Part shown: positions 1 through 64,000 of the stretch, piece after piece | How positions within the stretch are numbered: the stretch's first letter is position 1 | How the letters are laid out: each line of letters begins with the position of its first letter | Origin: a virus | Lineage: Duplodnaviria > Caudoviricetes | DNA: 64,000 bases | Virus record (IMG/VR): IMGVR_UViG_3300014039_000017 | Span: 82,799-146,798 of that record | Reading direction: 5' to 3' (one strand) | The notes under the pieces: model-generated | What the model was told of the DNA's origin: nothing | What the model saw: the letters and a program-made list of their open reading frames with translations, nothing else | Database searches by the model: none | Position numbers and translations under genes: made by a program

Positions 1-3000
1 GCAGAAACAAAACTAAACGCATTAAGAAATATATCTAATTATGTCTCTAATAACAAAGATTTTACAGAAGTAATAAAATACGCTTTTGCTGCTAATAAAC
101 TAGATTTTACAGAGGAGTTACACTATAGTAAAGTTGGATTTAATGAAACACTGGATCATGATATACAAATGTATGTTCTAGATTCAACCAAATCTAAATT
201 TAATAATAGAATACAGCAACAAAAGGAATTATTTGTAAAAGACTTACACGATTGTGATTTTTCATTTAATGGAGATCTAGATAATGAAACTTATAATCAA
301 GTAAAATCTACTATTGGTGATTCTTGGTTTGATGATAACCAAGAAATGTTAATTACAAAAGACGGTAAATTAAATCCTCTACTTGAAGCATATTATCTGT
401 CTGATATTTTATTGTCTAATGGGTATAATGATTTATTGTTTGGAAAAACATTCTTTCACCCAAATAAATACAAGCCAACTAAAGAGGAACTTGATATAAA
501 AAATAAAACTGGAAAATGACCAGAATCTTATTTTATACATTCTGAAGCATCCAGACTTAGTGCATCATATAAAAGAACTGTAATTGCTGGTGCAACTACA
601 CATACATTTTATCCTGATACATTTGGAATATCTTCTGATATTAATTTCGCTGTAATGGAAGATTATAAAGCCGATCCATATAATATGAATGGTGTAACTT
701 CTGGTGGAATTGATGCTATGGATGGCTCCGGATGATCGTCCCCAATACAATCATTGCTCGAAAATATGTCATTGCTTGATGCTAAGGTCGGATGGGATAA
801 GAAAACTATTTTTGGAGATATTGATCCAAAAACAGGATGTCCAACACTTCTTAAATGAGCTGTATATGCGTTAACTAATGAAAGAAGACGTAACTCTGAA
901 TGTAGTGTGATATCTGCAAATAGCATGTTTAAGAAAATGCATAATATTGCATTTAATAAACGGATTAATATTGCTGAGTATTATAACCCAAGTAAAGGAA
1001 CTACCACAACTGTTAATGGAAGAAAAGTTTCTGAAAGTAACTATATTTATTACCAAGATGTAGAATCCGGTAGTATGTTTAGAATAGATAGGCTTGAACA
1101 AGATCAAAATAATATAGTTCATATATTTGAAACAAAAGTAAATAATTTTGGACAGCCTATAGGAAACACCTTTGAAAAAAGACGAGTCCAACTTAATACT
1201 ATAAATGCAATTGATGAAATATTTGGTGGCGCATACGCAATGCAAAAAGATGACTCTGGACGACTTGTGTGAAGTGACGTAAATAATAGATTGTGCGCAA
1301 ATATTGTATGTAACGAGGATTTAAAACAAAATATGATTGCTTATGCTGTTAATAAATCAGCAATTAAAGTTGGAGCAAGAAATGTTAATTTAAGGTCTTC
1401 TTGAACAGATAATTCAGAATTGTTATATACAAATATGTCATTAATATTTGGTGGAGTTCAGATGGACGCAGATCACGTTTTAGGGGATGATACAGATGTT
1501 ACAGAAATGTCACAAATGATTTCATCGCTTATACAATCTGGGCTAGCCAAAGAACAAGCTATTGATATTTATAAAGAAATTGGTGAGGTTGTTACAGAAT
1601 CTTTAAAAAATAAAAATTATCTAGTATATAACGGAGATTATTCTGCTGTACATGAACTGCTTGGTAGAGAGTTTATTAATTCTTTTTCTAAAGGTACTAG
1701 AGATACAATGGGATTAGCTCAATCATATCTTATTAAAGCGTCTCAAGAATTAGCAAAAGATCCCAACGCAAAAATTAATATTCCGTTTAGTGACCCTACA
1801 GTACTTGGAATATTTACATCTAATATAGCATCTGAGATTAATAAGAAAGGAATTAAACGTAAATATGCTGGTATTGCATCAGTACAAGTTCCATCAAGAG
1901 GAATGATTCAATACTTCAATTATAATGGAAGTCAGATGCTTTATACAACTTTAGCTAAAAAAATTAGAGAAGCAGGATATCAATTTACAGCAAAGCAATA
2001 TATAACAACTCAAAGATATAATAAAGATACTGGTAATTTTGAAATATATGGATTAAATAGGAATGGGGAATTAGCTACAGAAATACATCCTTTTATAAGG
2101 CAGGTTAATCCTTGAGAATTAGATATGGGCGATACTGTAATAGTTGTAAAAAATGGAGTTGCTTCAAAACCTATAGTTCTTGATACATGAAATAATTACG
2201 ATACAATAAAACATATTACTGATGGCGTATTATATAAATGAAGTATTAGGCCAGTAGATTTAAGGCAATCCGATATAACATTTGAAGTTAATGGAAAACG
2301 TTATTCTATATATGATTTAGACTCAGTAAGAGCCACACACTATATAAAAGAACTTATTAATAATAAGCAATCTTATTTTGATTTAACTCCAGAAAAGAAG
2401 CTTGTAGTAGATAATACTATAGGTGATGCCGATAAAAATAATCTTATTAAGTTATATAAGACTGCAAATTTAAAAGTTAATGAAGATTTAAAAAAGATTA
2501 ATAACGGAATTAAAATAGGTAGAAATTCTGCATTTGGGGATGTAATTGGGAGAAAATATGTTAATTTAACAGGATCAGTTAATGGTATAGAAGATATTAT
2601 AATAGCAAATAATAATATAAATAACAGAGAACAATTATTTGAGGATATTATAGCAAATAGTAAAAATATTAACGTTGTTAGATTCTTAAAAAGAATTGTC
2701 CAAGAGTTTAATCTAGATCCCCAAGAATTTACGGCTGCTTATACACAGTACTCGTTAGATAGAGAAAACGAACATAATTTTTCAAATGTAAATACAAGAT
2801 TTGCAGAAATCATAACTGGAAAAATAAATAAAACTCAATTAGGATTACGTGATGATGATTCTATAGCGGATATTAAAGATGCAAACTTTTTTATAAATAG
2901 AATTAAAGAAAATGAGTCTTTAAGAGATAGTAATATTAATACAAATAGTTATGATGCTGTATTAAAGGGTATTAACGGAGAAAACTTATATGTAAGGATA

Positions 3001-6000
3001 TCGCCACTGCATACTGAAATAGATGCGGTTACCGGAGAAAAAATTCCAGAGCAGCTTCCAGGATGATTTGTAAATAATACTACGTTTGATAATGTAGATG
3101 GAAATATATATTACAAAGACAAAGTATTATGCACAGCAGATGGAAAACAATTCTATACGCAGCCAGGAGTTACCAACGTAAATAATATGGTTGTTCTAAA
3201 TAGTATAGAACAATTACAAGAGCTACTTGATTCCGACTTATTTAATAGAGTTGAATATAATTATAATTCTAATAATCTAAATGAAATACTGAAATACAGA
3301 GGATATATTAATGATGAGGGTTTAGTTACAAAAGAAATAAAGTTTCATCAAGCAGCAAATCGTTTATCTCCTGTAGAGACAGACAGATTCAGACTTAGAT
3401 ATATAGTAGGAAAGCAGATTGAAGTTGGAACAGATATAACAAAACTTGATGTAGAATCATTGATTGAAGACCTAAACCAAGAGGTAGAATATGAAAAAGA
3501 TAGAGATATTAAACAAATAGCTTATAATAGGTTTAATGCTTTTAAAAAACAGCTTGAAGTCATTGGAGCACGTATTCCAACGCAAAGTATGCAATCTTAT
3601 ATGGGATTGAAAATTGTGGCATTGACAAATAGCATTTATAACGAAGTATATATTCCTGCTGCTATGGCCTGGCTTGAAGGATCTAATAAAAAAATTAAAG
3701 CCAAGTTTGGAAGTATAGTGTATTTTTGCTAACTTGCATTAGCAAAAATATGTATATATGAATATTGATATCGAAAAATTTAAAGCTGAAGTAAATCTTA
3801 AGAAGAATTACCAGCAATTATCAAATGAGTTTAATTGTTCTATAAAAACAATAAAAAGATATGCAAAAGAATTAGATTTAACAGTTGCAACTAAAATTTG
3901 TAAATCAAATGATCCAGAAGTTATAAACTCAGTCAAAAATCTTTTAGAGAAAAATAAAACTAATTTAGAAATTTCTAGAGAACTTGGAATCAGTCCAACG
4001 ACTGCAAGAAAATATACAAAGTTACTTGGAATGGAAACAAATACAGTAAGAAATAAATCGTTAAAAAGTCCAATAACTTTAACTAAAGAACAAGAAGAAA
4101 TAATTTATGGATCTATGCTTGGAGATATGTGTTTAACGACTACACAAAAATCGTATAGATTTTCCATATCTCAAGGAGGTGGGCATGAAGAATACTTTGA
4201 TCATCTAGCTAATATATTTTCTAATGTTATAGGAAAAGTAAATAAAACTCCAAGATACGATAAAAGAACCAAGTTGTTCTACAATAAATTTATGGTTAAA
4301 TTTTTAGCATCTACATCTTACAAAAAGTATTATGATATAATGGTTATAAATGGTAAAAAGACTGTAACGGAAAAGTGGGCAAACCATTTAACTGCTAGGG
4401 GATTAGCTTATTGATTTATGGATGATGGTTGTGTAAACGGAATTATAGCTACAAATGGATTTGCATTAGAAGAAGTTAATTTATTATCTCGTGTAATATT
4501 AAATAAATTTAATATTCACACAGATGTTCAAAAAGTTTCAAAGAAAGAACAATGAATATTACATATTCAAGTAAAAGACAGAAAGGCGTTTGAAGATATA
4601 ATAAGACCTTTCATAATTCCATCAATGATGTATAAGTTAAAATATAAATAGTTGGATCCTAACCTCGTGAACTGCGGGAAACTCCTTAGAGACTTAACTA
4701 CTAACTATATATAGAGATATATATAGGGTGTAACTAATCATTACAGTATAGTAAAAAGGCTAAGTATTGGACAATCCGCAACCAAGCCTCTAAAATAGAG
4801 GAAGGCTCATCGACTATCGAAAAGCGTGCAAGCGAACCAAGTAGAGTAGCGTAAAAGCGAAGTGCGAGGCGTGTTTTTTAAACACGAAGATATAGTCAGG
4901 TCAATTATTAACGTAATTGTGCGTTTAGGACTATGATATAGATAAACTATATATGATGGGTTATGAACTTAATTCAAAAGGAGGATTTGTAGGATTCTCA
5001 AGGCTGCTTAATGACGCTTTAACTCAACAAGAATTTGATGATATTCTTGATTTACCAAAACCAAATGGAATAAAATATGTAATTGGAGAAAATTCTGATT
5101 CTGGATTAAGTGAATTGGATGTTTTAAGTGTTATCGGGGACGTGGCACAAAGAGATTATACATTACTTAAAAATGTAATTAATTCTGATTCAGATCAAGT
5201 GCATTTTAAACCAGAAGTATCAAAATCTAGTAGATACCGATTCTTAAACATTCTTAATAAGCATAGTCAAACTAAATTATCTAATTATACTAAAGAGGCT
5301 GCTTTAAGAAATTCTGTTGTGTATAAAATTAATACACTGCTTAGAAATGCAAGATTATCTCCATTGGCACATAAATCCGTGGATGATAGTATGGCGCTGT
5401 TTAGAAATATAGCGAAGAAATCAATGCTTGCAGCAACAGAGCTTTCTCTATCATCTGATAATCCTCTTGTTAAATTCCTTATGCAAACTCAAAATATGGT
5501 TGGTAAGGATGTAATTGGTATTACGGCGGTTGGAATGAAAGTATTCTTTGGAGTTACTACTGCATTAAATCAAACAATAACAGATTTAGTTGAGCATATA
5601 AAAACAAAGGATTTTGTTTCAGCACAATCAGATTTTCAAAATTTATTGTTTAAAGATCCTATTACAGGACAAGATATAACATTGGCTAATTTAAATTTTG
5701 AACCATTGCTTGATTTGCTTAATAATTTATCAGAACAAGACAAATTAGATGTAAATAATGCTTTGGGGGATTATTTAAATGAATTGCCAAAAATAATAGA
5801 ACAATCACAACACACCGACGCAGCGGAAGCAATCTCAGGTTTGCTATCTGCGGCCACTGATTTTTGTAGCAACAAAAAGAAACACTTGCATATTTAAATT
5901 TTTATAAGTAAATTTGCATAAACTTAAAATATATTAATTATGCAAAAAATTTCTGAAGAAAAAATTAATCAAATGTATGAACTTTATAAACAAAATTTTA

Positions 6001-9000
6001 ATAAAGTTCAAATTTCAAAACAATTAGGAGTTAATGAAGAAACCGTTAGAAAATATTTAACAAAAAGATTTAATATTCCTCTTAAAGATTATTCTAAAAA
6101 AGTAGATCAACAAAAATTTGAAGAACTCTGAAAACAAGGAAAAACAGATAAAGAAATATCTGATTTTTTTGGAGTTTCTGAATTGACGATTAAAACTTAT
6201 AGGACAAAAGGCGATAACGCTGGAAAATTTAATGTTGTTAGATATTTTTCACAAACAGAACAAAAGCTTACGTATGAACAAGATCAATTTATTAGAGGAT
6301 CTCTTTTAGGGGATTTAAATTTATCTAAACCAAAGACAAATAGACATATAAACTCTCGTTTAGCAATTGTTCAATGTGAAAAACAAAAAGCGCTTTTTAT
6401 AAAAAAAGTAGAAATTTTAGGAGATTTTATGGGAAATTATAAATTAGTAGTCCCGAAACCTGATACTAGAACAGGAAAAATATATACTTCTTATAGAGGA
6501 AATTCGAAATCACATAAAGTTTTTACGGATTTATATAATGAGTTATATATAAATGGAAAGAAAACAGTAACAAAAGAGTTTTTAGATAAAATAACTTCTC
6601 CTACAGCATTAGCGTTTTGATTTATGGATGATGGAACTTTTAATGGAAGTATTGCAACTAACGGATTTTCAGAAAACGAAGTTGATTTGTTAATTAAATG
6701 ATTATCTGAATACTGACATATAATTTCGTATAAAGAAAAAAATTTAAACAAATTTATAATTAGAATATCCGAAAAGTCTAGAAAATATTTCGATAATTTG
6801 ATTAAACCTTATATAATTCCAGAAATGGAATATAAATTAAAATACAAGTAATAAGACAATAGTTAGTGGATAAAACCTCGTGAACTCAGGGAAACTCCTT
6901 AAAGTCTTATATACCAAGCAATTATAGTAATATAATTGTGGATGAAGTAACTACTCATGTATGGTAACAAGTATAAGAATTGGACAATCCTGATCTAAGC
7001 TTCTGAAAAGAAGAAAGAGCAACGACTAATTTGTAGGGTTTAAGTAAACCCGAAGTGCGAGGAATCTAGAAATAGATTAAGATATAGTCTGATCTTTTAC
7101 GAAAGTAAAAGAGATTATACGGAAACGGTATAATCGTAACACAAATGAATGCTAAAGAGCTAATATTAGCCAAAATTAACGCTACAGCCGATTTTGCTGA
7201 TGCATGAACATTTTTGATTTCTACTGGAAGAACTCCAGAAGAAATATCAAAAATTATGATGTCTCCAATATTTTCTGTAGTACAAAAATATAGTCACTCA
7301 AATCTATTCTCAACAATAGGCTTAACTAACAGTAAAAAAACAGCTATTGAATTTACACTAGGGTTAAAACAGTTATCTGGTATAAATCTTAGAGATTTAA
7401 AACTTATAGTTGGGGCTTATAGAGGTAAGGGACTAACTTGAGATAATAAATGTTTCATAGATAAATTGTTATATGAAACCGAGAATGGAGAGATTAAATT
7501 AGATTCTACTGGAAATCCAATTAGGAGGCAAGTAAAATTAGTTGATGATAAGTATTTAAGTTCAGAAGACGGAATATTTGTTCAGGGAAGCGAAGTACGT
7601 AAAAACATGTTTGAGTTATTTAGTGATCCTAATAACGCCAATAGTACAATAATATCTAAAATACTTCTTGAACATATTGATTATTTAAGAAAACATTCAT
7701 CTGATTATAATGTTAATTCTGACGATTCGGATTATGATCCTAGTATAGAGGAAGACTATAATGAAATTGAAAATTATGAAAATGATTATCAAGATCAAGA
7801 ATACGACTTAGAAAATGATGAGTTAAACGATGAAATAAATAATCAAGTTAATAATTCCGACTTTGGGTCTGATATAAAAATTAAGGTTACTCTAAATTCT
7901 CTTAATAATATAAGAAGATATGTATCAAAATGCATAATTCCTAAAAATGAACAAATCGCAAAAATTAATGAACAGGATCCAGAAGCTATTACAACTTTGA
8001 CTGATTTCTATAATAACGTTCTCCCAGCGGTTGAAGAGCAAACAATCTTGGGGGCAATGCTCGGAGTAAATCAAGGACTTAAGAGTAAATTATCAGATTT
8101 TATAGGCGTCCTTAAAAGAGTTGAAAACTTTGTAAACGCAAGAATCCCTAGAGATCAAAATGGTCCAATATACGAAGCATTTAATATAATTAAATTTTTA
8201 GAGGATGATGAGTACAGGCAAGACTGAATACAAAATTATGCATCAATGAAATCTTATAATAATATATTAAGAACTATTTCAGAAGTACCTAATTTTGCAT
8301 CAATGTATAAACAAAATGCTTTAACATATAGATTGGAATCCCATTCAGCAAGAAATAAAATTAATATTAAACTTGAAAAAGCGATACTTGAGTATAATAG
8401 ACGTGGAAGTTCTGCTACTAGAAAGTTAACTGGTGATGAATGAAGCGTTATGGATAAGTATACTAGAGATTTAATTTTAACTAATTGATTGCTTACACAG
8501 AATATTAGTTTTACAATTCCAAGTAATCAAGATTTTTACGATAATGGAAATCTTGTATATATAAAAGATGATATTGATGATAATGGAAATGTAATTCATG
8601 ATCATTCTGATGCAAGAAAAATTAATTTAAATACATTTAGTGGACAAGCTTCATTTATAAGATACTTTGAAAATACATTATTTGACATATTAAAACAAAG
8701 GTATGCTAATGATGAAGATAAGAAAGCATTTTTAAATAATGTCGTAGCATCTCCGGATTTTAGTAGTGTTTATAACCAAAAAACACATCATTTAAAGCTA
8801 TCTATTAATTCTATGCTTGCAGATAAAAATCAAGGGTTAAAAACTATATACAGTGAAATCCTAAAAGCATTTAATAATCTTTCCACAGAAAAGATTCCAG
8901 AACTAAATAACATGACTTTTGGAGATGCTTTATTTATATACAATTCTCTTGTTTATAAGAATGCATTTACAGAAAAAGGATTTACCAGATTATTTGAATC

Positions 9001-10213
9001 GCTAATATTTGATGAAAACTCAATAATTAATTCTTATGTAAGCTTTTTATCTGACCTAGATAGTAATACTATCGATACAGGATCTGCGAATGATCTAGAT
9101 AGCGATCTTGAAATAAACGATAACGGAACATTTACTTGAGGAATGATAAGAGGTAATATAAATGATTTTCTTAGAAGATTGGCATTTAATCAAGTATCTG
9201 CTAATAAATTTGGGGTATCACTTAATAAAGATTCTGAAAAATCTATATCAGAATTAGCGTTTCAAGATATGTTTGGGCGTCCAACTAAAAACGAATATGG
9301 AATGGACAAACCATCTATTTATATAGGTGTATCTAATGCAAATGATTGAACTTCAGAAATGCCTTGTATGACACAAGATTTTGAAGATGCTACATTTAGT
9401 TATGGAGAAAATTATAACCAATCTAATTGTTATAGGTGAAATTCTGAAGTAGTAATAAGAACTGTTATTGACACTCTTGCAGATAGACTTAATTTGACAG
9501 TTGGGGACAATTCCGATTCCGATATAGTTTTATTTGATAGTAATAAATTACCATCATGAGCGGAATATAATAACGGAGTAGAATCACCAATAAGTTATAA
9601 GAGTTTCTCTGATTATATGAGAGTTATGAGGAGTTCTGCATTTATTAATAATGGTAAAATATTTATTAATACTAACAAAATGAATGTGGATACAACAGTA
9701 CACGAACTAATGCATATATTCTGTGCAAATCTTAAGTTTAATAAAAATGAGGATATAGTTAAACTATATTACGATGCTATTGATGCAGCTAATAATTTAT
9801 ATAAAACTAAAATGCGCAAAGAATACGTTGAAATGCGAGAGCAATACAATGGTGATTATGGTTCAGATTTCAAGGAAGAGTTGCTAGTTAAACTAATGTC
9901 AGATCAATTTACTCATTCATTTAAAAATAGTTTTGGATCACAAAAATGAGTTGATGATATAAAATCTGAAATAGTTAATACAATTAACCAAATTTTTGCT
10001 TCAAATGTAAAAGAGGATATAAATGTAAAGAAATTAGGTGATACAAGATTAGCTGATTTCTTGCAGGCATTTAATTCTAAATTATTTGATACAGATGGAA
10101 ATAACCTTTTAGCAAATATGCAGCTTGATCAAGAAATGAAGACCATTAAGCGAATTCTTATTAATAATGCAGAAGATCCTACTAAAAATAGTAAAATAGA
10201 ATATAATTGTTAA
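1..10213 (+). CDS. Giant virion DNA-dependent RNA polymerase (crAss-like, two-barrel catalytic subunit) with C-terminal zincin-like domain; 5'-truncated; 3 exons (<1-3684, 4929-5861, 7148-10213); TGA=Trp
   Basis: Track ORFs share one frame per exon and are broken only by TGA. Splicing restores ARIPTQSMQS...WLEGS|DYDIDKLY (DxDxD catalytic motif) and SAATD|NAKELILAKIN. HELMH...EE near the C-terminus. Stop TAA 10211-10213. Confidence 0.9.
3685..4928 (+). mobile_element. Group I intron #1 (in RNAP, just before DYDID) with LAGLIDADG homing endonuclease
   Basis: Exon ends in U (GGATCT|) and intron ends in G (TTTAG|GAC). IGS GGATCCT at 4654-4660 pairs with exon AGGATCT. Core motifs AACTGCGGGAA, AATCCGCAACCAAG, TCGACTA and AAGATATAGTC. 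Confidence 0.93.
3758..4651 (+). CDS. LAGLIDADG homing endonuclease with N-terminal HTH repeats (TGA=Trp)
   Basis: IIYGSMLGDM motif. TGA readthrough at 4412 gives LAY-W-FMDDG. Ends TAG 4651. Confidence 0.9.
5885..5916 (+). promoter_or_regulatory. Bacteroidota sigmaA-type promoter for intron #2 endonuclease
   Basis: CTTG...N20...TAAATTTG, 23 nt upstream of ATG 5940. Confidence 0.65.
5940..6851 (+). CDS. LAGLIDADG homing endonuclease with N-terminal HTH (TGA=Trp)
   Basis: Joins track ORFs 5940 and 6183. Motifs FIRGSLLGD and LAF-W(TGA)-FMDDG. Ends TAA 6851. Confidence 0.9.
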
Positions 10214-10214
10214 T

Positions 10215-13200
10215 ATGCCTAATTGTAATATAAACTTAGTCTTAAAAGGCAAAGTAAATACTACATTTAATAGCGATAGAGAGCTTGATGCAGAATTGCT
10301 GCATCGAGCCTCATCGCTTAAAAATTTGTATTTAAAAAGTAATAAAAAATTAGATAAAATATTTCAAACGCTATCTCCTCAAGAAGATGCTGAACAAAAA
10401 ATTAATGAGATTACTAGTATTTATAATAAAGCGTTAAAAGAGCGTGGTATTAATAAATCTAGAATAAAGTTGAAAGACGAGTTTGAAGAAGCTATAGAAG
10501 GAGACGATGATTATAATGGAGGTAAAATTTCTGGAACTATATCAATGTCTAATATAGTAAGCTTAATTGGAGGCAAAAAAGACTTGAGTGAAGCAGCAAT
10601 TACAGCTATTAATAAAGGTTATGAAGAAAACTTTAGAGTAAAAAAGTGTAAAGAACTTGGCTTAGAAGATTCAGAAATATATAATCCTACAATTACGGCT
10701 TTGTGAGAGCATGAAAAAGCTAAAAATATTTTTTCAGCTGAAATTGGTGAGGATGTTCATAAAATAATGGAGTTAATATTTAGACAAGTATCAGATCCAT
10801 CTATTAAAATAGACGAAAGCTCTTGTAAATATTTTAAGGGCTCGGTATTTACAGATACTTATAATGTGCTTAAAAATATTGCTGATAGAATTATTAAAGA
10901 ACATCCAAATGCTAAATTCTATCCCGAATTTAGTGTATTATCGAAAACTTTAGATAATAATACACAAGAATCTCTAAAAGCCGCTAATGCGCCAGGAGTT
11001 ACACAATGCTCAGGACGTTTGGACTTACTTATTTTAAATGAAGACGGATCTGTTGAAATATATGATTGAAAATCATCATTAAAACCAGTAGGAGATTGAG
11101 CTGAAACAAATAATAAAGTTTGTAACGAACACGGTTGACAATCTTCTGCTAAAAAAGCCTCTAATTTACTTCAAATTGGAGGTTATGCAGCCATACTTGA
11201 ACAATATGGTCTAGACGTAGGTGATAAAAAGTTAGTAAATTTTAAACTGGATTTTGATGTTGAGAAAGGCTCAGACGGAAAATGACATCCAGTTAATGTT
11301 AAAACAGTTAAATACGATACTCCTGTTGTTGGATCAAAAGGAATATTGCAAACATCTTTGGCAACGTCAAAACAACGACAAATGGAGTATGTATTTACTA
11401 ATAATAAATTTATTGATACAACATCATTAAATCCATCTAACGAGATGCTTAAAAATTTGTTTCCAGATACTGATTTGGCTAATACCAAAGTACAGCAGTT
11501 TAAAGCATCTATTGATTATTACAAGAAAAAACTTAATTTTATTAGAGAAATAACTGATCCTAATAGTAGTGCTTATAAGCAAGGTTTTAGATTCTATTTT
11601 GTAAAAGATGGGATTCCAACTCAAAGTAAAAACCTTGTATTCTGTAAAAACATGGAAGATGTTGACAAGCAACTTGAGAAGTATGTTTCTGAAATAGAAA
11701 AATTCAAAAGCACAGAAATGACAGCTTTTGCAAAAAACTTACAAAAGGTAATGGATACTAAAGGTCAGTCTGATAATGCTATATATGGTGATTGGCTTAA
11801 TGCATTTGGTGAAGAACAGCAACAATTCTTAATAACAGAATTTAAAAAATATTATAATAATGGATGAAACTTTGTTGCAGATGACGCATTAAATTCAAAT
11901 GGAATATTTTTATTTAATAAAAACGACCAAATGGATATGATTATTTTGGATTCACATAATGTCAGACAACAATTAACCATAAACGGACAAACAAATATAT
12001 GCGGAACAAAACTTAAAGATGGTGAAGATGGGACCGATCCATATAACCTCTTTAAAGCTGAATATGGTAATTTGTTACTAATGAAAGGAGTGTCAATTAT
12101 TGCGTCAAATCCAAAACTTTTAAATAATTGTAAACTAAATACAATGAAAGTTATAAATCCATGACATTCTACAGAATTTATGTCATATTCTAATTCTAAA
12201 CTTGTTAATAACTGAAACTTTTTAGCAAGGCATAATTCTGAGTATAAAATTCCAACTGTGTCAATGGATTGATTTTTTGATGACGTATCATCTTATATGA
12301 ATGTTGTTCTTGAGTTAAGTAACAGTCTTGAAAATAATATATTTATGGATAAAGCAAGACCTACTGCTGAAGATGCAAATTATAATAATGATACAATATC
12401 TGAAATGATGTGAGAAATGCGTAAGAATTACAAACAAACTTACGATGATCCACACACAGTTGAAGGAGCTGTTTATTTTAATTTATCACAAGCTTTACTT
12501 GCTTCTAATGGAATATCATTTACAGATGAAGAAGATTACGGTAAATATTTAAATTCCGGAATTATTCCTTCTGGAACTTATATTACAGCGGCAGACCAAT
12601 CTAATTCAGTCGGAGTTAGAACAATGGGTAAATTAATGTCTAGATATAGAGACTTATATACTACTGAATTCACTAATATTGCAACCCAATTCTCGGAACT
12701 TGTAAGTAAGGTATTTAAAGCATGGGGCTTTAATCCTAGTATAGATAGTCCTACTGCATTTTGAAAACAATTTTTTGAGTTAGGAGATAATAATTCTCCT
12801 AATCAAAAAGGTTTTAGATTAAAAAACCCAAATAGCTCATTTTTTACTACAGGAAGAACTAAAGAACAAACAGAAAGTGCCCAAAAATTAATTGAATTTA
12901 TAGGTGATTATATGTTTAATTTTAAAAACACTAAAATGGGGCCAGAGCAAATTGAAATGGCAAAATTAAATGGATCTTATTATGAAATGCCTTTACAAGA
13001 AGCGAATACTGGGCAATTTATAAGAGACCAATATAAATCTAATGGTATTAAAGGTGTTTTAAAAGGAATAGTTCAAAATGTACGTTATAGAATTAAGCCA
13101 GCTGAGGAAGAAATATTTAGAGGCGGAAGAGTAAAACAAAGGCAATTTGAGAAAGAGAAAAGTGAGTACGCAGGAGCATTTAATAGATATACAGATATAA

Positions 13201-14894
13201 GTCCGAGAGAAAGAGAAGCATTACTTTTAGACCCAAATAGAGTATGAAATACAGATATTCAAACATTGTTTCTAGAAACCGCAGCCGCAGCTTGTGTTAC
13301 AAAAGCATCTAAACAAATGATTCCACAATTTTTGGCTTACAAAAGCGCTGTGGTATGAGCCAATAGTATTGGTGGAGCTAAAACTCCAGAGCTTCTAGAA
13401 TGAATGGATAAATACGTAGATAGTAAAGTGCTTCGTAGGAAAATTATGGATGAATCTCTTGATACAGTTAAAGATATAATAAATGCATTAAAGGGTTTTA
13501 CATCATTCATTACTTTAGGTGGTAATACTAGAGCTTTTGCGAGAGAGATGATAGTAGATATATACCAATCAAATACTAGAGCATTTACACAACAGCTACC
13601 AGGTGTAACAAACTCTGATTTTGCTGAAGCGGTAGCCCTTGTTGGACGGCATAAACCATTGACTCTTGAAGGCGAAAATATAATTACAGATATATGCAGA
13701 AGAATGGCAATGTCTTCATATTCTATGACAGAAATGGCAGAGTCTAGTAAAATTAAAAAATATGGAATTAGACAAGGATTCGATAAAATGGCATATTGGA
13801 CCTCTTCTCTACCTGATGACTATTTTAGAATGGCAATTTGTGTAGCAAAAATGTTACACGATGGATGTTTCGATGCTTATGTAGAAGATAAAGACGGAGT
13901 ACATTATGAAATATGAAAGGATAAACGATTTAATAAGCTATTTGATTCTAAAGGGAATATTATAGAGTCAAAAGATACTGATGATATAAAAACCTGAACG
14001 GAACAAAACGAATTATACAAACAATATATTAACGCTTGAAAAATACAAGGAATAGATATTGAATATGGAGATACGTTACCAGATTGCTACTCGCCAGAAG
14101 AAAAAGCAACATTAAGAACAGCGGCATCTAGTTTGTTTGGATTCTTTGATACAGAAGATAAGTCTTTATTAACAGCTACTTTACTTGGTTCTGCATTTAT
14201 GCAATTTAAAACATTTATGAGTGCTAAAATTAATCAGCACGCTAAATCGCCTGGATTCGAAAATCAGTGAAGGACATATATTGAAAAAGATAAAGACGGG
14301 AAAGAAATATGAATGATAGCTAGCACGGAAGAAGAAATAGCTAAGGGAGTTCCTCCGATTCAATATGTTACAAAAGATGAAGTAACTGAAGAAGATATTA
14401 ATAATAAAAATGCGAGACCTGTATTTGTAACAGAAGGAACTTATACTAAAGGTATGATACAAGCTACAGGAAGCGTTTTAATGCAAATAGCAAATTGTAA
14501 GTCTCAAGAAGAATTTAATAAAATACTTAGTGATCCTATTAACAGAGGCCAATTATTAAATGGCCTTATGGATACTTTAGGACTATTAATATTTGCTGCA
14601 TTAATTAAAGCTCTATATGGAGAAGATGTTGTAAATAATAAATCTGAGCAAGATTGGTGAACACAATGATCCTATGGAGTGCTTATGGGATTTGCAGATG
14701 ATGGACCAGTTAATAAAGTAATAGGAAGCGTAGCAGGAAGTATAGAACCACCAGCAATTGGAATTATACAACAATGAGCTAATACTGCTGGATCTGTTTT
14801 ATCTGGAAGTAAATCTATTTGAAATGGTTTAGTTTCATCATTTGGTATGACTAGAGAATGGTCTGGTGCAGGTATTTTAAGTAAACAAAATTAG
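10215..14894 (+). CDS. Large (~1559 aa) virion/RNAP-associated protein with N-terminal PD-(D/E)xK nuclease-like domain (TGA=Trp)
   Basis: Nine same-frame track ORFs separated by TGA. Motifs GEDVH...GRLDLL...IYD-W-KSS...Q.GGY. Stop TAG 14892-14894 before a terminator. Confidence 0.8.
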
Positions 14895-14896
14895 AG

Positions 14897-14944
14897 AAAA
14901 AATAAGCCCCTAATACCAATTAAGGTACTAGGGGCTATATTTTT
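14897..14944. terminator. Bidirectional rho-independent terminator between convergent gene blocks
   Basis: Stem AGCCCCTAATACC / GGTACTAGGGGCT flanked by A-run and T-run at the strand switch. Confidence 0.85.
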
Positions 14945-15200
14945 ACTTAGATTCTTCTTTTTCAGAATACTTTTCTACTTTATTTTTAATAAGTTCTATT
15001 GTAAGTGGACGAATATGCTCATCTATAACTCTTTTATATATACTTTTAAAAGAGTTGATATCTGGAGTTGTTCCATATTTTTCTAGTGACGCATCTAATG
15101 AAACAACCGATGCAACCATACCAAAACATCCACCAAATAAAAATGCAATTATAAGAAGAATAATAACCGCGAGTATTGTAAACACAATTAACATAAACAT
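14943..15200 (-). CDS. Small membrane protein, hypothetical
   Basis: 85-aa ORF with hydrophobic N-terminus. Confidence 0.65.
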   Translation of the reverse strand: MFMLIVFTILAVIILLIIAFLFGGCFGMVASVVSLDASLEKYGTTPDINSFKSIYKRVIDEHIRPLTIELIKNKVEKYSEKEESK

Positions 15201-15874
15201 TTAATTTTATTAAAAAGATCTTTTAATGTTTCGGAATTATCAATTATATAATCGAACATATTAGACTTATATAACATATATATCTCCTGTTCTGAAGCGT
15301 GGTTCCCAGGAATAGCGGAAGGACGATTTATATAAATAGTAATTCCTTTTCTTTTTTTAATTTCATCATATTCAACTTTAAATCGCATATCAGATACAAT
15401 AATATTGTCATAAATATTGTTTAAAGTTGATTCGATTCATAATTTATCTCCAAAAATATCTCTTGCTATATTAGTTCCAAAAGCTTGTAAAAGTTGTCTA
15501 ATTGTAATAAATTTTGTTTTAAAGAAACTAAAATCTTTACTTTCGAGCATTTTATTAAACTTGTTATCTGAAATTGGAATTGCAGAATTAGTTAGAACAA
15601 TCGGATCGAACATAATACACCAGCACTCTTTAAAGTACCTTTTATCAAACATTTTTCTATCAATTCCAGTAATCCCAGATAAACAATCCTTTAAATGATC
15701 TGCAAATGAAACTATTTTATATTTATAATTTATATAATTTCCAAAACATTTATAACATCAATATTGTCTAAGTACTTTAGGAACACTTAGACAATATTGC
15801 AACATTTTAGAAACTTCATCTTTTCCTGAGTTTTTTAAACCACCTATAGCAATAAGTTTATTATCCTGTAACAT
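15188..15874 (-). CDS. Deoxynucleoside monophosphate kinase (TGA=Trp)
   Basis: IAIGGLKNSGKD P-loop, SFADHLK, RQLLQAFGT, IIVSDMRF and HASE motifs. Joins track ORFs 15437 and 15188 via TGA. Confidence 0.85.
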
Positions 15875-16913
15875 TATATGAGATGTTAATTCCAAATTTA
15901 TCTACAAAACCAGCTCTTTTAAGCTCATTTACTGCACTATCCAAATAATACTCACACCCATTTATATAAGTGTCTTTGATTAGTAACTTGTCTTCATCTG
16001 TAACAGGGTCATTATCTCTTGGAACAATATTATACATCCTTAATGGAAAAGAACCAAATCCTCTCCAACCTATAGTATTTTTGACTTGCTCTATACCTAC
16101 GCTATTCCATTCATTTAAGTAACGAACTTTATTTTCTCTAATTCCAAGCATAAACCTAACAGCATTAGGGGTTTTAGATATATTAAATCCTGTAAGCATT
16201 TTTAGACCTAAACCTCTAGTTGTTTCATCGGAGGAATCAAGCATATCACATATAGATTTATATGTATCCGGAGTTAATGCTCCAAAGTTATTATTAATAA
16301 TCTTATCTAGCATTTTATCAGTAATTATGCATGTAGTTTTATTACTCAATACCATATCTACAGCTTTACCGAAACCACATAAAATACTATCGTTTGTACA
16401 ATATCTTACAAATACTACATCTTCAGGAAATATCCTAGATTTAATGTTATCAATATAAGATTTTTGATCTTTTAAGAACAGTTCTTCCTCTTTTGTCTTT
16501 GACCAAGGCGATATATAAATATTTGATTCAGTAAGAAGATAATAACATTCTTTTCCTCTATATAGAATGCATCTATTATTTAAAGAAGCGTCTTTCCATT
16601 TATTGCTAATAACTATATAATCAGCTTTATCAGGAGATAAGCATCTACTAAATTTAGTATCAGACAGCTTAAATCTTGGAAACTCAGAACTAGGTGTAAA
16701 ATATAGTTTATAACTAGATTTAGAACAATCTATATCTTTAGTGCAACTTTCTATATATCGTGTAATATTAATATTTTTTGTGTATAAAGCATAATCGTTA
16801 CACTTATGAAAAGTTGAGTTGCTAACACCCCAAAAGTTAGAAATATTAAATTCTGAAGAAAGCCTTCTAGTATCACAATTAACCTTAACTGGAATATTAT
16901 TATACGTTATCAT
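15861..16913 (-). CDS. Hypothetical protein in the MoxR/VWA cluster
   Basis: 350-aa intact ORF, tightly packed. Confidence 0.75.
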   Translation of the reverse strand: MITYNNIPVKVNCDTRRLSSEFNISNFWGVSNSTFHKCNDYALYTKNINITRYIESCTKDIDCSKSSYKLYFTPSSEFPRFKLSDTKFSRCLSPDKADYIVISNKWKDASLNNRCILYRGKECYYLLTESNIYISPWSKTKEEELFLKDQKSYIDNIKSRIFPEDVVFVRYCTNDSILCGFGKAVDMVLSNKTTCIITDKMLDKIINNNFGALTPDTYKSICDMLDSSDETTRGLGLKMLTGFNISKTPNAVRFMLGIRENKVRYLNEWNSVGIEQVKNTIGWRGFGSFPLRMYNIVPRDNDPVTDEDKLLIKDTYINGCEYYLDSAVNELKRAGFVDKFGINISYNVTG

Positions 16914-19468
16914 TACAGTACTTTATTTCTAATTTTAGTGTTTAACATAAACTTATTAGTCCTATTTGGGAACTTCTTTATAAGATTCCTTATAATATCA
17001 AAAAGAAAATCCTCAGAGAAAATCATTTTCTCATCTGGATTATCGTTACATTCGATAAGTTTAAGCAATCTATCTTGTACAACGTCTGTTTTTGCTTTAG
17101 CCTGTTCAAAATAATAAGCCGAATAATTCAACAATCTTGTATGAAGTATTGCGGCTACATCAGGTCTATAAGTTCCATTAGATGTATATACACATTCTAT
17201 AAGTTTATCTTTAATAGAATCCCAAGGTTTAAGTAATAAATCTTCTGGAGATATAAGTTTATCAAGCTTATTTGCTATAAATGTGGTAAATAAACCACCT
17301 ATAATATTATCTTTATCATCTACAAATGCTCCAGATGCAATTTGATTTATTAAAGCAAGGTTTGTAGGAGTTTCCCAATCGGATATACCTGAAATGGCAT
17401 TTGCAAACATTACATAATTTCTAGCATTAACTGCGTGTTTATGTTGCTCGTTCTCTTTCATTAATTCGTAAGAATATTGTAAAAAGAAATTAATCCTATT
17501 CTTAATATATTGGCTTTTTATCCAATATTTCTTATATTTTCATATAAGAGGAGCATATATCTTCACCATATGGTGCCCCGCGCTCGTGTTGCTTCATAAT
17601 CCGTTCTGGATCGTTTGCATTATGCGTTGAACCTTCTACTTATTCCTAAGCAGCTTGGCTGCAGATTGTCCAATTTTCAACCTTTTTACTATTTCCAAGT
17701 AATTAATTTGGCCATATATATATTACTATACATATTTAGTAGTTGAAACTCTAAGGATTTTCCTGCAATTCACGGGGTTACGAACCTATAATTTTTTTAA
17801 TATTCTATCTTTATATTTATAACAAATTTCATTATCTATAATTACTTTACTTGCACTACTTTTAATAGTTTTATTAAACGCCTCTAAAGTTTCTCAAATT
17901 CCAACTTGATTTCCGTCAATATCATATTCTACAACAATAAATTTTCGTTGTTTTTTTCTATTAATAGAGTTATCTAACTGCTCAGCATGCCCACGAGCAA
18001 TTCTATATTTGTTAAAAAATCCCGAGGAATTATTTAATCTAACTCAAAGAAAATTATGTTTTTGTCGCACCTCTTTTAGAGTTAATCCTGGGAAAAGATA
18101 TTCAGATAAATCTGTTATAGATTTAAATGTTTTTAATCTTTTGCCATATAGATCGTACAAACTACATTCTTTTCGACTTTTTTCTCCGGAATTTGATCGA
18201 TATTTTGGAATTTTTTCAGAAAACTCTCGTCTTCACTGAAATTTACCCGCAGATTGGTTACGTAATCCATTTTCTGGGCTAAATCCAAGAACATGAATTA
18301 CTTCTGCTGAGTTTTTTCATTTTTTTATAAAATTACCATCTAAATCATACTGATAGATAGGATTTTCAATATCTACAAAAATTCCAAAATCAGAATACGG
18401 ATGTAGTTGAGTATTAAAATCAGGAGAATATTTTGTTATAAATTCTTCCTCGGTCTTTAATAAAATTTCTTTGTAATCCGCAGATTTAAATGGTATGATT
18501 CTATTAAAAGATTTTAGAATTTCAATTTCGAAATATTCAGCTCCATATTTATTAAAACAATTTTGCATTTGGCTACTATTATGCCTGTTGCCTAATAAAT
18601 CGTTTCTATGATCTTTTACTCTTTTTCGAAAAGAAATTGTACTCCCAATATAAAACTTATTGTTTTTAGTACAAGTAATTTTATAAATACAAGATACTTT
18701 TGGGCAATCTTGATATTTTACAGTAAATAATTGCATAAAATTTATTTTTTAAGGTTAAAAAATTAAAATTATATGCAAATATAGTGAAATTTATTTAAGA
18801 TAAAAAATATTATTTTTTTAAGCTCGACCATCAATTTGAGCTCGTTCTGCCCATTGAGACCAAGTATTAATGTCAAATTTTATTCTAAACTTCATATAAC
18901 GGCTCTGCATGGCATCATCAAGATCGCTAACATTGTAGGATCCATCATTAGGGTTCTCTGTCATTATAATTGTACTATACTTCGGAAGTTTCCATGAAAT
19001 ATACTCTTGACGGCATACTATTTCCATTGCAGCCTGTGCTATAGCTGGAGTAACTCTAGTCCAATCATCTAGAACGATAATCGACGATTTTTCTGGATCT
19101 AGGGATTTAACCCAAGCAGGAATAGCATAACTCATTCTAGTTTCAGATGTTAGCTTATATCCCATCTGTGTATAAGTTGGAATAAGCTCTGCTGATATCC
19201 ACTCACAACCTTTTTCATCATTGCAAACATAATGTTCCTTTAACGGCCAACCAACAAGGTCGCTAGGATCGCTAATCTGGCTTAGATTTATTTTAACATA
19301 GTTACAATTAAGCTTAGATGCTATTTGGTCACATACTGATGTTTTTCCTATTCCGGCAGGAGATTCTAGGCTCACAGAAATAGGATATTGTCCACAGTCT
19401 TGTAGAGTACGATTGTTTTTAATTATATATAAAAGCAAGTCCTTTGCTTCACTTAAATTTAATTCCAT
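16913..19468 (-). CDS. MoxR-like AAA+ ATPase, 2 exons (19468-18821, 17494-16913)
   Basis: SPAGIGKT Walker A, VLDDWTR Walker B, TENP and D.AMQSR. Splicing gives IDGRA|INFFLQY in frame. Adjacent to a VWA gene. Confidence 0.85.
17786..18736 (-). CDS. GIY-YIG homing endonuclease with NUMOD1-like repeats (TGA=Trp)
   Basis: CIYKI...FYIGS...R...H; QYDLDG repeats. Four in-frame TGA. Ends TAG 17786. Confidence 0.88.
18776..18783 (-). promoter_or_regulatory. -7 element (TATATTTG) upstream of intron #3 endonuclease
   Basis: Matches TAnnTTTG, about 40 nt before ATG. Confidence 0.55.
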
Positions 19469-20589
19469 TATTCTTTTGGCATATATATTGTAGTCCCTGG
19501 AAAATCTTGGTGTTGTCCTACACCTGATATAACCCAAACTACATCTCTTGTTTTGTGTAATTCATTTAAATAAAATTCACCATCAGTAAACATCACTAAT
19601 GTTGAAAATTCTTTTTTATTGCTATTATAGTGATCTATAACTGGATTTAAATCAGTTCCACCTCTACCACATATCTCAATTTCAAATTTACCATTGTATT
19701 CCCAAGTTTTTGTAATCCTTGTATCACACTCATCAATAGTAACTTTAACTCCGGATCTCCATAAGTGATATATTTCTGAAAAAAAGTCCTTTAATTCAGA
19801 CATACTAACACTTCCAGAGGTATCAATTCCAACAAGTATATGGGGTTTTCTAATAAATCGGACACCTCGACCGTCGGGAAATCTTCTAGACGGTCTCATT
19901 TTAGTAAGTTTAAGTTCAGATGTAATTAAATTTCCAATCACTCTTCTAAAATATGCTTTCCAATTAAATACTTGTTTCTTTATTTTAAATAAAGAATCAA
20001 TATATTCTTTAAATTGTCCTGGAATATTTCCGTAAGTTTTCTTGACTTGTTCGGCAGTACTTTTAGCAATAAAATCAACTTGATTTGAGATTAATTGCTT
20101 TTCAGACTCGCTTATATCGCTAGCCTCCTTCCAATTAGAATGGTCGTCTACTAATTCTCCTACACCATTTGACATAGACTCATTTTGAGGAAAGTCTGGT
20201 AAATTATCATAATACCATTTAGTTCCTTTAAATGAATCGAAGTTAAATAATGCAGGATAAACATAAGGGATTTTCTGTAATTCTGGTATTGCAGAATTAA
20301 CTTCTAAGTCAGCCGCATAGTTAAATCTTGTATGATTACTATATTCTGGACCATATATAGGATGTTTATATATTATATGGCTTACCTCGTGTTTAAGAAC
20401 TGCTATAGCTTCAATTTCTGAAAGGGTTTCAAAAAAATCTTTATTAACAGCTAATTCAAAATTAATCCCATTTAATCTAACGCCAGCAGTAGGAACTTTA
20501 TCACTATAAAATCTATTTAAATTTAACATAAAGAGCCCATAGAAGGGCTCCTTTATGAGTAAATTTTTAACACATCTATCTAATTCCAT
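19468..20589 (-). CDS. Metallopeptidase-like (HExxH) + VWA domain protein
   Basis: KHEVSH; DTSGSVS MIDAS; GGT; FTDG. Confidence 0.85.
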   Translation of the reverse strand: MELDRCVKNLLIKEPFYGLFMLNLNRFYSDKVPTAGVRLNGINFELAVNKDFFETLSEIEAIAVLKHEVSHIIYKHPIYGPEYSNHTRFNYAADLEVNSAIPELQKIPYVYPALFNFDSFKGTKWYYDNLPDFPQNESMSNGVGELVDDHSNWKEASDISESEKQLISNQVDFIAKSTAEQVKKTYGNIPGQFKEYIDSLFKIKKQVFNWKAYFRRVIGNLITSELKLTKMRPSRRFPDGRGVRFIRKPHILVGIDTSGSVSMSELKDFFSEIYHLWRSGVKVTIDECDTRITKTWEYNGKFEIEICGRGGTDLNPVIDHYNSNKKEFSTLVMFTDGEFYLNELHKTRDVVWVISGVGQHQDFPGTTIYMPKE

Positions 20590-20741
20590 TTTGCCGTAAC
20601 ATGATTATCACCCCACTTTGGAGGGTCGGTATATATTGGAGTATATGTCCAATTCGATATAGGAGGAACTTCATTATATAGTTCCTTATACTCTTGAACT
20701 GTTAATTCAAGAATTTCTCCGTTTTTCTTAATTAGTTTCAT
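20580..20741 (-). CDS. Small hypothetical protein (53 aa)
   Basis: Fills the gap, with overlapping start and stop junctions. Confidence 0.5.
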   Translation of the reverse strand: MKLIKKNGEILELTVQEYKELYNEVPPISNWTYTPIYTDPPKWGDNHVTAKWN

Positions 20742-20937
20742 TTTTACTAGTCTCTAATTCTACATTAGTATCTTGTATATCATTTGGTACAATTATACAT
20801 TTCTTTATAAAAAGATTTAGAAGATTTTCTGGTCCTCCTATTTTATTTATAAAAGCTGTAACTAATTGCTCCCTAGTAGGCTCTGAAGAAACTTCTAATT
20901 CCATACAAAGCCTATTAAAATATATATTATACTCCAC
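20728..20937 (-). CDS. Hypothetical protein
   Basis: Packed ORF. Confidence 0.6.
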   Translation of the reverse strand: MEYNIYFNRLCMELEVSSEPTREQLVTAFINKIGGPENLLNLFIKKCIIVPNDIQDTNVELETSKNETN

Positions 20938-21913
20938 AGTTAAATTGTTGTTTTAAATTATCAGCAAGTACTTTAAGATCTGGATGAGCTCTTTGTGAGC
21001 ATCTAAGTTCAAAGAAATGATTCCAATCAGATTCAAAACCACATACAAACATTCTAGTTGCCGTGTCATTAGGTAATACACCTCTAGCAAATTGAGGTTT
21101 AATACCTTCATCAAGCAATTTAAAATATTGATATTCGCACGCTTTCATAGTTCTATACCAACAACGAGTTGGATCAGACATTTTAGAATAAGGCTTATCT
21201 ATGTCTTTAATCCAAGTTGGCTGAATAAATTTAACGTTATTATCAAATTTATCTGCGTTATATGCGCAGTATCTTTGCGACTCTTGAATAAAAGACATTG
21301 TTCTATGCCTTACTATTTCATTAGCTATAGCTCTAGAACAAATAAATTCAGCGGTTACTCGTTTTTCGTGATATTGAGTTGGTTCACAAAGATAATTCAA
21401 ATCTTGCTCCCAACCGTTTTCAACGATTACTCGCATATTAGTTGTAATATATTTATCAAGATTAAATACTTTTACAATGCTATACTTATTTGCGCTATAT
21501 TTACTAAAATCAAATAAAGAGCCGGATGGCACTTTAAGATAAACAGTACCAAACTCAAATACACTTAAATGTCCATTCTTTTTAATCATAGCACAGAACT
21601 CTTCTGCTGTACGATTCTCATAAAGAGGACTATCTTCAAGATTTTCTTCTTTATAATTAGAAAGTTCTGGGAATAAATTAACTAGTTTATGCGGAATAGA
21701 TACATAATATCCTTCGTCAAAAAACGGACCTTCTTTTACAAGAATTGAAGGATTAGCTTTAAGCAAATCAATATTTTCTGATTTAGGTATTCTAAAATAC
21801 TGAGTCCCCACACTAGCATAACTAACCCTTCCAGCTTCCTCAATACTACGATAAATATCTTTTAATGTATATCCAGATTGCTTTATTTTTACACTACTAT
21901 TAATTATTTTCAT
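20927..21913 (-). CDS. thyX: FAD-dependent thymidylate synthase
   Basis: GHLSVFE, RHRTMSFIQESQRY, ARGVLP and FFELR..AHP motifs. Confidence 0.93.
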   Translation of the reverse strand: MKIINSSVKIKQSGYTLKDIYRSIEEAGRVSYASVGTQYFRIPKSENIDLLKANPSILVKEGPFFDEGYYVSIPHKLVNLFPELSNYKEENLEDSPLYENRTAEEFCAMIKKNGHLSVFEFGTVYLKVPSGSLFDFSKYSANKYSIVKVFNLDKYITTNMRVIVENGWEQDLNYLCEPTQYHEKRVTAEFICSRAIANEIVRHRTMSFIQESQRYCAYNADKFDNNVKFIQPTWIKDIDKPYSKMSDPTRCWYRTMKACEYQYFKLLDEGIKPQFARGVLPNDTATRMFVCGFESDWNHFFELRCSQRAHPDLKVLADNLKQQFNCGV

Positions 21914-22058
21914 CGTCTATAAAATTATAATCATACCCCATATTTTTAGAGTACATCGCATGTAAAAGATCTATTGCTTCCATTCTTGTATTTGCTGTTA
22001 TCTCTACTATTCTATAATCATCTGTATGATTATTTACTTCAAACATAAATTTAGACAT
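21900..22058 (-). CDS. Small hypothetical protein
   Basis: Packed ORF, likely start MSKF. Confidence 0.5.
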   Translation of the reverse strand: MSKFMFEVNNHTDDYRIVEITANTRMEAIDLLHAMYSKNMGYDYNFIDDENN

Positions 22059-22311
22059 AATTATTATCTTTAATAAAATTAACCAAATCATTTTTTGAAA
22101 TAAACCCTACATGCTTATTAACTTCTTTATTTGACTCGTCTAATAAAACAATAACTGGAAGACTTTTAATATTATATTTATCACACAAAGAATCATTTTC
22201 GTCGGCATCTATTTCTGTAATTGGAAGATAATTAAAGTCCTTTAATTCTTTTTGCAGCAATTTACACTGTGAACATCAGTCCGCGTGAAAAAATAAAATT
22301 TGATTAATCAT
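22051..22311 (-). CDS. Thioredoxin (TGA=Trp)
   Basis: MINQILFFHAD-W(TGA)-CSQCK...KYNIKSLP...VG. Confidence 0.88.
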
Positions 22312-22876
22312 TTTGTTTAATACTTATTTTAGCGATTTTTTCTTTTAAGAGAGCATCATCTGTATATTTTTTAAGTATCTTATATACAGGTTCTTTATAT
22401 TTTTCAAATAATTCTATTTCCTCTTGTTTTGTTTTACATTGTTTGCAGAGTTCGTAATAATCGTTACATACGGAATAATTTTTTATTTTATGATATTCAA
22501 TTATTTGGATTACGTAATTAATATCCTTTAAAAGTTGATAACTACATCCTATACTAGATTTTAATGGTTCTAGTTTTAACTTTTTATCAATATATTTACG
22601 CAAATCAACAGGAATGCATCTACTTAGAAGTTTTACATATTCTTTAATAATATACTTCTTTCCAAGGCAAGAACATTTCCATACCAGCAAATCATTATTA
22701 ACCCCCAAATCCATTCAGTCATCTACTGGTAATGCGAAGATATTTATATCTTGAGGTAAATCTTCTAAATTAAACTTATTAGTATAAACAATTATATAAT
22801 TATCATACAAATAATATGGAAATAAATTATAAATATATAATATTTCTTTATTCTCTATTAGATGTATTAGATCCAT
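22304..22876 (-). CDS. Hypothetical protein (TGA=Trp)
   Basis: Track ORF extends upstream through one TGA to ATG 22876. Confidence 0.6.
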
Positions 22877-23105
22877 TTATTTTATTCCATAATGTGTCAA
22901 ATGATATTTGACGTTGTTTAAATAGATATTCTTCTATTAAGTCAGAATTAATCTCACCAAATATATTTGTTAATAATAATCTTAGCATATATTCATAATT
23001 AGAAACTATGTAATTAAATTCTTCTGATTTATTTTCATAATTTCTTAAATGTATAAGATTTTTATTATAAGTATCTACATATTTTTTAAGTTCACTTTTT
23101 GTCAT
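22848..23105 (-). CDS. Hypothetical protein
   Basis: Packed ORF. Confidence 0.6.
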   Translation of the reverse strand: MTKSELKKYVDTYNKNLIHLRNYENKSEEFNYIVSNYEYMLRLLLTNIFGEINSDLIEEYLFKQRQISFDTLWNKINGSNTSNRE

Positions 23106-23461
23106 TAATCATGTTCATTTTTTCAAATTATATTCATATCAATTTTTTCTTGAAGCTTTTTAAAGTATTCATCAAGATTGTTTAACCAATAGATAAGCTC
23201 TTCTGTGGTGTATCCGAAATCATAGCAACTAAATAAATCAAAAACTTCTTGACACTGTATATTTTCCCCCTCAATATTTCCTATTACACTACCTTTTATA
23301 TCTGGCGTAAAAACAACAGTATTTTTATCTTTGTATATAAATGTTGTTGGTTTATAAATAGGATGTTTCGTTGTCCAATATATACGCGTCTTACCAGCTA
23401 TAGTTTTTATAATATATTTATCTTTAAAATTAGATATTAAATATAAATTTGGAATTATCAT
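23105..23461 (-). CDS. Hypothetical protein
   Basis: TGA readthrough moves the stop to TAA overlapping the next start. Confidence 0.6.
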
Positions 23462-24654
23462 TACATATCAGTTTTATCCCTAACAGATTTTCATACAGGC
23501 TGAAGAGGTATACCATCATCAGATAGATAAAAATAAGTGCACGTAGCCATTTTACCAATAATGCCATTAATATTATTAAACATTTCTTGCTTAAGTTCTC
23601 TAGATCCTACTGGTTTAGCTTTAAATTCCTTACCATCCGATGTTTGCATTTTAAATACCAAATCTTCCACGCCACGTAAACCAAGTTCATATCCTATAGT
23701 TTTAAACTCGGAATCAAGTCTAGATTTAAGTTTAATCATATCTCTAGCTCCAGGGTTATATTTCTTAGTAGGATCTCTTAAAACGGCTCCTTCCCAACCT
23801 TCAGACACAAATTTATTATGAAGATTCCACATAATTTTTTCGTCATTTGGAATTAAAGTTTGTGGAAGAATTTGAATCATTAATTCATCGTCCTTAAAAT
23901 CTCTATTCGGATCAAAGCCCAAACTCAATTCTTCTTTAAATGCCTGAATAATTTTATATCTTTCATAGAAATTAAGATTGGAATCTACAACATCGTATAC
24001 ATAATATTGTAGCTTAAATGGCAATACGCCGCTTTCAAGTCTTGCGCATCCACTAATTTGCTGAAGGGTTTTTCCAAATACAAATCCTTCTCCATCAAGA
24101 ACAAGCGTAGGATGTAATTTAAAATATTCTATAAGTTTTGGGTTGTTACAAATATGGGAAAACGCATAATCATAATTTCCTCCACCTCTAGAAGCTGTTT
24201 TAATTACTCCAGAATCAAAATAGAGCTCTGTTCTAATTCCGTCTATCTTTTTCGAGATGTACCACTCTTTAACTTTAGCTAGGGTGCTTTTAGGGACACT
24301 TTGAATAAGTTTGGCAAGCATTGGTTTAGCTGCTCCATTTTGATCCTGTTTTGTAGTTGGCAACAAAGTGTCTATATCCTGTATTGGATCATTATAGAAT
24401 ACATATCCTTTATCAAGATAACTTTTAATATTAGATTTATACTCTAGCTCCATTTGTTCAGTAATAGTTCGTTTTACTTTACCTTTTTTAATTTCTATAT
24501 TAGGATGTACAGTAAACTTTCCACCTCTTAAACCTGATTCTCTATGAATAATATAAATCTGAAATTGTTCGTTTCATTCAGATTTTATATTAACCTGTCT
24601 TATTTTACCTTTAGAATCTCTAGCAATAAGCGTATCTTGCTTTATAACACTCAT
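23461..24654 (-). CDS. ATP-dependent DNA ligase (TGA=Trp)
   Basis: KPMLA, KIDGIR (KxDG), LDGE, YVYDV, EGAVLR and IKLK motifs. Extended at both ends through TGA. Confidence 0.92.
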
Positions 24655-24780
24655 TTACAAATGTTGCATTTAATTTACCTTCATCATATCCATTAGAATA
24701 TGCTTCATCTATTAAAAAATCTATATAATCTCTTTGTTCTTTAGTTAAAGTATTATAAAATTCTTTTTTAGACATATATA

Positions 24781-24812
24781 AAAATAGGCTAGGTACGTTA
24801 ATACCTAGCCTT
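24781..24812 (-). terminator. Rho-independent terminator
   Basis: AGGCTAGGTA/TACCTAGCCT perfect stem followed by T-run on minus strand. Confidence 0.8.
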
Positions 24813-24819
24813 ATTAAGA

Positions 24820-25413
24820 TTAGAGAAGTTCAAAAATATCTTTGAACATATCTGAAATTTCTGAGTTTTTATCTTCCCAGCGATTCATAAGCATCTCTAC
24901 AAGATCTTTATCAGTAACTCCACTGTGATATTTTCCACTAACTCCCTTATAAGCAAATTTAATAGTAGTTCTATCTACAACTTCTCCGTCCCATTTAATT
25001 GGAATTGAATAAAGATTTCTAGATTCTTTAATAATAGTATCATCAAGAATTGGCTTAGGGGCCCTATCGTCAGGAATATTCTCCATTGGTTCTGTCTGCG
25101 ATTTAGTCATATCTACACCATCTTTAATATCACAAACAACGTTACCGTTTTCAGTATACTTAAATGTAATGCCCTTAATCTGCTCGTCTGTAAAACCGCA
25201 CTTCTTAAGAAGATTAAGACAATCAAATTCCTGTTTCTTACGCTCAGGGGTAACACATACTTTAATACCTACAAAATCATTATTTTCATCAAACTCAAGA
25301 TTAAAACCCTTGATATTATCCATCTTAATCTTCAAATCATTTACAACGCTATTAATAAAATTAACAGGAATATCTCCTGCCATAGCCTCATTAAGTGTAA
25401 TAAATTTATTCAT
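24820..25413 (-). CDS. Hypothetical protein
   Basis: Likely start MNKF. Confidence 0.7.
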   Translation of the reverse strand: MNKFITLNEAMAGDIPVNFINSVVNDLKIKMDNIKGFNLEFDENNDFVGIKVCVTPERKKQEFDCLNLLKKCGFTDEQIKGITFKYTENGNVVCDIKDGVDMTKSQTEPMENIPDDRAPKPILDDTIIKESRNLYSIPIKWDGEVVDRTTIKFAYKGVSGKYHSGVTDKDLVEMLMNRWEDKNSEISDMFKDIFELL

Positions 25414-25432
25414 AATTATATATTTTAAGTTA

Positions 25433-25864
25433 TTATCTACCAGTTGAACCAAAACCACCTTCACCACGCTCAGTTTCATCCAGCGTAGTAACTTCGTCCC
25501 ACTCAATGGTTTCAAATTTATTCAAAACAGCCTGTGCAATACGATCTCCAGGATTTATCACAAAGTTATTTTTACCAAAATTAGCTAGAATAACTCCTAC
25601 GTTATTTCTGTATCCAGAATCAATCGTACCTGGTGAATTAAGACAGAATATTGACTCTTTAGCTGCTAATCCGCTTCTAGATCTTACCTGAATTTCATAA
25701 CCGTCTGGAATGGCCATATAAAGTCCTGTTGGTATAACTTGTACTTCGCCAGGTTTTAGTACAATTGGCTCTGAAATATCTGCTTTAAGATCCATTCCCG
25801 CGTCACCAGAATGTTTATATTCCGGCAATCTATGATTTGACTTATTAATTACTTTTACTTTCAT
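25433..25864 (-). CDS. dut: dUTPase (trimeric)
   Basis: AGMDL, RSGLA, GTIDSGYR, RIAQ and RGEGGFGSTG motifs. Confidence 0.96.
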   Translation of the reverse strand: MKVKVINKSNHRLPEYKHSGDAGMDLKADISEPIVLKPGEVQVIPTGLYMAIPDGYEIQVRSRSGLAAKESIFCLNSPGTIDSGYRNNVGVILANFGKNNFVINPGDRIAQAVLNKFETIEWDEVTTLDETERGEGGFGSTGR

Positions 25865-26063
25865 TTTCCTTAATATAAAGATTACAACAACATTTATCAT
25901 TCTCCCTGTAAGATTTACAAGGGCACAATCTATCTTCTCTTGTAAGGCCTGGATTATGACAAGGGCATTCTCCGTCATTAGCCTCACATCGTTTTAAAAT
26001 AGCGTTTACTATTTTATCATTAGGATTAAGAATCCAACCTTCTTTTCTATAAAGTGGAATCAT
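25845..26063 (-). CDS. Ferredoxin-thioredoxin reductase catalytic-subunit-like protein
   Basis: GWILNP...CPC...CPC...CCCNLY pattern (CPC/CPC/CxC). Confidence 0.78.
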   Translation of the reverse strand: MIPLYRKEGWILNPNDKIVNAILKRCEANDGECPCHNPGLTREDRLCPCKSYRENDKCCCNLYIKENESKSN

Positions 26064-26544
26064 TAGACCAAAATTTTGAGGTGGTATCATAAAAGACATT
26101 CGGATTTGCATTCATTTTATGAAGTAGTGCACCTCTTGTGTAAAATCTTTGATTTGTTTTTGGATTGTTCAAAGGACCAAATTGTTCATCATAAGGACCA
26201 AGTTTATAATAATCTAAATATTGTATATCAATATCTGGAGATAAGTCACTATCTCCAGAATACCAACATACTTTTAAATTTTTAAAATTCTTCTTAACAA
26301 ATTTAGCTAATTGAGAAATATATTTTGGATCTTTATCTCCACCCATTAAACATACGCAAGATATACCTGCATTTCTTAAAATCAGGTCATTTAAGACACT
26401 TTCATTAAGCTCTTGACCAACATTACCCCATAGGTATTTTGAGTGGCAAGAAGGACACTTTATAGGGCATTCAGATATATCTATACATAATGATATTTCG
26501 TCTGGGACTTCTCTAAACCCAATTATAGTATCAACGTACTTCAT
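26047..26544 (-). CDS. nrdG: Radical SAM anaerobic RNR activase-like protein (second, divergent type)
   Basis: FREVPDEISL, CPIKCPSC, MGGD, WYSG, KLGPY and TNQRFY motifs. Confidence 0.85.
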   Translation of the reverse strand: MKYVDTIIGFREVPDEISLCIDISECPIKCPSCHSKYLWGNVGQELNESVLNDLILRNAGISCVCLMGGDKDPKYISQLAKFVKKNFKNLKVCWYSGDSDLSPDIDIQYLDYYKLGPYDEQFGPLNNPKTNQRFYTRGALLHKMNANPNVFYDTTSKFWSNDSTL

Positions 26545-26939
26545 TAATAAGAATCGTAAAAATAAACCTCTAAATCTGGGTGTTTATCCCAATATTTTAT
26601 AAGTTGTTTGAGAGCGACAATATAGTTTATATTAGTCTCAATTATTTCATCATAAGACCAAATAGAATCTCCTTCATCCTCCCAAACATCATTATTGCAA
26701 AAATGTAATAGAATTTTAATTATTACTGGAATATCTTCTTTATCAAGCTTAAATTCATACTCTCCATCTTCAAAATGGAATTTCTTCATTATAGCATTTC
26801 TTATACCCCAGCATTTACGCCAATAACAAATTTCGTATTTACAATCACCATGATCAAGTTCTGGCCAACAATCTGGCCCAAGCTCATCATAAAGTTCTTT
26901 ATATTTATTCTTTATGAATATACCATTGTCTAGACCCAT
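26544..26939 (-). CDS. Hypothetical protein (MGLD...YWRK...YDSY phage family)
   Basis: Recognisable motif pattern. Confidence 0.7.
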   Translation of the reverse strand: MGLDNGIFIKNKYKELYDELGPDCWPELDHGDCKYEICYWRKCWGIRNAIMKKFHFEDGEYEFKLDKEDIPVIIKILLHFCNNDVWEDEGDSIWSYDEIIETNINYIVALKQLIKYWDKHPDLEVYFYDSY

Positions 26940-26941
26940 AT

Positions 26942-27142
26942 TTAAACTCCTTCGTAAATAAGTTTATTATTCCTATAATTATAATGATAAATATTATAAT
27001 CATTTATTCTCATCCAAGAACAATTGCTAAGATGAAATTCCTGATTTAAAACAGATTCTATTTCAAAATCTGAATAATTATCTGGAATACCATGTATTTT
27101 ATTAATCGTTCCTGTAGAGTAATCTAATACTATTATATTCAT
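26942..27142 (-). CDS. Hypothetical protein
   Basis: Packed ORF. Confidence 0.6.
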   Translation of the reverse strand: MNIIVLDYSTGTINKIHGIPDNYSDFEIESVLNQEFHLSNCSWMRINDYNIYHYNYRNNKLIYEGV

Positions 27143-27614
27143 ATCCAGTTTTTAAATCAATAATTCTTTGGTTTTTACTACCTCTAAAAGGCAGCGACAA
27201 ATCCTTTTTTGTTAATATAAATTTTCCATCAATAAGAATATCGCAAAAAGATAATATTTCTTTTTTAGTTGTATTTTTGATTAGATTTTCATAAGTATCT
27301 CCTGAATATATCCAAATAGTTTTAGATGGAAATATAGTTTTAATTTCTTTAATTAACTCTAATAACTGTTTTAAATCATTATCAGATTGGTCTAGAGGAT
27401 CCCCTCCAGATAAGGTTAGTCCAGAAATATATGGTTTATTCAACGCATCAAACAGCTCTTTTTTAAATTCATTAATTGGTTTTCCAATTTTATAATCTTG
27501 TAATCATTCGTTATGACATCCAGGACATTTATGCGTACACCCGGAAATTCAAAGGGCTGCTCTAAAACCAATACCATTGTTAATATCTGGATAAGTTATT
27601 CCTACGCTATTCAT
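27102..27614 (-). CDS. nrdG: Anaerobic RNR activating protein (TGA=Trp)
   Basis: DINNGIGFRAAL-W-ISGCTHKCPGCHNE-W; SGGDPL; FRGSKNQR. Confidence 0.92.
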
Positions 27615-30612
27615 TAGTTTTTAATATGCTTTACTCTATCTTCAGTTTCTTTCTGTTTACCATAATTAAATGCAGACTTATAGTCGCCCGTAAGATATCC
27701 TGTCACTCTTCTCAACCGCTGTATGTTTGTTCCGCCGCATTCTGGACAATTTTCTCCAATTTCATCAGTGTAACCACAATTCATACACGTGTCATTAGGA
27801 ACATTTATTGCAAAATATGGAATATCTTTATCCATAGCATAATTAACTAGAGTTTCAAGGGCTGGAATATTATTTTTTGCGGTGCTAGGAAGTTCTACAT
27901 AAGTAATACATCCCGCATTAGAATATCCGGTTAATTGAGACTCTATATCAATTTTTTCAAAAGGATTCATTTCTTTCCAAACTGGAACATGAATAGAATT
28001 TGTAAAATAATCTTTATCTGAAACATTTTCTATTTTTCCATATTTCTGTTGAAATTTCTTCATTGCTGTGTAACAGAGATTTTCTGCCGGGGTAAAATAT
28101 ACACCAAAATTAAGAGAATATTTCTTTTTAAATTCAGCACATCTTGTCTTAAATAAACATTCAATTCTTTTAGCAAGATTCATACCATCTTCTGTTGTGT
28201 GATCTTTTCCAATTAGAAGATAAAGAGTATTAGAAAGTCCAAGTTGTCCAATCGCTAATGTTCCATGTTTCATTGCGGATTCAACAGTTTTACCATCAAA
28301 TCCAGCTATTACATTATTTTCATACATAAATTTAGCTGATTCTATTGGTTGCTTACATATTCAATCATAACGCTCTAAAAGCATATCTTTTGCTTCAGAA
28401 ATCTTTTTATCTAATAAAGTTATAAAATCTTCAACGGGATTTTTTGACTTATTATCAATAACAACTTCTGCAGCAAGTGTTGGAAGTATAATAGTAACAG
28501 GGCAGATATTCCCTCTGCCATCTTTTTGTTGACCAAAACCATTAATATCAAAACCATTATAGGTTCTGCACATGCTATCTGATGTTGCCATCAGCACTGA
28601 CTATATATTCTATCATTTTGATAGCCTTCTGTTTGGAACTAGCGCTTATCTCTAGCTCTACTCGCTTACATTCATCAGCGATAGTCGATACACATTAAAT
28701 ATATTGAAATTCATAATCATAATTATTTGTTGTTTTAGTTCCTTTTAAAATAGCAGTTATTGTTTTTCTATTTAATCCTAATTGTTCTGAACACATTCGA
28801 ATACTCTTAAAAATTAATTCCTTACCGTCTTTTGTAATAACTTTAACTGCATGGCTTCTTTTTCTACTATGGTATAGATTATTATCATATCCGTATTGAG
28901 TATTTTCAGCATTAGAAACTCATTCTAGATTAGAAATATTATTATTTAACTTATTTCCGTCTATATGATTAACTTGTTTTAAACATTTTGGATTAGGAAT
29001 TAATGTTTCTGCTATTAGTCTATGAACTCTAACGTATTTTCTTTTACCGTTAATTCTAAAAACTACTTGATAATAACCAGTATTATCAATTCATTTAGAT
29101 AATTTATGATATTCACCATTAATTATTCGGTAAATATCTTCTCCACTTATATAAACATTTTCAAAAGAAGTTTGTACCATATTTTATAGTCTTAATTGTT
29201 AATATAATACAAAATTACTCCATTTGTGTCGAATTTCAAAATATTCTTTAGCACGGTCTCATCTTTTTCAAGACCTAACCGTTAGCACATTTCTGTACAC
29301 CCTTAAGCAAGGTTAAGAAGGTTTTAAATGGGCTGCATATTCACTAACCCATTGTAGATGTGTAAGTTAGAGGATTTTTAGGATCATACCCTTCGTTTAC
29401 AGTTCAATCTACATTAACATAATTAGGATACAATCGTAACGCGGTAGATTTTAATGCTTTTTGAAAAAGATAATAATTTGGATCCCCAGGAGCCCTGTTA
29501 ATTCCTTTCATGCATTGAAATATAGAACAAGGAAAAATTGGAGTTTTATGAAACTTACCAACTCCTTTAATAGATGCATTTAAAAGTGCATCTATAACAA
29601 GCTGTCCCTCATACAGTGTACACGTACCATAATTAATAGACGTAAATGGTAGTTGATTTCCAGAACGACTTTGAAGAGTATTTAAATTGTGAAATAAGCC
29701 CTCTGCTGCTTGATTAAGCTCTTTAATTGTCATATCAAGAGCGTAGTTATATACTTCTGGGTACTTCTCAGTAAAGCATCTGGAATTAATAGGTAATGTT
29801 TTTAAGTATTCCCAATCAAGTTCGTCTGTCGCTCCGGCAATATAATGATATCCATCACGCCAATGCTTAATAAAACTCTTGCGAACATAAGGAACCATAG
29901 TTCAATCTAGGTGAGTAGCCGCAACTCCTCCAAATTGTTGTAAGCTTTGTAATTGAAATATAACGGCAACAAGCTGAAAAGCGGTATTAATACTATTAGC
30001 TGGACGAACATCTGTTTGTCTTGTATTAAAGCCTTTTGCAAGTAAATCATCAAATGGAATAGACAAGCAATTGTGGTCTCCTATAGCATAAGAATCAAGA
30101 TCATGGATATAAATTTCATTATTTATATGATTGTTTCTAGATGTTTCAGACATATAATCAGATAGAGCTAGTTGTTTTAAAGCAATTCTACTTGCTTCTC
30201 CAACTCTACCACCAAATGACATTTCATCAACATTTGCATTTTGGTTTTCAATATTCTTTGCTTCTAGCTTTTCTTTCATTCTGTTGAGAATAACATAGTC
30301 TCTTTCTCTAATTTTTCTATGCTCTTCTCTATACAAAATATATCTCTTAGCTGCATCATAATACTCATTAACCATCATAATACGTTCTACAACATCTTGA
30401 ATATCTTCTACAGATACTTCTCCATCTTGGTCACTAAACAGATTATTTACACCTGTTTTAAGAGCTTGCACTAGTACAGGACCAATTAGTTTACCTGTGG
30501 TAGTTTCCCATTTATTAGGATCTTGTGAGCCTATTGCTTTACCAACTGCAATCTTAATCTTTTCAAAATTAAATTCTTCTTTTTGTCCATTACGCTTCGT
30601 TACTTGCTTCAT
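27614..30612 (-). CDS. nrdD: Class III anaerobic ribonucleotide reductase, 2 exons (30612-29347, 28570-27614), TGA=Trp
   Basis: ATP-cone, IYIHDLD, spliced MG|CRT, TPAENL, CxxC..CxxC and RRVTGYL glycyl-radical loop. Confidence 0.95.
28695..29180 (-). CDS. HNH homing endonuclease (missed by track; TGA=Trp)
   Basis: RVHRLIAETLIPNP...VNHIDGNKLNNNISNLE-W(TGA)-VSNAEN. Confidence 0.9.
29210..29240 (-). promoter_or_regulatory. Bacteroidota-type promoter inside nrdD intron
   Basis: TTTG-N19-TAATTTTG, 30 nt before HNH ATG. Confidence 0.65.
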
Positions 30613-31369
30613 ATTTAATAAAATCAAACAACATACCCACGAGAATTGTTTTCTCGAATCTATTAATTATATCTTTACCTTGTGTTATTTGTGAACATAC
30701 TGAAGAATACATATTATGTAGAGACCCTTCAGTTGACGGTGATACATAATAATTAGAAGTTGGCTTATTAACAACATCGTTATATGCTTTAATAATATCG
30801 TTAGGAGAAAGCTTTACCTTTCCGCCAATATCATTACGTTCATATAAAAGAGACTTGTTAATAAGAGAACCAAGCAACTCATTTAAATGATCCGGAGATA
30901 TAAAATTATTTTTAATGGATTTAATTTTCCTCCCAAATCCATTTTCTTTTGACATCAAATTCTTAAAATCAAATTCAAACTTTATCTCTGGTTTAAGTTC
31001 CTTGGTTTCAATCCATGTTGGCTCAAATACAACTAAATTATTAGTTTTAGAACTTTTATATGCTCTATAATATTTACATACTGGAGTTTTAGTATCTAAA
31101 GCATAAATTAATCCATATACTTCTTTATATTCTTCTATAGAGTCTTTATCTGGCATTATAGCCTGAATTCAGACTCTATTATATGTTAAATCCTTTTCAG
31201 TTATATTACCAGTTATTTGGTCTGGTAATTGTACATTTATTTCAAAATCTACCGCTATAGGTTTAAAGAAATTAAGAAAATCTTCTACATAGTCTTTTGT
31301 AGATAAATATTGATTTTCTTTAATTATTGTTGGTTTACCAAGCAATAAAGCATCAATAGTAGTTTGCAT
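30590..31369 (-). CDS. Hypothetical protein (TGA=Trp joins two track ORFs)
   Basis: Same frame, single TGA at 31169. Confidence 0.7.
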
Positions 31370-31680
31370 TAATATCTAGCAACTTTTCTAATTATATTAA
31401 TATCTGGATTTATTCTATCTATTCAATATTGTTCTCTAGCACAAACATCATCTCTTGTAACATATTCAATTACTTCAATTTTGATTGTATTTAACGATGA
31501 AAATCAATTTTGCATAATAGAATTATAATGTTTTCCGTGAATTAATAATCTTATATGTTCTTGAATTCTAACTTTAGCACACCGTTTTGTACTTCCTATA
31601 TATTGGTGCGTTCCTATAGTTATCTTATATATAACAGGAAAAAGCAAATCAAGTATATTAAAATTATATTCTATACTCAT
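31369..31680 (-). CDS. Free-standing minimal GIY-YIG nuclease (TGA=Trp)
   Basis: VIYKI...QYIGST...R..EH...REQY-W-ID..NP..N. Confidence 0.78.
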
Positions 31681-31685
31681 AGAGA

Positions 31686-31723
31686 TAAAAAATGAGCCAG
31701 AGATTTCACAACCTCTGACTCTC
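31686..31723 (-). terminator. Probable terminator after 31760-32260 gene
   Basis: GAGTCAGAG/CTCTGGCTC stem followed by ATTTTT. Confidence 0.6.
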
Positions 31724-31759
31724 AAACGTCTTATTAAAAATTCTATTATGAAAAGAAAA

Positions 31760-32260
31760 CTAGTTTCCAAAAACAATATATGTACCAAGCTTAGTTTTAG
31801 CTGAAGGTACATATTTCAATGTAAATGCAAGCTCATGATCCTTATCTACACGATAAACATGCTTACATACCATATCTTTCTTAAAATCTTTCATTGCGGC
31901 CTTAGCCTTACGTGTAGCTTCGCCCTTGGTTTCTGCTTCTGCAACAAATTCGCCATCAATAGTTCTAATCTCAAGAACTCTCTTCTTTGAAAGAGGCCCT
32001 TCAACGACATTATTTACATACTCATAAGGTCTTTCACGAGTATCAGCAGAACCAGGCTCCTTTACAACAATACAAGCAACTCCAGTGGTATCTGTAAGCT
32101 TGTTCTTATCAAGCATCTCCTGGGCAAATGTATCAAAATCTGTAGGATTAAGACTCTTAAATGAAAGAGTTACATTCTTTACGACTGTAAGACCATACTG
32201 GCTAACAGCAATTTCCTTAGCCTCATTAAAGCTATAAGCGTTAATTTCAAATTTTCTCAT
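31760..32260 (-). CDS. Hypothetical protein with own promoter and terminator
   Basis: 166-aa ORF flanked by promoter and hairpin. Confidence 0.75.
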   Translation of the reverse strand: MRKFEINAYSFNEAKEIAVSQYGLTVVKNVTLSFKSLNPTDFDTFAQEMLDKNKLTDTTGVACIVVKEPGSADTRERPYEYVNNVVEGPLSKKRVLEIRTIDGEFVAEAETKGEATRKAKAAMKDFKKDMVCKHVYRVDKDHELAFTLKYVPSAKTKLGTYIVFGN

Positions 32261-32299
32261 ATTACATTATCATTTTTAATTAAACATATTATCTCTTGT

Positions 32300-32343
32300 T
32301 ATTTGTATATACAAATATAAGATATTTTTATATAATTTACAAA
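32300..32343 (-). promoter_or_regulatory. Bacteroidota-type promoter overlapped by 18-bp palindrome
   Basis: TTTG-N20-TATATTTG; TATTTGTATATACAAATA at 32300-32317. Confidence 0.7.
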
Positions 32344-33087
32344 TTAATTTTTAAAAGAATCTAATTTTTTAGATACTATATTAGTTATTTCTTCTAAAGA
32401 CATATTTGTATTTACTTCAATATTAATATTGAATACTTTTGGTTCTTGATTAATTTTAGATTTATCAAATGAAACAATATCAAGATTTTTATTTTTGTTA
32501 GACAAATATTGTTTAACCTCTTCTTCTGTAGACCACTTTTTATTTCCAATAGAAACCCCGTCTTTGGCTAGTGTTAATTTATGATCCTTTAAAAGAAATG
32601 TATTAGCACTTACAGTTTCTCTAGCCGGTATGAGACTTGTTGTATTATAATCCCAATAATACAGATCAATATAGTAATTCCATCCATACATGCCCATTTT
32701 TCCATACGAGTATCCTGTATTTATAATTTCATATTTAGTGATATCGTCTAAACATGTACATTTAGAATTATTGGACGCATCGTAACTAGTAATATAAACA
32801 GGTCGATACGTATAATTCCCCATTGTTATCTCGGTCTCTTTATTTGAATTGAGCACTAACTCCCCTTTACCATCGAAAATCGTATTCTTTAAAGGGGTTT
32901 CGAATCTAGCGCATATTTTAGCCATATTAGTATCAATTAATTTTATATAAGATTTAATAATTTTAATGGCTAAAATTTGATTATTATATATAGTATAGAA
33001 TATGTCTCCAGTATTAAAGACCGGAGCCCAAATTGGAGAATTTCTCCAATTTTTACCACTTAAATTATATATAGTCATATTATACAA
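32344..33087 (-). CDS. Hypothetical protein
   Basis: 247-aa intact ORF. Confidence 0.7.
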   Translation of the reverse strand: MYNMTIYNLSGKNWRNSPIWAPVFNTGDIFYTIYNNQILAIKIIKSYIKLIDTNMAKICARFETPLKNTIFDGKGELVLNSNKETEITMGNYTYRPVYITSYDASNNSKCTCLDDITKYEIINTGYSYGKMGMYGWNYYIDLYYWDYNTTSLIPARETVSANTFLLKDHKLTLAKDGVSIGNKKWSTEEEVKQYLSNKNKNLDIVSFDKSKINQEPKVFNINIEVNTNMSLEEITNIVSKKLDSFKN

Positions 33088-34123
33088 ATTCTACTATTTC
33101 ATCATATCCAAAGATTTCATAATAAGCAACTCTTTTAAGGAGCTCTTCATATAATTTCTTTCCTCTCTTATATAATTCGTTATTCATATTGCAACACTTA
33201 CTGTTATATGGATAATTATTTTTGACCGCCAAAAAATTAATTTCAGTAGTCCAATTATCATTAAATCCATACTGTTGCATACAATATAATTTAAGAACAT
33301 CCATATAAAGAGCTCCCTGGCAATCGTACCTAAAAGAGTGAAAATGTCCTGTTTTTGGATGCATAAAATAATCGGGGTTATCTCTCGTAGTCTTCAAATC
33401 ATTTAAAACAAGACGTTTGTTATCTACGTCAATAGTCCAATTATCTATCTTCATCTTATAGTGAAGTATTTTTGCTTTATCTTTATATACAACGCAAAAA
33501 TCTATAAACATAGCATCTTCATTATACGAAGGGAGTTTTTCACCAAATACATCTTCTGGATGAAGTTTAGACATAATCTCTCTATTAGATGCCAAAGAAT
33601 TTATACAAGCTTCTGCAATATCATGATCAGAATCACTTAATATAATATTGCCATCACTCAAATCAATATCTTTAGCTTTAAGATAGTATCCTAAACCCTT
33701 CTTTATAATACTTTTTATTATAGAATTAGTTAGCCTTCCAGAATAATAATCAGCTGATGCACTAGCTTTAGTTATAGAATCTAGTATAGAAAAACCTTGT
33801 TTCCTATATTTAATTATATAATCAAGACATAAACCTAATTTAGCAGAAGGTTTACCCATTTTAGGTAAAAACTCAAACTCATCTTTTTGAAGGGTTTGTA
33901 GATGAACTACAGATCCAATTGCTAATGACTGAGTAGAAAAATGCGGAGGATTTTTATACTGTTCTGGACTTCCGCCTCTTATAGGATCAATATTTTTTAA
34001 CCTAGAATTAGATACATAGTTGGCGTATTTTTTACTAAAATACTCCTCATCACTCATATCAACTCTTTTTAAACTATCTAAGATAGGAATTATCTTAAAA
34101 TCTTTGAATTTAATTTGTTTCAT
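33080..34123 (-). CDS. PD-(D/E)xK exonuclease (RecE/ExoVIII-like)
   Basis: SNSRL, IGSVVH, KMKIDN...NDLKTT and Y..QGALY motifs. Confidence 0.8.
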   Translation of the reverse strand: MKQIKFKDFKIIPILDSLKRVDMSDEEYFSKKYANYVSNSRLKNIDPIRGGSPEQYKNPPHFSTQSLAIGSVVHLQTLQKDEFEFLPKMGKPSAKLGLCLDYIIKYRKQGFSILDSITKASASADYYSGRLTNSIIKSIIKKGLGYYLKAKDIDLSDGNIILSDSDHDIAEACINSLASNREIMSKLHPEDVFGEKLPSYNEDAMFIDFCVVYKDKAKILHYKMKIDNWTIDVDNKRLVLNDLKTTRDNPDYFMHPKTGHFHSFRYDCQGALYMDVLKLYCMQQYGFNDNWTTEINFLAVKNNYPYNSKCCNMNNELYKRGKKLYEELLKRVAYYEIFGYDEIVEFV

Positions 34124-34882
34124 TTAAATATTTAAATTTAAATTATATATTCTTCTATGCTGAGGGACATTAAACCATTTATTATGTGGCGAATCCATTA
34201 AATAACAAAATATTCCAGCATTTGTTATTTCTTGATAATTTTGAACTTTATCGTCTATGTGGATTTGACATTTATGTTCTTTTAGAAGATCTACTTTACT
34301 TTCATTATATGGAACGCAATAGACCGGAGCACAAGGAAACCCATTCTTTTCTAAGCATTCTTTAGTCCACTCAACAGGAATACTTCTGCTTGTAATATAA
34401 CAAGTAGGGTTAAATGTGGGAAGATTTTTAACAGGAAGATTTACCCAAAATTCCTTATCGTCCTTAACCTTATCAAGCATTTCTTTCATTTGATAAGAAC
34501 CATCCCAATAATTATTTAGCTTTACACCAAATTTAGATTCAAAACTTGGAATAAAATCCAAGCATACATCATCTACATCTAAAGACACTCTAGGTGTAGA
34601 TATGTTACCAAGAAGCCTATCATCTCCTTGTGGATATATTTTATAATATTCGCAGAGAATCAAGGCTTCTTCGGCAACATGAGCTATTTGTAATAGACCG
34701 TCTTTATCATAGTCATTACCAAGCTCAAATTCAGTTAAATGCTTTTTAAGAGACGATATAACTTCTGCCCAAGAAATACCGTACTTCCATTGATTGATAT
34801 TAAATTTTTCAAGTTTTTTAGTTAATACTTTACTAACTTCTTCTATTCCTTGAGCAGGAATTAAATCGTATCTTGTATCCAT
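34124..34882 (-). CDS. dATP/dGTP diphosphohydrolase-like N-domain fused to HAD 5'(3')-deoxyribonucleotidase-like domain
   Basis: RYDLIP...W.YGISW...H.A; LDVDDVC, ITSR and HIDD motifs. Confidence 0.72.
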   Translation of the reverse strand: MDTRYDLIPAQGIEEVSKVLTKKLEKFNINQWKYGISWAEVISSLKKHLTEFELGNDYDKDGLLQIAHVAEEALILCEYYKIYPQGDDRLLGNISTPRVSLDVDDVCLDFIPSFESKFGVKLNNYWDGSYQMKEMLDKVKDDKEFWVNLPVKNLPTFNPTCYITSRSIPVEWTKECLEKNGFPCAPVYCVPYNESKVDLLKEHKCQIHIDDKVQNYQEITNAGIFCYLMDSPHNKWFNVPQHRRIYNLNLNI

Positions 34883-34883
34883 A

Positions 34884-36182
34884 TTATATTAATGAATATT
34901 CTTTTGTTTGTTCATTATAAGCAACTTGAGGATTCCATACATAATACCATTCATCATTTATTAGAACGTAATCTTCATTATCCTCTATATAGCACATTGG
35001 AATTTCTTCTATTCTTGTTTTGTTAACGTGTACATCAACATATTTTTCGTTAATTGAAAAATTATCATTACACCATTCACAATAATGAGCACAATCTTCA
35101 CAAAGCCAATCGCCATAAAATGACGAATAACACCATCCACTTGGACCCTCATCATCATATCCGTATGCGGATTCCCCACAACAGTAACAAGTGTAAAGGA
35201 ATCTTCCCGAACCATTTAAACCACCTTCAGTATCATCGGCTGTATAATATCCGTCATCTGAATTAGTGCTTATATATTTTTTATCTTCAGTTACATATCT
35301 AAAACTATCCAGATAAGGGAAATATTCATATTCCTCATTTAAATGAATTGTAAGATTAATATATTTTGATTCAGCATAATCATCTTCTGGCCCAAACCAA
35401 TACTGCTCATCCCCAGTACTAAGCAAACTATTATTAACCCTATAATACCATTTATGTTCTTTTGCGTATTCAATAAATTGAGAATCAAGAAAATCTTCAC
35501 AAGTATAGAACCTATCCATAAATGTGCCTTCTGGGAGTTCCCAAACTATAGCTCTACCCATAAGTAGACCGTCTTTAAAGCATCCTAGCATTTTAGCGTG
35601 ATCTTCATATATTTTAAAATATGATTCACACTCTCCATGCCGCATACAACTATTACCCAAAGTTCCAGAGTCTTTATAATAATTATCAGCGTTATAATAT
35701 TTAGTTATGTCTGAACCTGAAACGAGCTTAAATTCTCCAGATTGAAAAAGTTCATTTTTAATCCAGTTGGCAAAATCCTCAAATTCTTTACATTTATATT
35801 CGTGCTTTAGAACTCTTTGAATTAGCTTAGAAGGCTTAGATTCCTGTCTTCCTTCGCGAGACCATACGCCACAATCAGAATATTTAGCCTCTTTTCCTTT
35901 AGGAAGGAATGAAATTGTTAGAGAATTTATTCTATATGTAAGCATTCTAGCCTCATCAGTAATTAGAGAATTGATAATATCAAGTAATGGTTGTACCAAA
36001 TATTTTTTATCACTTATTGGATTATATGTCAAGTCTATAACACAACTATTATATGTGTTAATACATGTATTTGCTGTAAGAATTTCTGATGCAATTTTAC
36101 ATTCAGGATGTTTTTGGTATACAGCTTCAAATATTTCTTTAAGACTATCTGAAAGTAAAGGTAATAACTTTGTATATTCCAT
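34884..36182 (-). CDS. Hypothetical protein (NSCM / GRAIVW / FPYLDSF motifs, Cys-rich C-terminus)
   Basis: 432-aa intact ORF. Confidence 0.75.
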   Translation of the reverse strand: MEYTKLLPLLSDSLKEIFEAVYQKHPECKIASEILTANTCINTYNSCVIDLTYNPISDKKYLVQPLLDIINSLITDEARMLTYRINSLTISFLPKGKEAKYSDCGVWSREGRQESKPSKLIQRVLKHEYKCKEFEDFANWIKNELFQSGEFKLVSGSDITKYYNADNYYKDSGTLGNSCMRHGECESYFKIYEDHAKMLGCFKDGLLMGRAIVWELPEGTFMDRFYTCEDFLDSQFIEYAKEHKWYYRVNNSLLSTGDEQYWFGPEDDYAESKYINLTIHLNEEYEYFPYLDSFRYVTEDKKYISTNSDDGYYTADDTEGGLNGSGRFLYTCYCCGESAYGYDDEGPSGWCYSSFYGDWLCEDCAHYCEWCNDNFSINEKYVDVHVNKTRIEEIPMCYIEDNEDYVLINDEWYYVWNPQVAYNEQTKEYSLI

Positions 36183-36183
36183 T

Positions 36184-36372
36184 TTATTTCTCTCTTAATG
36201 ATTTTATAAAAATATCAGCAAGAATTCCTACAAAATCCAAATTAGAATTCTCGTCGCAATTATTAAATTTAACATCATAATCCAAATTTCCAACTTCTTT
36301 ATCATAAGTAAGATTAATTTGGATTTCATTGTCTGAATTAACGTTTTTAAACGTTACTATGGCTTTCTCCAT
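36184..36372 (-). CDS. Hypothetical protein
   Basis: Packed ORF. Confidence 0.6.
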   Translation of the reverse strand: MEKAIVTFKNVNSDNEIQINLTYDKEVGNLDYDVKFNNCDENSNLDFVGILADIFIKSLREK

Positions 36373-36739
36373 AAGATTTAATTAAATTATAAAATAATTT
36401 TATATCCATTATAGCACATCTTCCAACTGTTACTATATTTTTTTCTTTTGGCTCTTGTTTATCTCACAAAATAACAAAAGATTCATTTGGAACTGTAGAT
36501 TGCTCTCTAATTTTAAAGTATTGAGGATAAGGTATTTGATGTTTAATTTGGATATTCATTCCAAATGGAAGTTGATTTTCAGTATCTAATACATCAACTT
36601 TATTATCATCAGTAGCTTTTGAACCTTGTCTAGAAGACATTACTTTATCAAAACCTAATTCTTTAAGTTCATTTATTACTTTTTGTTCTGCTCTGATCCC
36701 TCTACTTCTGTTATATGATCCAGATCGTCTTTTAGGCAT
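36347..36739 (-). CDS. Holliday junction resolvase-like PD-(D/E)xK nuclease (TGA=Trp)
   Basis: RG..AE...LKELGF...D...NIQIK. Confidence 0.7.
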
Positions 36740-37725
36740 AAAAACTCTTTAGCTTTATTAATTAATTCCAGAGTTTTATCTTTACCGTATTTTTTATAAA
36801 AATCTGAAATATCTTTTGCTTCGTACTTTCTAGGAATAAATACAAATTTAAGTTCTGGATGTATTCTCTTAATTCTATTCATACCTTCAATGCCCGGTAA
36901 GTCGTTATCATATCCTACGACTATATTCTTAAATTTTTGTTTAAGCCGATCTAGCTGTGAATCAGTTACAAACAGATTTTCACTATTTGGAGCAATAGCT
37001 GTAATTCCCAATTCATATAAAAGCATACAATCTTTAAGAGATTTGGTAATTACTAGTAGATTTCCTCCATTTCTTGGAAGTAACCCCTGAATTTTAGTTT
37101 TCTCTCAATTAGACAGAAATTTAAATTTATGATTATTTGGAAAGTAAAGTCTTCAAAGATCCATATTATTCTTCTTTCCTCCAAAATACCCAAATATTTT
37201 TTGAGTAGGAGTTTCCAAATGAAATAAATGCCCGTTAAGTCATATATTCTTACAAGAAAATACATTAAATCTTTTTAAAGTATTTTCTGTTATTCCGTAA
37301 GATAACCACCAATCTAGTTCGTATTGTTGAAATGGTCTAATCTCAACCTGTATAATTGAAGATTGTACTGGCTCTAAAATAGTTGACTCTACCTTGACTG
37401 GGTTAACAGCCAAAGTAGAGTTCTTAACTATTCCAAAATCATTAGCCGCAATTAGCAACGCTTTTACGAAATCACAGCTAAATTTATGTTGAACCACATA
37501 CAACCAATCCCCACAAAAATCAGAACCAAAATCTTTAACAATTAATCTTCCTTTACTATTCTTATAGTAACATACAGTAGGATTATTATCAGATCTAAAT
37601 TTAGATTTAAATAAGCCTTTACGGATTGGAACTCCATAATATGTTGCCATAAGAGTTTCTTGACTAATTCTAGATTCTATTAATTCCTTAGTTATTTTTG
37701 GAGGAATAGTTATAATAGACTCCAA
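36676..37725 (-). CDS. DNA primase (TOPRIM; TGA=Trp)
   Basis: FRSDNNP...KDFG; ITKSLKDCM; YDNDLPG; KDISD. Two track ORFs in one frame. Confidence 0.88.
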
Positions 37726-37727
37726 GA

Positions 37728-38387
37728 TTAAGCAAATGGAAGATCATCAACAGAATTATTAAGATCTTCTGATACTGCTCCTAGAATATCATCAGCAGTC
37801 TTAGGAGACATTGTTGTAGGTTTTGCGTTATTAGCAGCATCAATCTTCTTAACTTCACTAGAAGTAAGAGTAAGCTCGTGACCGATAACTCTAGTAGCAA
37901 TACCCAAATCACCACTCTTTGTAATTCTTGCAACAAAAGTTGGCATAGATACATAACCATTAGACTGAGGAACAAGCTTAATTTGAACTTTAAGCTTACC
38001 AACGGCAGGATCAGTCCACTGCTTAATAGTATCACAAATTTGTTTAAAGTTACCAGTAAGAGTCTTTGTACCAGAATCAATATCCTTTACAATCTGAGGA
38101 TCTACTGCTTCAAGAATTTCTCTTACAAGAACAAGAAAATGATCCAGCATAGACGCTGATACTCCCCACTGCATAGCTGTACGCTCATCTGACTGAGGTT
38201 CAAAGAAATTCTGTGTATATGGGCCGTATCCATCAATATCAAGCTTTAGTGCAAGCGTCTTAAATGAGTTGCCATCTTTCTGACTAGTCTTAGTCTCAAA
38301 AGCAACTCCCATAAAAGTAGCATCTTTAATTCCTGCCGTAAGCTTACCAGCAGACTCTACAACCTTCTGTGCAAAATTAAAATTCAT
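37728..38387 (-). CDS. Putative single-stranded DNA-binding protein
   Basis: Acidic DDLPF tail; lies between Sak4 and primase. Confidence 0.7.
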   Translation of the reverse strand: MNFNFAQKVVESAGKLTAGIKDATFMGVAFETKTSQKDGNSFKTLALKLDIDGYGPYTQNFFEPQSDERTAMQWGVSASMLDHFLVLVREILEAVDPQIVKDIDSGTKTLTGNFKQICDTIKQWTDPAVGKLKVQIKLVPQSNGYVSMPTFVARITKSGDLGIATRVIGHELTLTSSEVKKIDAANNAKPTTMSPKTADDILGAVSEDLNNSVDDLPFA

Positions 38388-38399
38388 ATAAATTAAAAA

Positions 38400-38825
38400 T
38401 TAGTTTAAATCAATATTTTCGTTTAATTCATTTAAGGAATCAATTTCTTCTTTAAGAGGATCGATTTCTTCAATTCTCTCTACTTTTTCCATTTTAAGAT
38501 AATTCTTAAAAGGAACTAGTTTAAAGAAACTGCCGTATTCTTTCAGAATTGTATTCTGAATTCCTCTAAACGATACGGTCTTAGATTTCGTTAGCCTATT
38601 TCCATTAATAGAGTCTTTACATATTAATGGGAATGTTGTTTCTTTATCTACATTTCAATATGTAATAGCTATTTTATCTCCTGGAATAGCTCCAAGAGCT
38701 TTAACCGCTTCTTTAGATAACACAAGTCTTGAATTATCCACTTCTACAGTAGCTAAATCTTGATTATATGAGATATCAGAAACTTTATCTTCTATTGGTA
38801 GTTTAGGTAATGTGTAATTAAGCAT
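38400..38825 (-). CDS. Hypothetical protein (TGA=Trp)
   Basis: Readthrough of TGA 38655 fills the gap to TAA 38400. Confidence 0.65.
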
Positions 38826-39498
38826 TAAACTCGTTGATTTTATCAATTACATACTGCATATCATTAGGAATAAGCATAGTATCAAAACAATCAATTGGAG
38901 TTTTTGCTGTTGTAGAACCATCAGATTTAGTTATAAATGAATACACAGTATTATTCTTATCGTCTGTTGAAATATTAGTAAATAGAACATAGGTAAACAA
39001 ACCTTCTACAGTAATAAGATTATCGATCATCTTACCTACAGTTTTAATTTTATACTTAGGTTCATCTGCTGTACCAATATTTTCAGAATGACAAGAAACT
39101 ATAATATTCAAATCATCTCGCATAGAAATAGACTCTTTAAGAATAGAATAAAATTTCTGTGCGATTTCAGTAAATTTATCAAAACCTCTTTCCTTAGCTC
39201 TATCCATAGCTTCAAATGCCATTAGATATTGAGCGTCGTCAATTATAATATTCTTTATTTCTAGACGTTTCTGGTCAATATAAGTAAGCATTTTATTAAT
39301 TGTGCCTACATCAGAAGTTGAAATATAATTACCAGTTGGATTATCTTTATTAAATGTAGTATAGTTAGTTTTCCATCCTCTAAAAGGTAGAGGTTTAGAT
39401 GCTACATTAATAATAAAGGTTTCCTTTGGATTAAGAGTTCTAAAACTTGTACTTTTACCTGAACCTGAGTTTCCTACAATTGCAATAAGATTAGCCAT
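38818..39498 (-). CDS. Sak4-like P-loop ATPase / ssDNA annealing protein
   Basis: GNSGSGKST, IIIDDAQY and AKTP motifs. Confidence 0.82.
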   Translation of the reverse strand: MANLIAIVGNSGSGKSTSFRTLNPKETFIINVASKPLPFRGWKTNYTTFNKDNPTGNYISTSDVGTINKMLTYIDQKRLEIKNIIIDDAQYLMAFEAMDRAKERGFDKFTEIAQKFYSILKESISMRDDLNIIVSCHSENIGTADEPKYKIKTVGKMIDNLITVEGLFTYVLFTNISTDDKNNTVYSFITKSDGSTTAKTPIDCFDTMLIPNDMQYVIDKINEFNA

Positions 39499-39501
39499 AA
39501 T

Positions 39502-41838
39502 TTAAAAATGATATTGTAATTCTTTTTTAGACTCTTTTTGAGTCTGATCTTCTATTTTTGTTTTATTTGGGTTTATGTTTTGATTGTCAAGGCTTAGATA
39601 AGGACGCCAATCAGTAACTTGTTTAGGGGGCGGCAATTGTCGAAATATACCTAATTCTCCAAAGAAGTTTACAGGAATTACTCTATCTGATACTCCTTGG
39701 CGGTTTTTTAGTAAACAACAAATTCTGATACGATCTCTTAACCCTAAAAATGGATTCTGTTGTCCAGAATCTTCTACAATTACTGGGTATCCTTGATATG
39801 ATTTTAATTTAAACTTTAGAGGATAGTAAACTCCAATACATACTTCACACAATTTTGTTATCTTCACAGCTCTTTATCTGTGAAATCTATATGTTACCAT
39901 ATAGTTCAGACTATATCTTCTCTTTTTTTAGAGTTGCTCCGTTTTCGTGGTAGATTTATATCCTCGACTTTACGTTAGGAATCACTACTAGTCGTTAGGC
40001 ATTTTCCTTTATTTCTAAAGGGTTTAGCACGGGATTGTCCATTTTTGGAGTTTCCCCGTTTAGCGGAGTTTTACAACGACTATGTAATTTATATTTACAA
40101 CAATCTTGTATATAAGGAATTATTAGATTTTCAAATAATTGTGCAGATTTAGATTTTATATAGAGTCTATTATCACTATGAATAGCTGTATAGATGTTAT
40201 ACTTATATAAAAACATATCTTGCATCATTTTAATTTCAGATTTAGTAAAGCAATTAGTAGCTAAATAATAACCATTTCCAGTAGCTTTAAACCCATCATC
40301 TTGAAATCATATAGCTAAACCTAAAGGTTTTATAGAATTTAACATTTCTTTATTTATATATTTAATTTTTTTATCACCTTCTATTTTATAAAACATATTA
40401 TAAAATTTTCATAAACATTTATTTTGTCTAGAATGAGCTGTATATAAATAATAAATTTTATTTGTTCTTTTATCAAATTCTTTAGTTAAGAAAAATGATT
40501 TAAATAAAGGCTGCATCTGATCAAACTTTCATTTACAGTAATCTTTTTGTTTTGGAGAATGCCCGAAAATTAAATAAGGGGTTTCTGTGCGATTAGGAGT
40601 TATCATACATGAATCTCCTAAAAGACCTCCTATAATTATTTGATATTGATCATCAGTTAATTCTATTTCCTTTAGAAAATTTGGTTCTAATCCAAGTTTG
40701 TTTCTATAATCACAAACTCTTTTAGATGGAATTTTAATTATTTCAGAAATTTCTGGATCGGTTAGACCTTTGTTATAAAGATCCATAAATTTATCATAAT
40801 CAAAATTTCATTTAATTCTAAAATCTGCAAGTGAAATATTATACTTTTTACACCGAGCATATAAAGTACCATATTTTACATTTAATAAATCTAACATTTC
40901 TTTTACGCAACTTGATTTCTCTTTTGCGTTTTCAATTTCTTTTTTAGTTAAAATAAATTTTTCCATATTTTATATATTTTTAATTTTTATATACAAATAT
41001 AGTAAAAAATTATTCTTTTTAAAGAAACTGGATAATTTTAATATAAATTTCGTTTATCGTTAAACGGACCTCCAGAATCTTTGAGACCGTCTGGGGAACA
41101 TTCTGTCATACCAGCTTTTACCCTATCAATATCAGATGAATTTCTATTCTCTTGTTGAAGAATAGTAAACGATACGCGACATTTTTCTCGAATAGAAACA
41201 CAGTACGAAGAGATTAAATCGATTTCTTCTTTTTTAGAGTGATTATCAACAGATTGGCACAATCCGATATGATCTATAACGACTTGAACTATTTGAGTTG
41301 GATCGTTTTTAATATATATTGTTTGCTTACCATCATTTATAGGCTCAAATGTTCCTCACTCTTCTAATAAACTCATTAAAGAATGATAGAAAGATTTATT
41401 ATTAAGAGATTTATCAAATATAATAAACTTCTTCTCAATAGATTTTAATCAGTCTTTTCCCTTTTGTACATATATATAATTTTCATCAGAAAGTTTATCC
41501 TGCCATGACATAAGTGTTGTATAAGGTATTATCTTTCCAAATTCTTCATATATATACATGCATAGAAGCTTAGATAGGAGTATTGGAGCTGACATTTCCA
41601 AACTATAATACGCAATAACAATATTAGCGTCTGGATTATCCTTTAGTGGCCTATAAATATAGCTATAAAGCGCTAGGGCAGTCTTTCCAGCCCCAGAAAG
41701 TCCAAAGATTAACGTATATATTCCAGAACGTACTCCACCTGTGTATTCATCAAGTTTTGGAATTCCGGTACTAAATCCTTTATTTTTACCTTCTCGACCT
41801 TGATCAATTGTCTTATAAAGAATATCTACATTAGTCAT
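39502..41838 (-). CDS. DnaB-like replicative helicase, 2 exons (41838-41056, 39849-39502), TGA=Trp
   Basis: GLSGAGKT, YSLEM, VIDHIG, QQENR, LKDSGGPFND|CEVCIGVY and LKNRQG motifs. Confidence 0.9.
39995..40966 (-). CDS. LAGLIDADG homing endonuclease (TGA=Trp); C-terminus overlaps ribozyme core
   Basis: IIGGLLGDS; LAI-W-FQDDG. Joins track ORFs 40529 and 39995. Confidence 0.88.
40994..41001 (-). promoter_or_regulatory. -7 element (TATATTTG) upstream of intron #5 endonuclease
   Basis: 27 nt before ATG 40966. Confidence 0.55.
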
Positions 41839-42427
41839 CCATTAAACAAATATTATTAGCAACTTTGATCTTATTAGGATCATCTCTCAACTCTTTTAAC
41901 ATTTCCCACTGATGATTACCAACAAAATTTATAAGTGAAAAATTAACATAATTATTCTCTATTCCTCATCTTAATATATCCATAATCTCAGCATGTTTAT
42001 CTGGATTATGACATATTTGAGTACCATACCAAAAATAAAATTCATCTAAATCAGTAAATTTCTTAGTAATATCTCTCAATGGAACTAATTTTCCATTAAT
42101 TTCAACACTTTTTGGATAAGTATTGAAGAGTTCACTACCCATAAATCCTGATTCTTTAAAAAAGCGTTTAAGAAAGTTTTTATTAAATTCTATATCATTA
42201 CAAATATAATTATCTGTATTATAAGATTTTAATATAACACCTTTCTCTTTTAAGGAATTAAATAGATCTCTTAATCTATTTTTTCCTCCATTTTCAAATC
42301 ATTTATTAAAATATGTAATATTACCACCATTTTCTATTCTAGCAATATACGTTACATAAACTAACAATAATTCTTCGGCAGTTAAATTATATTCTGCCAT
42401 TATGTTTAAGATTGTATTTAAGTTCAA
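41831..42427 (-). CDS. Hypothetical replication-cluster protein (missed by track; TGA=Trp)
   Basis: Open frame from TTG 42427 (or ATG 42400) to TAA 41831, interrupted only by TGA; fills the gap between the helicases. Confidence 0.65.
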
Positions 42428-42497
42428 TTTAAATAAATTAAAAGAATCTATTTAAATTACAATGTTTAAAACTTTTACGTGTGCATTGTATTAACTT

Positions 42498-45076
42498 TTA
42501 AAATCTATTTTCATAATCAGTTATAAAATTCATAGGTCTTGTTTCTACTTTTTCATAGTTTAAGACCTTTTTTAATTTATCTTCTGAATCTATAACAATA
42601 TAGTCAGAAGTATTGCTATTTGCAAACCATTTTAATTCTTGAGTGTCTGCAATAACAAGAGTAAACATTTCAGCTGTTTTACCTGGCTCAAATCTACAGA
42701 TTCGGCCTGATTGTTGAACCGCAGTTATTTTAGAACTATTTATGTTCATCCTAACTCCAACAGATAGCCCTTTTAAATCTACGCCTTCATTTAAAGCTTT
42801 AGAGGAATTCAATACACCTGAAGCAGAATTATTAAAATCTTCTATAGCTTTTTTATTTTCAGATTCCTTTTTACCTGAATGAAGAGTTGTTCCACGTTTA
42901 ATAGATTCTGCAAATTTAATTGTAGGGCAAAATGTAATGCATTTTTTATCTTTACGTGCATCTAGAATCATTCTACAGGTTTCTATCTTTTTAGGATGGT
43001 TTTCTATAAAATCTTTTCTAGCATGTAAAGCTTTCATTCATTGCGCAGATTGAGCTAATACTTGTTTTGGATTACTTCCAATTTCTTTAGCATATTTATT
43101 GCGAAACTTCCAATCTTGCAAACATCCCATCGCAATTTTAAAATCTCATTGAAAGAACGCAAAATAACTATTAAATTTCTTATTTAATTCTTTATATTGA
43201 GTTAAATCAACATTTAAAAGAACTAAATAATTTTTAACTGGAGCAACCCAACCATTTTTAAGCGCTTCATCTAAAGTGATTGTGTCACATACAGGAGCGT
43301 ACTTTTTTATTATTATTTCCTTTCCATCAAGTCTCTCAAGCGTTGCGGTTAAACACATAATAAATGTATAATTAACAGCTTTAAATAACTCTGAAAAGGT
43401 GTCTGAAGCCATTCTATGGCATTCCATTTATATTAACTTATACTTTCGCATAAGATTAGACTATATCTTATTTATAATTACTATAAATTTTGCTATTTCC
43501 AAATACTGTTGTTGTGCATATATGCGCAATATTTGTACTCCTAAAAGGATAGTCGTTGAGCCTACATCCTATAAGGATGTTTGGTTGCGGATTTCCCAAT
43601 CTTTTTCTTTTTTACTATACTGAGGTAATTATTCTCACCGTTATATATGTTGCCATTATAATTTAGTAGAAAAAGCTCTAAGGGAGTTCCCGACAATTAA
43701 GCAAATTTAAAGTCAACAAATTATTCATCGACTATAAGTAAGTCAGTATTTCACTGCTTTTTTATCACTGTGTTAATAACTTCAACATCACAATTTTGTA
43801 TTAATCCAAAATTCATTATAGAAGTTAATCACTGCTGTTTTAAAAAGGTTGTAGGTACAACAACTAAAACATTTAATGTAGGACGTTTTTTACAAAGGAG
43901 TTTAATTGCTTTTAAGGCTGTCCGGGTTTTCAGTTTTGTTATCCTAAAGGCTTTTTATCCTTTAGCTCTATATATTTCTATATAGCTCGGCGTACATTTT
44001 CACCCACTTATTTCAGTTGGGGTGTTGAGCACTCTTGGGAACATTATATTCTATTTATAGGTTCAGTTCCTACGCTCTACGGTGACTAATTATATTATTA
44101 ATTAGTTTACCTCGGTATTATCCGTTAGGACTTTTACCGATTTTGCTCAATAAAATTCTCTCATTCTTGAGGAGATCGGCTTTCTTGTTTAAAGAAAGTA
44201 TATTTTAAATATTTTCTTTTAAGATATACTGTAGAATTGTTATAAATATAATCTAAAAACTTAAATGTATCTTTTAAGCTAAAATATATAATTCAAGTTT
44301 CATTTGAATGTCGTTTATCATGTAAAAAATTTATATTAAAACCAGAATATTCTCCAATTTTAATTAAAAACTGTTTTGTCCCAATAATTGAAATATTAGG
44401 AGATACAATTGTTTTACATATATGTTGAGAAAAACATCCATCTCCATCAAAATATCCACGAATAAAATGCCGAATTAAGTTTTTTGATTTAAATATTGAT
44501 TCTTTCGGAAAATTAAGAGTTAAAGATTTATTCGGAGTGCAGCCATAATTGTTAAGAATTGTTCATAAATGTTTATTCGTAACACATCATCTACATCTTC
44601 CAAAAACTTTATCTTTAATCTTACTTTTACTTATTTTAATATTTTCCCCGTTATATCCAACAAATTTATTAAACTTATATAAATGTTCGGTATCCTTTTC
44701 GCACAAAGAAATTTCAAAAGTATAATGCGCTTTTTTATTTTCTATATTAGCAATATATCCATCAGCGTATATAAATCCTAATCAGTATGCTTTTTCTTCA
44801 GCATCAATAGAATCAAATATATTTTCATTAAATTTTGATATATTTCATCTATTAATAATTTTTATTTTAGCACTTTTAATTATTTTAGTAATTTCTCATC
44901 TAGATACATTTTCTATTTTAGCTAATTTACTTAATGAATATCCATTCTTGTAATCACTTATAATATCAATTCTATTTCTCATATAAACCTACCCCAGTGG
45001 CATAACATATTGAGCCACAGCCTTTTACATTAATTCACCTTTTTATTCCAAGTTCTTGTCGTTCATCCCTAGTCAT
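42498..45076 (-). CDS. SF2 (DExH) helicase, 3 exons (45076-44987, 43930-43727, 43424-42498), TGA=Trp
   Basis: Spliced ATGVG|KT (motif I), VVVPT, LIVD|ECH (motif II), LTAT, LNEGVD and QQSGRICR. Confidence 0.9.
43425..43726 (-). mobile_element. Group I intron #6, ORF-less (302 nt), in DECH motif
   Basis: GTCGAT| ... TAAATG|GAA. IGS GTTGACT (43711-43717). AATTGTCGGGAA, AATCCGCAACCAA, ACGACTA and AAGATATAGTC. Confidence 0.92.
43931..44986 (-). mobile_element. Group I intron #7 in Walker A of SF2 helicase, with LAGLIDADG homing endonuclease
   Basis: GTAGGT| ... AAAACTG|AAA. AAATCGGT/ATACCGA P4; variant P7 GAGCGTA/TACGCC. Confidence 0.87.
44134..44982 (-). CDS. LAGLIDADG homing endonuclease (missed by track; TGA=Trp)
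   Basis: KAY-W-LGFIYADGY and HFIRGYFDGDG. Ends TAA 44134. Confidence 0.88.
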
Positions 45077-45987
45077 TAAAACTGTTTATCGCAATTCATA
45101 CAATCCTGTGTAGTGCATTTATTACAAGGAATATCATTATTGTAATAATCACTTTCACTAGGATAGTCATCTATATAATTTCTATAATAAGTAGAAGAGA
45201 TATAATTTGGTTTTTGTTTCTCTATTGTATAATATTTATTATTTTCATCTAATGTCTTAATAATATCATGCATGAAATTAAGACAATTTTCAAGCCAATC
45301 TACATTACATGACTCGGCATAAAAATGTTCATTTAAATATCCGCAACTTATATTAACTCCAGAAATACATAATTCTTCCGCAATTACACCTATATCAGTA
45401 AATGTACCAGTAGATTCTTTATATCCATATTTAGACATTACGTCTTTAATATCTTTTACAAAGTCTTTACTAGCAGAATTAATACCATTAGTGTGAGTAA
45501 TCAAATCGCTTTTACCTCTTCTGTCTGCCTGAAGCATATATCTTACATTGGAAAAGAATGATACGTTATCGGCAGCTAATTTAGCACCAATACCACCAAT
45601 CTCCTCTTGAACAGTAAAACATACTTTAAGATCTGGGAGAGTTTCTAGGAGCTGCAATGCACAACAAATTCCATTAGAATCATCTGCATTTAATCCACAT
45701 TGCAATCCAGACTTTATATAACGTGCAGTAATAACTCCATTGTTATATACAAGTTCACGATTCCCATAAAAAGAATTAACACCATCTAGGTGAGCAACTA
45801 TACAAGCATAATCATCTACATCGTTAGTGTTCTTAGTAATAAAAAGATTTCCCTTTTGACCTATTTCAAATGTCAAATTAGGTATCTTATAACAATAATT
45901 TAGTATAAAACTGATCATGTCATGTTCAAATTCTGACTCATGATCAATTAAAAATAATCTTTTAAGTAGTCTTAAATTTAGTTTCAT
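45076..45987 (-). CDS. M20/M28-family zinc peptidase-like protein
   Basis: VAHLD, NADDSNG, QEEIG, DRRG, TD and GY..EH motifs. Confidence 0.82.
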   Translation of the reverse strand: MKLNLRLLKRLFLIDHESEFEHDMISFILNYCYKIPNLTFEIGQKGNLFITKNTNDVDDYACIVAHLDGVNSFYGNRELVYNNGVITARYIKSGLQCGLNADDSNGICCALQLLETLPDLKVCFTVQEEIGGIGAKLAADNVSFFSNVRYMLQADRRGKSDLITHTNGINSASKDFVKDIKDVMSKYGYKESTGTFTDIGVIAEELCISGVNISCGYLNEHFYAESCNVDWLENCLNFMHDIIKTLDENNKYYTIEKQKPNYISSTYYRNYIDDYPSESDYYNNDIPCNKCTTQDCMNCDKQF

Positions 45988-47874
45988 TTAAAATAATGTA
46001 AGTTGCTCTGTTTCTAAAGCATTTATTATTTTATAAATTTCATTCTTATAATAAAGATAGTTTATATGTTTATCTTTAGTTGATAGATTATCAAATTTGT
46101 TAAGTAATGTAACAGAAGAAGAACTGCATAATGTTGTAGGTCTTATTTTTTTTCCGGTATAATCCATCTCATATTTTATAAGTGATGAACCATATTTAGA
46201 CATATAAAATCTATTAATTCTAGTTACTTCTTTTCCACCGTACATTACGTGAAATTTCTTATCCACTTTTTGATAAGTGCAAAACTCTCTTATATCATCA
46301 GAATTATATAAAGTTTCTTCAATAGGTATTTTATCAACAAAATATTTACAAATTGTTTTAGGAATAATTAACGGTTGTAAACCTTTACCAAGAGTTGGAG
46401 TGTCAATAAATATTCCTTTCTTCTTTATAAGAGATGAATCTTTTGTTTTGTTATAACCTTCTTTTACAGCAATATAATCATTTATAGCAAATTGATACAT
46501 GGCTTCAAAATAGTCCGCTTCCATTGTAAGTAGACTAAATTTTTCAAAAGATTTAATTATATCATTTGCTTTATCTAGCATATTTCGTTTAATTAAAACA
46601 AAAATTCCATCGGTATTATATTGAATAATTCTACAATTAGTTCCTAAAATAAGCATTTCTGCTAACTTTAAAAGAAATAGTTGTCCGTTCATCCTAATTT
46701 TCATTACAGACTTTGGATCGTATAATCATGAATACTCTGATTGCATATTCCCCGTAGCGGAGTTTAATGCAAGTTTAAGAGTTTCATTCTTAACTTTATT
46801 TCCATTATGTTTAGCTTCTATTCTTTCCTCTCTAATTTTTTTATATACATTTAGAAATTCTACACCTAAATGTTGAGGATAAAATTCGTAACTAATTAAT
46901 AATGAAGGATATAGCGACATCGCATCTCAGTCTACAAGAATTTCATCGTCGGTAGGAATTATAATCTCAGGTTTACAAATATTATGTAACCCACCTACTC
47001 CAATGGAAATCAATGAGTTATAAAAATAAAATTGTTTATTTCAACCTTTAATTCCAGGGCTAACAGTTAATTCTTTCATTTCATTTAAAAGGTCTTGTAG
47101 AATTTTAGTTTCAAATGAAATTTTAGGTAATATTACCTCATTTAATTTAACCTTATCGCGCGGAGATCTTAAATCTTTAATATCTCCTCAAGTTTTTCCT
47201 GTAGCTTGTAAATATTTTGTTTTTAGAATTTCTTTTCCAATACCGACACCATCAACGCTCATAACATTAACTCCGTATTCATCATGAATACCAACACGTA
47301 AATCAATGTCTTTTTGTTTTAATTTTAATAGTTGGTATGTTGAATTAACATCATTATGATTATATGCAATTACATTATCAATTTCAGATTCAGATATATT
47401 AGAATTAAAATCCCCTTCGTATTCTTGAACGTTAGGATATTGCATTGTTACTTGTAGTTCTTTTAATCCACAACGTAATTTTTGAGAAAACATCATTGTT
47501 AATAAATCAAAAGATGGAAAGCAATGTGCATGCTTATATTTTGCTCAAGAATCAAATTTATCTCCAGAGTTTATAATTTCATCACTAAATTTTTTTAATT
47601 CTCTAGTAACTTCTCATACTGGTTTTTGAGATAATATATGCTGATTTAAAATTATATAATTAATAACAGGATCGTCATAATGTCGATTGTTATACCCGCA
47701 TCAAATAATGCCAGAATTACTAAATGTAGATACAATAAATCCTAATTCGTTTTTTCTATTACTTATTTCATAAGTACCAATTTTTTCTGAATTGGTATTT
47801 AAAATTGTGCATGTAAAAAGATTTGGAAATATTTCTACATCATAAACAAACACAACTTTATTATAAAGTAACAT
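45988..47874 (-). CDS. DNA polymerase family B (TGA=Trp)
   Basis: VYDVEIF and GYNNRHYD exonuclease motifs; D-W-DAMSLYPS, KLALNS.TG, YNTDG and KKKG. Three track fragments in one frame. Confidence 0.93.
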
Positions 47875-48737
47875 TACTTATAAGAAGGTATATTCAGTGT
47901 AATCTCTTTAAGTTTTGCTACTTGCTCAATATTACTCTTAATAGTTTCCCACCTTTTAATGTGATAATCAGTGTCAATATCAAGTAACAAGAATACTTTA
48001 TCTCTGAATACCCTAAGAGTTTCAGATGGAAGTGAAGAAATTCTAGGATTTGGAGTTAGATGCAGTAAAAGTCTAAATTCTGAATAACTAAATCCCTTAA
48101 TATCAACCCTAAGTCTTATATCAGGATTAATTACCATTCTTTCTTTAATTACATCAAGCCAAGGCTTTTGTTTACCATTATCATCAAGTTCAGTAAGCTC
48201 CTTCTTTTCTTCATCAGTAAGCCAAATTCCCTGAGTAATGATAAAATGTTCTGAAATCATTTTACGATTAATTACTTCAAGCTGATCCAAACAAGCAGCA
48301 ATAAGATCGCCAAATTTTACTGTAGAATACTCTTTAGGAAGATGATCAAACATAACATCTACAGTATTATCATCAGTAAGATTGTTTTGCTTCTTAAATG
48401 AATTGACTGCTTGAACAAGCTCAAGAGGAGTCTTAATAATATCAATAGAACACTCATGAAGCAAATATCTCTTTAAAAGCTCTGCGTTACAATGTGCTAT
48501 AAATACTTTAATATTCTCTTTAACTGTATATCTACCTGGAGTAAACTTACTTTTATTATAAAGCATATCACAACAATGATGATAGGCTTTATTAAGCATT
48601 ACTGAATCCATATCAACTAGACGAGTATCTCTACCGTCTTTTGACTTTCATACAGCCTGATTAATATCAGTTTTCTTATTATTAATTGCGTTTGACAATG
48701 TTTCTCCAAATTCTGTAACTTTTTTCTCTTCTTTCAT
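47874..48737 (-). CDS. Hypothetical protein (TGA=Trp near N-terminus)
   Basis: Track ORF extends to ATG 48737. Confidence 0.7.
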
Positions 48738-48739
48738 AT

Positions 48740-49060
48740 CTAAAATTTATATTCTTTATTTTTATCTTTTACTTCATCTTTTATTTTAACAAAATTCATA
48801 AAATAATAGGCAGTATATTTATATTGCTTATATTCATTTGTATTAGCTTCCAGATAAGAGTCTCCAGCCTTAGCAAATTCATAAGTAATAAACCCTATAT
48901 CACCTATTTTAAGAGGCTCTGGACAATTTCAATTAGGGCATTTAGTTACAGTAATATATCTATATTCATTATTTTCTTGTAAGTCAAGATTTTGAAATAC
49001 ATAATTACTATAACAACCGTCCTGAAACGCCACTATTTTAGCTCTAATCGTGAATTTCAT
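48740..49060 (-). CDS. Hypothetical protein (missed by track; TGA=Trp)
   Basis: MKFTIRAKIVAFQDG...CPN-W-NCPEPL; ends TAG. Confidence 0.65.
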
Positions 49061-49238
49061 CACAAAGTCTATCTATAGTTTCAAGATTTCTCTTAATTAT
49101 TTCTATAGAATCCTGTATAAGAAGAACTCTTGTATTGATTATTTTCTTCAAAGTATCAATTTCATCTTTAATAGAAATTTCGATTTTTTCTTCAACTTTA
49201 GGCTCTTCTATAGCAGTTTCATTTTCTTTAAACTTCAT
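49044..49238 (-). CDS. Hypothetical coiled-coil protein
   Basis: Packed ORF. Confidence 0.55.
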   Translation of the reverse strand: MKFKENETAIEEPKVEEKIEISIKDEIDTLKKIINTRVLLIQDSIEIIKRNLETIDRLCDEIHD

Positions 49239-49606
49239 TATACCACGTGAATTCTATAGATACACTCATGAAGGTCTAGCTGATATTGATTTTCTAGAAG
49301 ATTATACAATTTACTAGAAATAGTATATTTATGTCCACTAATAAATAATTTCATAATAAAATCATCATTAGTAGTAAAATATCTCAATATATCTTTATCA
49401 TCAAATTGAATTAATCCTTCTTCAAGAATAAATCCAGTTTGTTCAGAAAGATATATAGAATCAACCATGCCTTCATTATATATATCTAAATGTTCAATAA
49501 ATCTCTCAATTCTCGGATCAAGAATTAAATCAGATGGATTATCATGATTTAAATCTGGATACCAATGTTCACCAAGTTTCTTAAATACTAGATTTACAGA
49601 TCTCAT
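49238..49606 (-). CDS. Hypothetical protein
   Basis: Packed ORF. Confidence 0.65.
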   Translation of the reverse strand: MRSVNLVFKKLGEHWYPDLNHDNPSDLILDPRIERFIEHLDIYNEGMVDSIYLSEQTGFILEEGLIQFDDKDILRYFTTNDDFIMKLFISGHKYTISSKLYNLLENQYQLDLHECIYRIHVV

Positions 49607-50039
49607 CTTCAGGAATATTTAAACACGTTGCACTATGTGTACAATATAAATCCGCCATATTATTAAATGTATTGTTTTCGTGACCTTTTACTCAGACCAT
49701 AGTAACGTTATGATATGATAATAAATTAGTTAATTCTAATCATAAATCTAAATTCTTTTTAGAAAGGTCTGATTTTTCAATTCATTTAAAACAAGATTCG
49801 GAGTTTATACTACCAACAACATATTGTGAATCGCTATAAATAGTAATATTTACAGACTCTTTAAAATATTTTAAAGCTTCAATTACAGCTCTAATTTCAC
49901 ATCTATTATTGGTAGTATATTTCCAACCTTGATATAGCTTTTTTATTATTTTCCCTTCTTTTAAAATAATTGCAGCTCAGCCTCCAGCTTTTATAGAATC
50001 TTGATAAGAACCGTCTGTATAGGCTTCATATGAATCCAT
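49581..50039 (-). CDS. rnhA: Ribonuclease HI (missed by track; TGA=Trp)
   Basis: YTDGS...GG-W-A; TTNNRCE; YSDSQYV; NLDL-W; W-VKGH...N.MAD. Confidence 0.92.
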
Positions 50040-50389
50040 TACGGAATAAGAGTTTCCATAAATTTATATTCGATAGATTGACAGATTCCTATAAATACAC
50101 TATGAACCTCTCTATCAACTTTAATTACGGTATAAGGATCTTTATAAGCCCTCTCTTCAGAAAGACGTTTGCCAATTGCTTTTACAAAAGGATCTCTATG
50201 CGAACATCTAGATACGCCAATAGAAAGTTCATTAGTATCATGGTCATAAATTCCACAAATTGTAAGTCTTGGGAGCATTTTAGACTTTTTTACATCCTTA
50301 ATAGGCTGAATTGCCCCGTTAGGAGATGTAAGTACACTCATAGTTCTCATACGATAATCAGGAGTGTAATAATACCTAATCGTTTTCAT
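50039..50389 (-). CDS. Hypothetical protein (RCSHRDPF.K.IG family)
   Basis: Packed ORF. Confidence 0.65.
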   Translation of the reverse strand: MKTIRYYYTPDYRMRTMSVLTSPNGAIQPIKDVKKSKMLPRLTICGIYDHDTNELSIGVSRCSHRDPFVKAIGKRLSEERAYKDPYTVIKVDREVHSVFIGICQSIEYKFMETLIP

Positions 50390-50768
50390 AATTTTGTTTT
50401 TTATAAATTAATAATAACCAAATAATTATAGCATATATTATTGCTTGAATTATATATCCTAAGCCTAAAAGAACTGCAATTGCAACCATAGACCAAACTA
50501 ATATTGCAGTAGTGAGATTATGAACACTTTTATCTTTAAATATAAGTCCAGCACCTATAAAAGATACTCCAGATATAATCTGCGCTATTACATGATAATC
50601 AACTGTGCCATTGTCAGTAAATGAAGCCTGTGTAAAAGCATAAGCGCCTAACATAGCAATTGCTAGCGATCTAAATCCAACTGCTTTACCAGATTTAGCT
50701 CTTTGTCGACCTATTATATATGCTATTCCAAGCAATAATATTAAACTAACCAAGTCTAACCAATACAT
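50376..50768 (-). CDS. MgtC/SapB-family membrane protein
   Basis: IGRQR...VGFRS...AQIISGVSFIGAGLI...LTTA..W. Confidence 0.85.
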   Translation of the reverse strand: MYWLDLVSLILLLGIAYIIGRQRAKSGKAVGFRSLAIAMLGAYAFTQASFTDNGTVDYHVIAQIISGVSFIGAGLIFKDKSVHNLTTAILVWSMVAIAVLLGLGYIIQAIIYAIIIWLLLIYKKQNYEND

Positions 50769-51030
50769 TATGATTTTCAGTTAAGATAAAGTCGGAGATA
50801 ACGTAATTATCAACTTTATCTCCAATTGTAAGAAATGGCCCACCATCAAAGTCTATAAAATTAATTTTAGTATAGTCTCCTGGCTCTGTTCCAATTCTTA
50901 AATATCCGGACTCTGTAGAACATTCTTTTAAAGAATTATCTATTTCATATAAATCCGAATCTTCAATTTGAATTAACCTACGATTCCACGGACTATCACA
51001 ATGCCCTTTAAGTTCAATTATATTTCCCAT
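50746..51030 (-). CDS. Hypothetical protein
   Basis: Packed ORF. Confidence 0.6.
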   Translation of the reverse strand: MGNIIELKGHCDSPWNRRLIQIEDSDLYEIDNSLKECSTESGYLRIGTEPGDYTKINFIDFDGGPFLTIGDKVDNYVISDFILTENHNVLVRLG

Positions 51031-52610
51031 TAAAATACAACTTGATTTAACACTTTAGGAACTACAACAACTTGTGCAGATAAATATAAATTAGTAACTG
51101 ATACAGCATTCTCAAGTGCCAATATAGCAGCCTTAGCTGGATCAATAATTCCTGCGTCATACATATTTACTATATTTTCACTATTAGCATCAAACCCACG
51201 AGTTTCGGTCACTTTAGGAAGAATTCTATTAACATCCTTACCACAACTCTTTATAAGCAACTCTATTGGAGTACACAAGGCGGATTTAATAGCTATATCA
51301 GTTATATTGCTTGAATCAAAAGATCTAGCAGCGTTATAATAAGTAATACCTCCGCCAAGCACAACTCCTTCTTCAATAGCAGCCTTAGTTGCTGCAACCG
51401 CGTCATCTACACGATCCTTACGTTCTTGCATTTCAAGTTCTGTAGTTCCTCCAACATAAATTACACAGATACCTCCAGTAAGTTTAGCGAGTCTTTCTTT
51501 ATTAAACTTAATAAGAAAACTATCTTCTGTAGTAGAATCTGCTTCTAATTGTTTAATAGAGTTTCTTATAGATGCTATTCTATCATTTAAACTATCTTTA
51601 GAACCTTTGCCTCCTATAATTGTAGTAGAAGTTTTAGTAATTGTAATTTTATCACATTGGCCTAAATCAGTAATAACTACATTATTAAGCTCAATTCCAG
51701 AATCATAAGAAATATTTACACCGCCTGTAAGAACAGCAAGATCTTCAAGAACAAGTTTACGATAATCCCCAAAAGACGGCGATTTAATAGCACAAACTTT
51801 AAGAGTTCCATTAAGTTTATTAAGCTTTAAAGTCTCAATAACTTCATCATCATAATCTTCTGCTATTAAAAGAATTGCTCTATTAGCTCTTATTACATCG
51901 TTAAGAACGCCTGCTATATCTCTCATAGAAGTAATTTTGTGTTCAGTGATAAAAATATATGGATTTTCAAGAATACAAGTATCTTTTACATAATCAGTAC
52001 AAAAATGAGGAGCAATATAGCCTTTATCAAACTGCATTCCATTAATAATTTCTGATCTTGTATTAACATTAGAAGATTGTTCAACGGTAATAATACCATC
52101 TCTACCAATCTTTTTAAATGCATCTCCTATAAGAGTTCCAAGTTCAGAATCATTATTAGCAGAAATTGTAGCAATATTAGTTATATCTGAATCTTTAATT
52201 GGAATAATATTAGATTTAATATATTCCATTGCTTTTTCTTTAGATTTTATAAGAGCATTTTTAAGCACGACTGGATTGTAACCATTTACAAGTGCTGAAT
52301 CCATATCGTTTATAAGAGATTTAGCTAATACAATAGTTGTAGTAGTTGCATCTCCTACATTAGCAAGCATTTTAAGTGATGCTTCCCTAATTATTTGCGC
52401 TCCAGTATTTTCAAAGAAATCTTCAAGTTCAATTTCTTTTGCAACACTAACTCCATCCTTTGTAATTCTAGGAGATTTGGTGACATCTCCTATAACAACA
52501 CAATTGCCTTTAGGTCCTAAAGTAGCCGATACAGCATCAGCAAGAATGTTAATGCCTTTAAGAAGCTTGTCTTTAGCTTCTTTTCCAAACAAAATATCTC
52601 TAGCAGGCAT
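51030..52610 (-). CDS. groEL: Chaperonin GroEL-like
   Basis: TLGPKG, ITKDGVSVAKEI, GDATTT, GMQFDKGY, KDRVDDA and GIIDP motifs. Confidence 0.95.
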   Translation of the reverse strand: MPARDILFGKEAKDKLLKGINILADAVSATLGPKGNCVVIGDVTKSPRITKDGVSVAKEIELEDFFENTGAQIIREASLKMLANVGDATTTTIVLAKSLINDMDSALVNGYNPVVLKNALIKSKEKAMEYIKSNIIPIKDSDITNIATISANNDSELGTLIGDAFKKIGRDGIITVEQSSNVNTRSEIINGMQFDKGYIAPHFCTDYVKDTCILENPYIFITEHKITSMRDIAGVLNDVIRANRAILLIAEDYDDEVIETLKLNKLNGTLKVCAIKSPSFGDYRKLVLEDLAVLTGGVNISYDSGIELNNVVITDLGQCDKITITKTSTTIIGGKGSKDSLNDRIASIRNSIKQLEADSTTEDSFLIKFNKERLAKLTGGICVIYVGGTTELEMQERKDRVDDAVAATKAAIEEGVVLGGGITYYNAARSFDSSNITDIAIKSALCTPIELLIKSCGKDVNRILPKVTETRGFDANSENIVNMYDAGIIDPAKAAILALENAVSVTNLYLSAQVVVVPKVLNQVVF

Positions 52611-52612
52611 AA

Positions 52613-53704
52613 TTAAAATCCAATTTTAGTTTGTTTTTGTGTACAATCAGTCTCTTCGTAATTATAAATTTCAGCAAGAGTCATAGGCTTATATTCAGAA
52701 AGTTCTACACCTTGCTTATTAAGAAGATTTTTAGTTTTTTCTGTAGAAAGTTCTTTAAATTCATAATTAACAAAACACCTACCTTTACGAAGAAGTGCAG
52801 TATCAATCTTATTTATATCCGCATTAAATGTACATATAAATTTAATGTTAAATATATCTGACATTAATCCATCTGCCATATTAAGTATATTAGCTATAGC
52901 TCCACTAAAATTACCGTCAGTTCTATCTATGAGAATTTGTTCACAATCTTCAAGTATAAATATACTATTTCTATTGGAAAGCATAAATGAAATAAATTCT
53001 GGAGATGCTAAATGCTCCGCAAGTGCATTAGTAACTAGAATATAGCTAGCAGGATGTGTTGTGATAAGATTTCTAAGTATTGTACTTTTGCCACTTCCGA
53101 CCATTCCTCTTAAAATGGCAATACCACTTGTTCTTTCATCTATAAACTTAATTAAATCATTATATACAGGAAGAAAATCATCGTTATAGTTCTCTTTAAG
53201 ATCTATATTAGTTGGCTCGATTTTAGATGTAATAGTATAATAATCACCATCATCTCTGCAAACCAATTTAACATTAGCTGCCTCGGAAATATCCTTTTCT
53301 TCAGGTAGATATTTTAGAATTTTTTCAATAAATTGATCCGGATTACCATTTAAATAGTAATATGTAATAGAATCGTTATCAATAATAACATATTCTTCAT
53401 TACTAGTCATAAATAGTATTCCATCAATAGTAGTTTCGTTTACCTTACTTTCATCTTCGTTATCTTCTACACAAGATGTCACACTTCTATCATATCTACT
53501 ATAAATAGATATAAGAGTTCCTTTAAAATCTTTAAGTAATTTATCGAGGTCTACTTTATCTAAATCAAAATTACCATCAATACAATAAATATGTTTTTTA
53601 GGATATTTTCCAAAAACATTGATAAAAAATGGAATAGGTTTTACTTCTCCGTACGCGAAACTATTATTATAAGTTTCTTTCGTTAATTTTATTTCTGAGT
53701 TCAT
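52613..53704 (-). CDS. AAA+ ATPase
   Basis: GMVGSGKS, ILEDCE, TFN and D.ALLRKGR motifs. Confidence 0.85.
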   Translation of the reverse strand: MNSEIKLTKETYNNSFAYGEVKPIPFFINVFGKYPKKHIYCIDGNFDLDKVDLDKLLKDFKGTLISIYSRYDRSVTSCVEDNEDESKVNETTIDGILFMTSNEEYVIIDNDSITYYYLNGNPDQFIEKILKYLPEEKDISEAANVKLVCRDDGDYYTITSKIEPTNIDLKENYNDDFLPVYNDLIKFIDERTSGIAILRGMVGSGKSTILRNLITTHPASYILVTNALAEHLASPEFISFMLSNRNSIFILEDCEQILIDRTDGNFSGAIANILNMADGLMSDIFNIKFICTFNADINKIDTALLRKGRCFVNYEFKELSTEKTKNLLNKQGVELSEYKPMTLAEIYNYEETDCTQKQTKIGF

Positions 53705-54119
53705 TTAAAAATTGATTTTGTGTTGATTCGTCCCAATCAGAAAATAATTCTTCATCACCTAAAGAATCTTTCATATAAAGAGAATTATTTTTTATATAAA
53801 ATTCATACTCTTCTCCTTGTAAAGTTCACTTTCATATTCCCGATTGAATAAGTCTATATCTAAATTCCCCTTCAGTTATACTAATAATCTTCTGTTTTGC
53901 TAGTTTATGATAATTAGTATCAATATCAATAAGTTCCGGATCGTATTTAAGTAAAATTTGTCTAATTGTCTTTTTAGATGGATTACCTAAGGCTCTTTGA
54001 ATTTCTCCGTAAGAATAACTGTTGTTCCTAAGTGCCAATATAGCTTTTTCTAACTCTGATGCATCTTTATATTGAGATACTAAGTCAGAATATTTATCTA
54101 ATATTTCTTTAAGTTTCAT
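53667..54119 (-). CDS. Hypothetical HTH-like protein (TGA=Trp)
   Basis: SYGEIQRALG. Two TGA readthroughs extend it to TAA 53667. Confidence 0.6.
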
Positions 54120-54333
54120 TTACTTGTTTTATTATATAATTATAAAATTCGCCTCTTCTTTTTGAGCTAGTAAAACATACTTTTTTATTATAAGTATTAC
54201 CTTTAAAGCAATATTTTATCTTAACAATGTAAGGGTCTGAATAATAAAAAGTGTCTAATTCGTCTTTAGATATAGATACTATATAATCTACATTAATAGC
54301 TGTGTTTCCAAAATTAATTAGTTTCATATTCAT
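54109..54333 (-). CDS. Hypothetical protein
   Basis: Packed ORF. Confidence 0.55.
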   Translation of the reverse strand: MNMKLINFGNTAINVDYIVSISKDELDTFYYSDPYIVKIKYCFKGNTYNKKVCFTSSKRRGEFYNYIIKQVNET

Positions 54334-54571
54334 CTTTTAGTATTTCATATAAATCATATAACGTATCCATAGTTAATACTTCTAATGGAGCCACATAGGA
54401 TTCAAATAAAACAGTAATTCCATATTTAGAATTATTATCTACTTCAATACCAATAAACTCATTATCGTCTTTAATTAAATATTGTGATTTATTTTCTGGA
54501 ATTAACATTTCACAATAAAATGTTATTTCTAGACATAATTCATTATAAAAATCATCTTTACTTGGTAACAT
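54314..54571 (-). CDS. Hypothetical acidic protein
   Basis: Packed ORF. Confidence 0.6.
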   Translation of the reverse strand: MLPSKDDFYNELCLEITFYCEMLIPENKSQYLIKDDNEFIGIEVDNNSKYGITVLFESYVAPLEVLTMDTLYDLYEILKDEYETN

Positions 54572-54583
54572 AATTTTTTAGAT

Positions 54584-54622
54584 AAAAAATACTCGCCTAA
54601 AAATTAATTTAGACGAGTATTT
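54584..54622 (-). terminator. Terminator downstream of suppressor tRNA
   Basis: AAATACTCGTCTAAA/TTTAGGCGAGTATTT stem with T-run. Confidence 0.75.
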
Positions 54623-54645
54623 AAGTTAATATTTTGTAATAATAG

Positions 54646-54716
54646 CGGGGTTTTAAAGGCTCGAACTCTAACTAATTGATTTGAAGTCAATTGTGCTACC
54701 ATTACACCAAAACCCC
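54646..54716 (-). tRNA. Opal suppressor tRNA, anticodon UCA (tRNA-Trp-like)
   Basis: GGGGTTT-TG-GTGT AATGGTA GCAC-A-ATTGA CT[TCA]AA TCAAT-TAGT-TAGAG TTCGAGC CTTTA-AAACCCC-G; short variable loop; G73. Confidence 0.93.
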
Positions 54717-54766
54717 AATTCCGACTATAAAGTCAGTCGGCAACTTTTATTCTCAATCTTGCTATA

Positions 54767-54797
54767 CAAATATAACAAAATTTTTTATCTTGTCAAA
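54767..54797 (-). promoter_or_regulatory. Bacteroidota-type promoter for suppressor tRNA
   Basis: TTTG-N19-TATATTTG. Confidence 0.72.
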
Positions 54798-54864
54798 ATA
54801 AATTCCGTTATTTCAGAAAATAACATTGGAATTAAAATAATACCGCAAATTAATATAAACATAA

Positions 54865-56010
54865 TTATTTCATATAAGCCGCTCTTGCAGCATTTGTTAT
54901 TTGAATTACTTTTGCTTTCTTTTGAAATTCGTATAGACTAGTAGAATCGCAATAAGACATTGCTGAACGTAAGTAATCAACAAAATTTTCTATCCAGCCA
55001 GATAGAGTATATTTTACTTCTACCATTCTTTCCACACCTTCAGAAGTATGTAATTTATCATTACCCATTTCTTTTTGGGCCTTTTTTGTAGACATACCAT
55101 AGTAATTACGATATATATTAGGAAATTTCTGAATGATATATGGTTTAGAAGATAGTTTTAATGTTGAGGTTCTAATTAAATCTGACTCTTTTTCAGCAAC
55201 TAAAGCATCTACATAGTTGTAATACTTATATGTTCCATCACTATATAAAAATTTCTGCAATGTTTCTCCACAAGCTTCTTCGCATTCTGCAAATATCTTA
55301 CCACACATTACATAATCAGCGCCAAGAGCAAGGCATTTAATTATCTTATCATAAGAATCAATACCACCATCAGCAATTATCTTAGGAAGTTCTTTAAGTG
55401 GCTCTTCCCTTGTAAATTGCTTTTGCATTATTTGTAATTTAACTGCATGTATTTCTGAAAGCAATGTAGCCATGGGAGTATGAACTGATAATTGAACTGA
55501 TGTGAGGCACGCGTTTCCGTTTCCAATTGAACAACGAGCATAATCAATTCCAGCCTTATAATATTCATAATACGTTTCTGGATTTGCAATATTGCCAGCC
55601 ATTAAAAGAATTTTATCCCCAAACTGATCCTTTGCTTTTTTGCATAGATTTATAAGTTTAGACATATGACCGTTAGCAATATCAACGCAGACTTTTATTT
55701 GCTCTCCATCATCAATATCTAGATTAAGAATTTTATTTTCAAATTCATCTAAACTAACAGCAATAAAAGTATGTAAAGAATTACTTAATCTTTCTTCAAA
55801 GGATAAAGTCCTAGGAAGTATGGTATTAATTTTATTCTCTTGAAACTTTTTATAATTACCAAGATTGATTACAGAACTCATGGGCGCTGTAAATATTGGA
55901 AGCATACCATCAAACCAATAAGGATCACATTCTGACCTATGCTCTATTCTAGATATATTAGACGGCATTATAGAAACATCGTCTAAGCCTAAATATATTT
56001 TATTCGTCAT
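54865..56010 (-). CDS. GMP reductase / IMP dehydrogenase family
   Basis: DIANGH, MAGNIA, IGNGNACLT, IIADGG, YYGMST, SEG and LRSAMSY motifs. Confidence 0.88.
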   Translation of the reverse strand: MTNKIYLGLDDVSIMPSNISRIEHRSECDPYWFDGMLPIFTAPMSSVINLGNYKKFQENKINTILPRTLSFEERLSNSLHTFIAVSLDEFENKILNLDIDDGEQIKVCVDIANGHMSKLINLCKKAKDQFGDKILLMAGNIANPETYYEYYKAGIDYARCSIGNGNACLTSVQLSVHTPMATLLSEIHAVKLQIMQKQFTREEPLKELPKIIADGGIDSYDKIIKCLALGADYVMCGKIFAECEEACGETLQKFLYSDGTYKYYNYVDALVAEKESDLIRTSTLKLSSKPYIIQKFPNIYRNYYGMSTKKAQKEMGNDKLHTSEGVERMVEVKYTLSGWIENFVDYLRSAMSYCDSTSLYEFQKKAKVIQITNAARAAYMK

Positions 56011-56683
56011 AAGTTTTTACAATAAATTTATCATTATCAATTATTAAATACTGTGGAAGATTATCACATAACCAAATATGTGGAAATCTACAATTTTGAT
56101 CATGCTTATCGTATATATGAGTAACTGGAGTATGTCCAACTACTTGTATATAATTATCTACTGCGCAAGTAACAAGATTTTGAGGTCTAATCCATGTTGG
56201 AGGTTGAGAATTGGATGTACCACTATTATCTGAATAATTATCTGGAGTAAATCCAAATATTTCATTCCAGCCTTGGTTACTTATATCTTCCAAAGTTAAA
56301 CCATTATTATTTAACCACATTTTAGAAACGCCAGCGTGTGAAAACAAGATATTATCTTGAATATAAAACCATTGGGACAATCTACTAAATCTATCAAATT
56401 CTGGAATTAATTTTATCAGTAATTTTTGAGAAGGGCAAGGGTAACAATCACCCCAACTAAATTTCCAGCAATCATGGTTCCCTCTAAGTAAAATAACTTT
56501 ATCTAAATTATCTTCTTTATATGATAAGATTTTCATAAAATTATCAAACTGATCTTCTTCTGAAATTAATTGATGCGAAGTAATATAATCACCAAGAAAT
56601 ATAATTTTATCTGGATTTTCTTGTTCTATTATTGGTTTCCAACAATTTCTACCGTGTATATCTCCTAATATTAATGTTCGCAT
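56000..56683 (-). CDS. Calcineurin-like metallophosphoesterase
   Basis: GDIHG, GDY, RGNHD, SHAG and GHT motifs. Confidence 0.88.
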   Translation of the reverse strand: MRTLILGDIHGRNCWKPIIEQENPDKIIFLGDYITSHQLISEEDQFDNFMKILSYKEDNLDKVILLRGNHDCWKFSWGDCYPCPSQKLLIKLIPEFDRFSRLSQWFYIQDNILFSHAGVSKMWLNNNGLTLEDISNQGWNEIFGFTPDNYSDNSGTSNSQPPTWIRPQNLVTCAVDNYIQVVGHTPVTHIYDKHDQNCRFPHIWLCDNLPQYLIIDNDKFIVKTYDE

Positions 56684-56913
56684 GATTTTAGCAGATTTAT
56701 AATTCCACAAGCAATAATATATAATATTATAGTAATTATAATTATAATAGCCAAAAGAAGCCCTACAATCAACGGAAATAGTAAAGGTAGGACAACTATC
56801 CACCAACTCATATTTATTGCAATAGTGAGCTTAGAAATAAGCAAAATAAGGGTTATAAAAACCAACCCACTATATATTTTTTCCATATAAACAAAAAGGA
56901 GACTATTTTTCAA
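56671..56913 (-). CDS. Small membrane protein
   Basis: SWWIVVLP and hydrophobic helices. Confidence 0.65.
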   Translation of the reverse strand: MKNSLLFVYMEKIYSGLVFITLILLISKLTIAINMSWWIVVLPLLFPLIVGLLLAIIIIITIILYIIACGIINLLKSCEH

Positions 56914-57196
56914 TAGCCTCCTTATTTAAATATAAAACTTTATTTTCTTCATTAATAAAATCTCTATCTAAAGGTCTTGTAATAGTAAAAGATGTTTCAA
57001 ATATAGTTTTATCATCATTTTCACATAATACTATTACTTTATTACCATTCCTTTCAGTAATCCATCCTGGTAATATCTTATCTTTTATTTTTACATAAAC
57101 ATCATCAAATACCTTAATATCTGAAATAGTGGCTTTAGATAAAGTTAAAGTAGGTTCTTCTACTTTCTTTTTAAATATTCTACTAAATAAACTCAT
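56903..57196 (-). CDS. Hypothetical protein
   Basis: Likely start MSLF. Confidence 0.6.
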   Translation of the reverse strand: MSLFSRIFKKKVEEPTLTLSKATISDIKVFDDVYVKIKDKILPGWITERNGNKVIVLCENDDKTIFETSFTITRPLDRDFINEENKVLYLNKEAIEK

Positions 57197-57215
57197 AGTT
57201 GTAAAATTTACAACA

Positions 57216-57389
57216 CTATGAGTCCAAATCATCACTTCAATCTACATCGGAAAGATCTACAAAGCCTTCTCGTTTATCTTTCTTTTCTCTTTTACGATCT
57301 TTCTTTTTACCTGTTTTCTTCTTTTTGATGTGTTCTACCGGATCTACATCATCATACTTATCAAGATCCGAAAGTGAAATTTTACTCAT
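57216..57389 (-). CDS. Small highly charged protein (one TGA near C-terminus)
   Basis: MSKISLSDLDKYDD...KKKKTGKKKDRKREKKDKRE. Confidence 0.5.
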
Positions 57390-57409
57390 TGTAGTGTTTT
57401 AATAAATAT

Positions 57410-58000
57410 CTATCTCTTTAATATAGAATTAATAAAATCTAAAGAAATTGGTTTATAATTCCAAGCATCTACTCCAACATCCATTTGATTTGGATGTAAT
57501 TTTAAGTTTTGATCTAAGCCGTTTGGATCCGCATTTGGACCACTATGAATATGTCCAAATAAATTAGGAACGTTGTGCTCAATATGAGGCCATGTAAGAA
57601 GTGGTAGATGAGATAACATTAATTCTTGTCCATGATTGTTTTCATCATAAATCCAAACTTGTGTACAGGTTTCACATACGATTACTTTATTTGGATCACA
57701 TAATTCAAAAGTTTCTTTTTTATCATGATTTCCCAAAATAACATAATGTATACCATTCAACTTATTTAAAATCTTTTTACAATCATGTCTACTTTTAAAC
57801 CAACATACATCTCCTAAATCAAATACAATATCTTCGTCAGATACTATAGAATTCCAATTTTCTATCAACTTAATTTCCATATCTTTAGAATCAGTAAAAG
57901 GCCTCTTACAAAATCTTATTACATTATCATGCTGAAAATGTAAATCAGATGTAAAATATACTTTTTGATTCTCTTTTAAATGAATGACTATTTTATCCAT
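57410..58000 (-). CDS. Metallophosphoesterase
   Basis: TSDLHF.H, LGD, GNHD, SH and GHIH motifs. Confidence 0.88.
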   Translation of the reverse strand: MDKIVIHLKENQKVYFTSDLHFQHDNVIRFCKRPFTDSKDMEIKLIENWNSIVSDEDIVFDLGDVCWFKSRHDCKKILNKLNGIHYVILGNHDKKETFELCDPNKVIVCETCTQVWIYDENNHGQELMLSHLPLLTWPHIEHNVPNLFGHIHSGPNADPNGLDQNLKLHPNQMDVGVDAWNYKPISLDFINSILKR

Positions 58001-58016
58001 AATTAAAAAATATTAG

Positions 58017-58087
58017 TTGAAGCTGTGTGAGTCGAACACACCTTGATGGGACCAAAACCCATAGTATTACCGATATACGAAGCTTCA
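58017..58087 (-). tRNA. tRNA-Gln (UUG)
   Basis: TGAAGCT acceptor, ATGGG TT[TTG]GT CCCAT, GTGTG TTCGACT CACAC. Confidence 0.9.
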
Positions 58088-58092
58088 ATACC

Positions 58093-58123
58093 CAAAGATA
58101 ATAATTATTTAATTAAATACAAA
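58093..58123 (-). promoter_or_regulatory. Bacteroidota-type promoter for tRNA-Gln
   Basis: TTTG-N19-TATCTTTG immediately upstream. Confidence 0.7.
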
Positions 58124-58127
58124 ATTA

Positions 58128-58337
58128 TTAATACTCTTTTATTACTCTAGTGCTTTTAGGGGTTGTAGCATATAATTTGTCAATACATTTTTCAGCCTCT
58201 TTAATTGTATCATATTTTGTAATATAATTAAACTCACTAAGTAGCCCTCCTATATTTTCTTCAACAACATATTTTTTATCTCCGTTGAAATAAGTAACTT
58301 CAATAATTCTATACTTAACAGAACTCATATTCTTCAA
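58128..58337 (-). CDS. Hypothetical protein
   Basis: Packed ORF. Confidence 0.55.
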   Translation of the reverse strand: MKNMSSVKYRIIEVTYFNGDKKYVVEENIGGLLSEFNYITKYDTIKEAEKCIDKLYATTPKSTRVIKEY

Positions 58338-58770
58338 CAGTAAATCTTAAACCATCAATATGTTGATCTCTTCCTCTATTTAACCACGATTCTTCTGGAT
58401 GTGCTTTATAATATTCGGAATAATCCCAATCATTTTTCTTTGAATCAACAAGACGCCAAAAATCATCGGTGTTAATAATTTCACCATATTCGTTATAAAT
58501 GATTCCGGAATTCAACCAATCGGTCATATCTTCACGATTAAGAGCGGTGCATCTTTGTATTGTTAGGTTAAACAAAAATTGCCAACCACCCGAAGATTTG
58601 CCTATATGAATTTCACAAGTATTTAAATCATAAGGAAGATTATTAATTGGTGTATACCCGTTAATAAAATCCTTTAATTCTTGAATGGACTTTACAGATT
58701 TTGTTCTATTAATAATCTCTTCTCTTTGCTGCTCAGTTATAAGAGGTCTCCAATAATAATTAGTACCCAT
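58315..58770 (-). CDS. Hypothetical protein (MGTNYY...HIGKSS.GW phage family)
   Basis: Recognisable motif pattern. Confidence 0.7.
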   Translation of the reverse strand: MGTNYYWRPLITEQQREEIINRTKSVKSIQELKDFINGYTPINNLPYDLNTCEIHIGKSSGGWQFLFNLTIQRCTALNREDMTDWLNSGIIYNEYGEIINTDDFWRLVDSKKNDWDYSEYYKAHPEESWLNRGRDQHIDGLRFTVEEYEFC

Positions 58771-58772
58771 AG

Positions 58773-59006
58773 TTAAAGAATATAAGTATAACCGTCAATA
58801 GAATCTCCACATTCTTCACAATCACCTATATGCTCATATTCACCATATTGACCAATATAATCATTAATGCATTGAATAAGAAATTCTTTTGATTTAGGAA
58901 GTTTATTAAAAATTTCTATAATTTTTTCTTCAGGTAACTCTATAATGTTTTCATCATCAACAGTGGTACCCCAACAGATACAACCTTCAGTTTTAACTAT
59001 TTTCAT
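58773..59006 (-). CDS. Hypothetical protein with CxxC
   Basis: Packed ORF. Confidence 0.6.
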   Translation of the reverse strand: MKIVKTEGCICWGTTVDDENIIELPEEKIIEIFNKLPKSKEFLIQCINDYIGQYGEYEHIGDCEECGDSIDGYTYIL

Positions 59007-59187
59007 TATTAGGCATAATTAAAGAACAAATAAAATATGTAATTGTTATCGGAATTATTCCTGTAAATATAAATAGTAAAACTGTAAAAACACGTAAAAT
59101 CGTAACATCGCAATCTAAATATTCTGAGATACCTCCTAAAACACCACAAAGCATTCGTTCATTACGACTTCTAAACAACTTTTTCAT
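58993..59187 (-). CDS. pspC: PspC-domain membrane protein
   Basis: KKLFRS..ERMLCGVLGGISEYL..D.TILR...Y....LIMP. Confidence 0.85.
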   Translation of the reverse strand: MKKLFRSRNERMLCGVLGGISEYLDCDVTILRVFTVLLFIFTGIIPITITYFICSLIMPNNENS

Positions 59188-59188
59188 A

Positions 59189-59404
59189 TTATTTCTCAAG
59201 TGCTTTTCTAAGATTGTTAAGTAATAAATCTACATCGTGATCGCCATTTTCCTTCACATAGTTGCAGTCTTGAGCTTCATATGCACATTTTGAAATCCAT
59301 TTGGCGACGTTTTCAATCATCCATTCAGCTCCATTAACAAAACCAGCATAAGCATCGCTGTCTTGTGTACCCGCATATTCTTTTGCTTTTTCTTCGATAG
59401 TCAT
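59189..59404 (-). CDS. Hypothetical protein (IEEKAKEY...F..GAEW family)
   Basis: Motif pattern common in Bacteroidota phages. Confidence 0.65.
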   Translation of the reverse strand: MTIEEKAKEYAGTQDSDAYAGFVNGAEWMIENVAKWISKCAYEAQDCNYVKENGDHDVDLLLNNLRKALEK

Positions 59405-59406
59405 AA

Positions 59407-59721
59407 CTATTTACAATTTGCCCTCTGTTCAAACCTGTCACAAACAGCTTCTTTGTATGTTGCGGCCTTATCAAGCCAACATGTTAGATTGAGCTTTTCA
59501 TCTTCACTGCAATTTATACAATATTTACAAGTGTTAGCAGAACGATAATTATTCTTCTTCCTATCGTTATCTATTCTTTTTCCTCTTTCGATTTCAAGTA
59601 CACGACTGCAACAGCGTTCTGCAAAATCACGAATGTATGCTGTATTACTGTTAATAAATCGTTCAGAAGCAGTCTCTAAATATAGAGACATAACTATTTC
59701 TTTAATTTCATTTGTTTTCAT
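59407..59721 (-). CDS. Hypothetical protein with Cys-rich C-terminus
   Basis: CKYC..C...C...C. Confidence 0.6.
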   Translation of the reverse strand: MKTNEIKEIVMSLYLETASERFINSNTAYIRDFAERCCSRVLEIERGKRIDNDRKKNNYRSANTCKYCINCSEDEKLNLTCWLDKAATYKEAVCDRFEQRANCK

Positions 59722-59984
59722 ATCCTATTTCCTTTTAATTCTCCAATAAGGGCATCAACAAGCTAGACAAATAATTGATTATTTTTCTCTTGCTATCCAC
59801 ACCATAATTAATCTTTCTTTAATAGCCATATCTAACATAATATTCGCACCACGCATCAAGAGCAATATCTTTTGCTGCGTCTAAATGTTTTGAAAGAAAA
59901 TTAGAAACTTCGTTGAAATTATTTATATTGCCTTTAAATTTAACATTTAACCAATTCTCGCAGTATCTGACTGCGCGTTTTTGT

Positions 59985-60389
59985 TTATTTGTTGTCATTT
60001 TCTTTAATTTTTCTTTCTCTCAACGCCACGACCGCCCGGCTGAGATATGAATAATGCTTGTATGTGCAGCCGCAATCGCCGGAGCCGAAGTTGACGACCC
60101 ACTCATGAGCTGAATAAGACTCCGACGAAGACCCAAACCAGTCGTCAAGCAAATCTCCATTATGCTCTTTGAGGATATTATTAATCTCCTCTTTCTGAAG
60201 ATACATTTGGAGCAAATCTTCCTTTGTAGCAATCTGTATATTATGCTCTTCAGCGTATTTCATATAATCATCATAAGGCATACTCGGAACATTATCCTTA
60301 AGCAATACCTTATCAATCAAAGGTATGTAAACTCCTTGCTGTTCCTCAACCCAGCGAGGAGTAATCATTTCTTTAAGATTCTTGTTCAT
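59985..60389 (-). CDS. DUF1566/C-type-lectin-fold protein with DGR-like variable region
   Basis: W..SSSE....W.VNF.SG......K......RAV.A C-terminus, locally GC-rich. Confidence 0.7.
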   Translation of the reverse strand: MNKNLKEMITPRWVEEQQGVYIPLIDKVLLKDNVPSMPYDDYMKYAEEHNIQIATKEDLLQMYLQKEEINNILKEHNGDLLDDWFGSSSESYSAHEWVVNFGSGDCGCTYKHYSYLSRAVVALRERKIKENDNK

Positions 60390-60391
60390 AA

Positions 60392-60889
60392 CTAATCCTT
60401 CCACCATTTATAGTACTCCTGACAATCATCTGTAGTCCCGAGAAGATGCTTTGTTTCATCATCGTAAGGGATGCATTGATACCAATTCCTGCCAATACAC
60501 CGCATAGAATCTTTTCGTGCTCCGTGGTAAATGTCTGAAAACATATCTATTCTCCAAATATCCTCATCGTAATCCCTTACCAGTACCTTATCAAACGGCT
60601 GGAATGTCTTAGGATCAAACCTTTTGACGGGCACCTTGAACTTGCCCCAATCACGCTGATCCTTAGAGGGGAATAGCATAGTCTCTCCATACGTAGAATT
60701 GATATAAGTTCCATCTATTTGAAAATATGCTGACTTCATTTCATACTCATTACTTGCATATAAAACATAAATTAAATCATTAGCGGAATCTAAGTACCCA
60801 AGTTCTACTTCACCAAAAATTGGGGAATACAATTTTGTTCCAATTGAACAATTCTTAAGAATTTCAAAAAGATTTATATTTTCGTTCAT
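60392..60889 (-). CDS. Hypothetical protein (LYSPIFG...LFPSKDQRDW...FQPFDKVLVRD family)
   Basis: Motif pattern typical of Bacteroidota phages. Confidence 0.75.
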   Translation of the reverse strand: MNENINLFEILKNCSIGTKLYSPIFGEVELGYLDSANDLIYVLYASNEYEMKSAYFQIDGTYINSTYGETMLFPSKDQRDWGKFKVPVKRFDPKTFQPFDKVLVRDYDEDIWRIDMFSDIYHGARKDSMRCIGRNWYQCIPYDDETKHLLGTTDDCQEYYKWWKD

Positions 60890-60891
60890 AA

Positions 60892-61302
60892 TTAATCGTC
60901 TAAATATTTATAAAATGTCTTAAAGGCATCATTTCTTAATTTTTCAAATTCTTTAATAGAAATTTCAACATATTTACTAAACATTTCTAATACATATTTT
61001 TGATCACCGAAAAAAGTATCTAATTGTTCGTAAGGAAGATATGTAAAATAATTATCATGCTTAGAAAACGATATAGAAAAATCAATAAGCTCACAACGAA
61101 TATAATATTTATATGAAATATATTCTATTTTAACAATCCTAAACGCTCTAAAAGCATTATCGATATTTTCTTTGAAACATTTACCTTCTAAAGCGTATAC
61201 TTCTTTATTTAAAAGTTTATGCTTCTCAAGAATTAAATTGTCTCGCTCAGCGTTAAGCTCTACAATTCTTTTTTCTAATTCTTCTATTTTATTTAAATCC
61301 AT
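60892..61302 (-). CDS. Hypothetical protein
   Basis: Likely start MDLN. Confidence 0.6.
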   Translation of the reverse strand: MDLNKIEELEKRIVELNAERDNLILEKHKLLNKEVYALEGKCFKENIDNAFRAFRIVKIEYISYKYYIRCELIDFSISFSKHDNYFTYLPYEQLDTFFGDQKYVLEMFSKYVEISIKEFEKLRNDAFKTFYKYLDD

Positions 61303-61711
61303 ATATTGGTTTATATTTATTATACAAATCAGTAAGAACATACTTTCCAACAGATTTCTCTCTTTTAGAATCACGTTCTATAAGTTCTTGCAAAGAAACA
61401 TCAAAGAAATCTTTATAAGAAATTTGTTCTCCAGAACATCTAGAAAGTATTTTACCTACATGTTCTTTAGATAAATTCATATTATCTATGATAATATCAT
61501 ATTTTTGGTATCTAGCGAAATTAAGAGAAGCATAAAATATATTCCATACTAAAGTTTCTCTTTCAGGAACCCAATAATTATTTATTCCACCAAGCATAAT
61601 GCGAATATCATCACAGTTAAGCCTGATTCTATGTATAGGACCCTCAGAAACCCACTCTTTTGAAAAAGTGGACTTCCCACTTGCAGGAAGCCCACGGCAT
61701 ATAATAACCAT
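61289..61711 (-). CDS. P-loop kinase (polynucleotide kinase-like)
   Basis: RGLPASGKST, D.IR, IIDNMN and ERD..R motifs. Confidence 0.82.
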   Translation of the reverse strand: MVIICRGLPASGKSTFSKEWVSEGPIHRIRLNCDDIRIMLGGINNYWVPERETLVWNIFYASLNFARYQKYDIIIDNMNLSKEHVGKILSRCSGEQISYKDFFDVSLQELIERDSKREKSVGKYVLTDLYNKYKPIYGFK

Positions 61712-61908
61712 TATTTTATTATCTTTTTAATAAAATATGCAGGAAAATAAAATATAAAGAAAAGTAAAACGAATGGCCATAGTATTCCAATACCTCCGAT
61801 TATGGACCAATCATCCCAATCAAGATCAAGAAAATAATTAACGATAAATATTGTAATTATTCCTAGTATTATATATATCATAATACTAATTATTATAATC
61901 CAAATCAT
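61711..61908 (-). CDS. Small membrane protein
   Basis: Two hydrophobic segments, LWP. Confidence 0.55.
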   Translation of the reverse strand: MIWIIIISIMIYIILGIITIFIVNYFLDLDWDDWSIIGGIGILWPFVLLFFIFYFPAYFIKKIIK

Positions 61909-61909
61909 A

Positions 61910-62119
61910 TTACAATCTATTATAGCAACAATAAAGAAAAGCATCAATTTTAGAATCATCGTAGAAACAATCAACGCCATCTACAAATTGAACTTTTCTT
62001 GCTACATGATATTCAGAATCTATTATATTAAATACTTCTTGTCCAAATCTAATATGCTCTTCTCTTTTAGATGCTTTAGCAAGAATATCTTTTCTAAATG
62101 ATTCAAACGTTTTATTCAT
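61910..62119 (-). CDS. Hypothetical protein
   Basis: R.GQ..FN...DCFY pattern. Confidence 0.6.
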   Translation of the reverse strand: MNKTFESFRKDILAKASKREEHIRFGQEVFNIIDSEYHVARKVQFVDGVDCFYDDSKIDAFLYCCYNRL

Positions 62120-62471
62120 ATTTTAAATTATTAGCTTCATTTATAAAACCTTTAATTCTAAGAATATGTTGCAATTGATGAACATATTTAATTTCTAAAC
62201 CTTCACAACTAAAATCTTTAGTATGGCCATATAAATAAGGAAAATCTTTATGTCTCCATAAATAACCCAATTCATCATATTCCCATCCATTTAATTCAAG
62301 AAATTTCCCAGTTATACTACAAGGATTAAATTTAACATTAGGAATATAATAATCATCCATTTTATAGTCCGCTCCAATCATAATAGGATCAATATAATCT
62401 ATTTGAACAGGAGCGCTCACATCCAACATCCAAACCCAATCATTTAAAGAAACTTCAGAATAATTAATCAT
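62112..62471 (-). CDS. Hypothetical protein (IKYVHQLQH family)
   Basis: Motif pattern. Confidence 0.65.
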   Translation of the reverse strand: MINYSEVSLNDWVWMLDVSAPVQIDYIDPIMIGADYKMDDYYIPNVKFNPCSITGKFLELNGWEYDELGYLWRHKDFPYLYGHTKDFSCEGLEIKYVHQLQHILRIKGFINEANNLKYE

Positions 62472-62670
62472 TATCTTTAACTTTTGGTTTAATTTCTATA
62501 TATTGAATTTTATCTTCGTTTGGCGCTATCCAAAAATAAAATGGAATTAAACATCTAATAAATGTAAAATCTCGATTAGATATTTTTACCAAGCCAAAAT
62601 ATTGAAGAGCAATTGTAATATAATATATTATATACAAAAGCAAAGCAACAATAATTATTATTTTAAACAT
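62464..62670 (-). CDS. Small membrane protein
   Basis: Hydrophobic; LIPFYFW. Confidence 0.55.
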   Translation of the reverse strand: MFKIIIIVALLLYIIYYITIALQYFGLVKISNRDFTFIRCLIPFYFWIAPNEDKIQYIEIKPKVKDND

Positions 62671-63541
62671 GGAGTAAGCTATTTACTTTTTTAATTTTAG
62701 ATATAGATTCATCAAGATCTTTTTGATATTCTACAGGGCATACAACTCTACAAATTTTACCATTTATATTAGTGAGCCTCATTCCATAACAGGCATCTGA
62801 TATAGGATCATACACAGAGCAACATCTGGTTAAATTATAATCTGAACCAGAAACAAATCGCATTAATAAACTAATAACATATCCTGGAGTAATACTCGCA
62901 GAAGTTCCAAGTAAAGAAGTTATCGTATTTTCTCCTGCCTTAGTTTGTTCTTTAGCAACTCTTAACTTATCTTTATCAACAGGGCTATCAGCTTCAACTA
63001 TAGGAATCATAGTTCCAGCTCCATGTCCCCCAATAACATAAGCATCACTATATTTTATATTTAACGCTTTAAGATAAAATTCGAGCCTAAAAACATCAAG
63101 ATCATTACCAAAACCAAATATATTATCTGAAGGCACTCCTTTAGAACCTAAGTATTTTACAGCAAAATAAGTCATAGTATCAACAGGGTTAGATACTATA
63201 ATAAATTTGGCTTTTGGAGAATAGATAAAAGATTTATCAAGAATTCCTTTAACTATATTTTTATTTACAGATATAAATTCTTCTATGGACATATCAGATT
63301 TCCAAGGTGATTCACTTGTAATGATTATAAAATCAGAATTTTTAGTCATTTCATAATTACTAGTAACCCCTACAAGATCATAATCCTCTCCAATTTGAGA
63401 TATATCTAGAGCTTTACCTTCAGCAAGACCAAGTTTTTCGTCTAGGAGAACCACTTTATATCTACTTCCATAATAATATTGCTTAAGAAATAAAGCAACC
63501 ATTGTGCCAATATTTTCAGCGCCTATAATACTAATTTTCAT
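62663..63541 (-). CDS. Malate/lactate dehydrogenase-family protein, degenerate motifs
   Basis: KISIIGA, AEGKALDI, VSNPVD, LD..R and GGHG..M.P motifs. Confidence 0.8.
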   Translation of the reverse strand: MKISIIGAENIGTMVALFLKQYYYGSRYKVVLLDEKLGLAEGKALDISQIGEDYDLVGVTSNYEMTKNSDFIIITSESPWKSDMSIEEFISVNKNIVKGILDKSFIYSPKAKFIIVSNPVDTMTYFAVKYLGSKGVPSDNIFGFGNDLDVFRLEFYLKALNIKYSDAYVIGGHGAGTMIPIVEADSPVDKDKLRVAKEQTKAGENTITSLLGTSASITPGYVISLLMRFVSGSDYNLTRCCSVYDPISDACYGMRLTNINGKICRVVCPVEYQKDLDESISKIKKVNSLLHV

Positions 63542-64000
63542 AATAAATCTTTTTTAAGTTTTTACAGATATAATCAAATGAATTAGATTTCTCCAATTGT
63601 TTCATAATACAATCTATTTTATCTCTAGTCTTTATATTAATCGAAAGTGCATTAGGGCGCTTATTATACCACCACCACTGCGATTCATTTAAAGGAGATG
63701 CTTTAGATCCATTATATGCTTTATTTGCTCCAAACCAATCACATATCATTTCTGCAAATGCTTTATATGGCATTTCTATATGTGTTGTTCCAGAATCAAA
63801 ATTATCTTGCCAATATTCATAATGATGATCATTCCTACCTTTATGATGAAGCCAAGCTTTAGAATAACCATTTTCTTCTTTACTTGCTTCTATAGGAGAA
63901 CGTTTACCATTATAATATTTAACAGATTCAAAAAATTCAGTTGGGCTAAATTTTGATAAATCATGAGTTATTCCTCGCCAATATAAGCCAGCTTTAAAAC
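63531..64000 (-). CDS. DUF5662-like HD-related protein, 5'-truncated
   Basis: HDLSKFSP.EF...AWLHHKGRNDHHYEYW...EMICDW. Confidence 0.75.
   Translation of the reverse strand, partial: FKAGLYWRGITHDLSKFSPTEFFESVKYYNGKRSPIEASKEENGYSKAWLHHKGRNDHHYEYWQDNFDSGTTHIEMPYKAFAEMICDWFGANKAYNGSKASPLNESQWWWYNKRPNALSINIKTRDKIDCIMKQLEKSNSFDYICKNLKKIYYEN

Follow-up and report, generated by a model that had tools for sequence, protein, structure and literature searches.

Probable reading of TGA as tryptophan, graded by gene block, in a crAss-like phage that carries an opal suppressor tRNA

Several crAss-like phages in which TGA has been recoded to tryptophan are known, notably those of the large Zeta group (Yutin et al. 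2021, PMC7886860) and phage Lera (Babkin et al. 2025, PMC12386605), and Peters et al. 2022 (PMC9523058) are reported to have validated a TAG-to-glutamine recoding (code 15) in crAss-like phages. Borges et al. (bioRxiv 10.1101/2021.08.26.457843) described the TGA-recoded gut phages Agate and Jade and treated the code switch as a lytic timer. In cells and organelles with a native table 4 code (Mycoplasmatales, Spiroplasma and many mitochondria), UGA is likewise read as tryptophan through a tRNA with a UCA anticodon. TGA-to-tryptophan recoding of the kind considered here has already been described (Yutin 2021; Borges 2021; Babkin 2025), and the phage opens no new question.

The window analysed here (the whole stretch of DNA under study, 64 kb long) is the final part of a 146.8-kb IMG/VR virus record with a GC content of ~30% that is ~84% complete; the estimated size of the phage genome is ~150-175 kb. 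Three homologous proteins (TerL, portal and DNA polymerase) and a two-arm layout place the phage among the crAss-like gut phages: its TerL matches phrog_6681, its family A DNA polymerase (PolA) is 48-50% identical to Crassvirales DNA polymerases, and its portal matches phrog_6547 but is only ~25% identical to those of the named Crassvirales cr113_1 and cr109_1. The two arms run in opposite directions, and the GC skew switches near 15 kb. The earlier note, made from the letters of the window, had taken stop-codon reassignment in crAss-like phages as established, and TGA recoding is indeed published for the group to which the phage belongs.

With the Zeta and Lera phages the phage shares a large genome, crAss-like TerL, portal and PolA, conserved genes interrupted by many endonuclease-bearing inserts, TGA in the frames of the TerL, polymerase, helicase and structural genes, a tRNA-Sup(TCA), some standard-code genes and a DGR reverse transcriptase. 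Its size (146.8 kb at 84% completeness, with related contigs of 160-167 kb) would suit the Zeta group, and seven homing-endonuclease ORFs lie in 64 kb; this is a likeness of features rather than a placement by phylogeny. The record differs in holding two tRNAs in all, against ~17-34 in most of the Zeta genomes listed, a few of which have 4-6, and in that TGA reaches deep into the replication genes. Among the portal matches listed there is no named Zeta genome, and the closest GenBank portal is that of MT835470 (45% identity), an unclassified standard-code contig. Agate and Jade resemble the phage in having standard-code-compatible early genes, a suppressor tRNA, and TGA that is enriched in structural genes and never used as a stop. 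However, whereas the phage maps of Borges et al. show replication machinery written in the standard code, here PolA (seven TGA, no TGG), helicase, primase and DnaB-like genes all require suppression, an unusually deep recoding, and a search of the 84% of the genome covered by the record found no counterpart of the Jade 'code-change module' (TrpRS plus RF1). In native table 4 systems the code is owned by the cell, is uniform and goes with loss of RF2, whereas here it is virus-borne and graded by gene block, in what is inferred to be a standard-code host.

Gene calls with TGA as a sense codon

Re-calling genes under table 4 instead of table 11 raised the fraction of the whole genome covered by ORFs of at least 100 aa from 57% to 92%, compared with 61% when TAG and 79% when TAA was made sense; for ORFs of at least 300 aa the values were 16% (table 11), 65% (TGA), 16% (TAG) and 22% (TAA). 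Across positions 1-54119, coverage rose from 64% to 92%. Standard-code relatives gain little from the same treatment (91% to 92% in L011, 69% to 76% in L008). Same-frame fragments proved, as the earlier note had claimed, to be parted only by TGA, with TAG and TAA leaving the frames unbroken, and they fuse under table 4. The end of the virion arm is made up as follows:

1-14894, plus strand: end of the virion/cargo arm (from table 4 and table 11 ORF lists and codon counts)
1-3732, plus strand: giant ORF, partial, with 9 TGA
3758-4651, plus strand: LAGLIDADG_2 homing endonuclease (Pfam PF03161, E = 6.7e-34); TGA stands for the W of wFMDDG
4953-5897, plus strand: virion-arm ORF with no TGA
5940-6851, plus strand: second LAGLIDADG_2 endonuclease (Pfam PF03161, E = 2.5e-30) with 4 TGA and 0 TGG, also wFMDDG
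7145-10213, plus strand: giant ORF with 10 TGA and 0 TGG
10215-14894, plus strand: giant ORF with 23 TGA and 5 TGG

Under table 4 the seven table-11 fragments spanning 10215-14660 become one ORF of 1559 aa with all 23 TGA in frame, and the giant ORF before it reaches 1022 aa. The earlier manual count of about 40 TGA to about 8 TGG in the giant plus-strand genes was roughly right. The minus-strand genes that follow include these:

14943-54571, minus strand: replication and nucleotide-metabolism middle block (Pfam annotation), with 58 TGA and 100 TGG
22051-22311, minus strand: thioredoxin (PF00085, E = 1.2e-13), with TGA at wCSQC
27102-27614, minus strand: NrdG, anaerobic RNR activase (PF13353, E = 8e-43), in which codons 22 and 37 are TGA
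27614-30627, minus strand: NrdD, split into 29344-30627 and 27614-28597 (positions 2-254 and 263-562 of the PF13597 profile; PDB alignments)
28695-29180, minus strand: HNH endonuclease ORF between the NrdD pieces (PF13392), with TGA at NLEw
45988-47874, minus strand: PolA (49% identity to Crassvirales polymerases), with 7 TGA and 0 TGG
49581-50039, minus strand: RNase H (PF00075, E = 2.9e-29), with 4 TGA including that of wVKGH
53667-54119, minus strand: first gene with TGA past the suppressor tRNA, encoding 150 aa with a w-K-w motif

All four tryptophan motifs that the earlier note had singled out are thus present with TGA at the W. Its figure of about 25 hidden genes was slightly low, since TGA occurs in 30 of the 55 ORF segments that end no further than 54119 (111 TGA in all), and its description of these genes as intact does not extend to NrdD, the DnaB-like helicase or the giant plus-strand genes, which endonuclease-bearing inserts still split. 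The NrdD pieces and their HNH insert hold five TGA in all. Genome-wide there are 366 TGA codons, more than TGG, and conserved genes carry them in numbers (15 in TerL, 3 in the portal and 7 in PolA). The TGA-sense gene set, which by construction admits only TAA and TAG as stops, ends in 108 TAA and 25 TAG, and the overlap between neighbouring genes is most often 1 nt (TAATG type, n=19). Full-length table-4 PolA and NrdG are present in public protein collections at 100% identity. Under table 11 about half of the genome would be wrongly annotated, so genes should be called with table 4.

The suppressor tRNA and the grading of TGA use

The minus-strand region beyond these genes contains both tRNAs of the record and a block of about 9 kb lying upstream of the suppressor:

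54587-54622, minus strand: terminator-like hairpin and T run just past tRNA(UCA)
54645-54716, minus strand: opal suppressor tRNA(UCA) (ARAGORN; Rfam RF00005, 64.4 bits, all pairs standard)
54767-54797, minus strand: promoter-like site before tRNA(UCA), TTGACA-16-TATATT (11/12), or alternatively TTTG-N19-TAnnTTTG
54865-64000, minus strand: early block, standard-code compatible (0 in-frame TGA in 2553 codons, 53 TGG, 190 off-frame TGA)
57216-57389, minus strand: 57-aa ORF, the sole early-block exception, with TGA at codon 51 followed by six codons and TAG
58016-58087, minus strand: tRNA-Gln(UUG) (ARAGORN; Rfam 49.9 bits in local search)

The suppressor is a 72-nt canonical cloverleaf with the anticodon loop CUUCAAA and discriminator G73, its CCA not encoded, and its position coincides exactly with the boundary of TGA use. 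In two diverged relatives a tRNA of this type is kept at the syntenic place. Compared with the tRNAs of a Bacteroidaceae MAG, whose recovered set is without tRNA-Trp, it was no nearer to any one isotype.

Very probably, the phage turns UGA from a stop into a tryptophan codon in the course of infecting a presumed standard-code host. Early genes would be translated in the host's code, and tRNA(UCA) would be transcribed off its own promoter. Host TrpRS would probably charge it with tryptophan. The tRNA keeps C35, A36 and G73, and neither a phage TrpRS nor a release factor (RF1) was found in the record (~84% of the genome), although either could lie in the missing part. The charged tRNA would then beat host RF2 at UGA, and replisome, homing-endonuclease, virion and packaging proteins would be made only after the suppressor had built up.

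It is also conceivable, if highly improbable, that readthrough is independent of this tRNA, with a host near-cognate tRNA-Trp or some unknown phage factor acting on RF2 doing the work and tRNA(UCA) as an accessory. In published surveys only ~35% of TGA-recoded phage genomes have suppressor tRNAs, and such a reading would also fit the failure to find RF1 or TrpRS in the record. However, a well-formed tRNA(UCA) with promoter- and terminator-like sites of its own, placed precisely at that boundary and kept there in both relatives, speaks against it.

TGA use is graded along the genome, and the recoding that the earlier note had called genome-wide stops short of the early block. Besides small ORFs, that block holds genes for an IMPDH/GMP-reductase-like protein and two phosphoesterases; the one ORF with an in-frame TGA overlaps the start of the next gene, and its TGA and tail are conserved in relative L006. 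Directly downstream of the tRNA, the 150-aa gene is conserved with both of its TGA in two relatives and had no match in Pfam and PHROG searches. Of the tryptophan codons, TGA makes up 37% within the replication and nucleotide-metabolism block and 72% along the virion arm (TGA/(TGA+TGG) = 0.72). The middle block mixes TGG-only genes with homing-endonuclease genes that use TGA only: TGA:TGG is 20:0 in the latter and 41:100 in the rest (Fisher P = 4e-10), and the seven homing-endonuclease genes of the 64 kb together hold 26 TGA and 1 TGG. In relative L007 the partition is looser, with TGA-containing genes upstream of its tRNA.

The early, middle and late timing is inferred from the order of the genes and what they encode. 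Tentatively, the choice of tryptophan codon in this lineage might act as a timer graded from gene to gene, not as a plain division into early and late, although we regard this as rather unlikely. Early-block genes write tryptophan only as TGG, replisome genes depend on suppression, and virion tryptophan is mostly TGA; under such a timer, selection would hold the selfish nucleases silent until the phage suppressor is on. An alternative to such silencing is that the homing elements circulate only among TGA-recoded phages. The phage is a well-resolved further case of virus-borne code switching, with a clean order of TGA-free early block, stand-alone suppressor tRNA and client genes, and its lineage could serve as a useful test case if the host is ever cultured.

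The host and its genetic code

The host is probably a standard-code bacterium of the Bacteroidota, as judged from proxies and from the published hosts of relatives. An SD-like core precedes 4% of starts, compared with 9.8% at random, and TAnnTTTG occurs 25 times in the sense orientation of intergenic gaps, against 7.5 +/- 2.7 in shuffled sequence and 5 antisense. Scarce SD motifs, TAnnTTTG enrichment and Crassvirales kinship all point towards Bacteroidota.

Were the host natively table 4, as in Mycoplasmatales and similar bacteria, the phage would simply mirror it and nothing would switch during infection. A GC content of ~30%, TGA that is never required as a stop and the excess of TGA over TGG would all suit this reading, to which we nevertheless give very little credence. 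Mutation bias would not yield an early block with no in-frame TGA and 53 TGG at the same GC, the phage has its own tRNA(UCA), and both MT835470 and L008 stop at TGA. The lack of SD motifs and the TAnnTTTG enrichment favour Bacteroidota instead, and the hosts published for recoded crAss-like phages have the standard code.

The amino acid at TGA

Comparison with homologues, as the earlier note had proposed, indicates that in-frame TGA very probably encodes tryptophan in most genes. Tryptophan was enriched 25- to 30-fold at TGA positions and was the best-scoring residue there (pooled BLOSUM62 scores: W +143, Y +87, F +60, Cys -86, Arg -93, Gly -129). All 119 of the NrdG homologues compared have W at codon 22, and the thioredoxin TGA is the tryptophan of WCxxC, with W there in both PDB thioredoxin-family alignments listed. 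Each of the four TGA of RNase H falls opposite a W in one or both of two solved RNase H structures. W dominates five of the seven TGA columns of PolA; in TerL it fills 465 of 1387 cells in TGA columns (background 1.3%), and both conserved-W columns are TGA in the phage. Against the TAG-recoded cr52_1 and the standard-code L008, W was found at 9 of 29 TGA positions (background 1.1%) and R at 4; against the standard-code MT835470, 21 positions gave 6 W, 6 Y and 4 F (binomial P = 7e-8). TGA and TGG exchange in both directions in the recoded relatives L006 and L007, and relatives that were assembled independently, and whose PolA is 57-80% identical, have the same TGA codons.

ARAGORN labels the suppressor 'SeC', from the anticodon alone, and tRNAscan-SE called the similar Lera tRNA 'Trp or Arg' (PMC12386605). 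With the four arginines just noted, this could suggest that TGA stands for another amino acid, whether glycine (table 25, as in Gracilibacteria and Absconditabacteria), cysteine or selenocysteine, or arginine. The chance of this is slight indeed: glycine, cysteine and arginine all score negatively, invariant-W columns of NrdG, thioredoxin and TerL are TGA in the phage, the relatives swap TGA with TGG, a 72-nt canonical cloverleaf is unlike the long-armed tRNA-Sec, and 366 TGA codons in a genome do not resemble a Sec pattern. That the TGA are true stops in decayed or misassembled genes, whose fragments were never single proteins, might be entertained for a metagenome-assembled fragment known from sequence alone, but is scarcely credible when only TGA breaks the frames, when the breaks fall on conserved tryptophans and recur in relatives assembled independently, and when they hit the essential TerL, portal and PolA.

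With TGA read as tryptophan, 11 genes have a TGA inside their last 12 codons, and some of these could be leaky stops.

A crAss-like phage read under two genetic codes

The IMG/VR virus record, a single contig of 146,798 bp whose terminal 64 kb make up the window, is classed as linear and as about 84% complete (CheckV). GC content is ~30% throughout, and GC skew reverses at about 15 kb, where the genes pass from the plus to the minus strand. PHROG and Pfam searches placed the following genes on the two arms:

Genome 2300-5635, plus arm: TerL
Genome 5879-8083, plus arm: portal
Plus arm, after TerL and portal: tail genes and giant virion proteins
Minus arm: PolA, a Toprim primase-like protein, a DnaB-like helicase, an SF2 helicase, RNase H and ligase
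Minus arm: NrdD, NrdG, thioredoxin, dNMP kinase, a GroEL-like chaperonin and an AAA ATPase

The portal shares ~25% identity with Crassvirales portals and 45% with those of unclassified human-gut contigs, and PolA shares 48-50% with many Crassvirales polymerases; judged from these identities, this is a crAss-like gut phage. A megablast search of GenBank phages with 9 kb of the window gave no match, and full-length products of the phage, translated with TGA as Trp (table 4), are already present in public protein collections. Elsewhere in the genome (40525-41766; L003:2525-3763), beyond the window, a reverse transcriptase (phrog_1423, E = 3e-108) adjoins a tail protein (phrog_5302).

The earlier note had described same-frame fragments separated only by TGA, and under the standard bacterial code (table 11) such strings of fragments are indeed found, which fuse under table 4. 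Genome-wide, the fraction covered by ORFs of at least 100 aa rises from 57% under table 11 to 92% with TGA as sense, while opening TAG or TAA as controls gave 61% and 79%. For ORFs of at least 300 aa the figures are 16% under table 11 versus 65% with TGA as sense (TAG 16%, TAA 22%), and across positions 1-54119 of the window ORF coverage rises from 64% to 92%. Under the same treatment, coverage in two standard-code relatives, taken as a further control, hardly moved, from 91% to 92% (L011) and from 69% to 76% (L008); two other relatives behaved like the phage, rising from 58% to 84% (L006) and from 68% to 94% (L007). In the TGA-sense gene set, whose stops are TAA or TAG by construction, 108 genes end in TAA and 25 in TAG; where neighbouring genes overlap, they most often share one nucleotide. 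The estimate of about 25 TGA-bearing genes proved a modest undercount, since, of the 55 ORF segments whose end lies no further than 54119, 30 carry TGA, with 111 such codons in all.

The identity of the amino acid inserted at TGA

All four motifs previously cited as placing TGA at a tryptophan (thioredoxin WCSQC, HNH NLEW, LAGLIDADG WFMDDG and RNase H WVKGH) are literally in the sequence, and homologues chosen because their code is beyond doubt are enriched in Trp at TGA positions, as seen in RNase H, thioredoxin, NrdG and TerL and in comparisons with individual genomes. Against solved structures, each of the four RNase H TGA codons lines up with a W of the Chlorobium or the E. coli enzyme, and the thioredoxin TGA corresponds to the W of WCxxC. 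Codon 22 of NrdG is matched by W in all 119 homologues compared (51-76% identity), several of which, lying on contigs >200 kb, are probably cellular. Among 150 cluster representatives of TerL, W fills 465 of the 1387 cells in the 15 columns that hold TGA, versus a background of 1.3%, and the remaining cells are mostly F or Y; only two TerL columns have a conserved W, and both are TGA in the phage. NrdD adds little, its three TGA positions falling in non-conserved columns (F, F and A in the best structure).

We also used three genomes in which TGA is demonstrably a stop. In cr52_1 (itself TAG-recoded) and L008, W is found at 9 of 29 TGA positions versus a 1.1% background, and the GenBank contig MT835470 has 6 W, 6 Y and 4 F at 21 TGA positions (P = 7e-8). 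When 50 pooled residues were scored with BLOSUM62, W was best (+143), followed by Y (+87) and F (+60), with Cys at -86, Arg at -93 and Gly at -129; these scores rule out glycine (table 25), selenocysteine or cysteine at TGA. In addition, where Trp positions of the phage are aligned with those of L006 (80% PolA identity) or L007 (57%), which were independently assembled and also need TGA = W, TGG is found in place of TGA and TGA in place of TGG. Such two-way replacement is, on these alignments, the pattern expected of synonymous codons. Taken together, the observation of in-frame TGA is confirmed and its interpretation as TGA-to-Trp recoding supported, with refinements. One concerns its extent: the term genome-wide says too much, as TGA use is uneven and one block lacks it in all but a single short frame.

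Uneven use of TGA, the suppressor tRNA and the host

Transcription on the minus strand runs from the contig end to 15 kb. Its first ~9 kb (the early block, 54865-64000) has no in-frame TGA in 2553 codons, versus 53 TGG and 190 off-frame TGA. Candidate TGA codons in the early-block ORFs 58315-58821 and 59819-60349 were rejected: they either precede the true start codons or belong to a frame that is not coding. The sole real exception is codon 51 of a 57-aa acidic/basic ORF (57216-57389, minus strand), six codons before a TAG; the tail of this ORF overlaps the GTG/ATG start of the next gene, and both TGA and tail are identical in L006. From this arrangement, a short form could be made early in infection, and a long form late. 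After the early block come a tRNA unit, the first TGA-containing gene (53667-54119, with a w-K-w motif in which w is written TGA), which matched no Pfam or PHROG family, and then a mixed block. The tRNA unit holds:

54645-54716, minus strand: tRNA(UCA), 72 nt (ARAGORN; Rfam, 64.4 bits)

TGA accounts for 37% of Trp codons in the middle block (14943-54571, minus strand) and for 72% in the plus-strand virion arm, a gradient that mutation bias does not explain because GC content is flat across the blocks. TGA:TGG ratios in the replication enzymes are 7:0 in PolA, 3:3 in the primase-like protein, 2:3 in a piece of the SF2 helicase and 2:1 in a piece of the DnaB-like helicase. The partition is looser in L007, where genes lying upstream of the tRNA also contain TGA. 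Two adjacent genes at 51030-53704 on the minus strand, for the GroEL-like chaperonin (526 aa) and the AAA ATPase (363 aa), have no Trp codon, TGA or TGG; their copies in L006 likewise lack one, and those in L007 have one TGG each. Eleven genes genome-wide (in the window, 23105-23461, 23461-24654 and 44134-44982) carry TGA within their last 12 codons, in some only 2-5 codons ahead of TAA; such codons may once have been stops that are now read through, or they may be leaky stops.

In tRNA(UCA) all stem pairs are standard, the anticodon loop reads CUUCAAA, G serves as discriminator and CCA is not encoded; by its size and arms the predicted molecule is an ordinary elongator tRNA, unlike tRNA-Sec. 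Just upstream lies a promoter-like site (TTGACA-16-TATATT, 11/12 matches, or alternatively TTTG-N19-TAnnTTTG), and just downstream a hairpin with a T run. The tRNA(UCA) was the sole Rfam match in the whole window, whether the cut-off was the gathering threshold or E <= 0.5, and a second tRNA (Gln) matched Rfam only in a local search. L006 (3640-3714) and L007 (2959-3032) each have a tRNA(UCA) in the syntenic position, flanked by an IMPDH-like gene block and the homologue of 53667-54119. The three occupy the same place with strongly diverged sequences: 27 columns are invariant, little is common beyond the anticodon loop and G73, and no canonical T loop is present in the L006 copy, a divergence that suggests fast evolution of suppressor tRNAs, or their replacement at a fixed site.

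The tRNA would be charged by the host TrpRS, since neither an RF-1 domain nor a class Ib synthetase (TrpRS) was found in the ~84% complete record, and since C35, A36 and G73, which are Trp identity elements in bacteria, are retained. Searching the collection for this anticodon arm plus CCA returned one true tRNA-Trp (Paceibacterota MAG) and one non-tRNA match, but such a search is circular by construction and uninformative. Against the 31 tRNAs recovered from a Bacteroidaceae MAG, a set without tRNA-Trp, no clear nearest isotype emerged (<=65% identity).

Three indirect signals favour a host among the Bacteroidota, which use table 11. SD-like cores are scarce, preceding 4% of 96 ATG starts versus 9.8% of random positions, and the regions upstream of starts are A/T-rich and G-poor. 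TAnnTTTG, which we take to be the Bacteroides -7 promoter element, occurs in intergenic gaps 25 times in the sense orientation versus 7.5 +/- 2.7 in shuffles and 5 antisense; the enrichment is confined to this element, the full Bacteroidota promoter pattern TTTG-N18-21-TAnnTTTG not being enriched across the window (5 versus 3.2 expected). The phage's kin are, moreover, crAss-like. A host that natively uses table 4 would also read TGA as Trp, but is unlikely given these signals, the TGA-free early block and the phage-borne suppressor.

Homing endonucleases, split genes and known phages

Seven ORFs with LAGLIDADG, GIY-YIG or HNH motifs were identified:

3758-4651, 5940-6851, 17786-18736, 28695-29180, 31369-31836, 39995-40966 and 44134-44982: homing-endonuclease ORFs

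Their Trp codons are nearly all TGA (26 TGA to 1 TGG), and within the middle block endonucleases have a TGA:TGG ratio of 20:0 versus 41:100 in other genes (Fisher P = 4e-10). The endonuclease genes also have a lower GC content. Reading TGA as sense leaves several genes in pieces, among them the DnaB-like helicase, NrdD and the plus-strand giant genes; the inserts between the pieces carry LAGLIDADG, HNH or GIY-YIG ORFs. NrdD (27614-30627, minus strand) comprises two pieces flanking an HNH endonuclease ORF, an arrangement as expected of a group I intron; across the window, Rfam's group I and group II intron models gave no hit even with the cut-off relaxed to E <= 0.5, so that the inserts are not confirmed as introns. 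TerL (L001:2300-5632, outside the window), at 1111 aa with 15 TGA codons, is matched by ordinary TerLs of ~700 aa in two stretches (about 1-353 and 722-1106), pointing to an insert of roughly 370 aa that could be an intein or an extra domain.

TGA-to-Trp recoding in crAss-like phages is already known. Yutin et al. (2021, PMC7886860) describe frequent suppressor tRNAs and recoding mostly in late genes of recoded crAss-like phages, as well as intron-dense large Zeta genomes, one with a PolB that is intron-split and full of TGA. The Zeta phage Lera has TGA in TerL, RNAP, helicase and structural genes, together with a tRNA-Sup-TCA (Babkin et al. 2025, PMC12386605), and Borges et al. (bioRxiv 10.1101/2021.08.26.457843) described the TGA-recoded Agate and Jade phages and proposed a timer model. 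The record fits this published picture in every feature tested. What sets it apart is its small set of two tRNAs, a deeply recoded replisome, a very sharp early boundary and nearly pure-TGA endonuclease genes (26:1), all of them variations within the known kind.

Follow-up and report, generated by a model that had tools for sequence, protein, structure and literature searches.

The analysed window, the final 64 kb of a 147-kb phage genome, contains seven group I (IA-like) introns. The phage carrying these introns is a TGA-recoded gut phage: TGA is read as Trp, the genome encodes its own tRNA(UCA), and TGA is the majority Trp codon in long ORFs over the whole genome (341 TGA vs 215 TGG). The features considered here, with the guide sequence of each intron abbreviated as IGS, are the following:

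3685-4955, + strand: intron 1, in a giant protein gene (2552 aa spliced)
3721-3728, + strand: TAnnTTTG box, 30 nt 5' of the ATG of endonuclease gene 1
3758-4651, + strand: endonuclease gene 1, LAGLIDADG_2 with N-terminal HTH (Pfam, E = 6.7e-34)
4654-4660, + strand: IGS of intron 1, GGATCCT, 7-bp U.G-anchored helix with exon end AGGATCT
5862-7147, + strand: intron 2, in the same giant gene
5909-5916, + strand: equivalent TAnnTTTG box
5940-6851, + strand: endonuclease gene 2, LAGLIDADG_2 with HTH (Pfam, E = 2.5e-30)
6862-6869, + strand: IGS of intron 2, GTTAGTGG, 8-bp anchored helix with exon end CCACTGAT
17495-18820, - strand: intron 3, in an AAA_5/MoxR-like ATPase gene
17781-17786, - strand: IGS of intron 3, GGTTCG, 6-bp anchored helix with CGAGCT
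17786-18736, - strand: endonuclease gene 3, GIY-YIG with NUMOD1 (Pfam)
18776-18783, - strand: equivalent TAnnTTTG box
28571-29346, - strand: intron 4, conventional; junction predicted by sequence reading
28695-29180: HNH (I-HmuI-like) ORF of intron 4, between P6 and P7 (Pfam)
29210-29217, - strand: equivalent TAnnTTTG box, in intron 4
39850-41055, - strand: intron 5, in a DnaB-like replicative helicase gene
39995-40966, - strand: endonuclease gene 5, LAGLIDADG_2 (Pfam, E = 2.9e-28)
40074-40080, - strand: IGS of intron 5, GTCGTTG, 7-bp anchored helix with TAACGAT
40994-41001, - strand: equivalent TAnnTTTG box
43425-43726, - strand: intron 6, ORF-less; junction LLIVD/ECHR confirmed by homologue alignment
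43717-43711, - strand: IGS of intron 6, GTTGACT, anchored helix
43931-44986, - strand: intron 7, in an SF2 helicase gene, splitting the Walker A motif (ATGVG/KTRT)
44134-44982, - strand: endonuclease gene 7, LAGLIDADG_1/3 (Pfam)
54645-54716, - strand: tRNA with anticodon UCA, reading TGA (ARAGORN and Rfam)

U is the last exon nucleotide at every 5' splice site, and G the last nucleotide of every intron. When spliced in silico, the genes regain conserved protein sequence with no gaps at ATD/NAKEL, GPFND/CEVCIG, ATGVG/KTRT, LLIVD/ECHR and QIDGRA/INFF (the slash marks the junction). The junction of intron 2 (...SAATD/NAKELIL...) aligns gaplessly to an intron-less homologue in MT835470, that of intron 5 (...GGPFND/CEVCIGVYYP...) to two intron-less homologues (L004 and L005), and that of intron 7 to L004, also ungapped. 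The 5' splice site of intron 1 lies directly 3' of ...GGA TCT (Gly-Ser), a junction fixed by two relatives (L008 and L009) with an intron at the identical place, and a third relative (L003) has its intron 6 nt away; for intron 1, the 3' end can be placed at G 4955 or, one codon on, at G 4958. In the ATPase gene, an intron-less homologue (P0001, 89% identical) reads ...QIDGRA/INFLLQ... through the junction, so 18821 is the last 5' exon position before intron 3 and 17494 the first position of the 3' exon. A 3' end at the ATG 17461-17459 was rejected, as this homologue places it at G 17495, with the exon beginning 36 nt 5' of the ATG. The introns are optional, as seen in this intron-less allele and in an ORF-less intron with an L1 of 63 nt at the site of intron 2 (L011).

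RNAalifold on six cores recovered P3, P4, P5 to P5c, P6, P8 and P9. With P7 included, 95.1% of the cells pair, vs 34-45% with the partners slid, and compensatory changes occur at 41 of the 65 pairs, which none of 500 shuffles reached. Furthermore, P3-P6 shares 72-80% identity with introns from Herelleviridae of Bacillus and Staphylococcus (~80% for intron 1, whose core was detected by nhmmer), and P7 is separated from the 3' strand of P3 by 60-90 nt that could form hairpins (alignment A1). Subgroup IA2-like is suggested only by resemblance to these phage introns of Staphylococcus and Bacillus. The covariance-model check proposed in the initial annotation came back empty, Rfam RF00028 matching none of the introns at the gathering score, nor in a 2.5-kb slice at E = 10; the model is weak where IA introns hold large inserts. 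GISSD models had to be added for intron detection elsewhere (PMC11878797).

With domains above the curated Pfam cut-offs (PF03161, 99-118 bits vs 25; PF01541, 32.2 vs 22.6; PF00961, 27.3 vs 23.1), the ORFs are predicted LAGLIDADG or GIY-YIG homing endonucleases. Their stops stand to the IGS as initially described, adjoining it in introns 1 to 3 (0-10 nt) and lying beyond it in intron 5. Genes 1 and 2 are wholly within L1, with TAG at 4649-4651 (2 nt 5' of the IGS) and TAA at 6849-6851 (10 nt 5' of it), respectively; gene 3, also in L1, shares the G of its TAG with the IGS. Gene 5 begins in L1, crosses the IGS, P3, P4, P5 and P6, and ends with TAA just 5' of P7, thereby extending 79 nt beyond the IGS with an overlap of 86 nt ('core creep'); in a related intron (L023) the ORF stops right at the IGS, without run-through. 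Gene 7, whose start lies 4 nt 3' of the 5' splice site, terminates within the 5' strand of P4.

In introns 1, 2, 3 and 5, the 5' splice site and the IGS are separated by the whole endonuclease cassette, P2 being absent (the ORF of intron 5 continuing into the core); P1 must therefore close an L1 of 969-1034 nt (969, 1000, 1034 and 975 nt, respectively). The IGS precedes P3 by 2-6 nt, usually 3-5: 2 nt in intron 1 (CCTCG, 4663-4667), 6 nt in intron 2 (6876-6880), 3 nt in intron 3 (CCCCG, 17777-17773) and 5 nt in intron 5 (CTCCG, 40068-40064). The exon U pairs with a G of the IGS in these four introns and in comparison introns 4 and 6. In the four, the IGS before P3 forms the longest U.G-anchored helix in the whole intron, and the exon/IGS pair is the lowest-energy duplex across it; about 1% of random T-ending genomic 10-mers achieve as good a pairing with the 16 nt 5' of P3 in a given intron. 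In a 6x6 cross matrix of exons and guides, the own-exon diagonal is dominant. The initial claim that U.G-ended pairings occur only after or inside the end of the ORF holds for the best pairs of these introns, but not for every match, intron 1 having 6-bp chance matches to its exon end at intron positions 425 and 773, both within the ORF.

Exon and guide also change together among relatives. At the Gly-Ser site, the window has GGATCT/GGATCC vs GGTAGT/GCTACC in L008/L009 (in L008, the full pair is exon GGGTAGT with IGS GCTACCC); at the Thr-Asp/Asn site, the window has CCAC.../...GTGG vs CAAC.../...GTTG in the ORF-less L011, whose exon CAACTGAT pairs with GTTTGTTG at the place equivalent to the IGS of intron 2. 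In L023, GCTGAT pairs with exon ATCAGT at the place homologous to the IGS of intron 5. The guide position before P3 is, moreover, homologous to that of the proximal IGS of intron 6 (9 nt 3' of the 5' splice site, directly before P3), of a lysin intron (L002) and of L011; in the conventional intron 4, the IGS (GCCCAT) lies ~13 nt 3' of the 5' splice site. Base pairing of the two L1 ends, which could help to close the 1-kb loop, was not consistently better than in mismatched pairs.

Intron 7 shares part of this organization, its ORF also lying 5' of the ribozyme core, and ~25 loci have a core of its type directly 3' of an ORF. No convincing IGS was found before P3 by helix and energy scans, a null model and comparison with L036, which has an intron at the identical site. 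The candidate GCCGATCTC (44172-44180, - strand) pairs at 8 of 9 positions but is not supported: equal chance matches occur at intron positions 552 and 758, it is conserved protein-coding sequence, and in L036 it does not covary with the exon, 5 of the 9 positions pairing there. The L036 intron has a perfect 6-bp candidate guide, GCCAAA, ~100 nt into the ORF. The ORF of intron 7 could lie within a P2-type loop, or a proximal P1 could overlap it. Of the five introns initially reported to carry their endonuclease in the P1 loop, four are upheld, and the candidate for the fifth fails in L036; the layout is real in four, possibly five, introns.

Exactly one TAnnTTTG box occurs in each of five leaders, against a chance expectation of ~6% per 76 nt, and these boxes are putative promoters of the Bacteroidota -7 type. 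Taken together, our results indicate that these are very probably mobile, P2-less IA-like group I introns with an endonuclease cassette in L1, a layout inherited from standard-code ancestors and not from recoding. The cassette, consisting of promoter-like box, short leader and ORF, would have been inserted in L1; the 5' exon end would pair with a guide ~1 kb downstream, directly before P3, with the ORF looped out, and the upstream exon frame runs into a stop within 0-16 codons of the splice site, which is also seen in other phage introns. The ORF ends at the IGS in introns 1 to 3, and has been extended into the ribozyme core in introns 5 and 7. On unspliced RNA, a ribosome that completes the ORF would sit over the IGS, so the endonuclease is probably made from an internal-promoter transcript or from the excised intron. 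Its synthesis would require tRNA(UCA) to read its TGA codons, as for most genes of this phage.

Two other readings of the architecture were weighed. The host genes might be naturally split, their pieces translated separately with free-standing endonuclease genes in between, as the lack of an Rfam group I match and the ATG preceding several 3' exons would allow; given the covarying group I core 3' of each ORF, the splits inside the Walker A motif and helicase motif II, the ungapped alignments to uninterrupted homologues, and the true start of the 3' exon of intron 3 ahead of its ATG, we consider this barely credible. Alternatively, a proximal or other P1 may be used, the segment before P3 being, e.g., the 3' strand of a P2 with the ORF in its loop. 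The missing guide of intron 7 and the GCCAAA match of L036 point in that direction, but a proximal P1, which was sought as a refutation of the distal one, did not appear in the first 150 nt of introns 1, 2, 3 and 5, where no U.G-anchored helix of at least 4 bp was found except one trivial 4-bp match in intron 5. As the segment before P3 is also the best exon partner anywhere in the intron, changes in concert with the exon among relatives and matches proximal guides in position, this alternative is very unlikely.

The initial annotation further proposed that recoding couples to splicing, UGA codons barring ribosomes from the IGS until tRNA(UCA) appears, so that the code switch would actively modulate the splicing of essential genes. 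Every endonuclease ORF has 2-7 in-frame TGA 5' of the IGS (gene 1, 2 TGA and 1 TGG; genes 2, 3 and 5, 4 TGA each and no TGG; gene 7, 7 TGA and no TGG), and their TGA:TGG ratio is 23:1, vs 73% TGA in other TGA-using ORFs (Fisher p = 0.008). The stops of introns 1 to 3, 0-10 nt from the IGS, are within the ribosome footprint. The host of intron 3, with 9 TGG and no TGA, is the only TGA-free host among those of introns 1, 2, 3, 5 and 7, and its endonuclease has the opposite usage. That translation into the core harms splicing is an established principle, demonstrated for I-TevI (Gibb and Edgell, 2010, cited in PMC3073962). Against the proposal, standard-code relatives (L008/L009 and L023) share the layout, with the stop 0-3 nt from the IGS and TGG but no in-frame TGA in the endonuclease, and therefore the layout, also present in L008-L014, is independent of recoding. 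The host genes of introns 1, 2, 5 and 7 contain TGA themselves (19, 2 and 5) and are thus untranslatable without the suppressor as well, so suppression would set off endonuclease translation just as the host mRNA becomes useful. Furthermore, most TGA codons of the endonuclease ORFs are at conserved Trp or aromatic positions (the TGA at 219 of gene 1 is Trp in the L008 alignment, as are 5 of the 7 in gene 7 in that of L038), as expected from plain TGG-to-TGA drift; the first in-frame TGA falls at codons 29-219, i.e., not early; and, with their own promoter-like boxes, much translation may occur on RNAs unable to splice. The proposed coupling is unsupported and, given these results, superfluous, and active modulation by the code switch appears improbable. 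That the in-frame UGA codons of L1 endonuclease genes are a 'better late than early' device of the recoded phage is likewise doubtful, if slightly less so. If this were true, ribosomes preceding tRNA(UCA) would drop off far from the guide, host messages would splice undisturbed and endonucleases would be made late, most clearly to the benefit of the TGA-free ATPase gene with intron 3; codon reassignment would then substitute for the T4 late promoter and hidden ribosome-binding site of I-TevI.

Endonuclease genes in P1, as well as core creep, have already been published. The group I intron in tRNA-fMet of Synechocystis PCC 6803 is likewise bacterial and has a PD-(D/E)XK ORF in P1, with a P1/P2 overlap of 61 nt (PMC3073962, Table 1) comparable to the overlaps of introns 5 and 7; however, it is a single intron in a tRNA gene with another endonuclease family, whereas the window has LAGLIDADG and GIY-YIG enzymes, protein-coding phage hosts and P2-less introns, with four or five of this kind in a single genome. 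The nuclear LSU rDNA intron of Physarum polycephalum (I-PpoI) has a P1 ORF without core overlap, like introns 1 to 3 (PMC3073962, Table 1; PMC3679873). The mitochondrial cox3-i2 of the fungus Hypomyces aurantius is a group IA intron with LAGLIDADG in the P1 loop, as here, but is organellar, with degenerate ORFs, and part of a twintron-like complex (PMC4964425). The T4 td intron with I-TevI is likewise of type IA and interrupts an essential phage gene, with its own endonuclease promoters and an ORF whose 3' end overlaps the core, but its ORF is in P6 and its IGS is proximal (PMC3073962); endonuclease translation must be delayed there for splicing, by a late promoter and a hairpin hiding the ribosome-binding site, not by codon reassignment. 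The Herelleviridae introns of the Staphylococcus phage K-type lysin and of Bacillus Bastillevirinae (PMC11878797) are homologous to ours in P3-P6. The lysin intron has its IGS, GGCTC, directly before P3, equivalent to the window introns; these introns differ in that the IGS is ~10 nt from the splice site and the ORF, if any, is downstream of P6. The 10 introns reported there with a ribozyme signature on one side only of the nuclease loop may share the L1 endonuclease layout described here.

The initial annotation had placed the endonuclease genes of five introns in L1, the loop of P1, the helix that the internal guide sequence (IGS) forms with the end of the 5' exon. Our results indicate that this structural reading is correct and well supported for four of the five (introns 1, 2, 3 and 5) by helix, energy and covariation evidence, while the imperfect guide suggested for intron 7 fails in the comparison with the related phage locus L036.

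Group I models had been proposed as a check, and Rfam returned no intron match for the whole window, whether at gathering score or at E = 10, nor for a 2.5-kb slice. Despite this, the introns are present, since the ~250-330 nt located 3' of each of the five endonuclease ORFs display group I motifs, the P3-P6 of the region 3' of ORF 1 are 72-80% identical to those of Bacillus/Staphylococcus Herelleviridae introns, and the core covaries. The P7 strand GATATAGTC occurs at 4889, 7081, 39909 and 43459. Six cores were aligned (four of the window and two of relatives), from which RNAalifold recovered P3, P4, P5 to P5c, P6, P8 and P9; pairing including P7 held in 95.1% of cells, compared with 34-45% in slid controls, both-sided changes were found at 41 of 65 core pairs, and none of 500 shuffles was as good. 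The source is a single contig (C1) of 146,798 bases, the window being its final 64 kb. Seven introns were found in the window; furthermore, an HMM of their cores located at least 4 more group I cores at 45,600-50,600 (+) of the contig, ~32-37 kb before the window, and the whole 147-kb genome seems to carry eleven or more introns. In some of these upstream cores the 5' and 3' halves lie ~930 nt apart, which points to a mid-core ORF.

Most exon junctions were fixed by in silico splicing against uninterrupted homologues:

Exon junctions in the spliced products (slash, junction)
Intron 2: ...SAATD/NAKELIL..., ungapped against phage record MT835470
Intron 3: ...QIDGRA/INFFLQ..., against P0001
Intron 5: ...GGPFND/CEVCIG..., against uninterrupted homologues
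Intron 6: ...LLIVD/ECHR..., in motif II, against uninterrupted homologues
Intron 7: ...ATGVG/KTRTAL..., splitting Walker A, against uninterrupted homologues

The ATPase that hosts intron 3 also occurs as an intron-less allele, P0001 (409 aa), 89% identical to the spliced product; therefore, this intron is optional among close relatives, as expected of a mobile intron. The ATG at 17461-17459 was rejected as the 3' end of intron 3, as the product would then align to homologues with a gap of 12 residues. By comparison with P0001, the 3' splice site lies 36 nt upstream of this ATG, the first in the downstream frame (17459-17495, minus strand), and an ATG-based gene call would lose 12 conserved residues (INFFLQYSYELM). 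BLAST alignments to distant phage ATPases end at the junction and gave no confirmation. Excision of introns 1 and 2 joins three frames at 1-10213 (+) into one 2552-residue protein without Pfam or PHROG family, for which the phage database contains a single relative, encoded in MT835470 by a gene that is likewise intron-split, with a LAGLIDADG ORF between P7 and P3'. Intron 1 ends at G 4955 or G 4958, and introns are found at the same Gly-Ser junction in the related loci L008 and L009, and 6 nt off in L003. When exon 2 of the giant protein or endonuclease 5 served as query, no related locus was found; endonuclease 3 gave one marginal match.

In introns 1, 2, 3 and 5, a segment located 2-6 nt upstream of P3 (usually 3-5) pairs with the end of the 5' exon in the longest U.G-anchored helix of the entire 1.2-1.3-kb intron and also gives the lowest-energy duplex, defining L1 loops of 969, 1000, 1034 and 975 nt, respectively. 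The chance of each pairing is ~1% (genome 10-mer null), and the own-exon diagonal dominates the cross matrix of exons and guides. Use of a proximal P1 would be the alternative; in the first 150 nt of these four introns no anchored helix of at least 4 bp was found, apart from one trivial match in intron 5. Moreover, the pre-P3 segment is the positional homologue of the proximal guide in ORF-less or conventional relatives, with L1 of 9 nt in intron 6, 10 nt in a Staphylococcus lysin intron and 63 nt in L011, an ORF-less intron at exactly the site of intron 2. Exon and guide covary at the site of intron 1 (GGATCT/GGATCC in the window, GGTAGT/GCTACC in L008 and L009) and at that of intron 2 (CCAC/GTGG, changed to CAAC/GTTG in L011). 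With the integration of helix scans, null, homology and covariation, the distal position of the guide, next to P3, holds for these four introns. In a putative helix closing L1, native ends averaged -7.3 kcal/mol and mismatched ends -4.7 (sd 2.0), introns 1 (-0.7) and 2 (-4.6) being unremarkable.

As originally described, the ORF stops 2 nt (intron 1) and 10 nt (intron 2) before the IGS, its stop overlaps the IGS in intron 3, and in intron 5 it extends through P3-P6, ending 79 nt beyond the IGS. The ORF of the L023 intron, a relative of intron 5, stops right at the IGS; therefore, the 29 extra residues of intron 5 are a C-terminal addition with the ribozyme core as its coding sequence, and such ORF extension has been named core creep (PMC3073962).

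In intron 7, only 4 nt separate the splice site from the start of the ORF, which ends in P4; this ORF thus also lies 5' of the core, and it runs into P3-P4. The guide originally suggested has one mismatch and equally good chance matches, is coding-conserved, and shows no covariation in L036, whose intron occupies the same site. The exon has no pairing partner in the 16 nt preceding P3, and neither anchored searches allowing one mismatch, duplex energies nor comparison with L036 yielded a candidate consistent between both introns; a splice-site A-U pair (ATCT with AGGT) was considered and is unsupported. In IMG/VR, ~25 loci display a core of this type directly after an ORF. Loci L036 (1214-2425) and L005 (~2160-2500; MT835492.1) correspond to a standard-code human-gut phage, which harbors an intron in its SF2 helicase at the Walker A position used by intron 7, with an endonuclease ORF running through P7, and probably a further intron in a DnaB-like helicase.

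Intron 4 is conventional, with its IGS (GCCCAT) ~13 nt past the 5' splice site and a I-HmuI-like HNH endonuclease ORF (28695-29180, 2 TGA) between P6 and P7; therefore, both layouts occur within one genome.

Intron 4 and putative promoter boxes
28571-29346, minus strand, intron 4, conventional layout
29210-29217, minus strand, TAnnTTTG box, leader of intron 4
3721-3728, plus strand, TAnnTTTG box, L1 leader
5909-5916, plus strand, TAnnTTTG box, L1 leader
18776-18783, minus strand, TAnnTTTG box, L1 leader
40994-41001, minus strand, TAnnTTTG box, L1 leader

Except in intron 7, each L1 leader contains exactly one TAnnTTTG box, 24-40 nt upstream of the ATG and of the type seen at -7 in Bacteroidota promoters, with a chance expectation of ~6% per leader; genome-wide, such a box lies 15-90 nt upstream of 17 of 141 long ORFs, and similar boxes precede the ORFs of relatives. 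This sequence pattern suggests dedicated promoters for the endonuclease genes, which may be independently transcribed. The boxes also point to a host among the Bacteroidota. The replicative helicase most resembles its counterpart in crAss-like Bacteroides phages.

Regarding recoding, many broken frames fuse once TGA is read as Trp, and the corresponding tRNA is encoded in the window:

54645-54716, minus strand, tRNA, anticodon UCA

The endonuclease ORFs contain 2-7 in-frame TGA each (TGA:TGG of 23:1 overall), aligned to standard-code relatives mostly opposite Trp, otherwise Phe or Tyr; this usage is somewhat higher than in other TGA-using ORFs (73% TGA; p = 0.008). The host genes of introns 1, 2, 5 and 7 also contain TGA, the only host without it being the ATPase of intron 3, in which the nested endonuclease gene has four TGA and no TGG. 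TGA-free long ORFs (33 of 97) are clustered, e.g., at 15.8-21.9 kb (15861-21913, minus strand), 32-39.5 kb and 51-64 kb. The initial annotation had proposed that UGA recoding could modulate splicing. Relatives with the same layout use the standard code, their endonuclease genes (L008/L009, L023, L036/L038) having no TGA and 2-5 TGG, with stop-to-IGS distances of 3 nt in L008 and 0 nt in L023; therefore, the architecture is older than recoding and does not depend on it. During early infection, TGA may prevent ribosomes from reaching the guide, and a functional link between recoding and splicing is speculative; if true, it would add a novel mechanism for the timing of endonuclease translation.

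None of these introns is detected by gene callers or Rfam, and thus the giant protein, the helicases and the ATPase are annotated as fragments in such phages; furthermore, as in intron 3, the true 3' splice site may precede a tempting ATG. The group is also a clean set of natural cases for studying P1 formation at long range, with related cores in one genome having an L1 of ~1 kb, of 9 nt, or the ORF elsewhere, and compensatory exon/guide changes in relatives.

The introns of the window add to the examples of an already known arrangement, as endonuclease genes are located in P1 in the Synechocystis tRNA-fMet intron, with a 61-nt overlap with P1/P2, in Physarum I-PpoI, without overlap (Table 1 in PMC3073962), in nuclear rDNA introns in general (PMC3679873), and in a fungal mitochondrial intron (PMC4964425). 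For I-TevI, it is established that translation conflicts with splicing and that delaying translation solves this (PMC3073962), and endonuclease promoters such as those proposed here would resemble the situation in T4.

Follow-up and report, generated by a model that had tools for sequence, protein, structure and literature searches.

Positions 36347–50039 of the window (the whole 64,000-nucleotide stretch analysed here, which is the end of a linear 146.8 kb record of estimated 84% completeness) very probably form the replication module of a large gut-type crAss-like phage in which TGA is translated as tryptophan by a phage-encoded tRNA(UCA), an instance of the published phage code-switch with an earlier switch point. 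The usual account of stop-codon recoding in gut phages is that it holds back late and lysis genes. Here an entire set of replication enzymes is recoded while individual neighbouring genes are not, and replication is predicted to depend on the suppressor, a dependence that appears conserved in relatives.

A recoded replication module

The in-frame TGA codons that a sequence-only reading had listed in primase, DnaB, SF2 helicase, PolB and RNase H are present in the translations, whose homology runs across them, and those in ligase, NrdD, NrdG, thioredoxin and dNMP kinase are equally real; the codon numbers it gave for thioredoxin, SF2 helicase, RNase H, NrdG and ligase are all correct (Table 1). 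Its resolvase is less secure, as the TGA of orf130 stands but the identity comes from one RusA-like PHROG match. Full-length replisome enzymes are impossible under the standard code, with PolB alone containing seven TGA, the first at codon 58, so the proposal that replication is conditional on the suppressor finds support. For annotation, this means that the standard code breaks the replication module into fragments.

Table 1. Features of the replication module, the suppressor tRNA locus and other recoded enzymes (window positions).
Feature	Positions	Strand	In-frame TGA	Match or remark
dNMP kinase	15188-15895		2	
Thioredoxin	22051-22311		codon 12	
Ligase	23461-24654		first at codon 27	
NrdG	27102-27614		first at codon 22	
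NrdD, two pieces			3	
orf130, possible RusA-like resolvase	36347..36739	-	codon 92	phrog_244 E=1e-3 only
DNA primase (Toprim)	36676..37725	-	3: codons 162, 191, 207	phrog_12622 E=6e-40; Pfam Toprim_2
Probable SSB	37728..38387	-	none (2 TGG)	OB fold, C-terminal DDLPF tip
orf148	38400..38846	-	codon 64	weak AbrB/MraZ-like fold
Sak4-like annealing ATPase	38818..39498	-	none (1 TGG)	phrog_2872 E=2e-58
DnaB exon 2	39502..39849	-	none	
LAGLIDADG homing endonuclease ORF in ~1.2-kb DnaB insertion	39995..40966	-	4 of 4 Trp codons	Pfam LAGLIDADG_2 E=3e-28
DnaB-type helicase exon 1 (261 codons)	41056..41838	-	codons 130, 161	Pfam DnaB_C E=4e-11; phrog_19
orf198, partner gene directly upstream of DnaB	41831..42427	-	2	
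SF2 helicase exon 3 (codons 100-405)	42498..43421	-	2	Helicase_C E=9e-14
SF2 helicase exon 2 (codons 31-99)	43724..43930	-	2	Pfam ResIII E=3e-6; ends at DE of motif II
LAGLIDADG homing endonuclease ORF in first SF2 insertion	44134..44982	-	7 of 7 Trp codons	Pfam LAGLIDADG_1/3; phrog_4645 E=5e-54
SF2 helicase exon 1 (codons 1-30)	44987..45076 (boundary approximate)	-	codon 14	ends inside motif I
M20/M42-like peptidase	45076..45987	-	none	phrog_4191 E=5e-46
Family B DNA polymerase (PolB), 628 aa	45988..47874	-	7 of 7 Trp codons (58, 87, 110, 229, 278, 316, 383), zero TGG	phrog_1252 E=1e-131, residues 5-623
orf287	47874..48737	-	codon 30	
orf122	49238..49606	-	none	no family or atlas lead
RNase H, 152 aa	49581..50039	-	4: codons 21, 86, 100, 116	Pfam RNase_H E=3e-29
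Terminator-like hairpin, 15-bp stem + T run, directly 3' of tRNA	54587..54622	-		
tRNA, anticodon UCA (opal suppressor, Trp type)	54645..54716	-		ARAGORN; Rfam tRNA 64 bits
Sigma-70-like promoter match (TTGACA, 16 nt, TG-TATATT), upstream of tRNA	54769..54796	-		consensus match only

Three genes, DnaB, SF2 helicase and NrdD, are split. The three SF2 exons, which together contain five TGA with the earliest at codon 14, are colinear with residues 1–30, 31–99 and 99–405 of an uninterrupted 405-aa ORF in a related locus (L013). A 121-aa TGA-free ORF (39502-39867), formerly taken as free-standing, is the 3' exon of DnaB, and homologues of the two DnaB exons are contiguous in four related loci (L001, L005, L018 and L076). 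Two TGA-bearing ORFs within 36347–50039 are LAGLIDADG homing endonucleases and not parts of the replisome. The product of 37728–38387 is probably an SSB, given a structure model (pLDDT 59 overall, 70–90 in the core) for which Foldseek places PrgE on top (prob 0.99, E=2e-3), followed by RPA and SSB chains.

Several observations indicate that TGA is read as tryptophan in this phage. Codon 12 of thioredoxin provides the W of the WCxxC motif, codon 116 of RNase H is W116 within WVKGH, and at PolB codons 110 and 229 the relatives without in-frame TGA have TGG in 62/62 and 61/62 cases, respectively. Conserved genes (PolB, primase, RNase H, helicases, NrdD/G, ligase and thioredoxin) are full-length on TGA read-through, and because family matches and alignments run across the TGA codons, as in the PolB match, the TGA-bearing ORFs are not chance openings. 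A purine follows sense TGA in 75% of cases and T in 20%; T follows 58% of true stops.

The suppressor tRNA and the phage

The phage encodes the matching suppressor, a tRNA(UCA) on the same strand as the replication module and upstream of it. Its best annotated match is the tRNA-Trp of crAss-like phage cr111_1 (88% over 50 nt), a likeness that further supports tryptophan as the meaning of TGA, and its discriminator base, from the sequence, is G. It is not a Sec tRNA, since it measures 72 nt and lacks a long variable arm. The tRNA has its own strong promoter-like site, which at 11/12 is joint best in a 20-kb scan, the other 11/12 site lying on the plus strand, and which is the sole site there with a perfect TTGACA and a TG before the second hexamer; the consensus is the general sigma-70 one and not of Bacteroidota type, and the match could be due to chance. 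With this site and the hairpin behind it, the tRNA gene looks like a separate transcription unit, open to its own regulation.

The phage is a large crAss-like phage, and its genome size, introns and endonucleases, and signature proteins liken it to the Zeta type. PolB is 46–50% identical to cr52_1, cr4_1 and other crAss-like phages (best matches ~49%), and the portal protein matches portals of crAss-like, Cellulophaga phi14:2 and Flavobacterium phages, the nearest being faecal phage records at 43–46% identity; PolB and portal thus provide homology to crAss-like signature proteins. The record also has the features of the large-genome Zeta type (145–192 kb, abundant introns or homing endonucleases, and in some members a DGR reverse transcriptase), with at least seven endonuclease ORFs and one reverse transcriptase. 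Only two tRNAs occur on the record, which is an estimated 84% complete, and further tRNAs or code-change genes could lie beyond it.

Distribution of TGA across the genome and among relatives

The genome divides sharply in its use of TGA. Among 20 curated genes upstream of tRNA(UCA), none of 55 Trp codons is TGA, which is absent there in frame even as a stop, though common out of frame, and none of the 23 Trp codons of a conserved four-gene island at 32344–36372 (the PDDEXK / dNTP-diphosphohydrolase island) is TGA either. The replication module has TGA at 35 of 54 Trp codons (0.65; replisome families alone 0.68) and the late (virion) block at 282 of 393 (0.72), and TGA-bearing ORFs make up 12/18 (about two-thirds) and 45/62 (about three-quarters) of the two, respectively. 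The module does not differ from the late block (p=0.34), so that a switch affecting late genes alone can be rejected, but differs strongly from the genes upstream of the tRNA (p=7e-10). For five further codon pairs that end in A or G (Lys, Glu, Gln, Leu TTR, Arg AGR), the A-ending member makes up 73–92% in every module. In the recoded class, TGA is an ordinary synonym of TGG, used near the level of neutral codon bias.

A subset of genes is thus kept compatible with the standard code, and this is conserved in relatives. The TGA-free class comprises the 20 genes upstream of the tRNA, a chaperonin/AAA/MgtC group, orf122, the peptidase and the four-gene island; the TGA-using class comprises RNase H, PolB, both helicases, primase, most nucleotide-metabolism genes, all homing endonucleases and the virion block. 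The two are interleaved at single-gene resolution. While SSB and Sak4 do lack TGA, as had been remarked, they have one or two Trp codons each, which is compatible with chance (P=0.07), and Sak4 homologues in relatives do carry TGA. Similarly, the observation that TGA often falls early in genes is literally correct but does not exceed chance: permutation within genes yields P values of 0.12 (minus-strand block), 0.33 (module) and 0.5 (genome), and the first Trp codon of a gene is TGA no more often than later ones.

Of 80 PolB relatives in IMG/VR, 20 carry in-frame TGA (2–8 each) and 60 carry none. Pooled over 10 recoded relatives, which are non-redundant but phylogenetically dependent on one another, TGA accounts for 169/217 Trp codons in replisome families (0.78) and 3/108 in the avoiding, interleaved families (Fisher p=5e-43). 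Gene by gene, orf122 is TGA-free in seven relatives as well (0/16 Trp codons) and the peptidase in four (0/11), while the conserved orf198 has 21 TGA to 3 TGG and orf287 has 15 to 21; conserved islands have TGA at 1/38. The layout of recoded and TGA-free genes is the same in L001 and L013, and in these two loci and L024 a same-strand tRNA(UCA) precedes PolB by 7–8.6 kb. A recoded replisome beside TGA-free neighbours is retained at 50–59% PolB identity.

Timing of the code change and alternative explanations

Cultured crAss-like phages infect Bacteroidota, in whose code TGA is a stop. Because TGA is absent from the upstream genes and the island while other codon pairs are 73–92% A-ending, the host evidently reads TGA as stop at the start of infection. 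TGA-free genes would then be translatable by an unmodified standard-code host, and TGA-bearing proteins would be completed only once the suppressor tRNA, presumably charged by the host TrpRS, competes with release factor 2 (RF2). Codon use and gene order suggest the sequence TGA-free genes, tRNA, replisome; as the replisome proteins would need the suppressor, genome replication would start downstream of its expression, and the switch point would precede the replication genes rather than the late genes.

A host that itself uses code 4 would leave nothing dependent on the phage tRNA and nothing gated, and the sequence-only reading had named it as a finding that would overturn its proposal. While the 30% G+C content and the fact that translation with table 4 leaves all TGA-bearing genes open are what such a host would give, we consider it highly improbable. 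A phage of a code-4 host would use TGA in all gene classes, yet 0/55 and 0/23 stand against 0.65–0.72 elsewhere in this genome, and this avoidance (1/38 in the islands of relatives, against 65–78% elsewhere) would go unexplained; moreover, the phage carries its own tRNA(UCA), 60 of the 80 PolB relatives do without any in-frame TGA, and PolB and portal relatives are crAss-like phages. A dedicated checkpoint or carrier-state switch, as originally suggested, would have selection keep TGA in the replisome so that replication proceeds only above a suppressor threshold and the phage otherwise idles. The dependence is indeed absolute and multiple (seven TGA in PolB, five in SF2 helicase, four in RNase H), is conserved at 50–59% PolB identity while neighbouring genes stay TGA-free, and involves a tRNA that could be regulated independently. 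However, the replisome TGA share equals the neutral A-ending share (0.68 here, 0.78 pooled), which gives no sign that selection favours TGA rather than simply not opposing it, and TGA shows no bias to early codons. The late genes show as much recoding, so that the replisome is not singled out, and a general family scan of ~85 proteins returned neither a lysogeny or carrier-state gene nor any integrase or repressor family. Those crAss-like phages in culture that infect persistently are not known to depart from the standard code. This explanation seems unlikely to us.

The partition could instead reflect protein yield or accuracy and not time, if UGA costs product through RF2, such that genes of high or exact output avoid TGA and the low-copy replisome tolerates it. 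This would suit the scattering of TGA-free genes among recoded ones rather than in one early block, the presence among the avoiders of a chaperonin, typically abundant, and the suppression-favouring contexts of sense TGA, which imply that RF2 competition matters. It is nevertheless rather unlikely, as the virion block, expected to include the most abundant proteins, shows the highest degree of recoding (0.72), and the tRNA gene marks the sharpest boundary, which suits timing better than yield. The code-switch with an early switch point accounts for that boundary, although the gene-by-gene interleaving of TGA-free genes is not predicted by a simple block-wise temporal switch. More tentatively, and with some doubt on our part, the two codes may, in this crAss-like clade, be allotted gene by gene and held over deep divergence, tRNA(UCA) acting as a translational early-to-middle switch that licenses replication, if the TGA-free set is what is needed before the tRNA. 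All core replisome enzymes would then be suppressor-dependent, with the interleaved orf122, peptidase, chaperonin, AAA, MgtC and PDDEXK/dNTP-diphosphohydrolase island strictly TGA-free, and the switch would come one step earlier than the late/lysis switch proposed so far. The partition provides a concrete list of candidate genes for what must be made before the code change.

Comparison with known systems

The premise that recoding concerns late genes only is outdated. The Zeta-group crAss-like cMAG OLWB01000021 has a PolB with multiple in-frame TGA (Yutin et al., 2021, PMC7886860, Fig. 7c), and like the phage described here it combines a crAss-like family B polymerase that needs suppression at several TGA with recoded adjacent intron ORFs; its group shares phage suppressor tRNAs and high intron density. 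In contrast, its PolB is in four pieces, whereas in the present phage PolB is a single ORF and the splits affect the helicases and NrdD.

Borges et al. (bioRxiv 10.1101/2021.08.26.457843; Nat Microbiol 2022) described the use of alternative code in replication machinery as 'variable', and as mostly alternative in Lak phages. Their code-switch model resembles the present case in its early genes compatible with the standard code, its phage suppressor tRNA and its later recoded genes, an order that here is suggested by codon use. In their crAss-like and Agate worked examples, however, replication genes are in standard code, whereas here they match the late genes in degree of recoding, with single TGA-free genes set between recoded ones. 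The Lak megaphages, whose replication genes are mostly in alternative code (legend of Fig. S5 of the preprint), differ in recoding TAG, in belonging to another phage lineage and in genome size (>500 kb).

Phage Lera and its relatives, the proposed Echekviridae (Babkin et al., 2025, PMC12386605), likewise have a large crAss-like genome in which TGA means Trp, with a tRNA(UCA), a DGR reverse transcriptase and homing endonucleases, and TGA occurs in their RNA polymerase and in a helicase; no close match to Lera was among the top portal matches listed. While ~18% of Lera ORFs carry TGA, mostly structural ones, here it is about two-thirds of the replication module and three-quarters of the late block, and Lera has 26 tRNAs as against two on our incomplete record. 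The principle is already published, and this genome is a further, well-resolved example of the phage code-switch, in which a whole replisome can fall under recoding while single neighbouring genes stay readable by the unmodified host.

Replication genes and their TGA codons

Read with table 11, the stretch from 36347 to 50039 falls into short ORF pieces; read with table 4, it is a compact row of minus-strand genes (see table). Family searches, from which the gene names are taken, placed in-frame TGA in both replisome and nucleotide-metabolism genes, as the sequence-only reading had reported, and every codon number it gave agrees with ours. Its SSB and Sak4 genes are indeed free of TGA in this phage. 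Where it had a resolvase there is an ORF with a borderline RusA-like match, so a resolvase is possible at most. Two TGA-bearing ORFs of the stretch are LAGLIDADG homing endonucleases and hence lie outside the replisome, while NrdD, NrdG, ligase, thioredoxin and dNMP kinase are encoded outside the stretch itself.

Features of the window, with in-frame TGA codons
Feature	Position	Strand	TGA codons and remarks
Early region	50376-63541	-	TGA-free
tRNA-Gln(UUG)	58016-58087	-	
Promoter-like site	54796-54769	-	near-consensus; flanks tRNA(UCA)
tRNA(UCA)	54645-54716	-	G discriminator
Terminator-like hairpin	54622-54587	-	strong; flanks tRNA(UCA)
First TGA-bearing ORF past tRNA(UCA)	53667-54119	-	codons 96 and 98
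RNase H	49581-50039	-	4, first at codon 21
orf122	49238-49606	-	none; between heavily recoded replisome genes
Family B polymerase (PolB)	45988-47874	-	7, all its Trp codons
M20/M42-like peptidase	45076-45987	-	0; flanked by heavily recoded replisome genes
SF2 helicase, three pieces	42498-45076	-	5, first at codon 14
Homing endonuclease ORF (LAGLIDADG)	44134-44982	-	7/7 Trp codons
orf198	41831-42427	-	2
DnaB-type helicase, two pieces	39502-41838	-	2
Homing endonuclease ORF (LAGLIDADG)	39995-40966	-	4/4 Trp codons
DnaB 3' exon, 121 aa	39502-39867	-	TGA-free
Sak4	38818-39498	-	0
orf148	38400-38846	-	
Probable SSB (orf219)	37728-38387	-	none
Primase	36676-37725	-	3
ORF with RusA-like match	36347-36739	-	
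Island	32344-36372	-	TGA-free
NrdD, two pieces	29344-30627, 27614-28597	-	
Homing endonuclease ORF (HNH/I-HmuI-like)	28695-29180	-	2/2 Trp codons
NrdG	27102-27614		
Ligase	23461-24654		
Thioredoxin	22051-22311		codon 12
Homing endonuclease ORF	17786-18736	-	4/4 Trp codons
dNMP kinase	15188-15895		

The orf219 product is probably the SSB, judging from its predicted OB-fold core, which in structure comes closest to SSB-like PrgE, RPA and SSB chains, and from its C-terminal DDLPF tip. Homologues of orf219 and of its neighbour orf148 occur in L005, L013, L018 and L076 (IMG/VR loci with relatives of the phage's PolB), and the consensus of these adjacent families has an acidic, LPF-tipped tail (DxLPF; TDLPF) that resembles the SSB C-terminus. 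Here the tip survives in orf219 (DDLPFA) but not in orf148, whose acidic tail lacks LPF and whose predicted model bears a weak likeness to AbrB/MraZ-type barrels. The record, estimated to be 84% complete, gave no match to PolA or Pfam-SSB, and orf122, orf287, orf107 and orf198 stayed without a lead after a look through a protein atlas and weak searches against PHROG and Pfam.

TGA is read as tryptophan

Judged by alignment, TGA stands for Trp, and neither for Gly nor for Sec. The thioredoxin TGA is the W of WCxxC, RNase H codon 116 is the W in WVKGH, and the seven PolB positions fall on W or an aromatic residue among 12 aligned polymerases. Codons 110 and 229 of PolB are TGG in 62/62 and 61/62, respectively, of the IMG/VR relatives whose PolB has no in-frame TGA. 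Glycine (code 25) was ruled out because the codons align with Trp, as was selenocysteine, for which the tRNA, at 72 nt, also lacks the long arm.

Only two tRNA genes were found on the record, both on the minus strand: tRNA-Gln(UUG) and the Trp-type opal suppressor tRNA(UCA), whose best annotated match is the tRNA-Trp of crAss-like phage cr111_1. Neither an RF-1-domain protein nor a TrpRS was matched in the record at its estimated 84% completeness. Over the whole record, the base following a sense TGA is a purine in 75% of cases (A 48%, T 20%), as against A 33% and T 29% after TGG (chi-square p=5e-5), while T follows 58% of true TAA/TAG stops; the sense-TGA context looks tuned for read-through.

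TGA usage across modules and within genes

Trp codons were counted per module on a curated gene list. The TGA share is 0/55 (0.00) in the 20 genes upstream of the tRNA, 2/7 (0.29) in the genes from the tRNA to RNase H, 35/54 (0.65) in the replication module, 0/23 (0.00) in the island, 34/87 (0.39) in the remainder of the minus arm and 282/393 (0.72) in the late (virion) arm. Five further A/G-ending codon pairs (Lys, Glu, Gln, Leu TTR and Arg AGR) are 73–92% A-ending in each module, so that TGA in the replication module stands near the level expected of a plain synonymous codon. Its share is not statistically different from that of the late arm (p=0.34) but contrasts sharply with that of the upstream set (p=7e-10). 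The zero shares are strong avoidance; upstream of the tRNA, TGA is absent even from the stop position, although it is frequent there out of frame. Two TGA-bearing ORFs that code 4 would place upstream of the tRNA (58315-58821 and 59819-60349) were discarded as table-4 calling artefacts; standard-code ORFs without TGA (58315-58770, 58773-59006, 59819-59998 and 59985-60407) occupy the same space.

The earlier suggestion that TGA often falls early in these genes did not hold as a bias. When TGA and TGG labels were permuted within genes, which respects each protein's need for Trp at given sites, TGA lay no nearer the gene start in the minus arm (P=0.12), the module (P=0.33) or the genome (P=0.5), nor was the first Trp codon TGA more often than later ones. 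The early TGA of thioredoxin is simply its active-site Trp. Likewise, for genes with so few Trp codons (one or two), the module has no more TGA-free members than chance allows (P=0.07).

Interrupted genes and homing endonucleases

The DnaB and SF2 helicase genes both contain insertions, as seen from colinearity with uninterrupted relatives. The three SF2 pieces are colinear, and in order, with a single 405-aa ORF of L013; the first insertion (~1.05 kb, with a LAGLIDADG ORF) lies inside motif I and the second (~300 nt, no ORF) inside motif II (DE|CH). Homologues of the DnaB exons are contiguous, with no gap, in L001, L005, L018 and L076, and the insertion here is ~1.2 kb with a LAGLIDADG ORF. 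The NrdD pieces (27614-30627) correspond to Pfam NRDD positions 2–254 and 263–562 and are separated by the HNH/I-HmuI-like ORF. No group I intron model of Rfam matched, whether the whole window was searched (E<=0.01) or 39800-45100 at a looser cut-off (E<=10). All Trp codons of the four homing-endonuclease ORFs are TGA, even where the surrounding gene or island uses TGG only; adaptation of these mobile elements to the phage code is complete.

The record and its relatives

The window is the final 64 kb of a virus record of 146,798 bp (30% G+C), which may be incomplete, being classed as 'linear' by IMG/VR with a CheckV completeness estimate of 84%; no terminal repeat was found. There are two gene arms, a plus-strand arm from 1 to ~97.7 kb of the genome, with portal, tail proteins, giant proteins, a reverse transcriptase and homing endonucleases, and a minus-strand arm filling most of the window. 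PolB is 46–50% identical to that of named crAss-like phages, and the portal matches those of crAss-like, Cellulophaga phi14:2 and Flavobacterium phages. By size, intron load and reverse transcriptase, the phage would fit among the large 'Zeta-type' crAss-like phages. The reverse transcriptase gene (genome 40525-41766, plus strand, in the virion arm outside the window; phrog_1423, E=3e-108) has 6 TGA and probably belongs to a diversity-generating retroelement, such as has been described for Zeta crAss-like phages. The public sequencing runs listed as containing the sequence include no RNA run, and the DNA runs contain small shares of it only.

Relatives came from an alignment-based scan of IMG/VR, a single-protein scan of viral contigs having given no match. 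The comparison set comprises 80 loci at 46–59% PolB identity, the closest PolB relatives (80% identity) standing outside it. In-frame TGA occurs in PolB of 20 of the 80 loci (2–8 each), and TAG in none. As here, tRNA(UCA) lies 7–8.6 kb upstream of PolB on the same strand in L001, L013 and L024. L001 and L013 share the layout of TGA-free genes, tRNA, TGA-free AAA protein and chaperonin, then recoded RNase H, polymerase and helicases, with a TGA-free peptidase among the latter; island-gene homologues of L013 are also TGA-free.

When ten non-redundant recoded relatives are pooled, TGA accounts for 169/217 Trp codons (0.78) in the replisome families (RNase H, PolB, SF2, orf198, DnaB, primase) and for 3/108 (0.03) in the avoiding families, namely orf122 0/16, peptidase 0/11, chaperonin 1/10, MgtC 1/7, island 1/38 and upstream genes 0/21. 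Fisher's test gives p=5e-43, which overstates independence given the shared ancestry of the relatives; at their divergence, synonymous sites should nevertheless be saturated. Avoidance in the island is kept in relatives, and so reflects selection and not recent import. Sak4 is not among the protected genes, its homologues in relatives containing TGA.

The island lies directly downstream of the recoded module and encodes a PDDEXK/DUF3799 nuclease-like protein, a protein bearing the N-terminal domain of dATP/dGTP diphosphohydrolase and two other proteins (432 and 247 aa). Neither orf122 nor the peptidase uses TGA, here or in relatives. The early region has host-like functions: a GroEL-type chaperonin (526 aa, with zero Trp codons), AAA ATPase, MgtC-family protein, IMPDH/GMP-reductase-like protein, metallophosphatase and LDH/MDH-like dehydrogenase. 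The ORF at 53667-54119 would yield 95 aa by the standard code or, if suppressed, 150 aa with a plausible-looking tail; the product could have two forms, the suppressor determining which.

Replication probably conditional on the suppressor

The Trp-type tRNA(UCA) gene follows a TGA-free gene block and the genes fall into two codon classes, an arrangement that suggests an order of events. The unmodified host would translate the TGA-free genes; tRNA(UCA) would be made next, charged by host TrpRS and competing with RF2; and only afterwards would the replisome, nucleotide-metabolism enzymes, homing endonucleases and virion proteins be completed. No second polymerase able to bypass this dependence was found on the record, so that replication would be conditional on the suppressor, as had been proposed from the recoded replisome.

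The proposal went on to a checkpoint or carrier-state switch acting on the replisome. Such a switch would be an extension of suppressor dependence, but nothing in the codon data marks out the replisome or points to selection keeping TGA there; on codon usage, it behaves as a gene set freed from selection against TGA, exactly like the late genes. A host that itself uses code 4 is very unlikely, given the pattern of TGA avoidance. For the TGA-avoiding genes, a yield-based account is a further rival to suppressor-dependent timing.

Comparison with known recoded phages

Yutin et al. [quoted passage not shown] In a preprint, Borges et al. propose that a code switch regulates late and lysis genes; they state that the replication machinery uses the alternative code variably, and in Lak phages mostly. 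For phage Lera, Babkin et al. (2025; PMC12386605) describe TGA in a helicase and RNA polymerase and also note stop codons within 'DNA-processing enzymes'. The present phage is a further, well-resolved example of this published recoding, to which it adds a quantified, neutral level of TGA use in the replisome, the lack of positional bias of TGA and a conserved gene-by-gene mosaic inside the replication module.

What the first reader, a model, noticed from the sequence alone, without database searches (positions are those of the whole stretch)
53667..54797. Opal suppressor tRNA as an independent transcription unit marking the boundary of TGA use
Seen on the minus strand, in order: promoter (54767-54797), leader hairpin CCGACT/AGTCGG (54721-54740), tRNA(UCA), terminator (54584-54622). 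The ~9 kb of genes upstream are Trp-rich but intact in code 11; the only exception noticed is a TGA at 57237 near a C-terminus. The first clearly TGA-dependent gene, an HTH-like protein with W-K-W encoded TGA-AAG-TGA, lies 0.5 kb downstream. Inference: a genetic-code switch in which early genes are code-neutral, the tRNA unlocks middle and late genes, and the HTH protein could sense suppression (95 versus 150 aa forms). No RF or TrpRS gene is seen, so an RF2 antagonist may be among the small neighbouring ORFs.
Basis: partly seen in the sequence, partly recalled or inferred. Interest (0 to 1): 0.85.

Follow-up and report, generated by a model that had tools for sequence, protein, structure and literature searches.

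The report
Phage opal-suppressor tRNA after TGA-free genes
A large crAss-like gut phage that spells many tryptophans with the stop codon TGA carries its own UGA-reading tRNA, with its own promoter and terminator, right after a block of 20 genes that strictly avoid TGA; this fits a published code-switch model, so it is a clean new example and not a new principle.

Summary
A 72-nt tRNA(UCA) lies at 54645-54716 (-). It has a promoter of both sigma-70 and Bacteroides type, a 5' leader hairpin and a 15-bp terminator. The contig is a 147-kb crAss-like phage, 84% complete, in which TGA means Trp.

The 20 genes upstream of the tRNA have 0 in-frame TGA against 55 TGG. Other A/G-ending codon pairs there are 75-79% A-ending, as in the rest of the genome. 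TGA makes up 39% of Trp codons downstream on the minus arm and 72% on the plus arm.

- The early-standard, late-recoded model is already published (Yutin 2021; Borges 2021).
- The boundary is not unique. TGG-only islands lie downstream, and some relatives have TGA genes upstream.
- The "sensor" protein uses TGG at the same Trp positions in half of the related lineages.
- The small ORFs proposed as RF2 antagonists are absent from relatives.
- No RF or TrpRS gene was found.

New detail: the tRNA slot, its leader hairpin and its terminator are conserved in relatives, yet the tRNA body between them occurs in at least four unrelated versions.

Two relatives carry the "decoy CCA arm" form of the tRNA. 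This scan has already found that form on other DNA.

The parts
54767..54797 (-). Promoter of the tRNA unit. It reads TTGACA-16-TATATT with a TG extension, and equally TTTG-N19-TATATTTG (Bacteroides -33/-7).
   Evidence: The promoter is nearly identical in relatives L108, L109 and L112.
54721..54740 (-). 5' leader hairpin, CCGACT-GACTTTAT-AGTCGG, ending 4 nt before tRNA position 1.
   Evidence: The loop ACTTTAT and the stem are conserved in L108, L109, L112, L106 and L110. G001 keeps the loop and has two compensatory stem pairs, ACCACT/AGTGGT.
54645..54716 (-). tRNA(UCA): opal suppressor with a class-I body, anticodon loop CUUCAAA and G73. CCA is not encoded.
   Evidence: The nearest database relatives are phage tRNA-Trp genes; the one read, crAss-like cr111_1, has anticodon CCA and is 88% identical over 50 nt.
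54587..54622 (-). Intrinsic terminator: a 15-bp stem followed by a T run. The next ATG is only 16 nt further on.
   Evidence: It is conserved with compensatory changes in L108, L109, L112 and L106.
54865..63773 (-). TGA-free, Trp-rich block of 20 genes. It includes an IMPDH/GMP-reductase-like gene (54865-56010), two metallophosphoesterases (56000-56806 and 57410-58000) and many small ORFs. The contig ends at 64000.
   Evidence: Strain variant L104 has about six replaced genes, still with no TGA except the one near the C-terminus of the 57-aa small ORF.
57216..57389 (-). Small ORF holding the only in-frame TGA of the block (57237-57239). It is 50 aa if TGA stops and 57 aa if TGA is read as Trp.
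   Evidence: Public gene callers call it as 57 aa.
58016..58123 (-). tRNA-Gln(UUG), 58016-58087, with a Bacteroides-type promoter at 58093-58123 that ends 5 nt before the tRNA.
54109..54571 (-). Two small ORFs (85 aa and 74 aa) without Trp codons, matching no known family and not conserved in relatives.
53667..54119 (-). First TGA-dependent gene, 150 aa, with TGA at 53832-53834 and 53826-53828 (W96 and W98). The N-terminal domain resembles sigma region 4 / LuxR helix-turn-helix domains; the C-terminal domain is alpha/beta.
   Evidence: Coding potential continues past the TGAs.
51030..53704 (-). AAA ATPase (52613-53704) and GroEL-like chaperonin (51030-52610), the syntenic anchors of the tRNA slot. 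Neither has a single Trp codon in 889 codons.

Best explanation
This is the opal-suppressor tRNA-Trp(UCA) of a TGA-to-Trp recoded, distantly crAss-like phage. Its host is most likely a standard-code member of the Bacteroidota.

Proposed mechanism:
1. The tRNA is made from its own host-type promoter as a short unit of leader hairpin, tRNA and terminator.
2. The host TrpRS charges it. G73 and a tRNA-Trp-like body are the recognition features.
3. It reads UGA in competition with the host's RF2.
4. The 20 genes transcribed before it on the same strand are kept entirely free of TGA, because they must be translated while UGA still terminates.
5. Once the tRNA has accumulated, the TGA-bearing replication genes (39% of Trp codons on the minus arm downstream of the tRNA) and the virion-arm genes (72%) can be translated in full.

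Shown here: the tRNA gene and its signals, TGA = Trp, selection against TGA in the block, and the conserved position of the tRNA.

Inferred, not shown: the timing, charging by host TrpRS, and how RF2 is outcompeted.
For: - tRNA and its signals.
- TGA = Trp: TGA codons of this phage align to TGA (35) or TGG-Trp (34) in relative G001, then to Tyr and Phe, which is the same profile as TGG. A conserved W-x-W is TGA-TGA in some lineages and TGG-TGG in others.
- Selection, not mutation bias: Trp codons in the upstream block are 0 TGA against 55 TGG, while Lys, Glu, Gln, Leu and Arg A/G pairs are 75-79% A-ending there as elsewhere. GC content is the same, and 217 off-frame TGA are present.
- The block stays TGA-free, apart from the one near-C-terminal TGA of the 57-aa small ORF, in a strain with replaced genes. 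It is largely TGA-free in relatives with 40-65% protein identity.
- Every relative examined has a tRNA(UCA) in the same slot, upstream of the HTH-like/AAA/GroEL genes.
- Compensatory changes in the D and T stems between G000 and L108 show a working tRNA.
- Host: the portal protein resembles those of crAss-like phages of Bacteroidota. Bacteroides -7 motifs are enriched in intergenic DNA, 14 of 50 in 11% of the arm. PolB is exchanged for PolA at the same locus, as described for crAss-like phages.
- The model is published.
Against: - There are no expression data, so the block being "early" is inferred from its position and its code only.
- TGG-only islands also lie downstream of the tRNA and on the plus arm, and they are conserved as TGG-only in G001. 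Avoidance of TGA is therefore partly gene-specific and not purely positional.
- Some relatives have TGA-bearing ORFs upstream of their tRNA: G003 immediately upstream, L027, L029 and G001 37705-38169.
- The strong terminator leaves no room for a promoter before the next gene, so how the downstream genes are transcribed is unexplained.
- The contig is 84% complete, and the missing part lies upstream of the block.
- The sigma-70 match alone is not beyond chance.
Confidence: 0.75

Rival explanations
1. Efficiency, not timing. TGA is avoided gene by gene wherever read-through in competition with RF2 would be too costly, for example in highly expressed or dose-sensitive proteins. The tRNA sitting next to a TGA-free run would then be inherited synteny without any switch function.
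For: - TGG-only islands lie downstream (32344-36372, 19468-22091, 26047-27142) and on the plus arm (genome 49993-54190). Their orthologues in G001 are also TGG-only.
- GroEL and the AAA ATPase avoid Trp altogether.
- Sense TGA is followed by T less often than TGG is (20% against 29%), while true stops are followed by T in 63% of cases.
Against: - Twenty consecutive genes, many of them tiny strain-variable ORFs that are unlikely all to be highly expressed, have 0 TGA out of 55 Trp codons.
- The block ends exactly at the tRNA in G000, G001, L024 and L109.
Confidence: 0.15
2. The host itself reads UGA as Trp or supplies a suppressor. The phage tRNA would then be only a codon-usage supplement, like its tRNA-Gln(UUG).
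For: - The phage encodes no RF or TrpRS.
- Only two tRNAs lie in the contig, and both read A-ending codons.
Against: - In a code-4 host nothing would keep 55 of 55 Trp codons as TGG while every other NNR pair is about 77% A-ending.
- Published code-matched phages have in-frame TGA in about 90% of their genes. Here many genes have none.
- The crAss-like kinship and the Bacteroides-type promoters point to Bacteroidota, which use the standard code (the code assignment is established knowledge).
Confidence: 0.04
3. The TGA-free block is recently acquired foreign DNA from standard-code sources that has not yet drifted towards TGA.
For: - The block holds host-like metabolic genes (IMPDH/GMP-reductase-like, metallophosphoesterases) and strain-variable cargo.
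Against: - The GC content (29.8%) and the A-ending bias match the rest of the genome.
- Orthologous genes in relatives with about 40-50% identity are also TGG-only.
- The block is syntenic across the clade.
Confidence: 0.04

Closest known systems
Suppressor tRNA(UCA) of TGA-recoded crAss-like phages (Yutin et al. 2021, PMC7886860; Lera phage, PMC12386605)
   Same: - Large crAss-like genomes of 145-192 kb with introns and homing endonucleases, switching between PolA and PolB, TGA read as Trp, and a phage-encoded UCA tRNA.
- Recoding is stronger in the late (virion) genes.
   Different: - Here the replication genes are recoded as well.
- The contig has only two tRNAs, against 26 in Lera.
- The tRNA is a stand-alone unit at the end of a strictly TGA-free block.
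- The portal protein is only about 25% identical to those of named crAss-like phages, so membership of a named family is open.
Code-switch model and the Jade "code change module" (Borges et al., bioRxiv 10.1101/2021.08.26.457843)
   Same: - Standard-code-compatible genes come first, and the suppressor tRNA is encoded in standard-code surroundings directly upstream of recoded genes.
- The host is predicted to use the standard code.
   Different: - The Jade module also carries TrpRS and RF1, and both are absent here.
- The Jade module sits before the lysis cassette. Here the tRNA sits before regulator, chaperonin and replication genes.
tRNA-Trp(UCA) of organisms that natively use code 4 (Mycoplasma, Spiroplasma)
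   Same: - UCA anticodon, G73, A36-A37-A38, and UGA read as Trp.
   Different: - Those organisms lack RF2 and use TGA throughout their genomes.
- Here part of the genome is kept TGA-free, and the tRNA must compete with the host's release factor.
Phage tRNA-Trp(UCA) with a decoy CCA arm
   Same: - The same job in the same kind of phage.
- Relatives G003 and L029 carry this form in the very slot occupied by the window's tRNA.
   Different: - The window's tRNA is a plain 72-nt class-I molecule without the extra arm.
tRNA-Sec (selC), the label ARAGORN gives
   Same: - UCA anticodon only.
   Different: - A 7/5 acceptor/T-arm geometry, a 4-bp D stem and a 4-nt variable region. It has no long variable arm and no 8-bp acceptor stem.
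- The codon is read as Trp at conserved Trp positions.

Membership tests
Phage-encoded opal suppressor tRNA-Trp(UCA) | Cloverleaf tRNA with anticodon UCA | tested here: met
   ARAGORN; Rfam tRNA model at 64.4 bits
Phage-encoded opal suppressor tRNA-Trp(UCA) | In-frame TGA in the same genome at positions that are Trp in homologues | tested here: met
   TGA aligns to TGA (35), W (34), Y (14) and F (13), the same profile as TGG. The conserved W-x-W is TGA in some lineages and TGG in others.
Phage-encoded opal suppressor tRNA-Trp(UCA) | Trp identity features: G73 discriminator and descent from tRNA-Trp | tested here: met
   G73 is present here and in all 10 related slot tRNAs. The closest database hits are phage tRNA-Trp genes, of which the one read (cr111_1) has anticodon CCA.
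Phage-encoded opal suppressor tRNA-Trp(UCA) | Charged with Trp by TrpRS | not testable with these tools
   Needs aminoacylation assays or mass spectrometry.
Phage-encoded opal suppressor tRNA-Trp(UCA) | Host uses the standard code | tested here: inconclusive
   The evidence is indirect: 0 TGA out of 55 Trp codons in the early block, crAss-like portal, Bacteroides-type promoters. No host was identified.
Jade-type code change module (suppressor tRNA + TrpRS + RF1) | TrpRS and RF1 genes next to the tRNA | tested here: not met
   PF00579, PF00472 and PF03462 gave no match in the contig, nor PF00579 and PF00472 in relatives that are 94-95% complete. The window's contig is 84% complete.
tRNA-Sec | Long variable arm, 8-bp acceptor stem, 6-bp D stem | tested here: not met
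   72 nt with a 7-bp acceptor stem, a 4-bp D stem and a 4-nt variable region.
Decoy-arm tRNA-Trp(UCA) | A second anticodon-like stem-loop displaying CCA in the variable-arm position | tested here: not met
   Absent from the window's tRNA. Present in syntenic relatives L003:1812-1906 and L029:5607-5699.
crAss-like phages (Crassvirales in the broad sense) | Signature portal and structural genes, a block of giant RNAP-containing proteins, PolA/PolB switching, Bacteroidota hosts | tested here: inconclusive
   The portal resembles crAss-like portals at about 25% identity. PolB here is replaced by PolA in close relative L108. The giant plus-arm proteins matched no PHROG family. TerL and MCP were not examined.
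Helix-turn-helix regulator (the 150-aa protein) | Three-helix DNA-binding domain | tested here: inconclusive
   No Pfam or PHROG match. The model has pLDDT 87. Residues 11-62 align to sigma region 4 and LuxR-type domains at Z 4-5 only, and Foldseek found no match.

The most novel reading that the evidence does not exclude
The suppressor tRNA sits in a conserved expression cassette of promoter, invariant leader hairpin (loop ACUUUAU) and terminator, and the tRNA body inside that cassette is repeatedly replaced. At least four unrelated UCA bodies occur among phages whose flanking proteins are 73-86% identical.

If this reading is right, two things would follow. The hairpin would be a processing or regulatory element that times maturation of the suppressor. 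The turnover of bodies would reflect an arms race, either matching different hosts' TrpRS or escaping host defences that target tRNAs.
Probability: 0.25. Interest if true: 0.7.

Novelty: new member of a known kind. Interest (0 to 1): 0.42.

Why it matters
This is an unusually clean natural example of a phage genome written in two codes. An absolute ban on TGA (0 of 55 Trp codons) sits beside near-neutral use of it (72%), and the suppressor tRNA lies at the junction as a compact promoter-to-terminator unit.

That makes the published but untested code-switch timer directly testable. The cassette is about 220 bp, its signals are of host type, and natural variants exist: four tRNA bodies, forms with and without the decoy arm, and TGA or TGG versions of the first client gene.

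The conserved leader hairpin and the swapping of tRNA bodies are leads on how phages install and maintain a suppressor in a host that still has RF2.

Tried and rejected
- ORF 59819-60349, with 3 TGA inside the "TGA-free" block, is rejected. Its coding score is negative. The real genes are 59985-60407 and a 59-aa ORF at 59819-59998.
- The TTG-start extension of 58315-58770 through two TGA is also rejected.
- RF1/RF2 (PF00472, PF03462) and TrpRS (PF00579) gave no match in the contig, and PF00472 and PF00579 gave none in three relatives.
- The Rfam scan of 53000-59000 at E <= 1 found only the two tRNAs and two chance-level rows. No ribozyme or other RNA family lies next to the tRNA.
- Sigma-70-like sites are not enriched (32 observed, 37.5 expected). 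Matches at 11 of 12 are not rarer than simulated.
- The full Bacteroides-type promoter pattern is not significantly enriched in the window as a whole (5 observed, 3.2 expected). Only its positions and the intergenic enrichment of the -7 motif are informative.
- Searches for the leader hairpin in IMG/VR and in JGI metagenomes found only G001 and G002, or nothing.
- The ENA contigs carrying the same phage could not be searched as whole records, so the missing 16% of the genome was judged only through relative G001.
- Foldseek against the PDB gave no match for the 150-aa protein.
- PHROG searches did not identify the major capsid protein among the TGA-free plus-arm genes.
- Complex prediction was not used, because nothing here supports a claim that a small ORF binds RF2.
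Full report
**What the window is**

The window is the last 64 kb of a single 146,798-bp IMG/VR virus contig. The contig is linear, 84% complete by CheckV's estimate, and has 30% GC. Reading TGA as a sense codon fuses the fragmented frames genome-wide, and every resulting gene ends in TAA or TAG.

The genome has two arms:
- A plus arm (genome 1-97692) with portal, tail, tail-fibre and reverse-transcriptase genes, homing endonucleases and giant proteins.
- A minus arm (window 14943-64000) with replication and accessory genes: PolB, an exonuclease, a LAGLIDADG endonuclease, GroEL and an AAA ATPase.

The portal protein is closest to unannotated human-gut phages (about 45% identity). The next closest, at about 25%, are crAss-like phages and Cellulophaga and Flavobacterium phages. 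The phage has PolB where a close relative (L108) has PolA at the same locus. That switch is a published hallmark of crAss-like phages. The most likely host is therefore a member of the Bacteroidota, which use the standard code (established knowledge).

**The observation**

- ARAGORN and Rfam find a 72-nt tRNA with anticodon UCA at 54645-54716 (-). It and a tRNA-Gln(UUG) at 58016-58087 are the only tRNAs in the contig.
- The promoter at 54767-54797 reads TTGACA-16-TATATT with a TG extension. The same bases read TTTG-N19-TATATTTG, an exact Bacteroides -33/-7 promoter.
- The hairpin CCGACT-GACTTTAT-AGTCGG (54721-54740) ends 4 nt before the tRNA. A 15-bp stem with a T run (54587-54622) follows the tRNA.

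A sigma-70 match of this quality is not beyond chance in such AT-rich DNA. The case for the promoter rests on three other points:
- It is intergenic.
- The second tRNA has the same kind of promoter directly in front of it.
- It is conserved nearly base for base in relatives.

Bacteroides -7 motifs are about 2.5-fold enriched in intergenic DNA of the minus arm.

**TGA means Trp**

Across 62 orthologous pairs with relative G001, the TGA codons of this phage align to TGA (35), TGG-Trp (34), Tyr (14) and Phe (13). That is the same profile as its TGG codons; Gly (2) and Arg (1) are rare. A conserved W-x-W in the 150-aa protein is TGA-TGA in five lineages and TGG-TGG in five others.

The tRNA has G73 and the loop CUUCAAA. 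Its nearest database relatives are phage tRNA-Trp genes; the one read, crAss-like cr111_1, has anticodon CCA and is 88% identical over 50 nt.

**The TGA-free block**

After spurious frames were removed, the 20 genes between 63773 and 54865 hold 2807 codons, with 0 TGA and 55 TGG.

| Region | TGA | TGG | TGA share of Trp codons |
|---|---|---|---|
| Upstream block (54865-63773) | 0 | 55 | 0% |
| Minus arm downstream of the tRNA | 60 | 93 | 39% |
| Plus arm | 282 | 111 | 72% |

The same block is 75-79% A-ending for the Lys, Glu, Gln, Leu(TTR) and Arg(AGR) codon pairs, as in the rest of the genome. It has the same GC content and holds 217 off-frame TGA. The 72% on the plus arm is close to that neutral expectation. 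Fisher's test of 0/55 against 60/93 gives p = 3.5e-10. This is selection, not mutation bias or recent import.

The only in-frame TGA in the block is codon 51 of a 57-codon small ORF (57216-57389). There both readings give nearly the same protein.

The same phage was assembled in at least 24 public metagenome contigs of up to 167.5 kb, and the tRNA unit is 100% identical in the four that were read. One strain with about six replaced genes in the block still has no TGA there apart from that small ORF's.

**Is the tRNA the boundary?**

Only in part. The block does end at the tRNA. The first TGA-bearing gene (53667-54119) follows 0.5 kb later, and coding potential continues past its two TGAs.

Against a single boundary:
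- That gene is the only TGA-bearing one in the next 4.6 kb. GroEL and the AAA ATPase have no Trp codon at all.
- TGG-only islands recur downstream (32344-36372: 0 TGA, 23 TGG; 19468-22091: 0 TGA, 11 TGG; 26047-27142: 0 TGA, 10 TGG) and on the plus arm. Their G001 orthologues are also TGG-only.

In relatives the region upstream of the tRNA is again largely TGA-free. In G001 it is about 18 kb long and runs up to the point where the two arms diverge; L024 and L109 show the same. There are exceptions: a 154-aa ORF with 5 TGA in G001, ORFs in L027 and L029, and the gene immediately upstream in G003. Avoidance of TGA therefore has a positional part and a gene-specific part.

**The slot and the cassette**

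Every relative found carries a tRNA(UCA) on the same strand, between the metallophosphoesterase/IMPDH-like genes and the HTH-like/AAA/GroEL genes. Relatives were found through the AAA ATPase (40-65% identity) or the 150-aa protein (66-86% identity). One of these tRNAs was missed by ARAGORN but scores 37.7 bits with Rfam.

Among the closer relatives:
- The leader hairpin GTTGCCGACTnACTTTATAGTCGG and the terminator are almost invariant, and so is the promoter where it is present.
- G001 keeps the hairpin loop and has two compensatory stem pairs.

The tRNA body between these signals comes in at least four versions that are only 55-72% identical to one another. That is the level seen between unrelated tRNAs.

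| Body type | Found in |
|---|---|
| A | G000, L108, L113, L111 (88-89% identical among G000, L108 and L113; L111 is cut at the contig end and was assigned by eye) |
| B | L112, L110 |
| C | L106, L107 |
| D | L109 |

Type A also occurs behind a different hairpin, in L113. All types keep CUUCAAA and G73. Within type A, changes in the D and T stems are compensatory.

I found no description of this pattern in the papers read, which is not proof that none exists. Its cause is open: recombinational exchange or very fast evolution. So is the role of the hairpin. It could be an RNase P or processing determinant, a protein-binding site, an operator, or an attenuator. In G001, L024 and L027 a hairpin followed by a T run sits directly before the tRNA.

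- The 150-aa protein. Its model (pLDDT 87) has an N-terminal three-helix domain that aligns weakly (Z 4-5) to sigma region 4 and LuxR-type domains, and a C-terminal alpha/beta domain. The two TGA codons sit at the start of the C-terminal domain, so stopping there would leave a bare putative DNA-binding domain. The idea of two forms is therefore structurally plausible. But half of the lineages use TGG at both positions, so it is not a conserved design.
- The small ORFs at 54109-54571. They have no family and no counterpart in G001. In L109 and L112 the terminator runs straight into the HTH-like gene, and L106, L110 and L113 also show nothing resembling them. This argues against a conserved RF2 antagonist among them.
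- RF and TrpRS. No RF or TrpRS gene is in the contig, nor in relatives that are 94-95% complete.
- Codon context. Sense TGA is followed by A more often, and by T less often, than TGG is. True stops are followed by T in 63% of cases. This is a small hint of context selection.

**Comparison with what is known**

- Yutin et al. reported crAss-like phages of 145-192 kb with introns, PolA/PolB switching, TGA or TAG reassignment mostly in late genes, and suppressor tRNAs.
- Borges et al. proposed the same timer: standard-code genes first, then the suppressor tRNA, then the recoded genes. They also described a Jade "code change module" of tRNA, TrpRS and RF1, encoded in standard code directly upstream of recoded genes.
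- The Lera paper describes opal-recoded zeta crAss-like phages.

The present case is thus a new member of a known kind. It is notable for the absolute TGA ban beside the tRNA, for recoding that includes replication genes, for the lack of RF and TrpRS, and for the conserved cassette with variable tRNA bodies.

Two relatives (G003, L029) carry in this same slot the tRNA form with a second, CCA-displaying arm. A pattern search found 17 more such tRNAs. This scan has already reported that form on other DNA.

**Verdict**

The mechanism is most likely the published code-switch model (confidence 0.75). Timing, charging and competition with RF2 remain untested.

Noticed in passing
L003:1812-1906 and L029:5607-5699 (relatives); also L078-L086, L088, L091-L097, L100, L101: The syntenic tRNA(UCA) of two relatives is 93-95 nt long and has two tandem anticodon-like arms, CU-UCA-AA followed by CU-CCA-AA in the variable-arm position. 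A pattern scan of IMG/VR found 19 such tRNAs in all, and both stems covary. Earlier reports of this scan describe the same "decoy CCA arm" on other DNA.
   Followed up: partly
window 54575-54830 compared with L108:9290-9545, L109:2310-2570, L106:9792-10000, L112:1245-1505, L110:1100-1300: The promoter, leader hairpin and terminator are nearly identical, but the tRNA(UCA) body between them is of at least four unrelated types (55-72% identity). The neighbouring proteins are 73-86% identical.
   Followed up: partly
window 58016-58123 (-): tRNA-Gln(UUG) has an exact Bacteroides-type promoter whose -7 element ends 5 nt before tRNA position 1. The transcript may therefore start at or next to the mature 5' end, with almost no leader. 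The UCA tRNA, in contrast, has a leader of about 45 nt.
   Followed up: no
L001:7313-7386, L003:1812-1906, L106:9852-9926: These slot tRNAs have GC instead of GG in the D loop, and TTG or a non-canonical T loop with G at position 56. This is consistent with the tertiary pair G19-C56 being swapped to C19-G56.
   Followed up: no
window 45988-47874 compared with L108:16245-18251: This phage has a family B DNA polymerase with 7 TGA and 0 TGG. Close relative L108 has a family A polymerase at the same locus, and G001 has a 673-aa gene there, with 0 TGA and 11 TGG, that is unrelated to the window's PolB.
   Followed up: partly
window 51030-53704 (-): The AAA ATPase and the GroEL-like chaperonin together have 889 codons without a single Trp codon, neither TGG nor TGA.
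   Followed up: no
window 53826-53834 and the homologues in L106-L113, L001 and L027: The two Trp codons of the conserved W-x-W are always both TGA (5 lineages) or both TGG (5 lineages), never mixed. W129 is always TGG.
   Followed up: partly
whole contig (genome.fa): The base after a sense TGA is A in 48.5% and T in 20% of cases. After TGG it is A in 34% and T in 29%. The base after a true TAA or TAG stop is T in 63% of cases.
   Followed up: partly
L106:10416-12630: In the abundant lineage of L106 and L107, six tandem ORFs of about 100 aa replace the AAA ATPase between the HTH-like gene and GroEL.
   Followed up: no
window 32344-36372 and 19468-22091 (-): These are TGG-only islands (0 TGA with 23 TGG, and 0 TGA with 11 TGG) inside the recoded minus arm. 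The orthologues in G001 are also TGG-only.
   Followed up: partly
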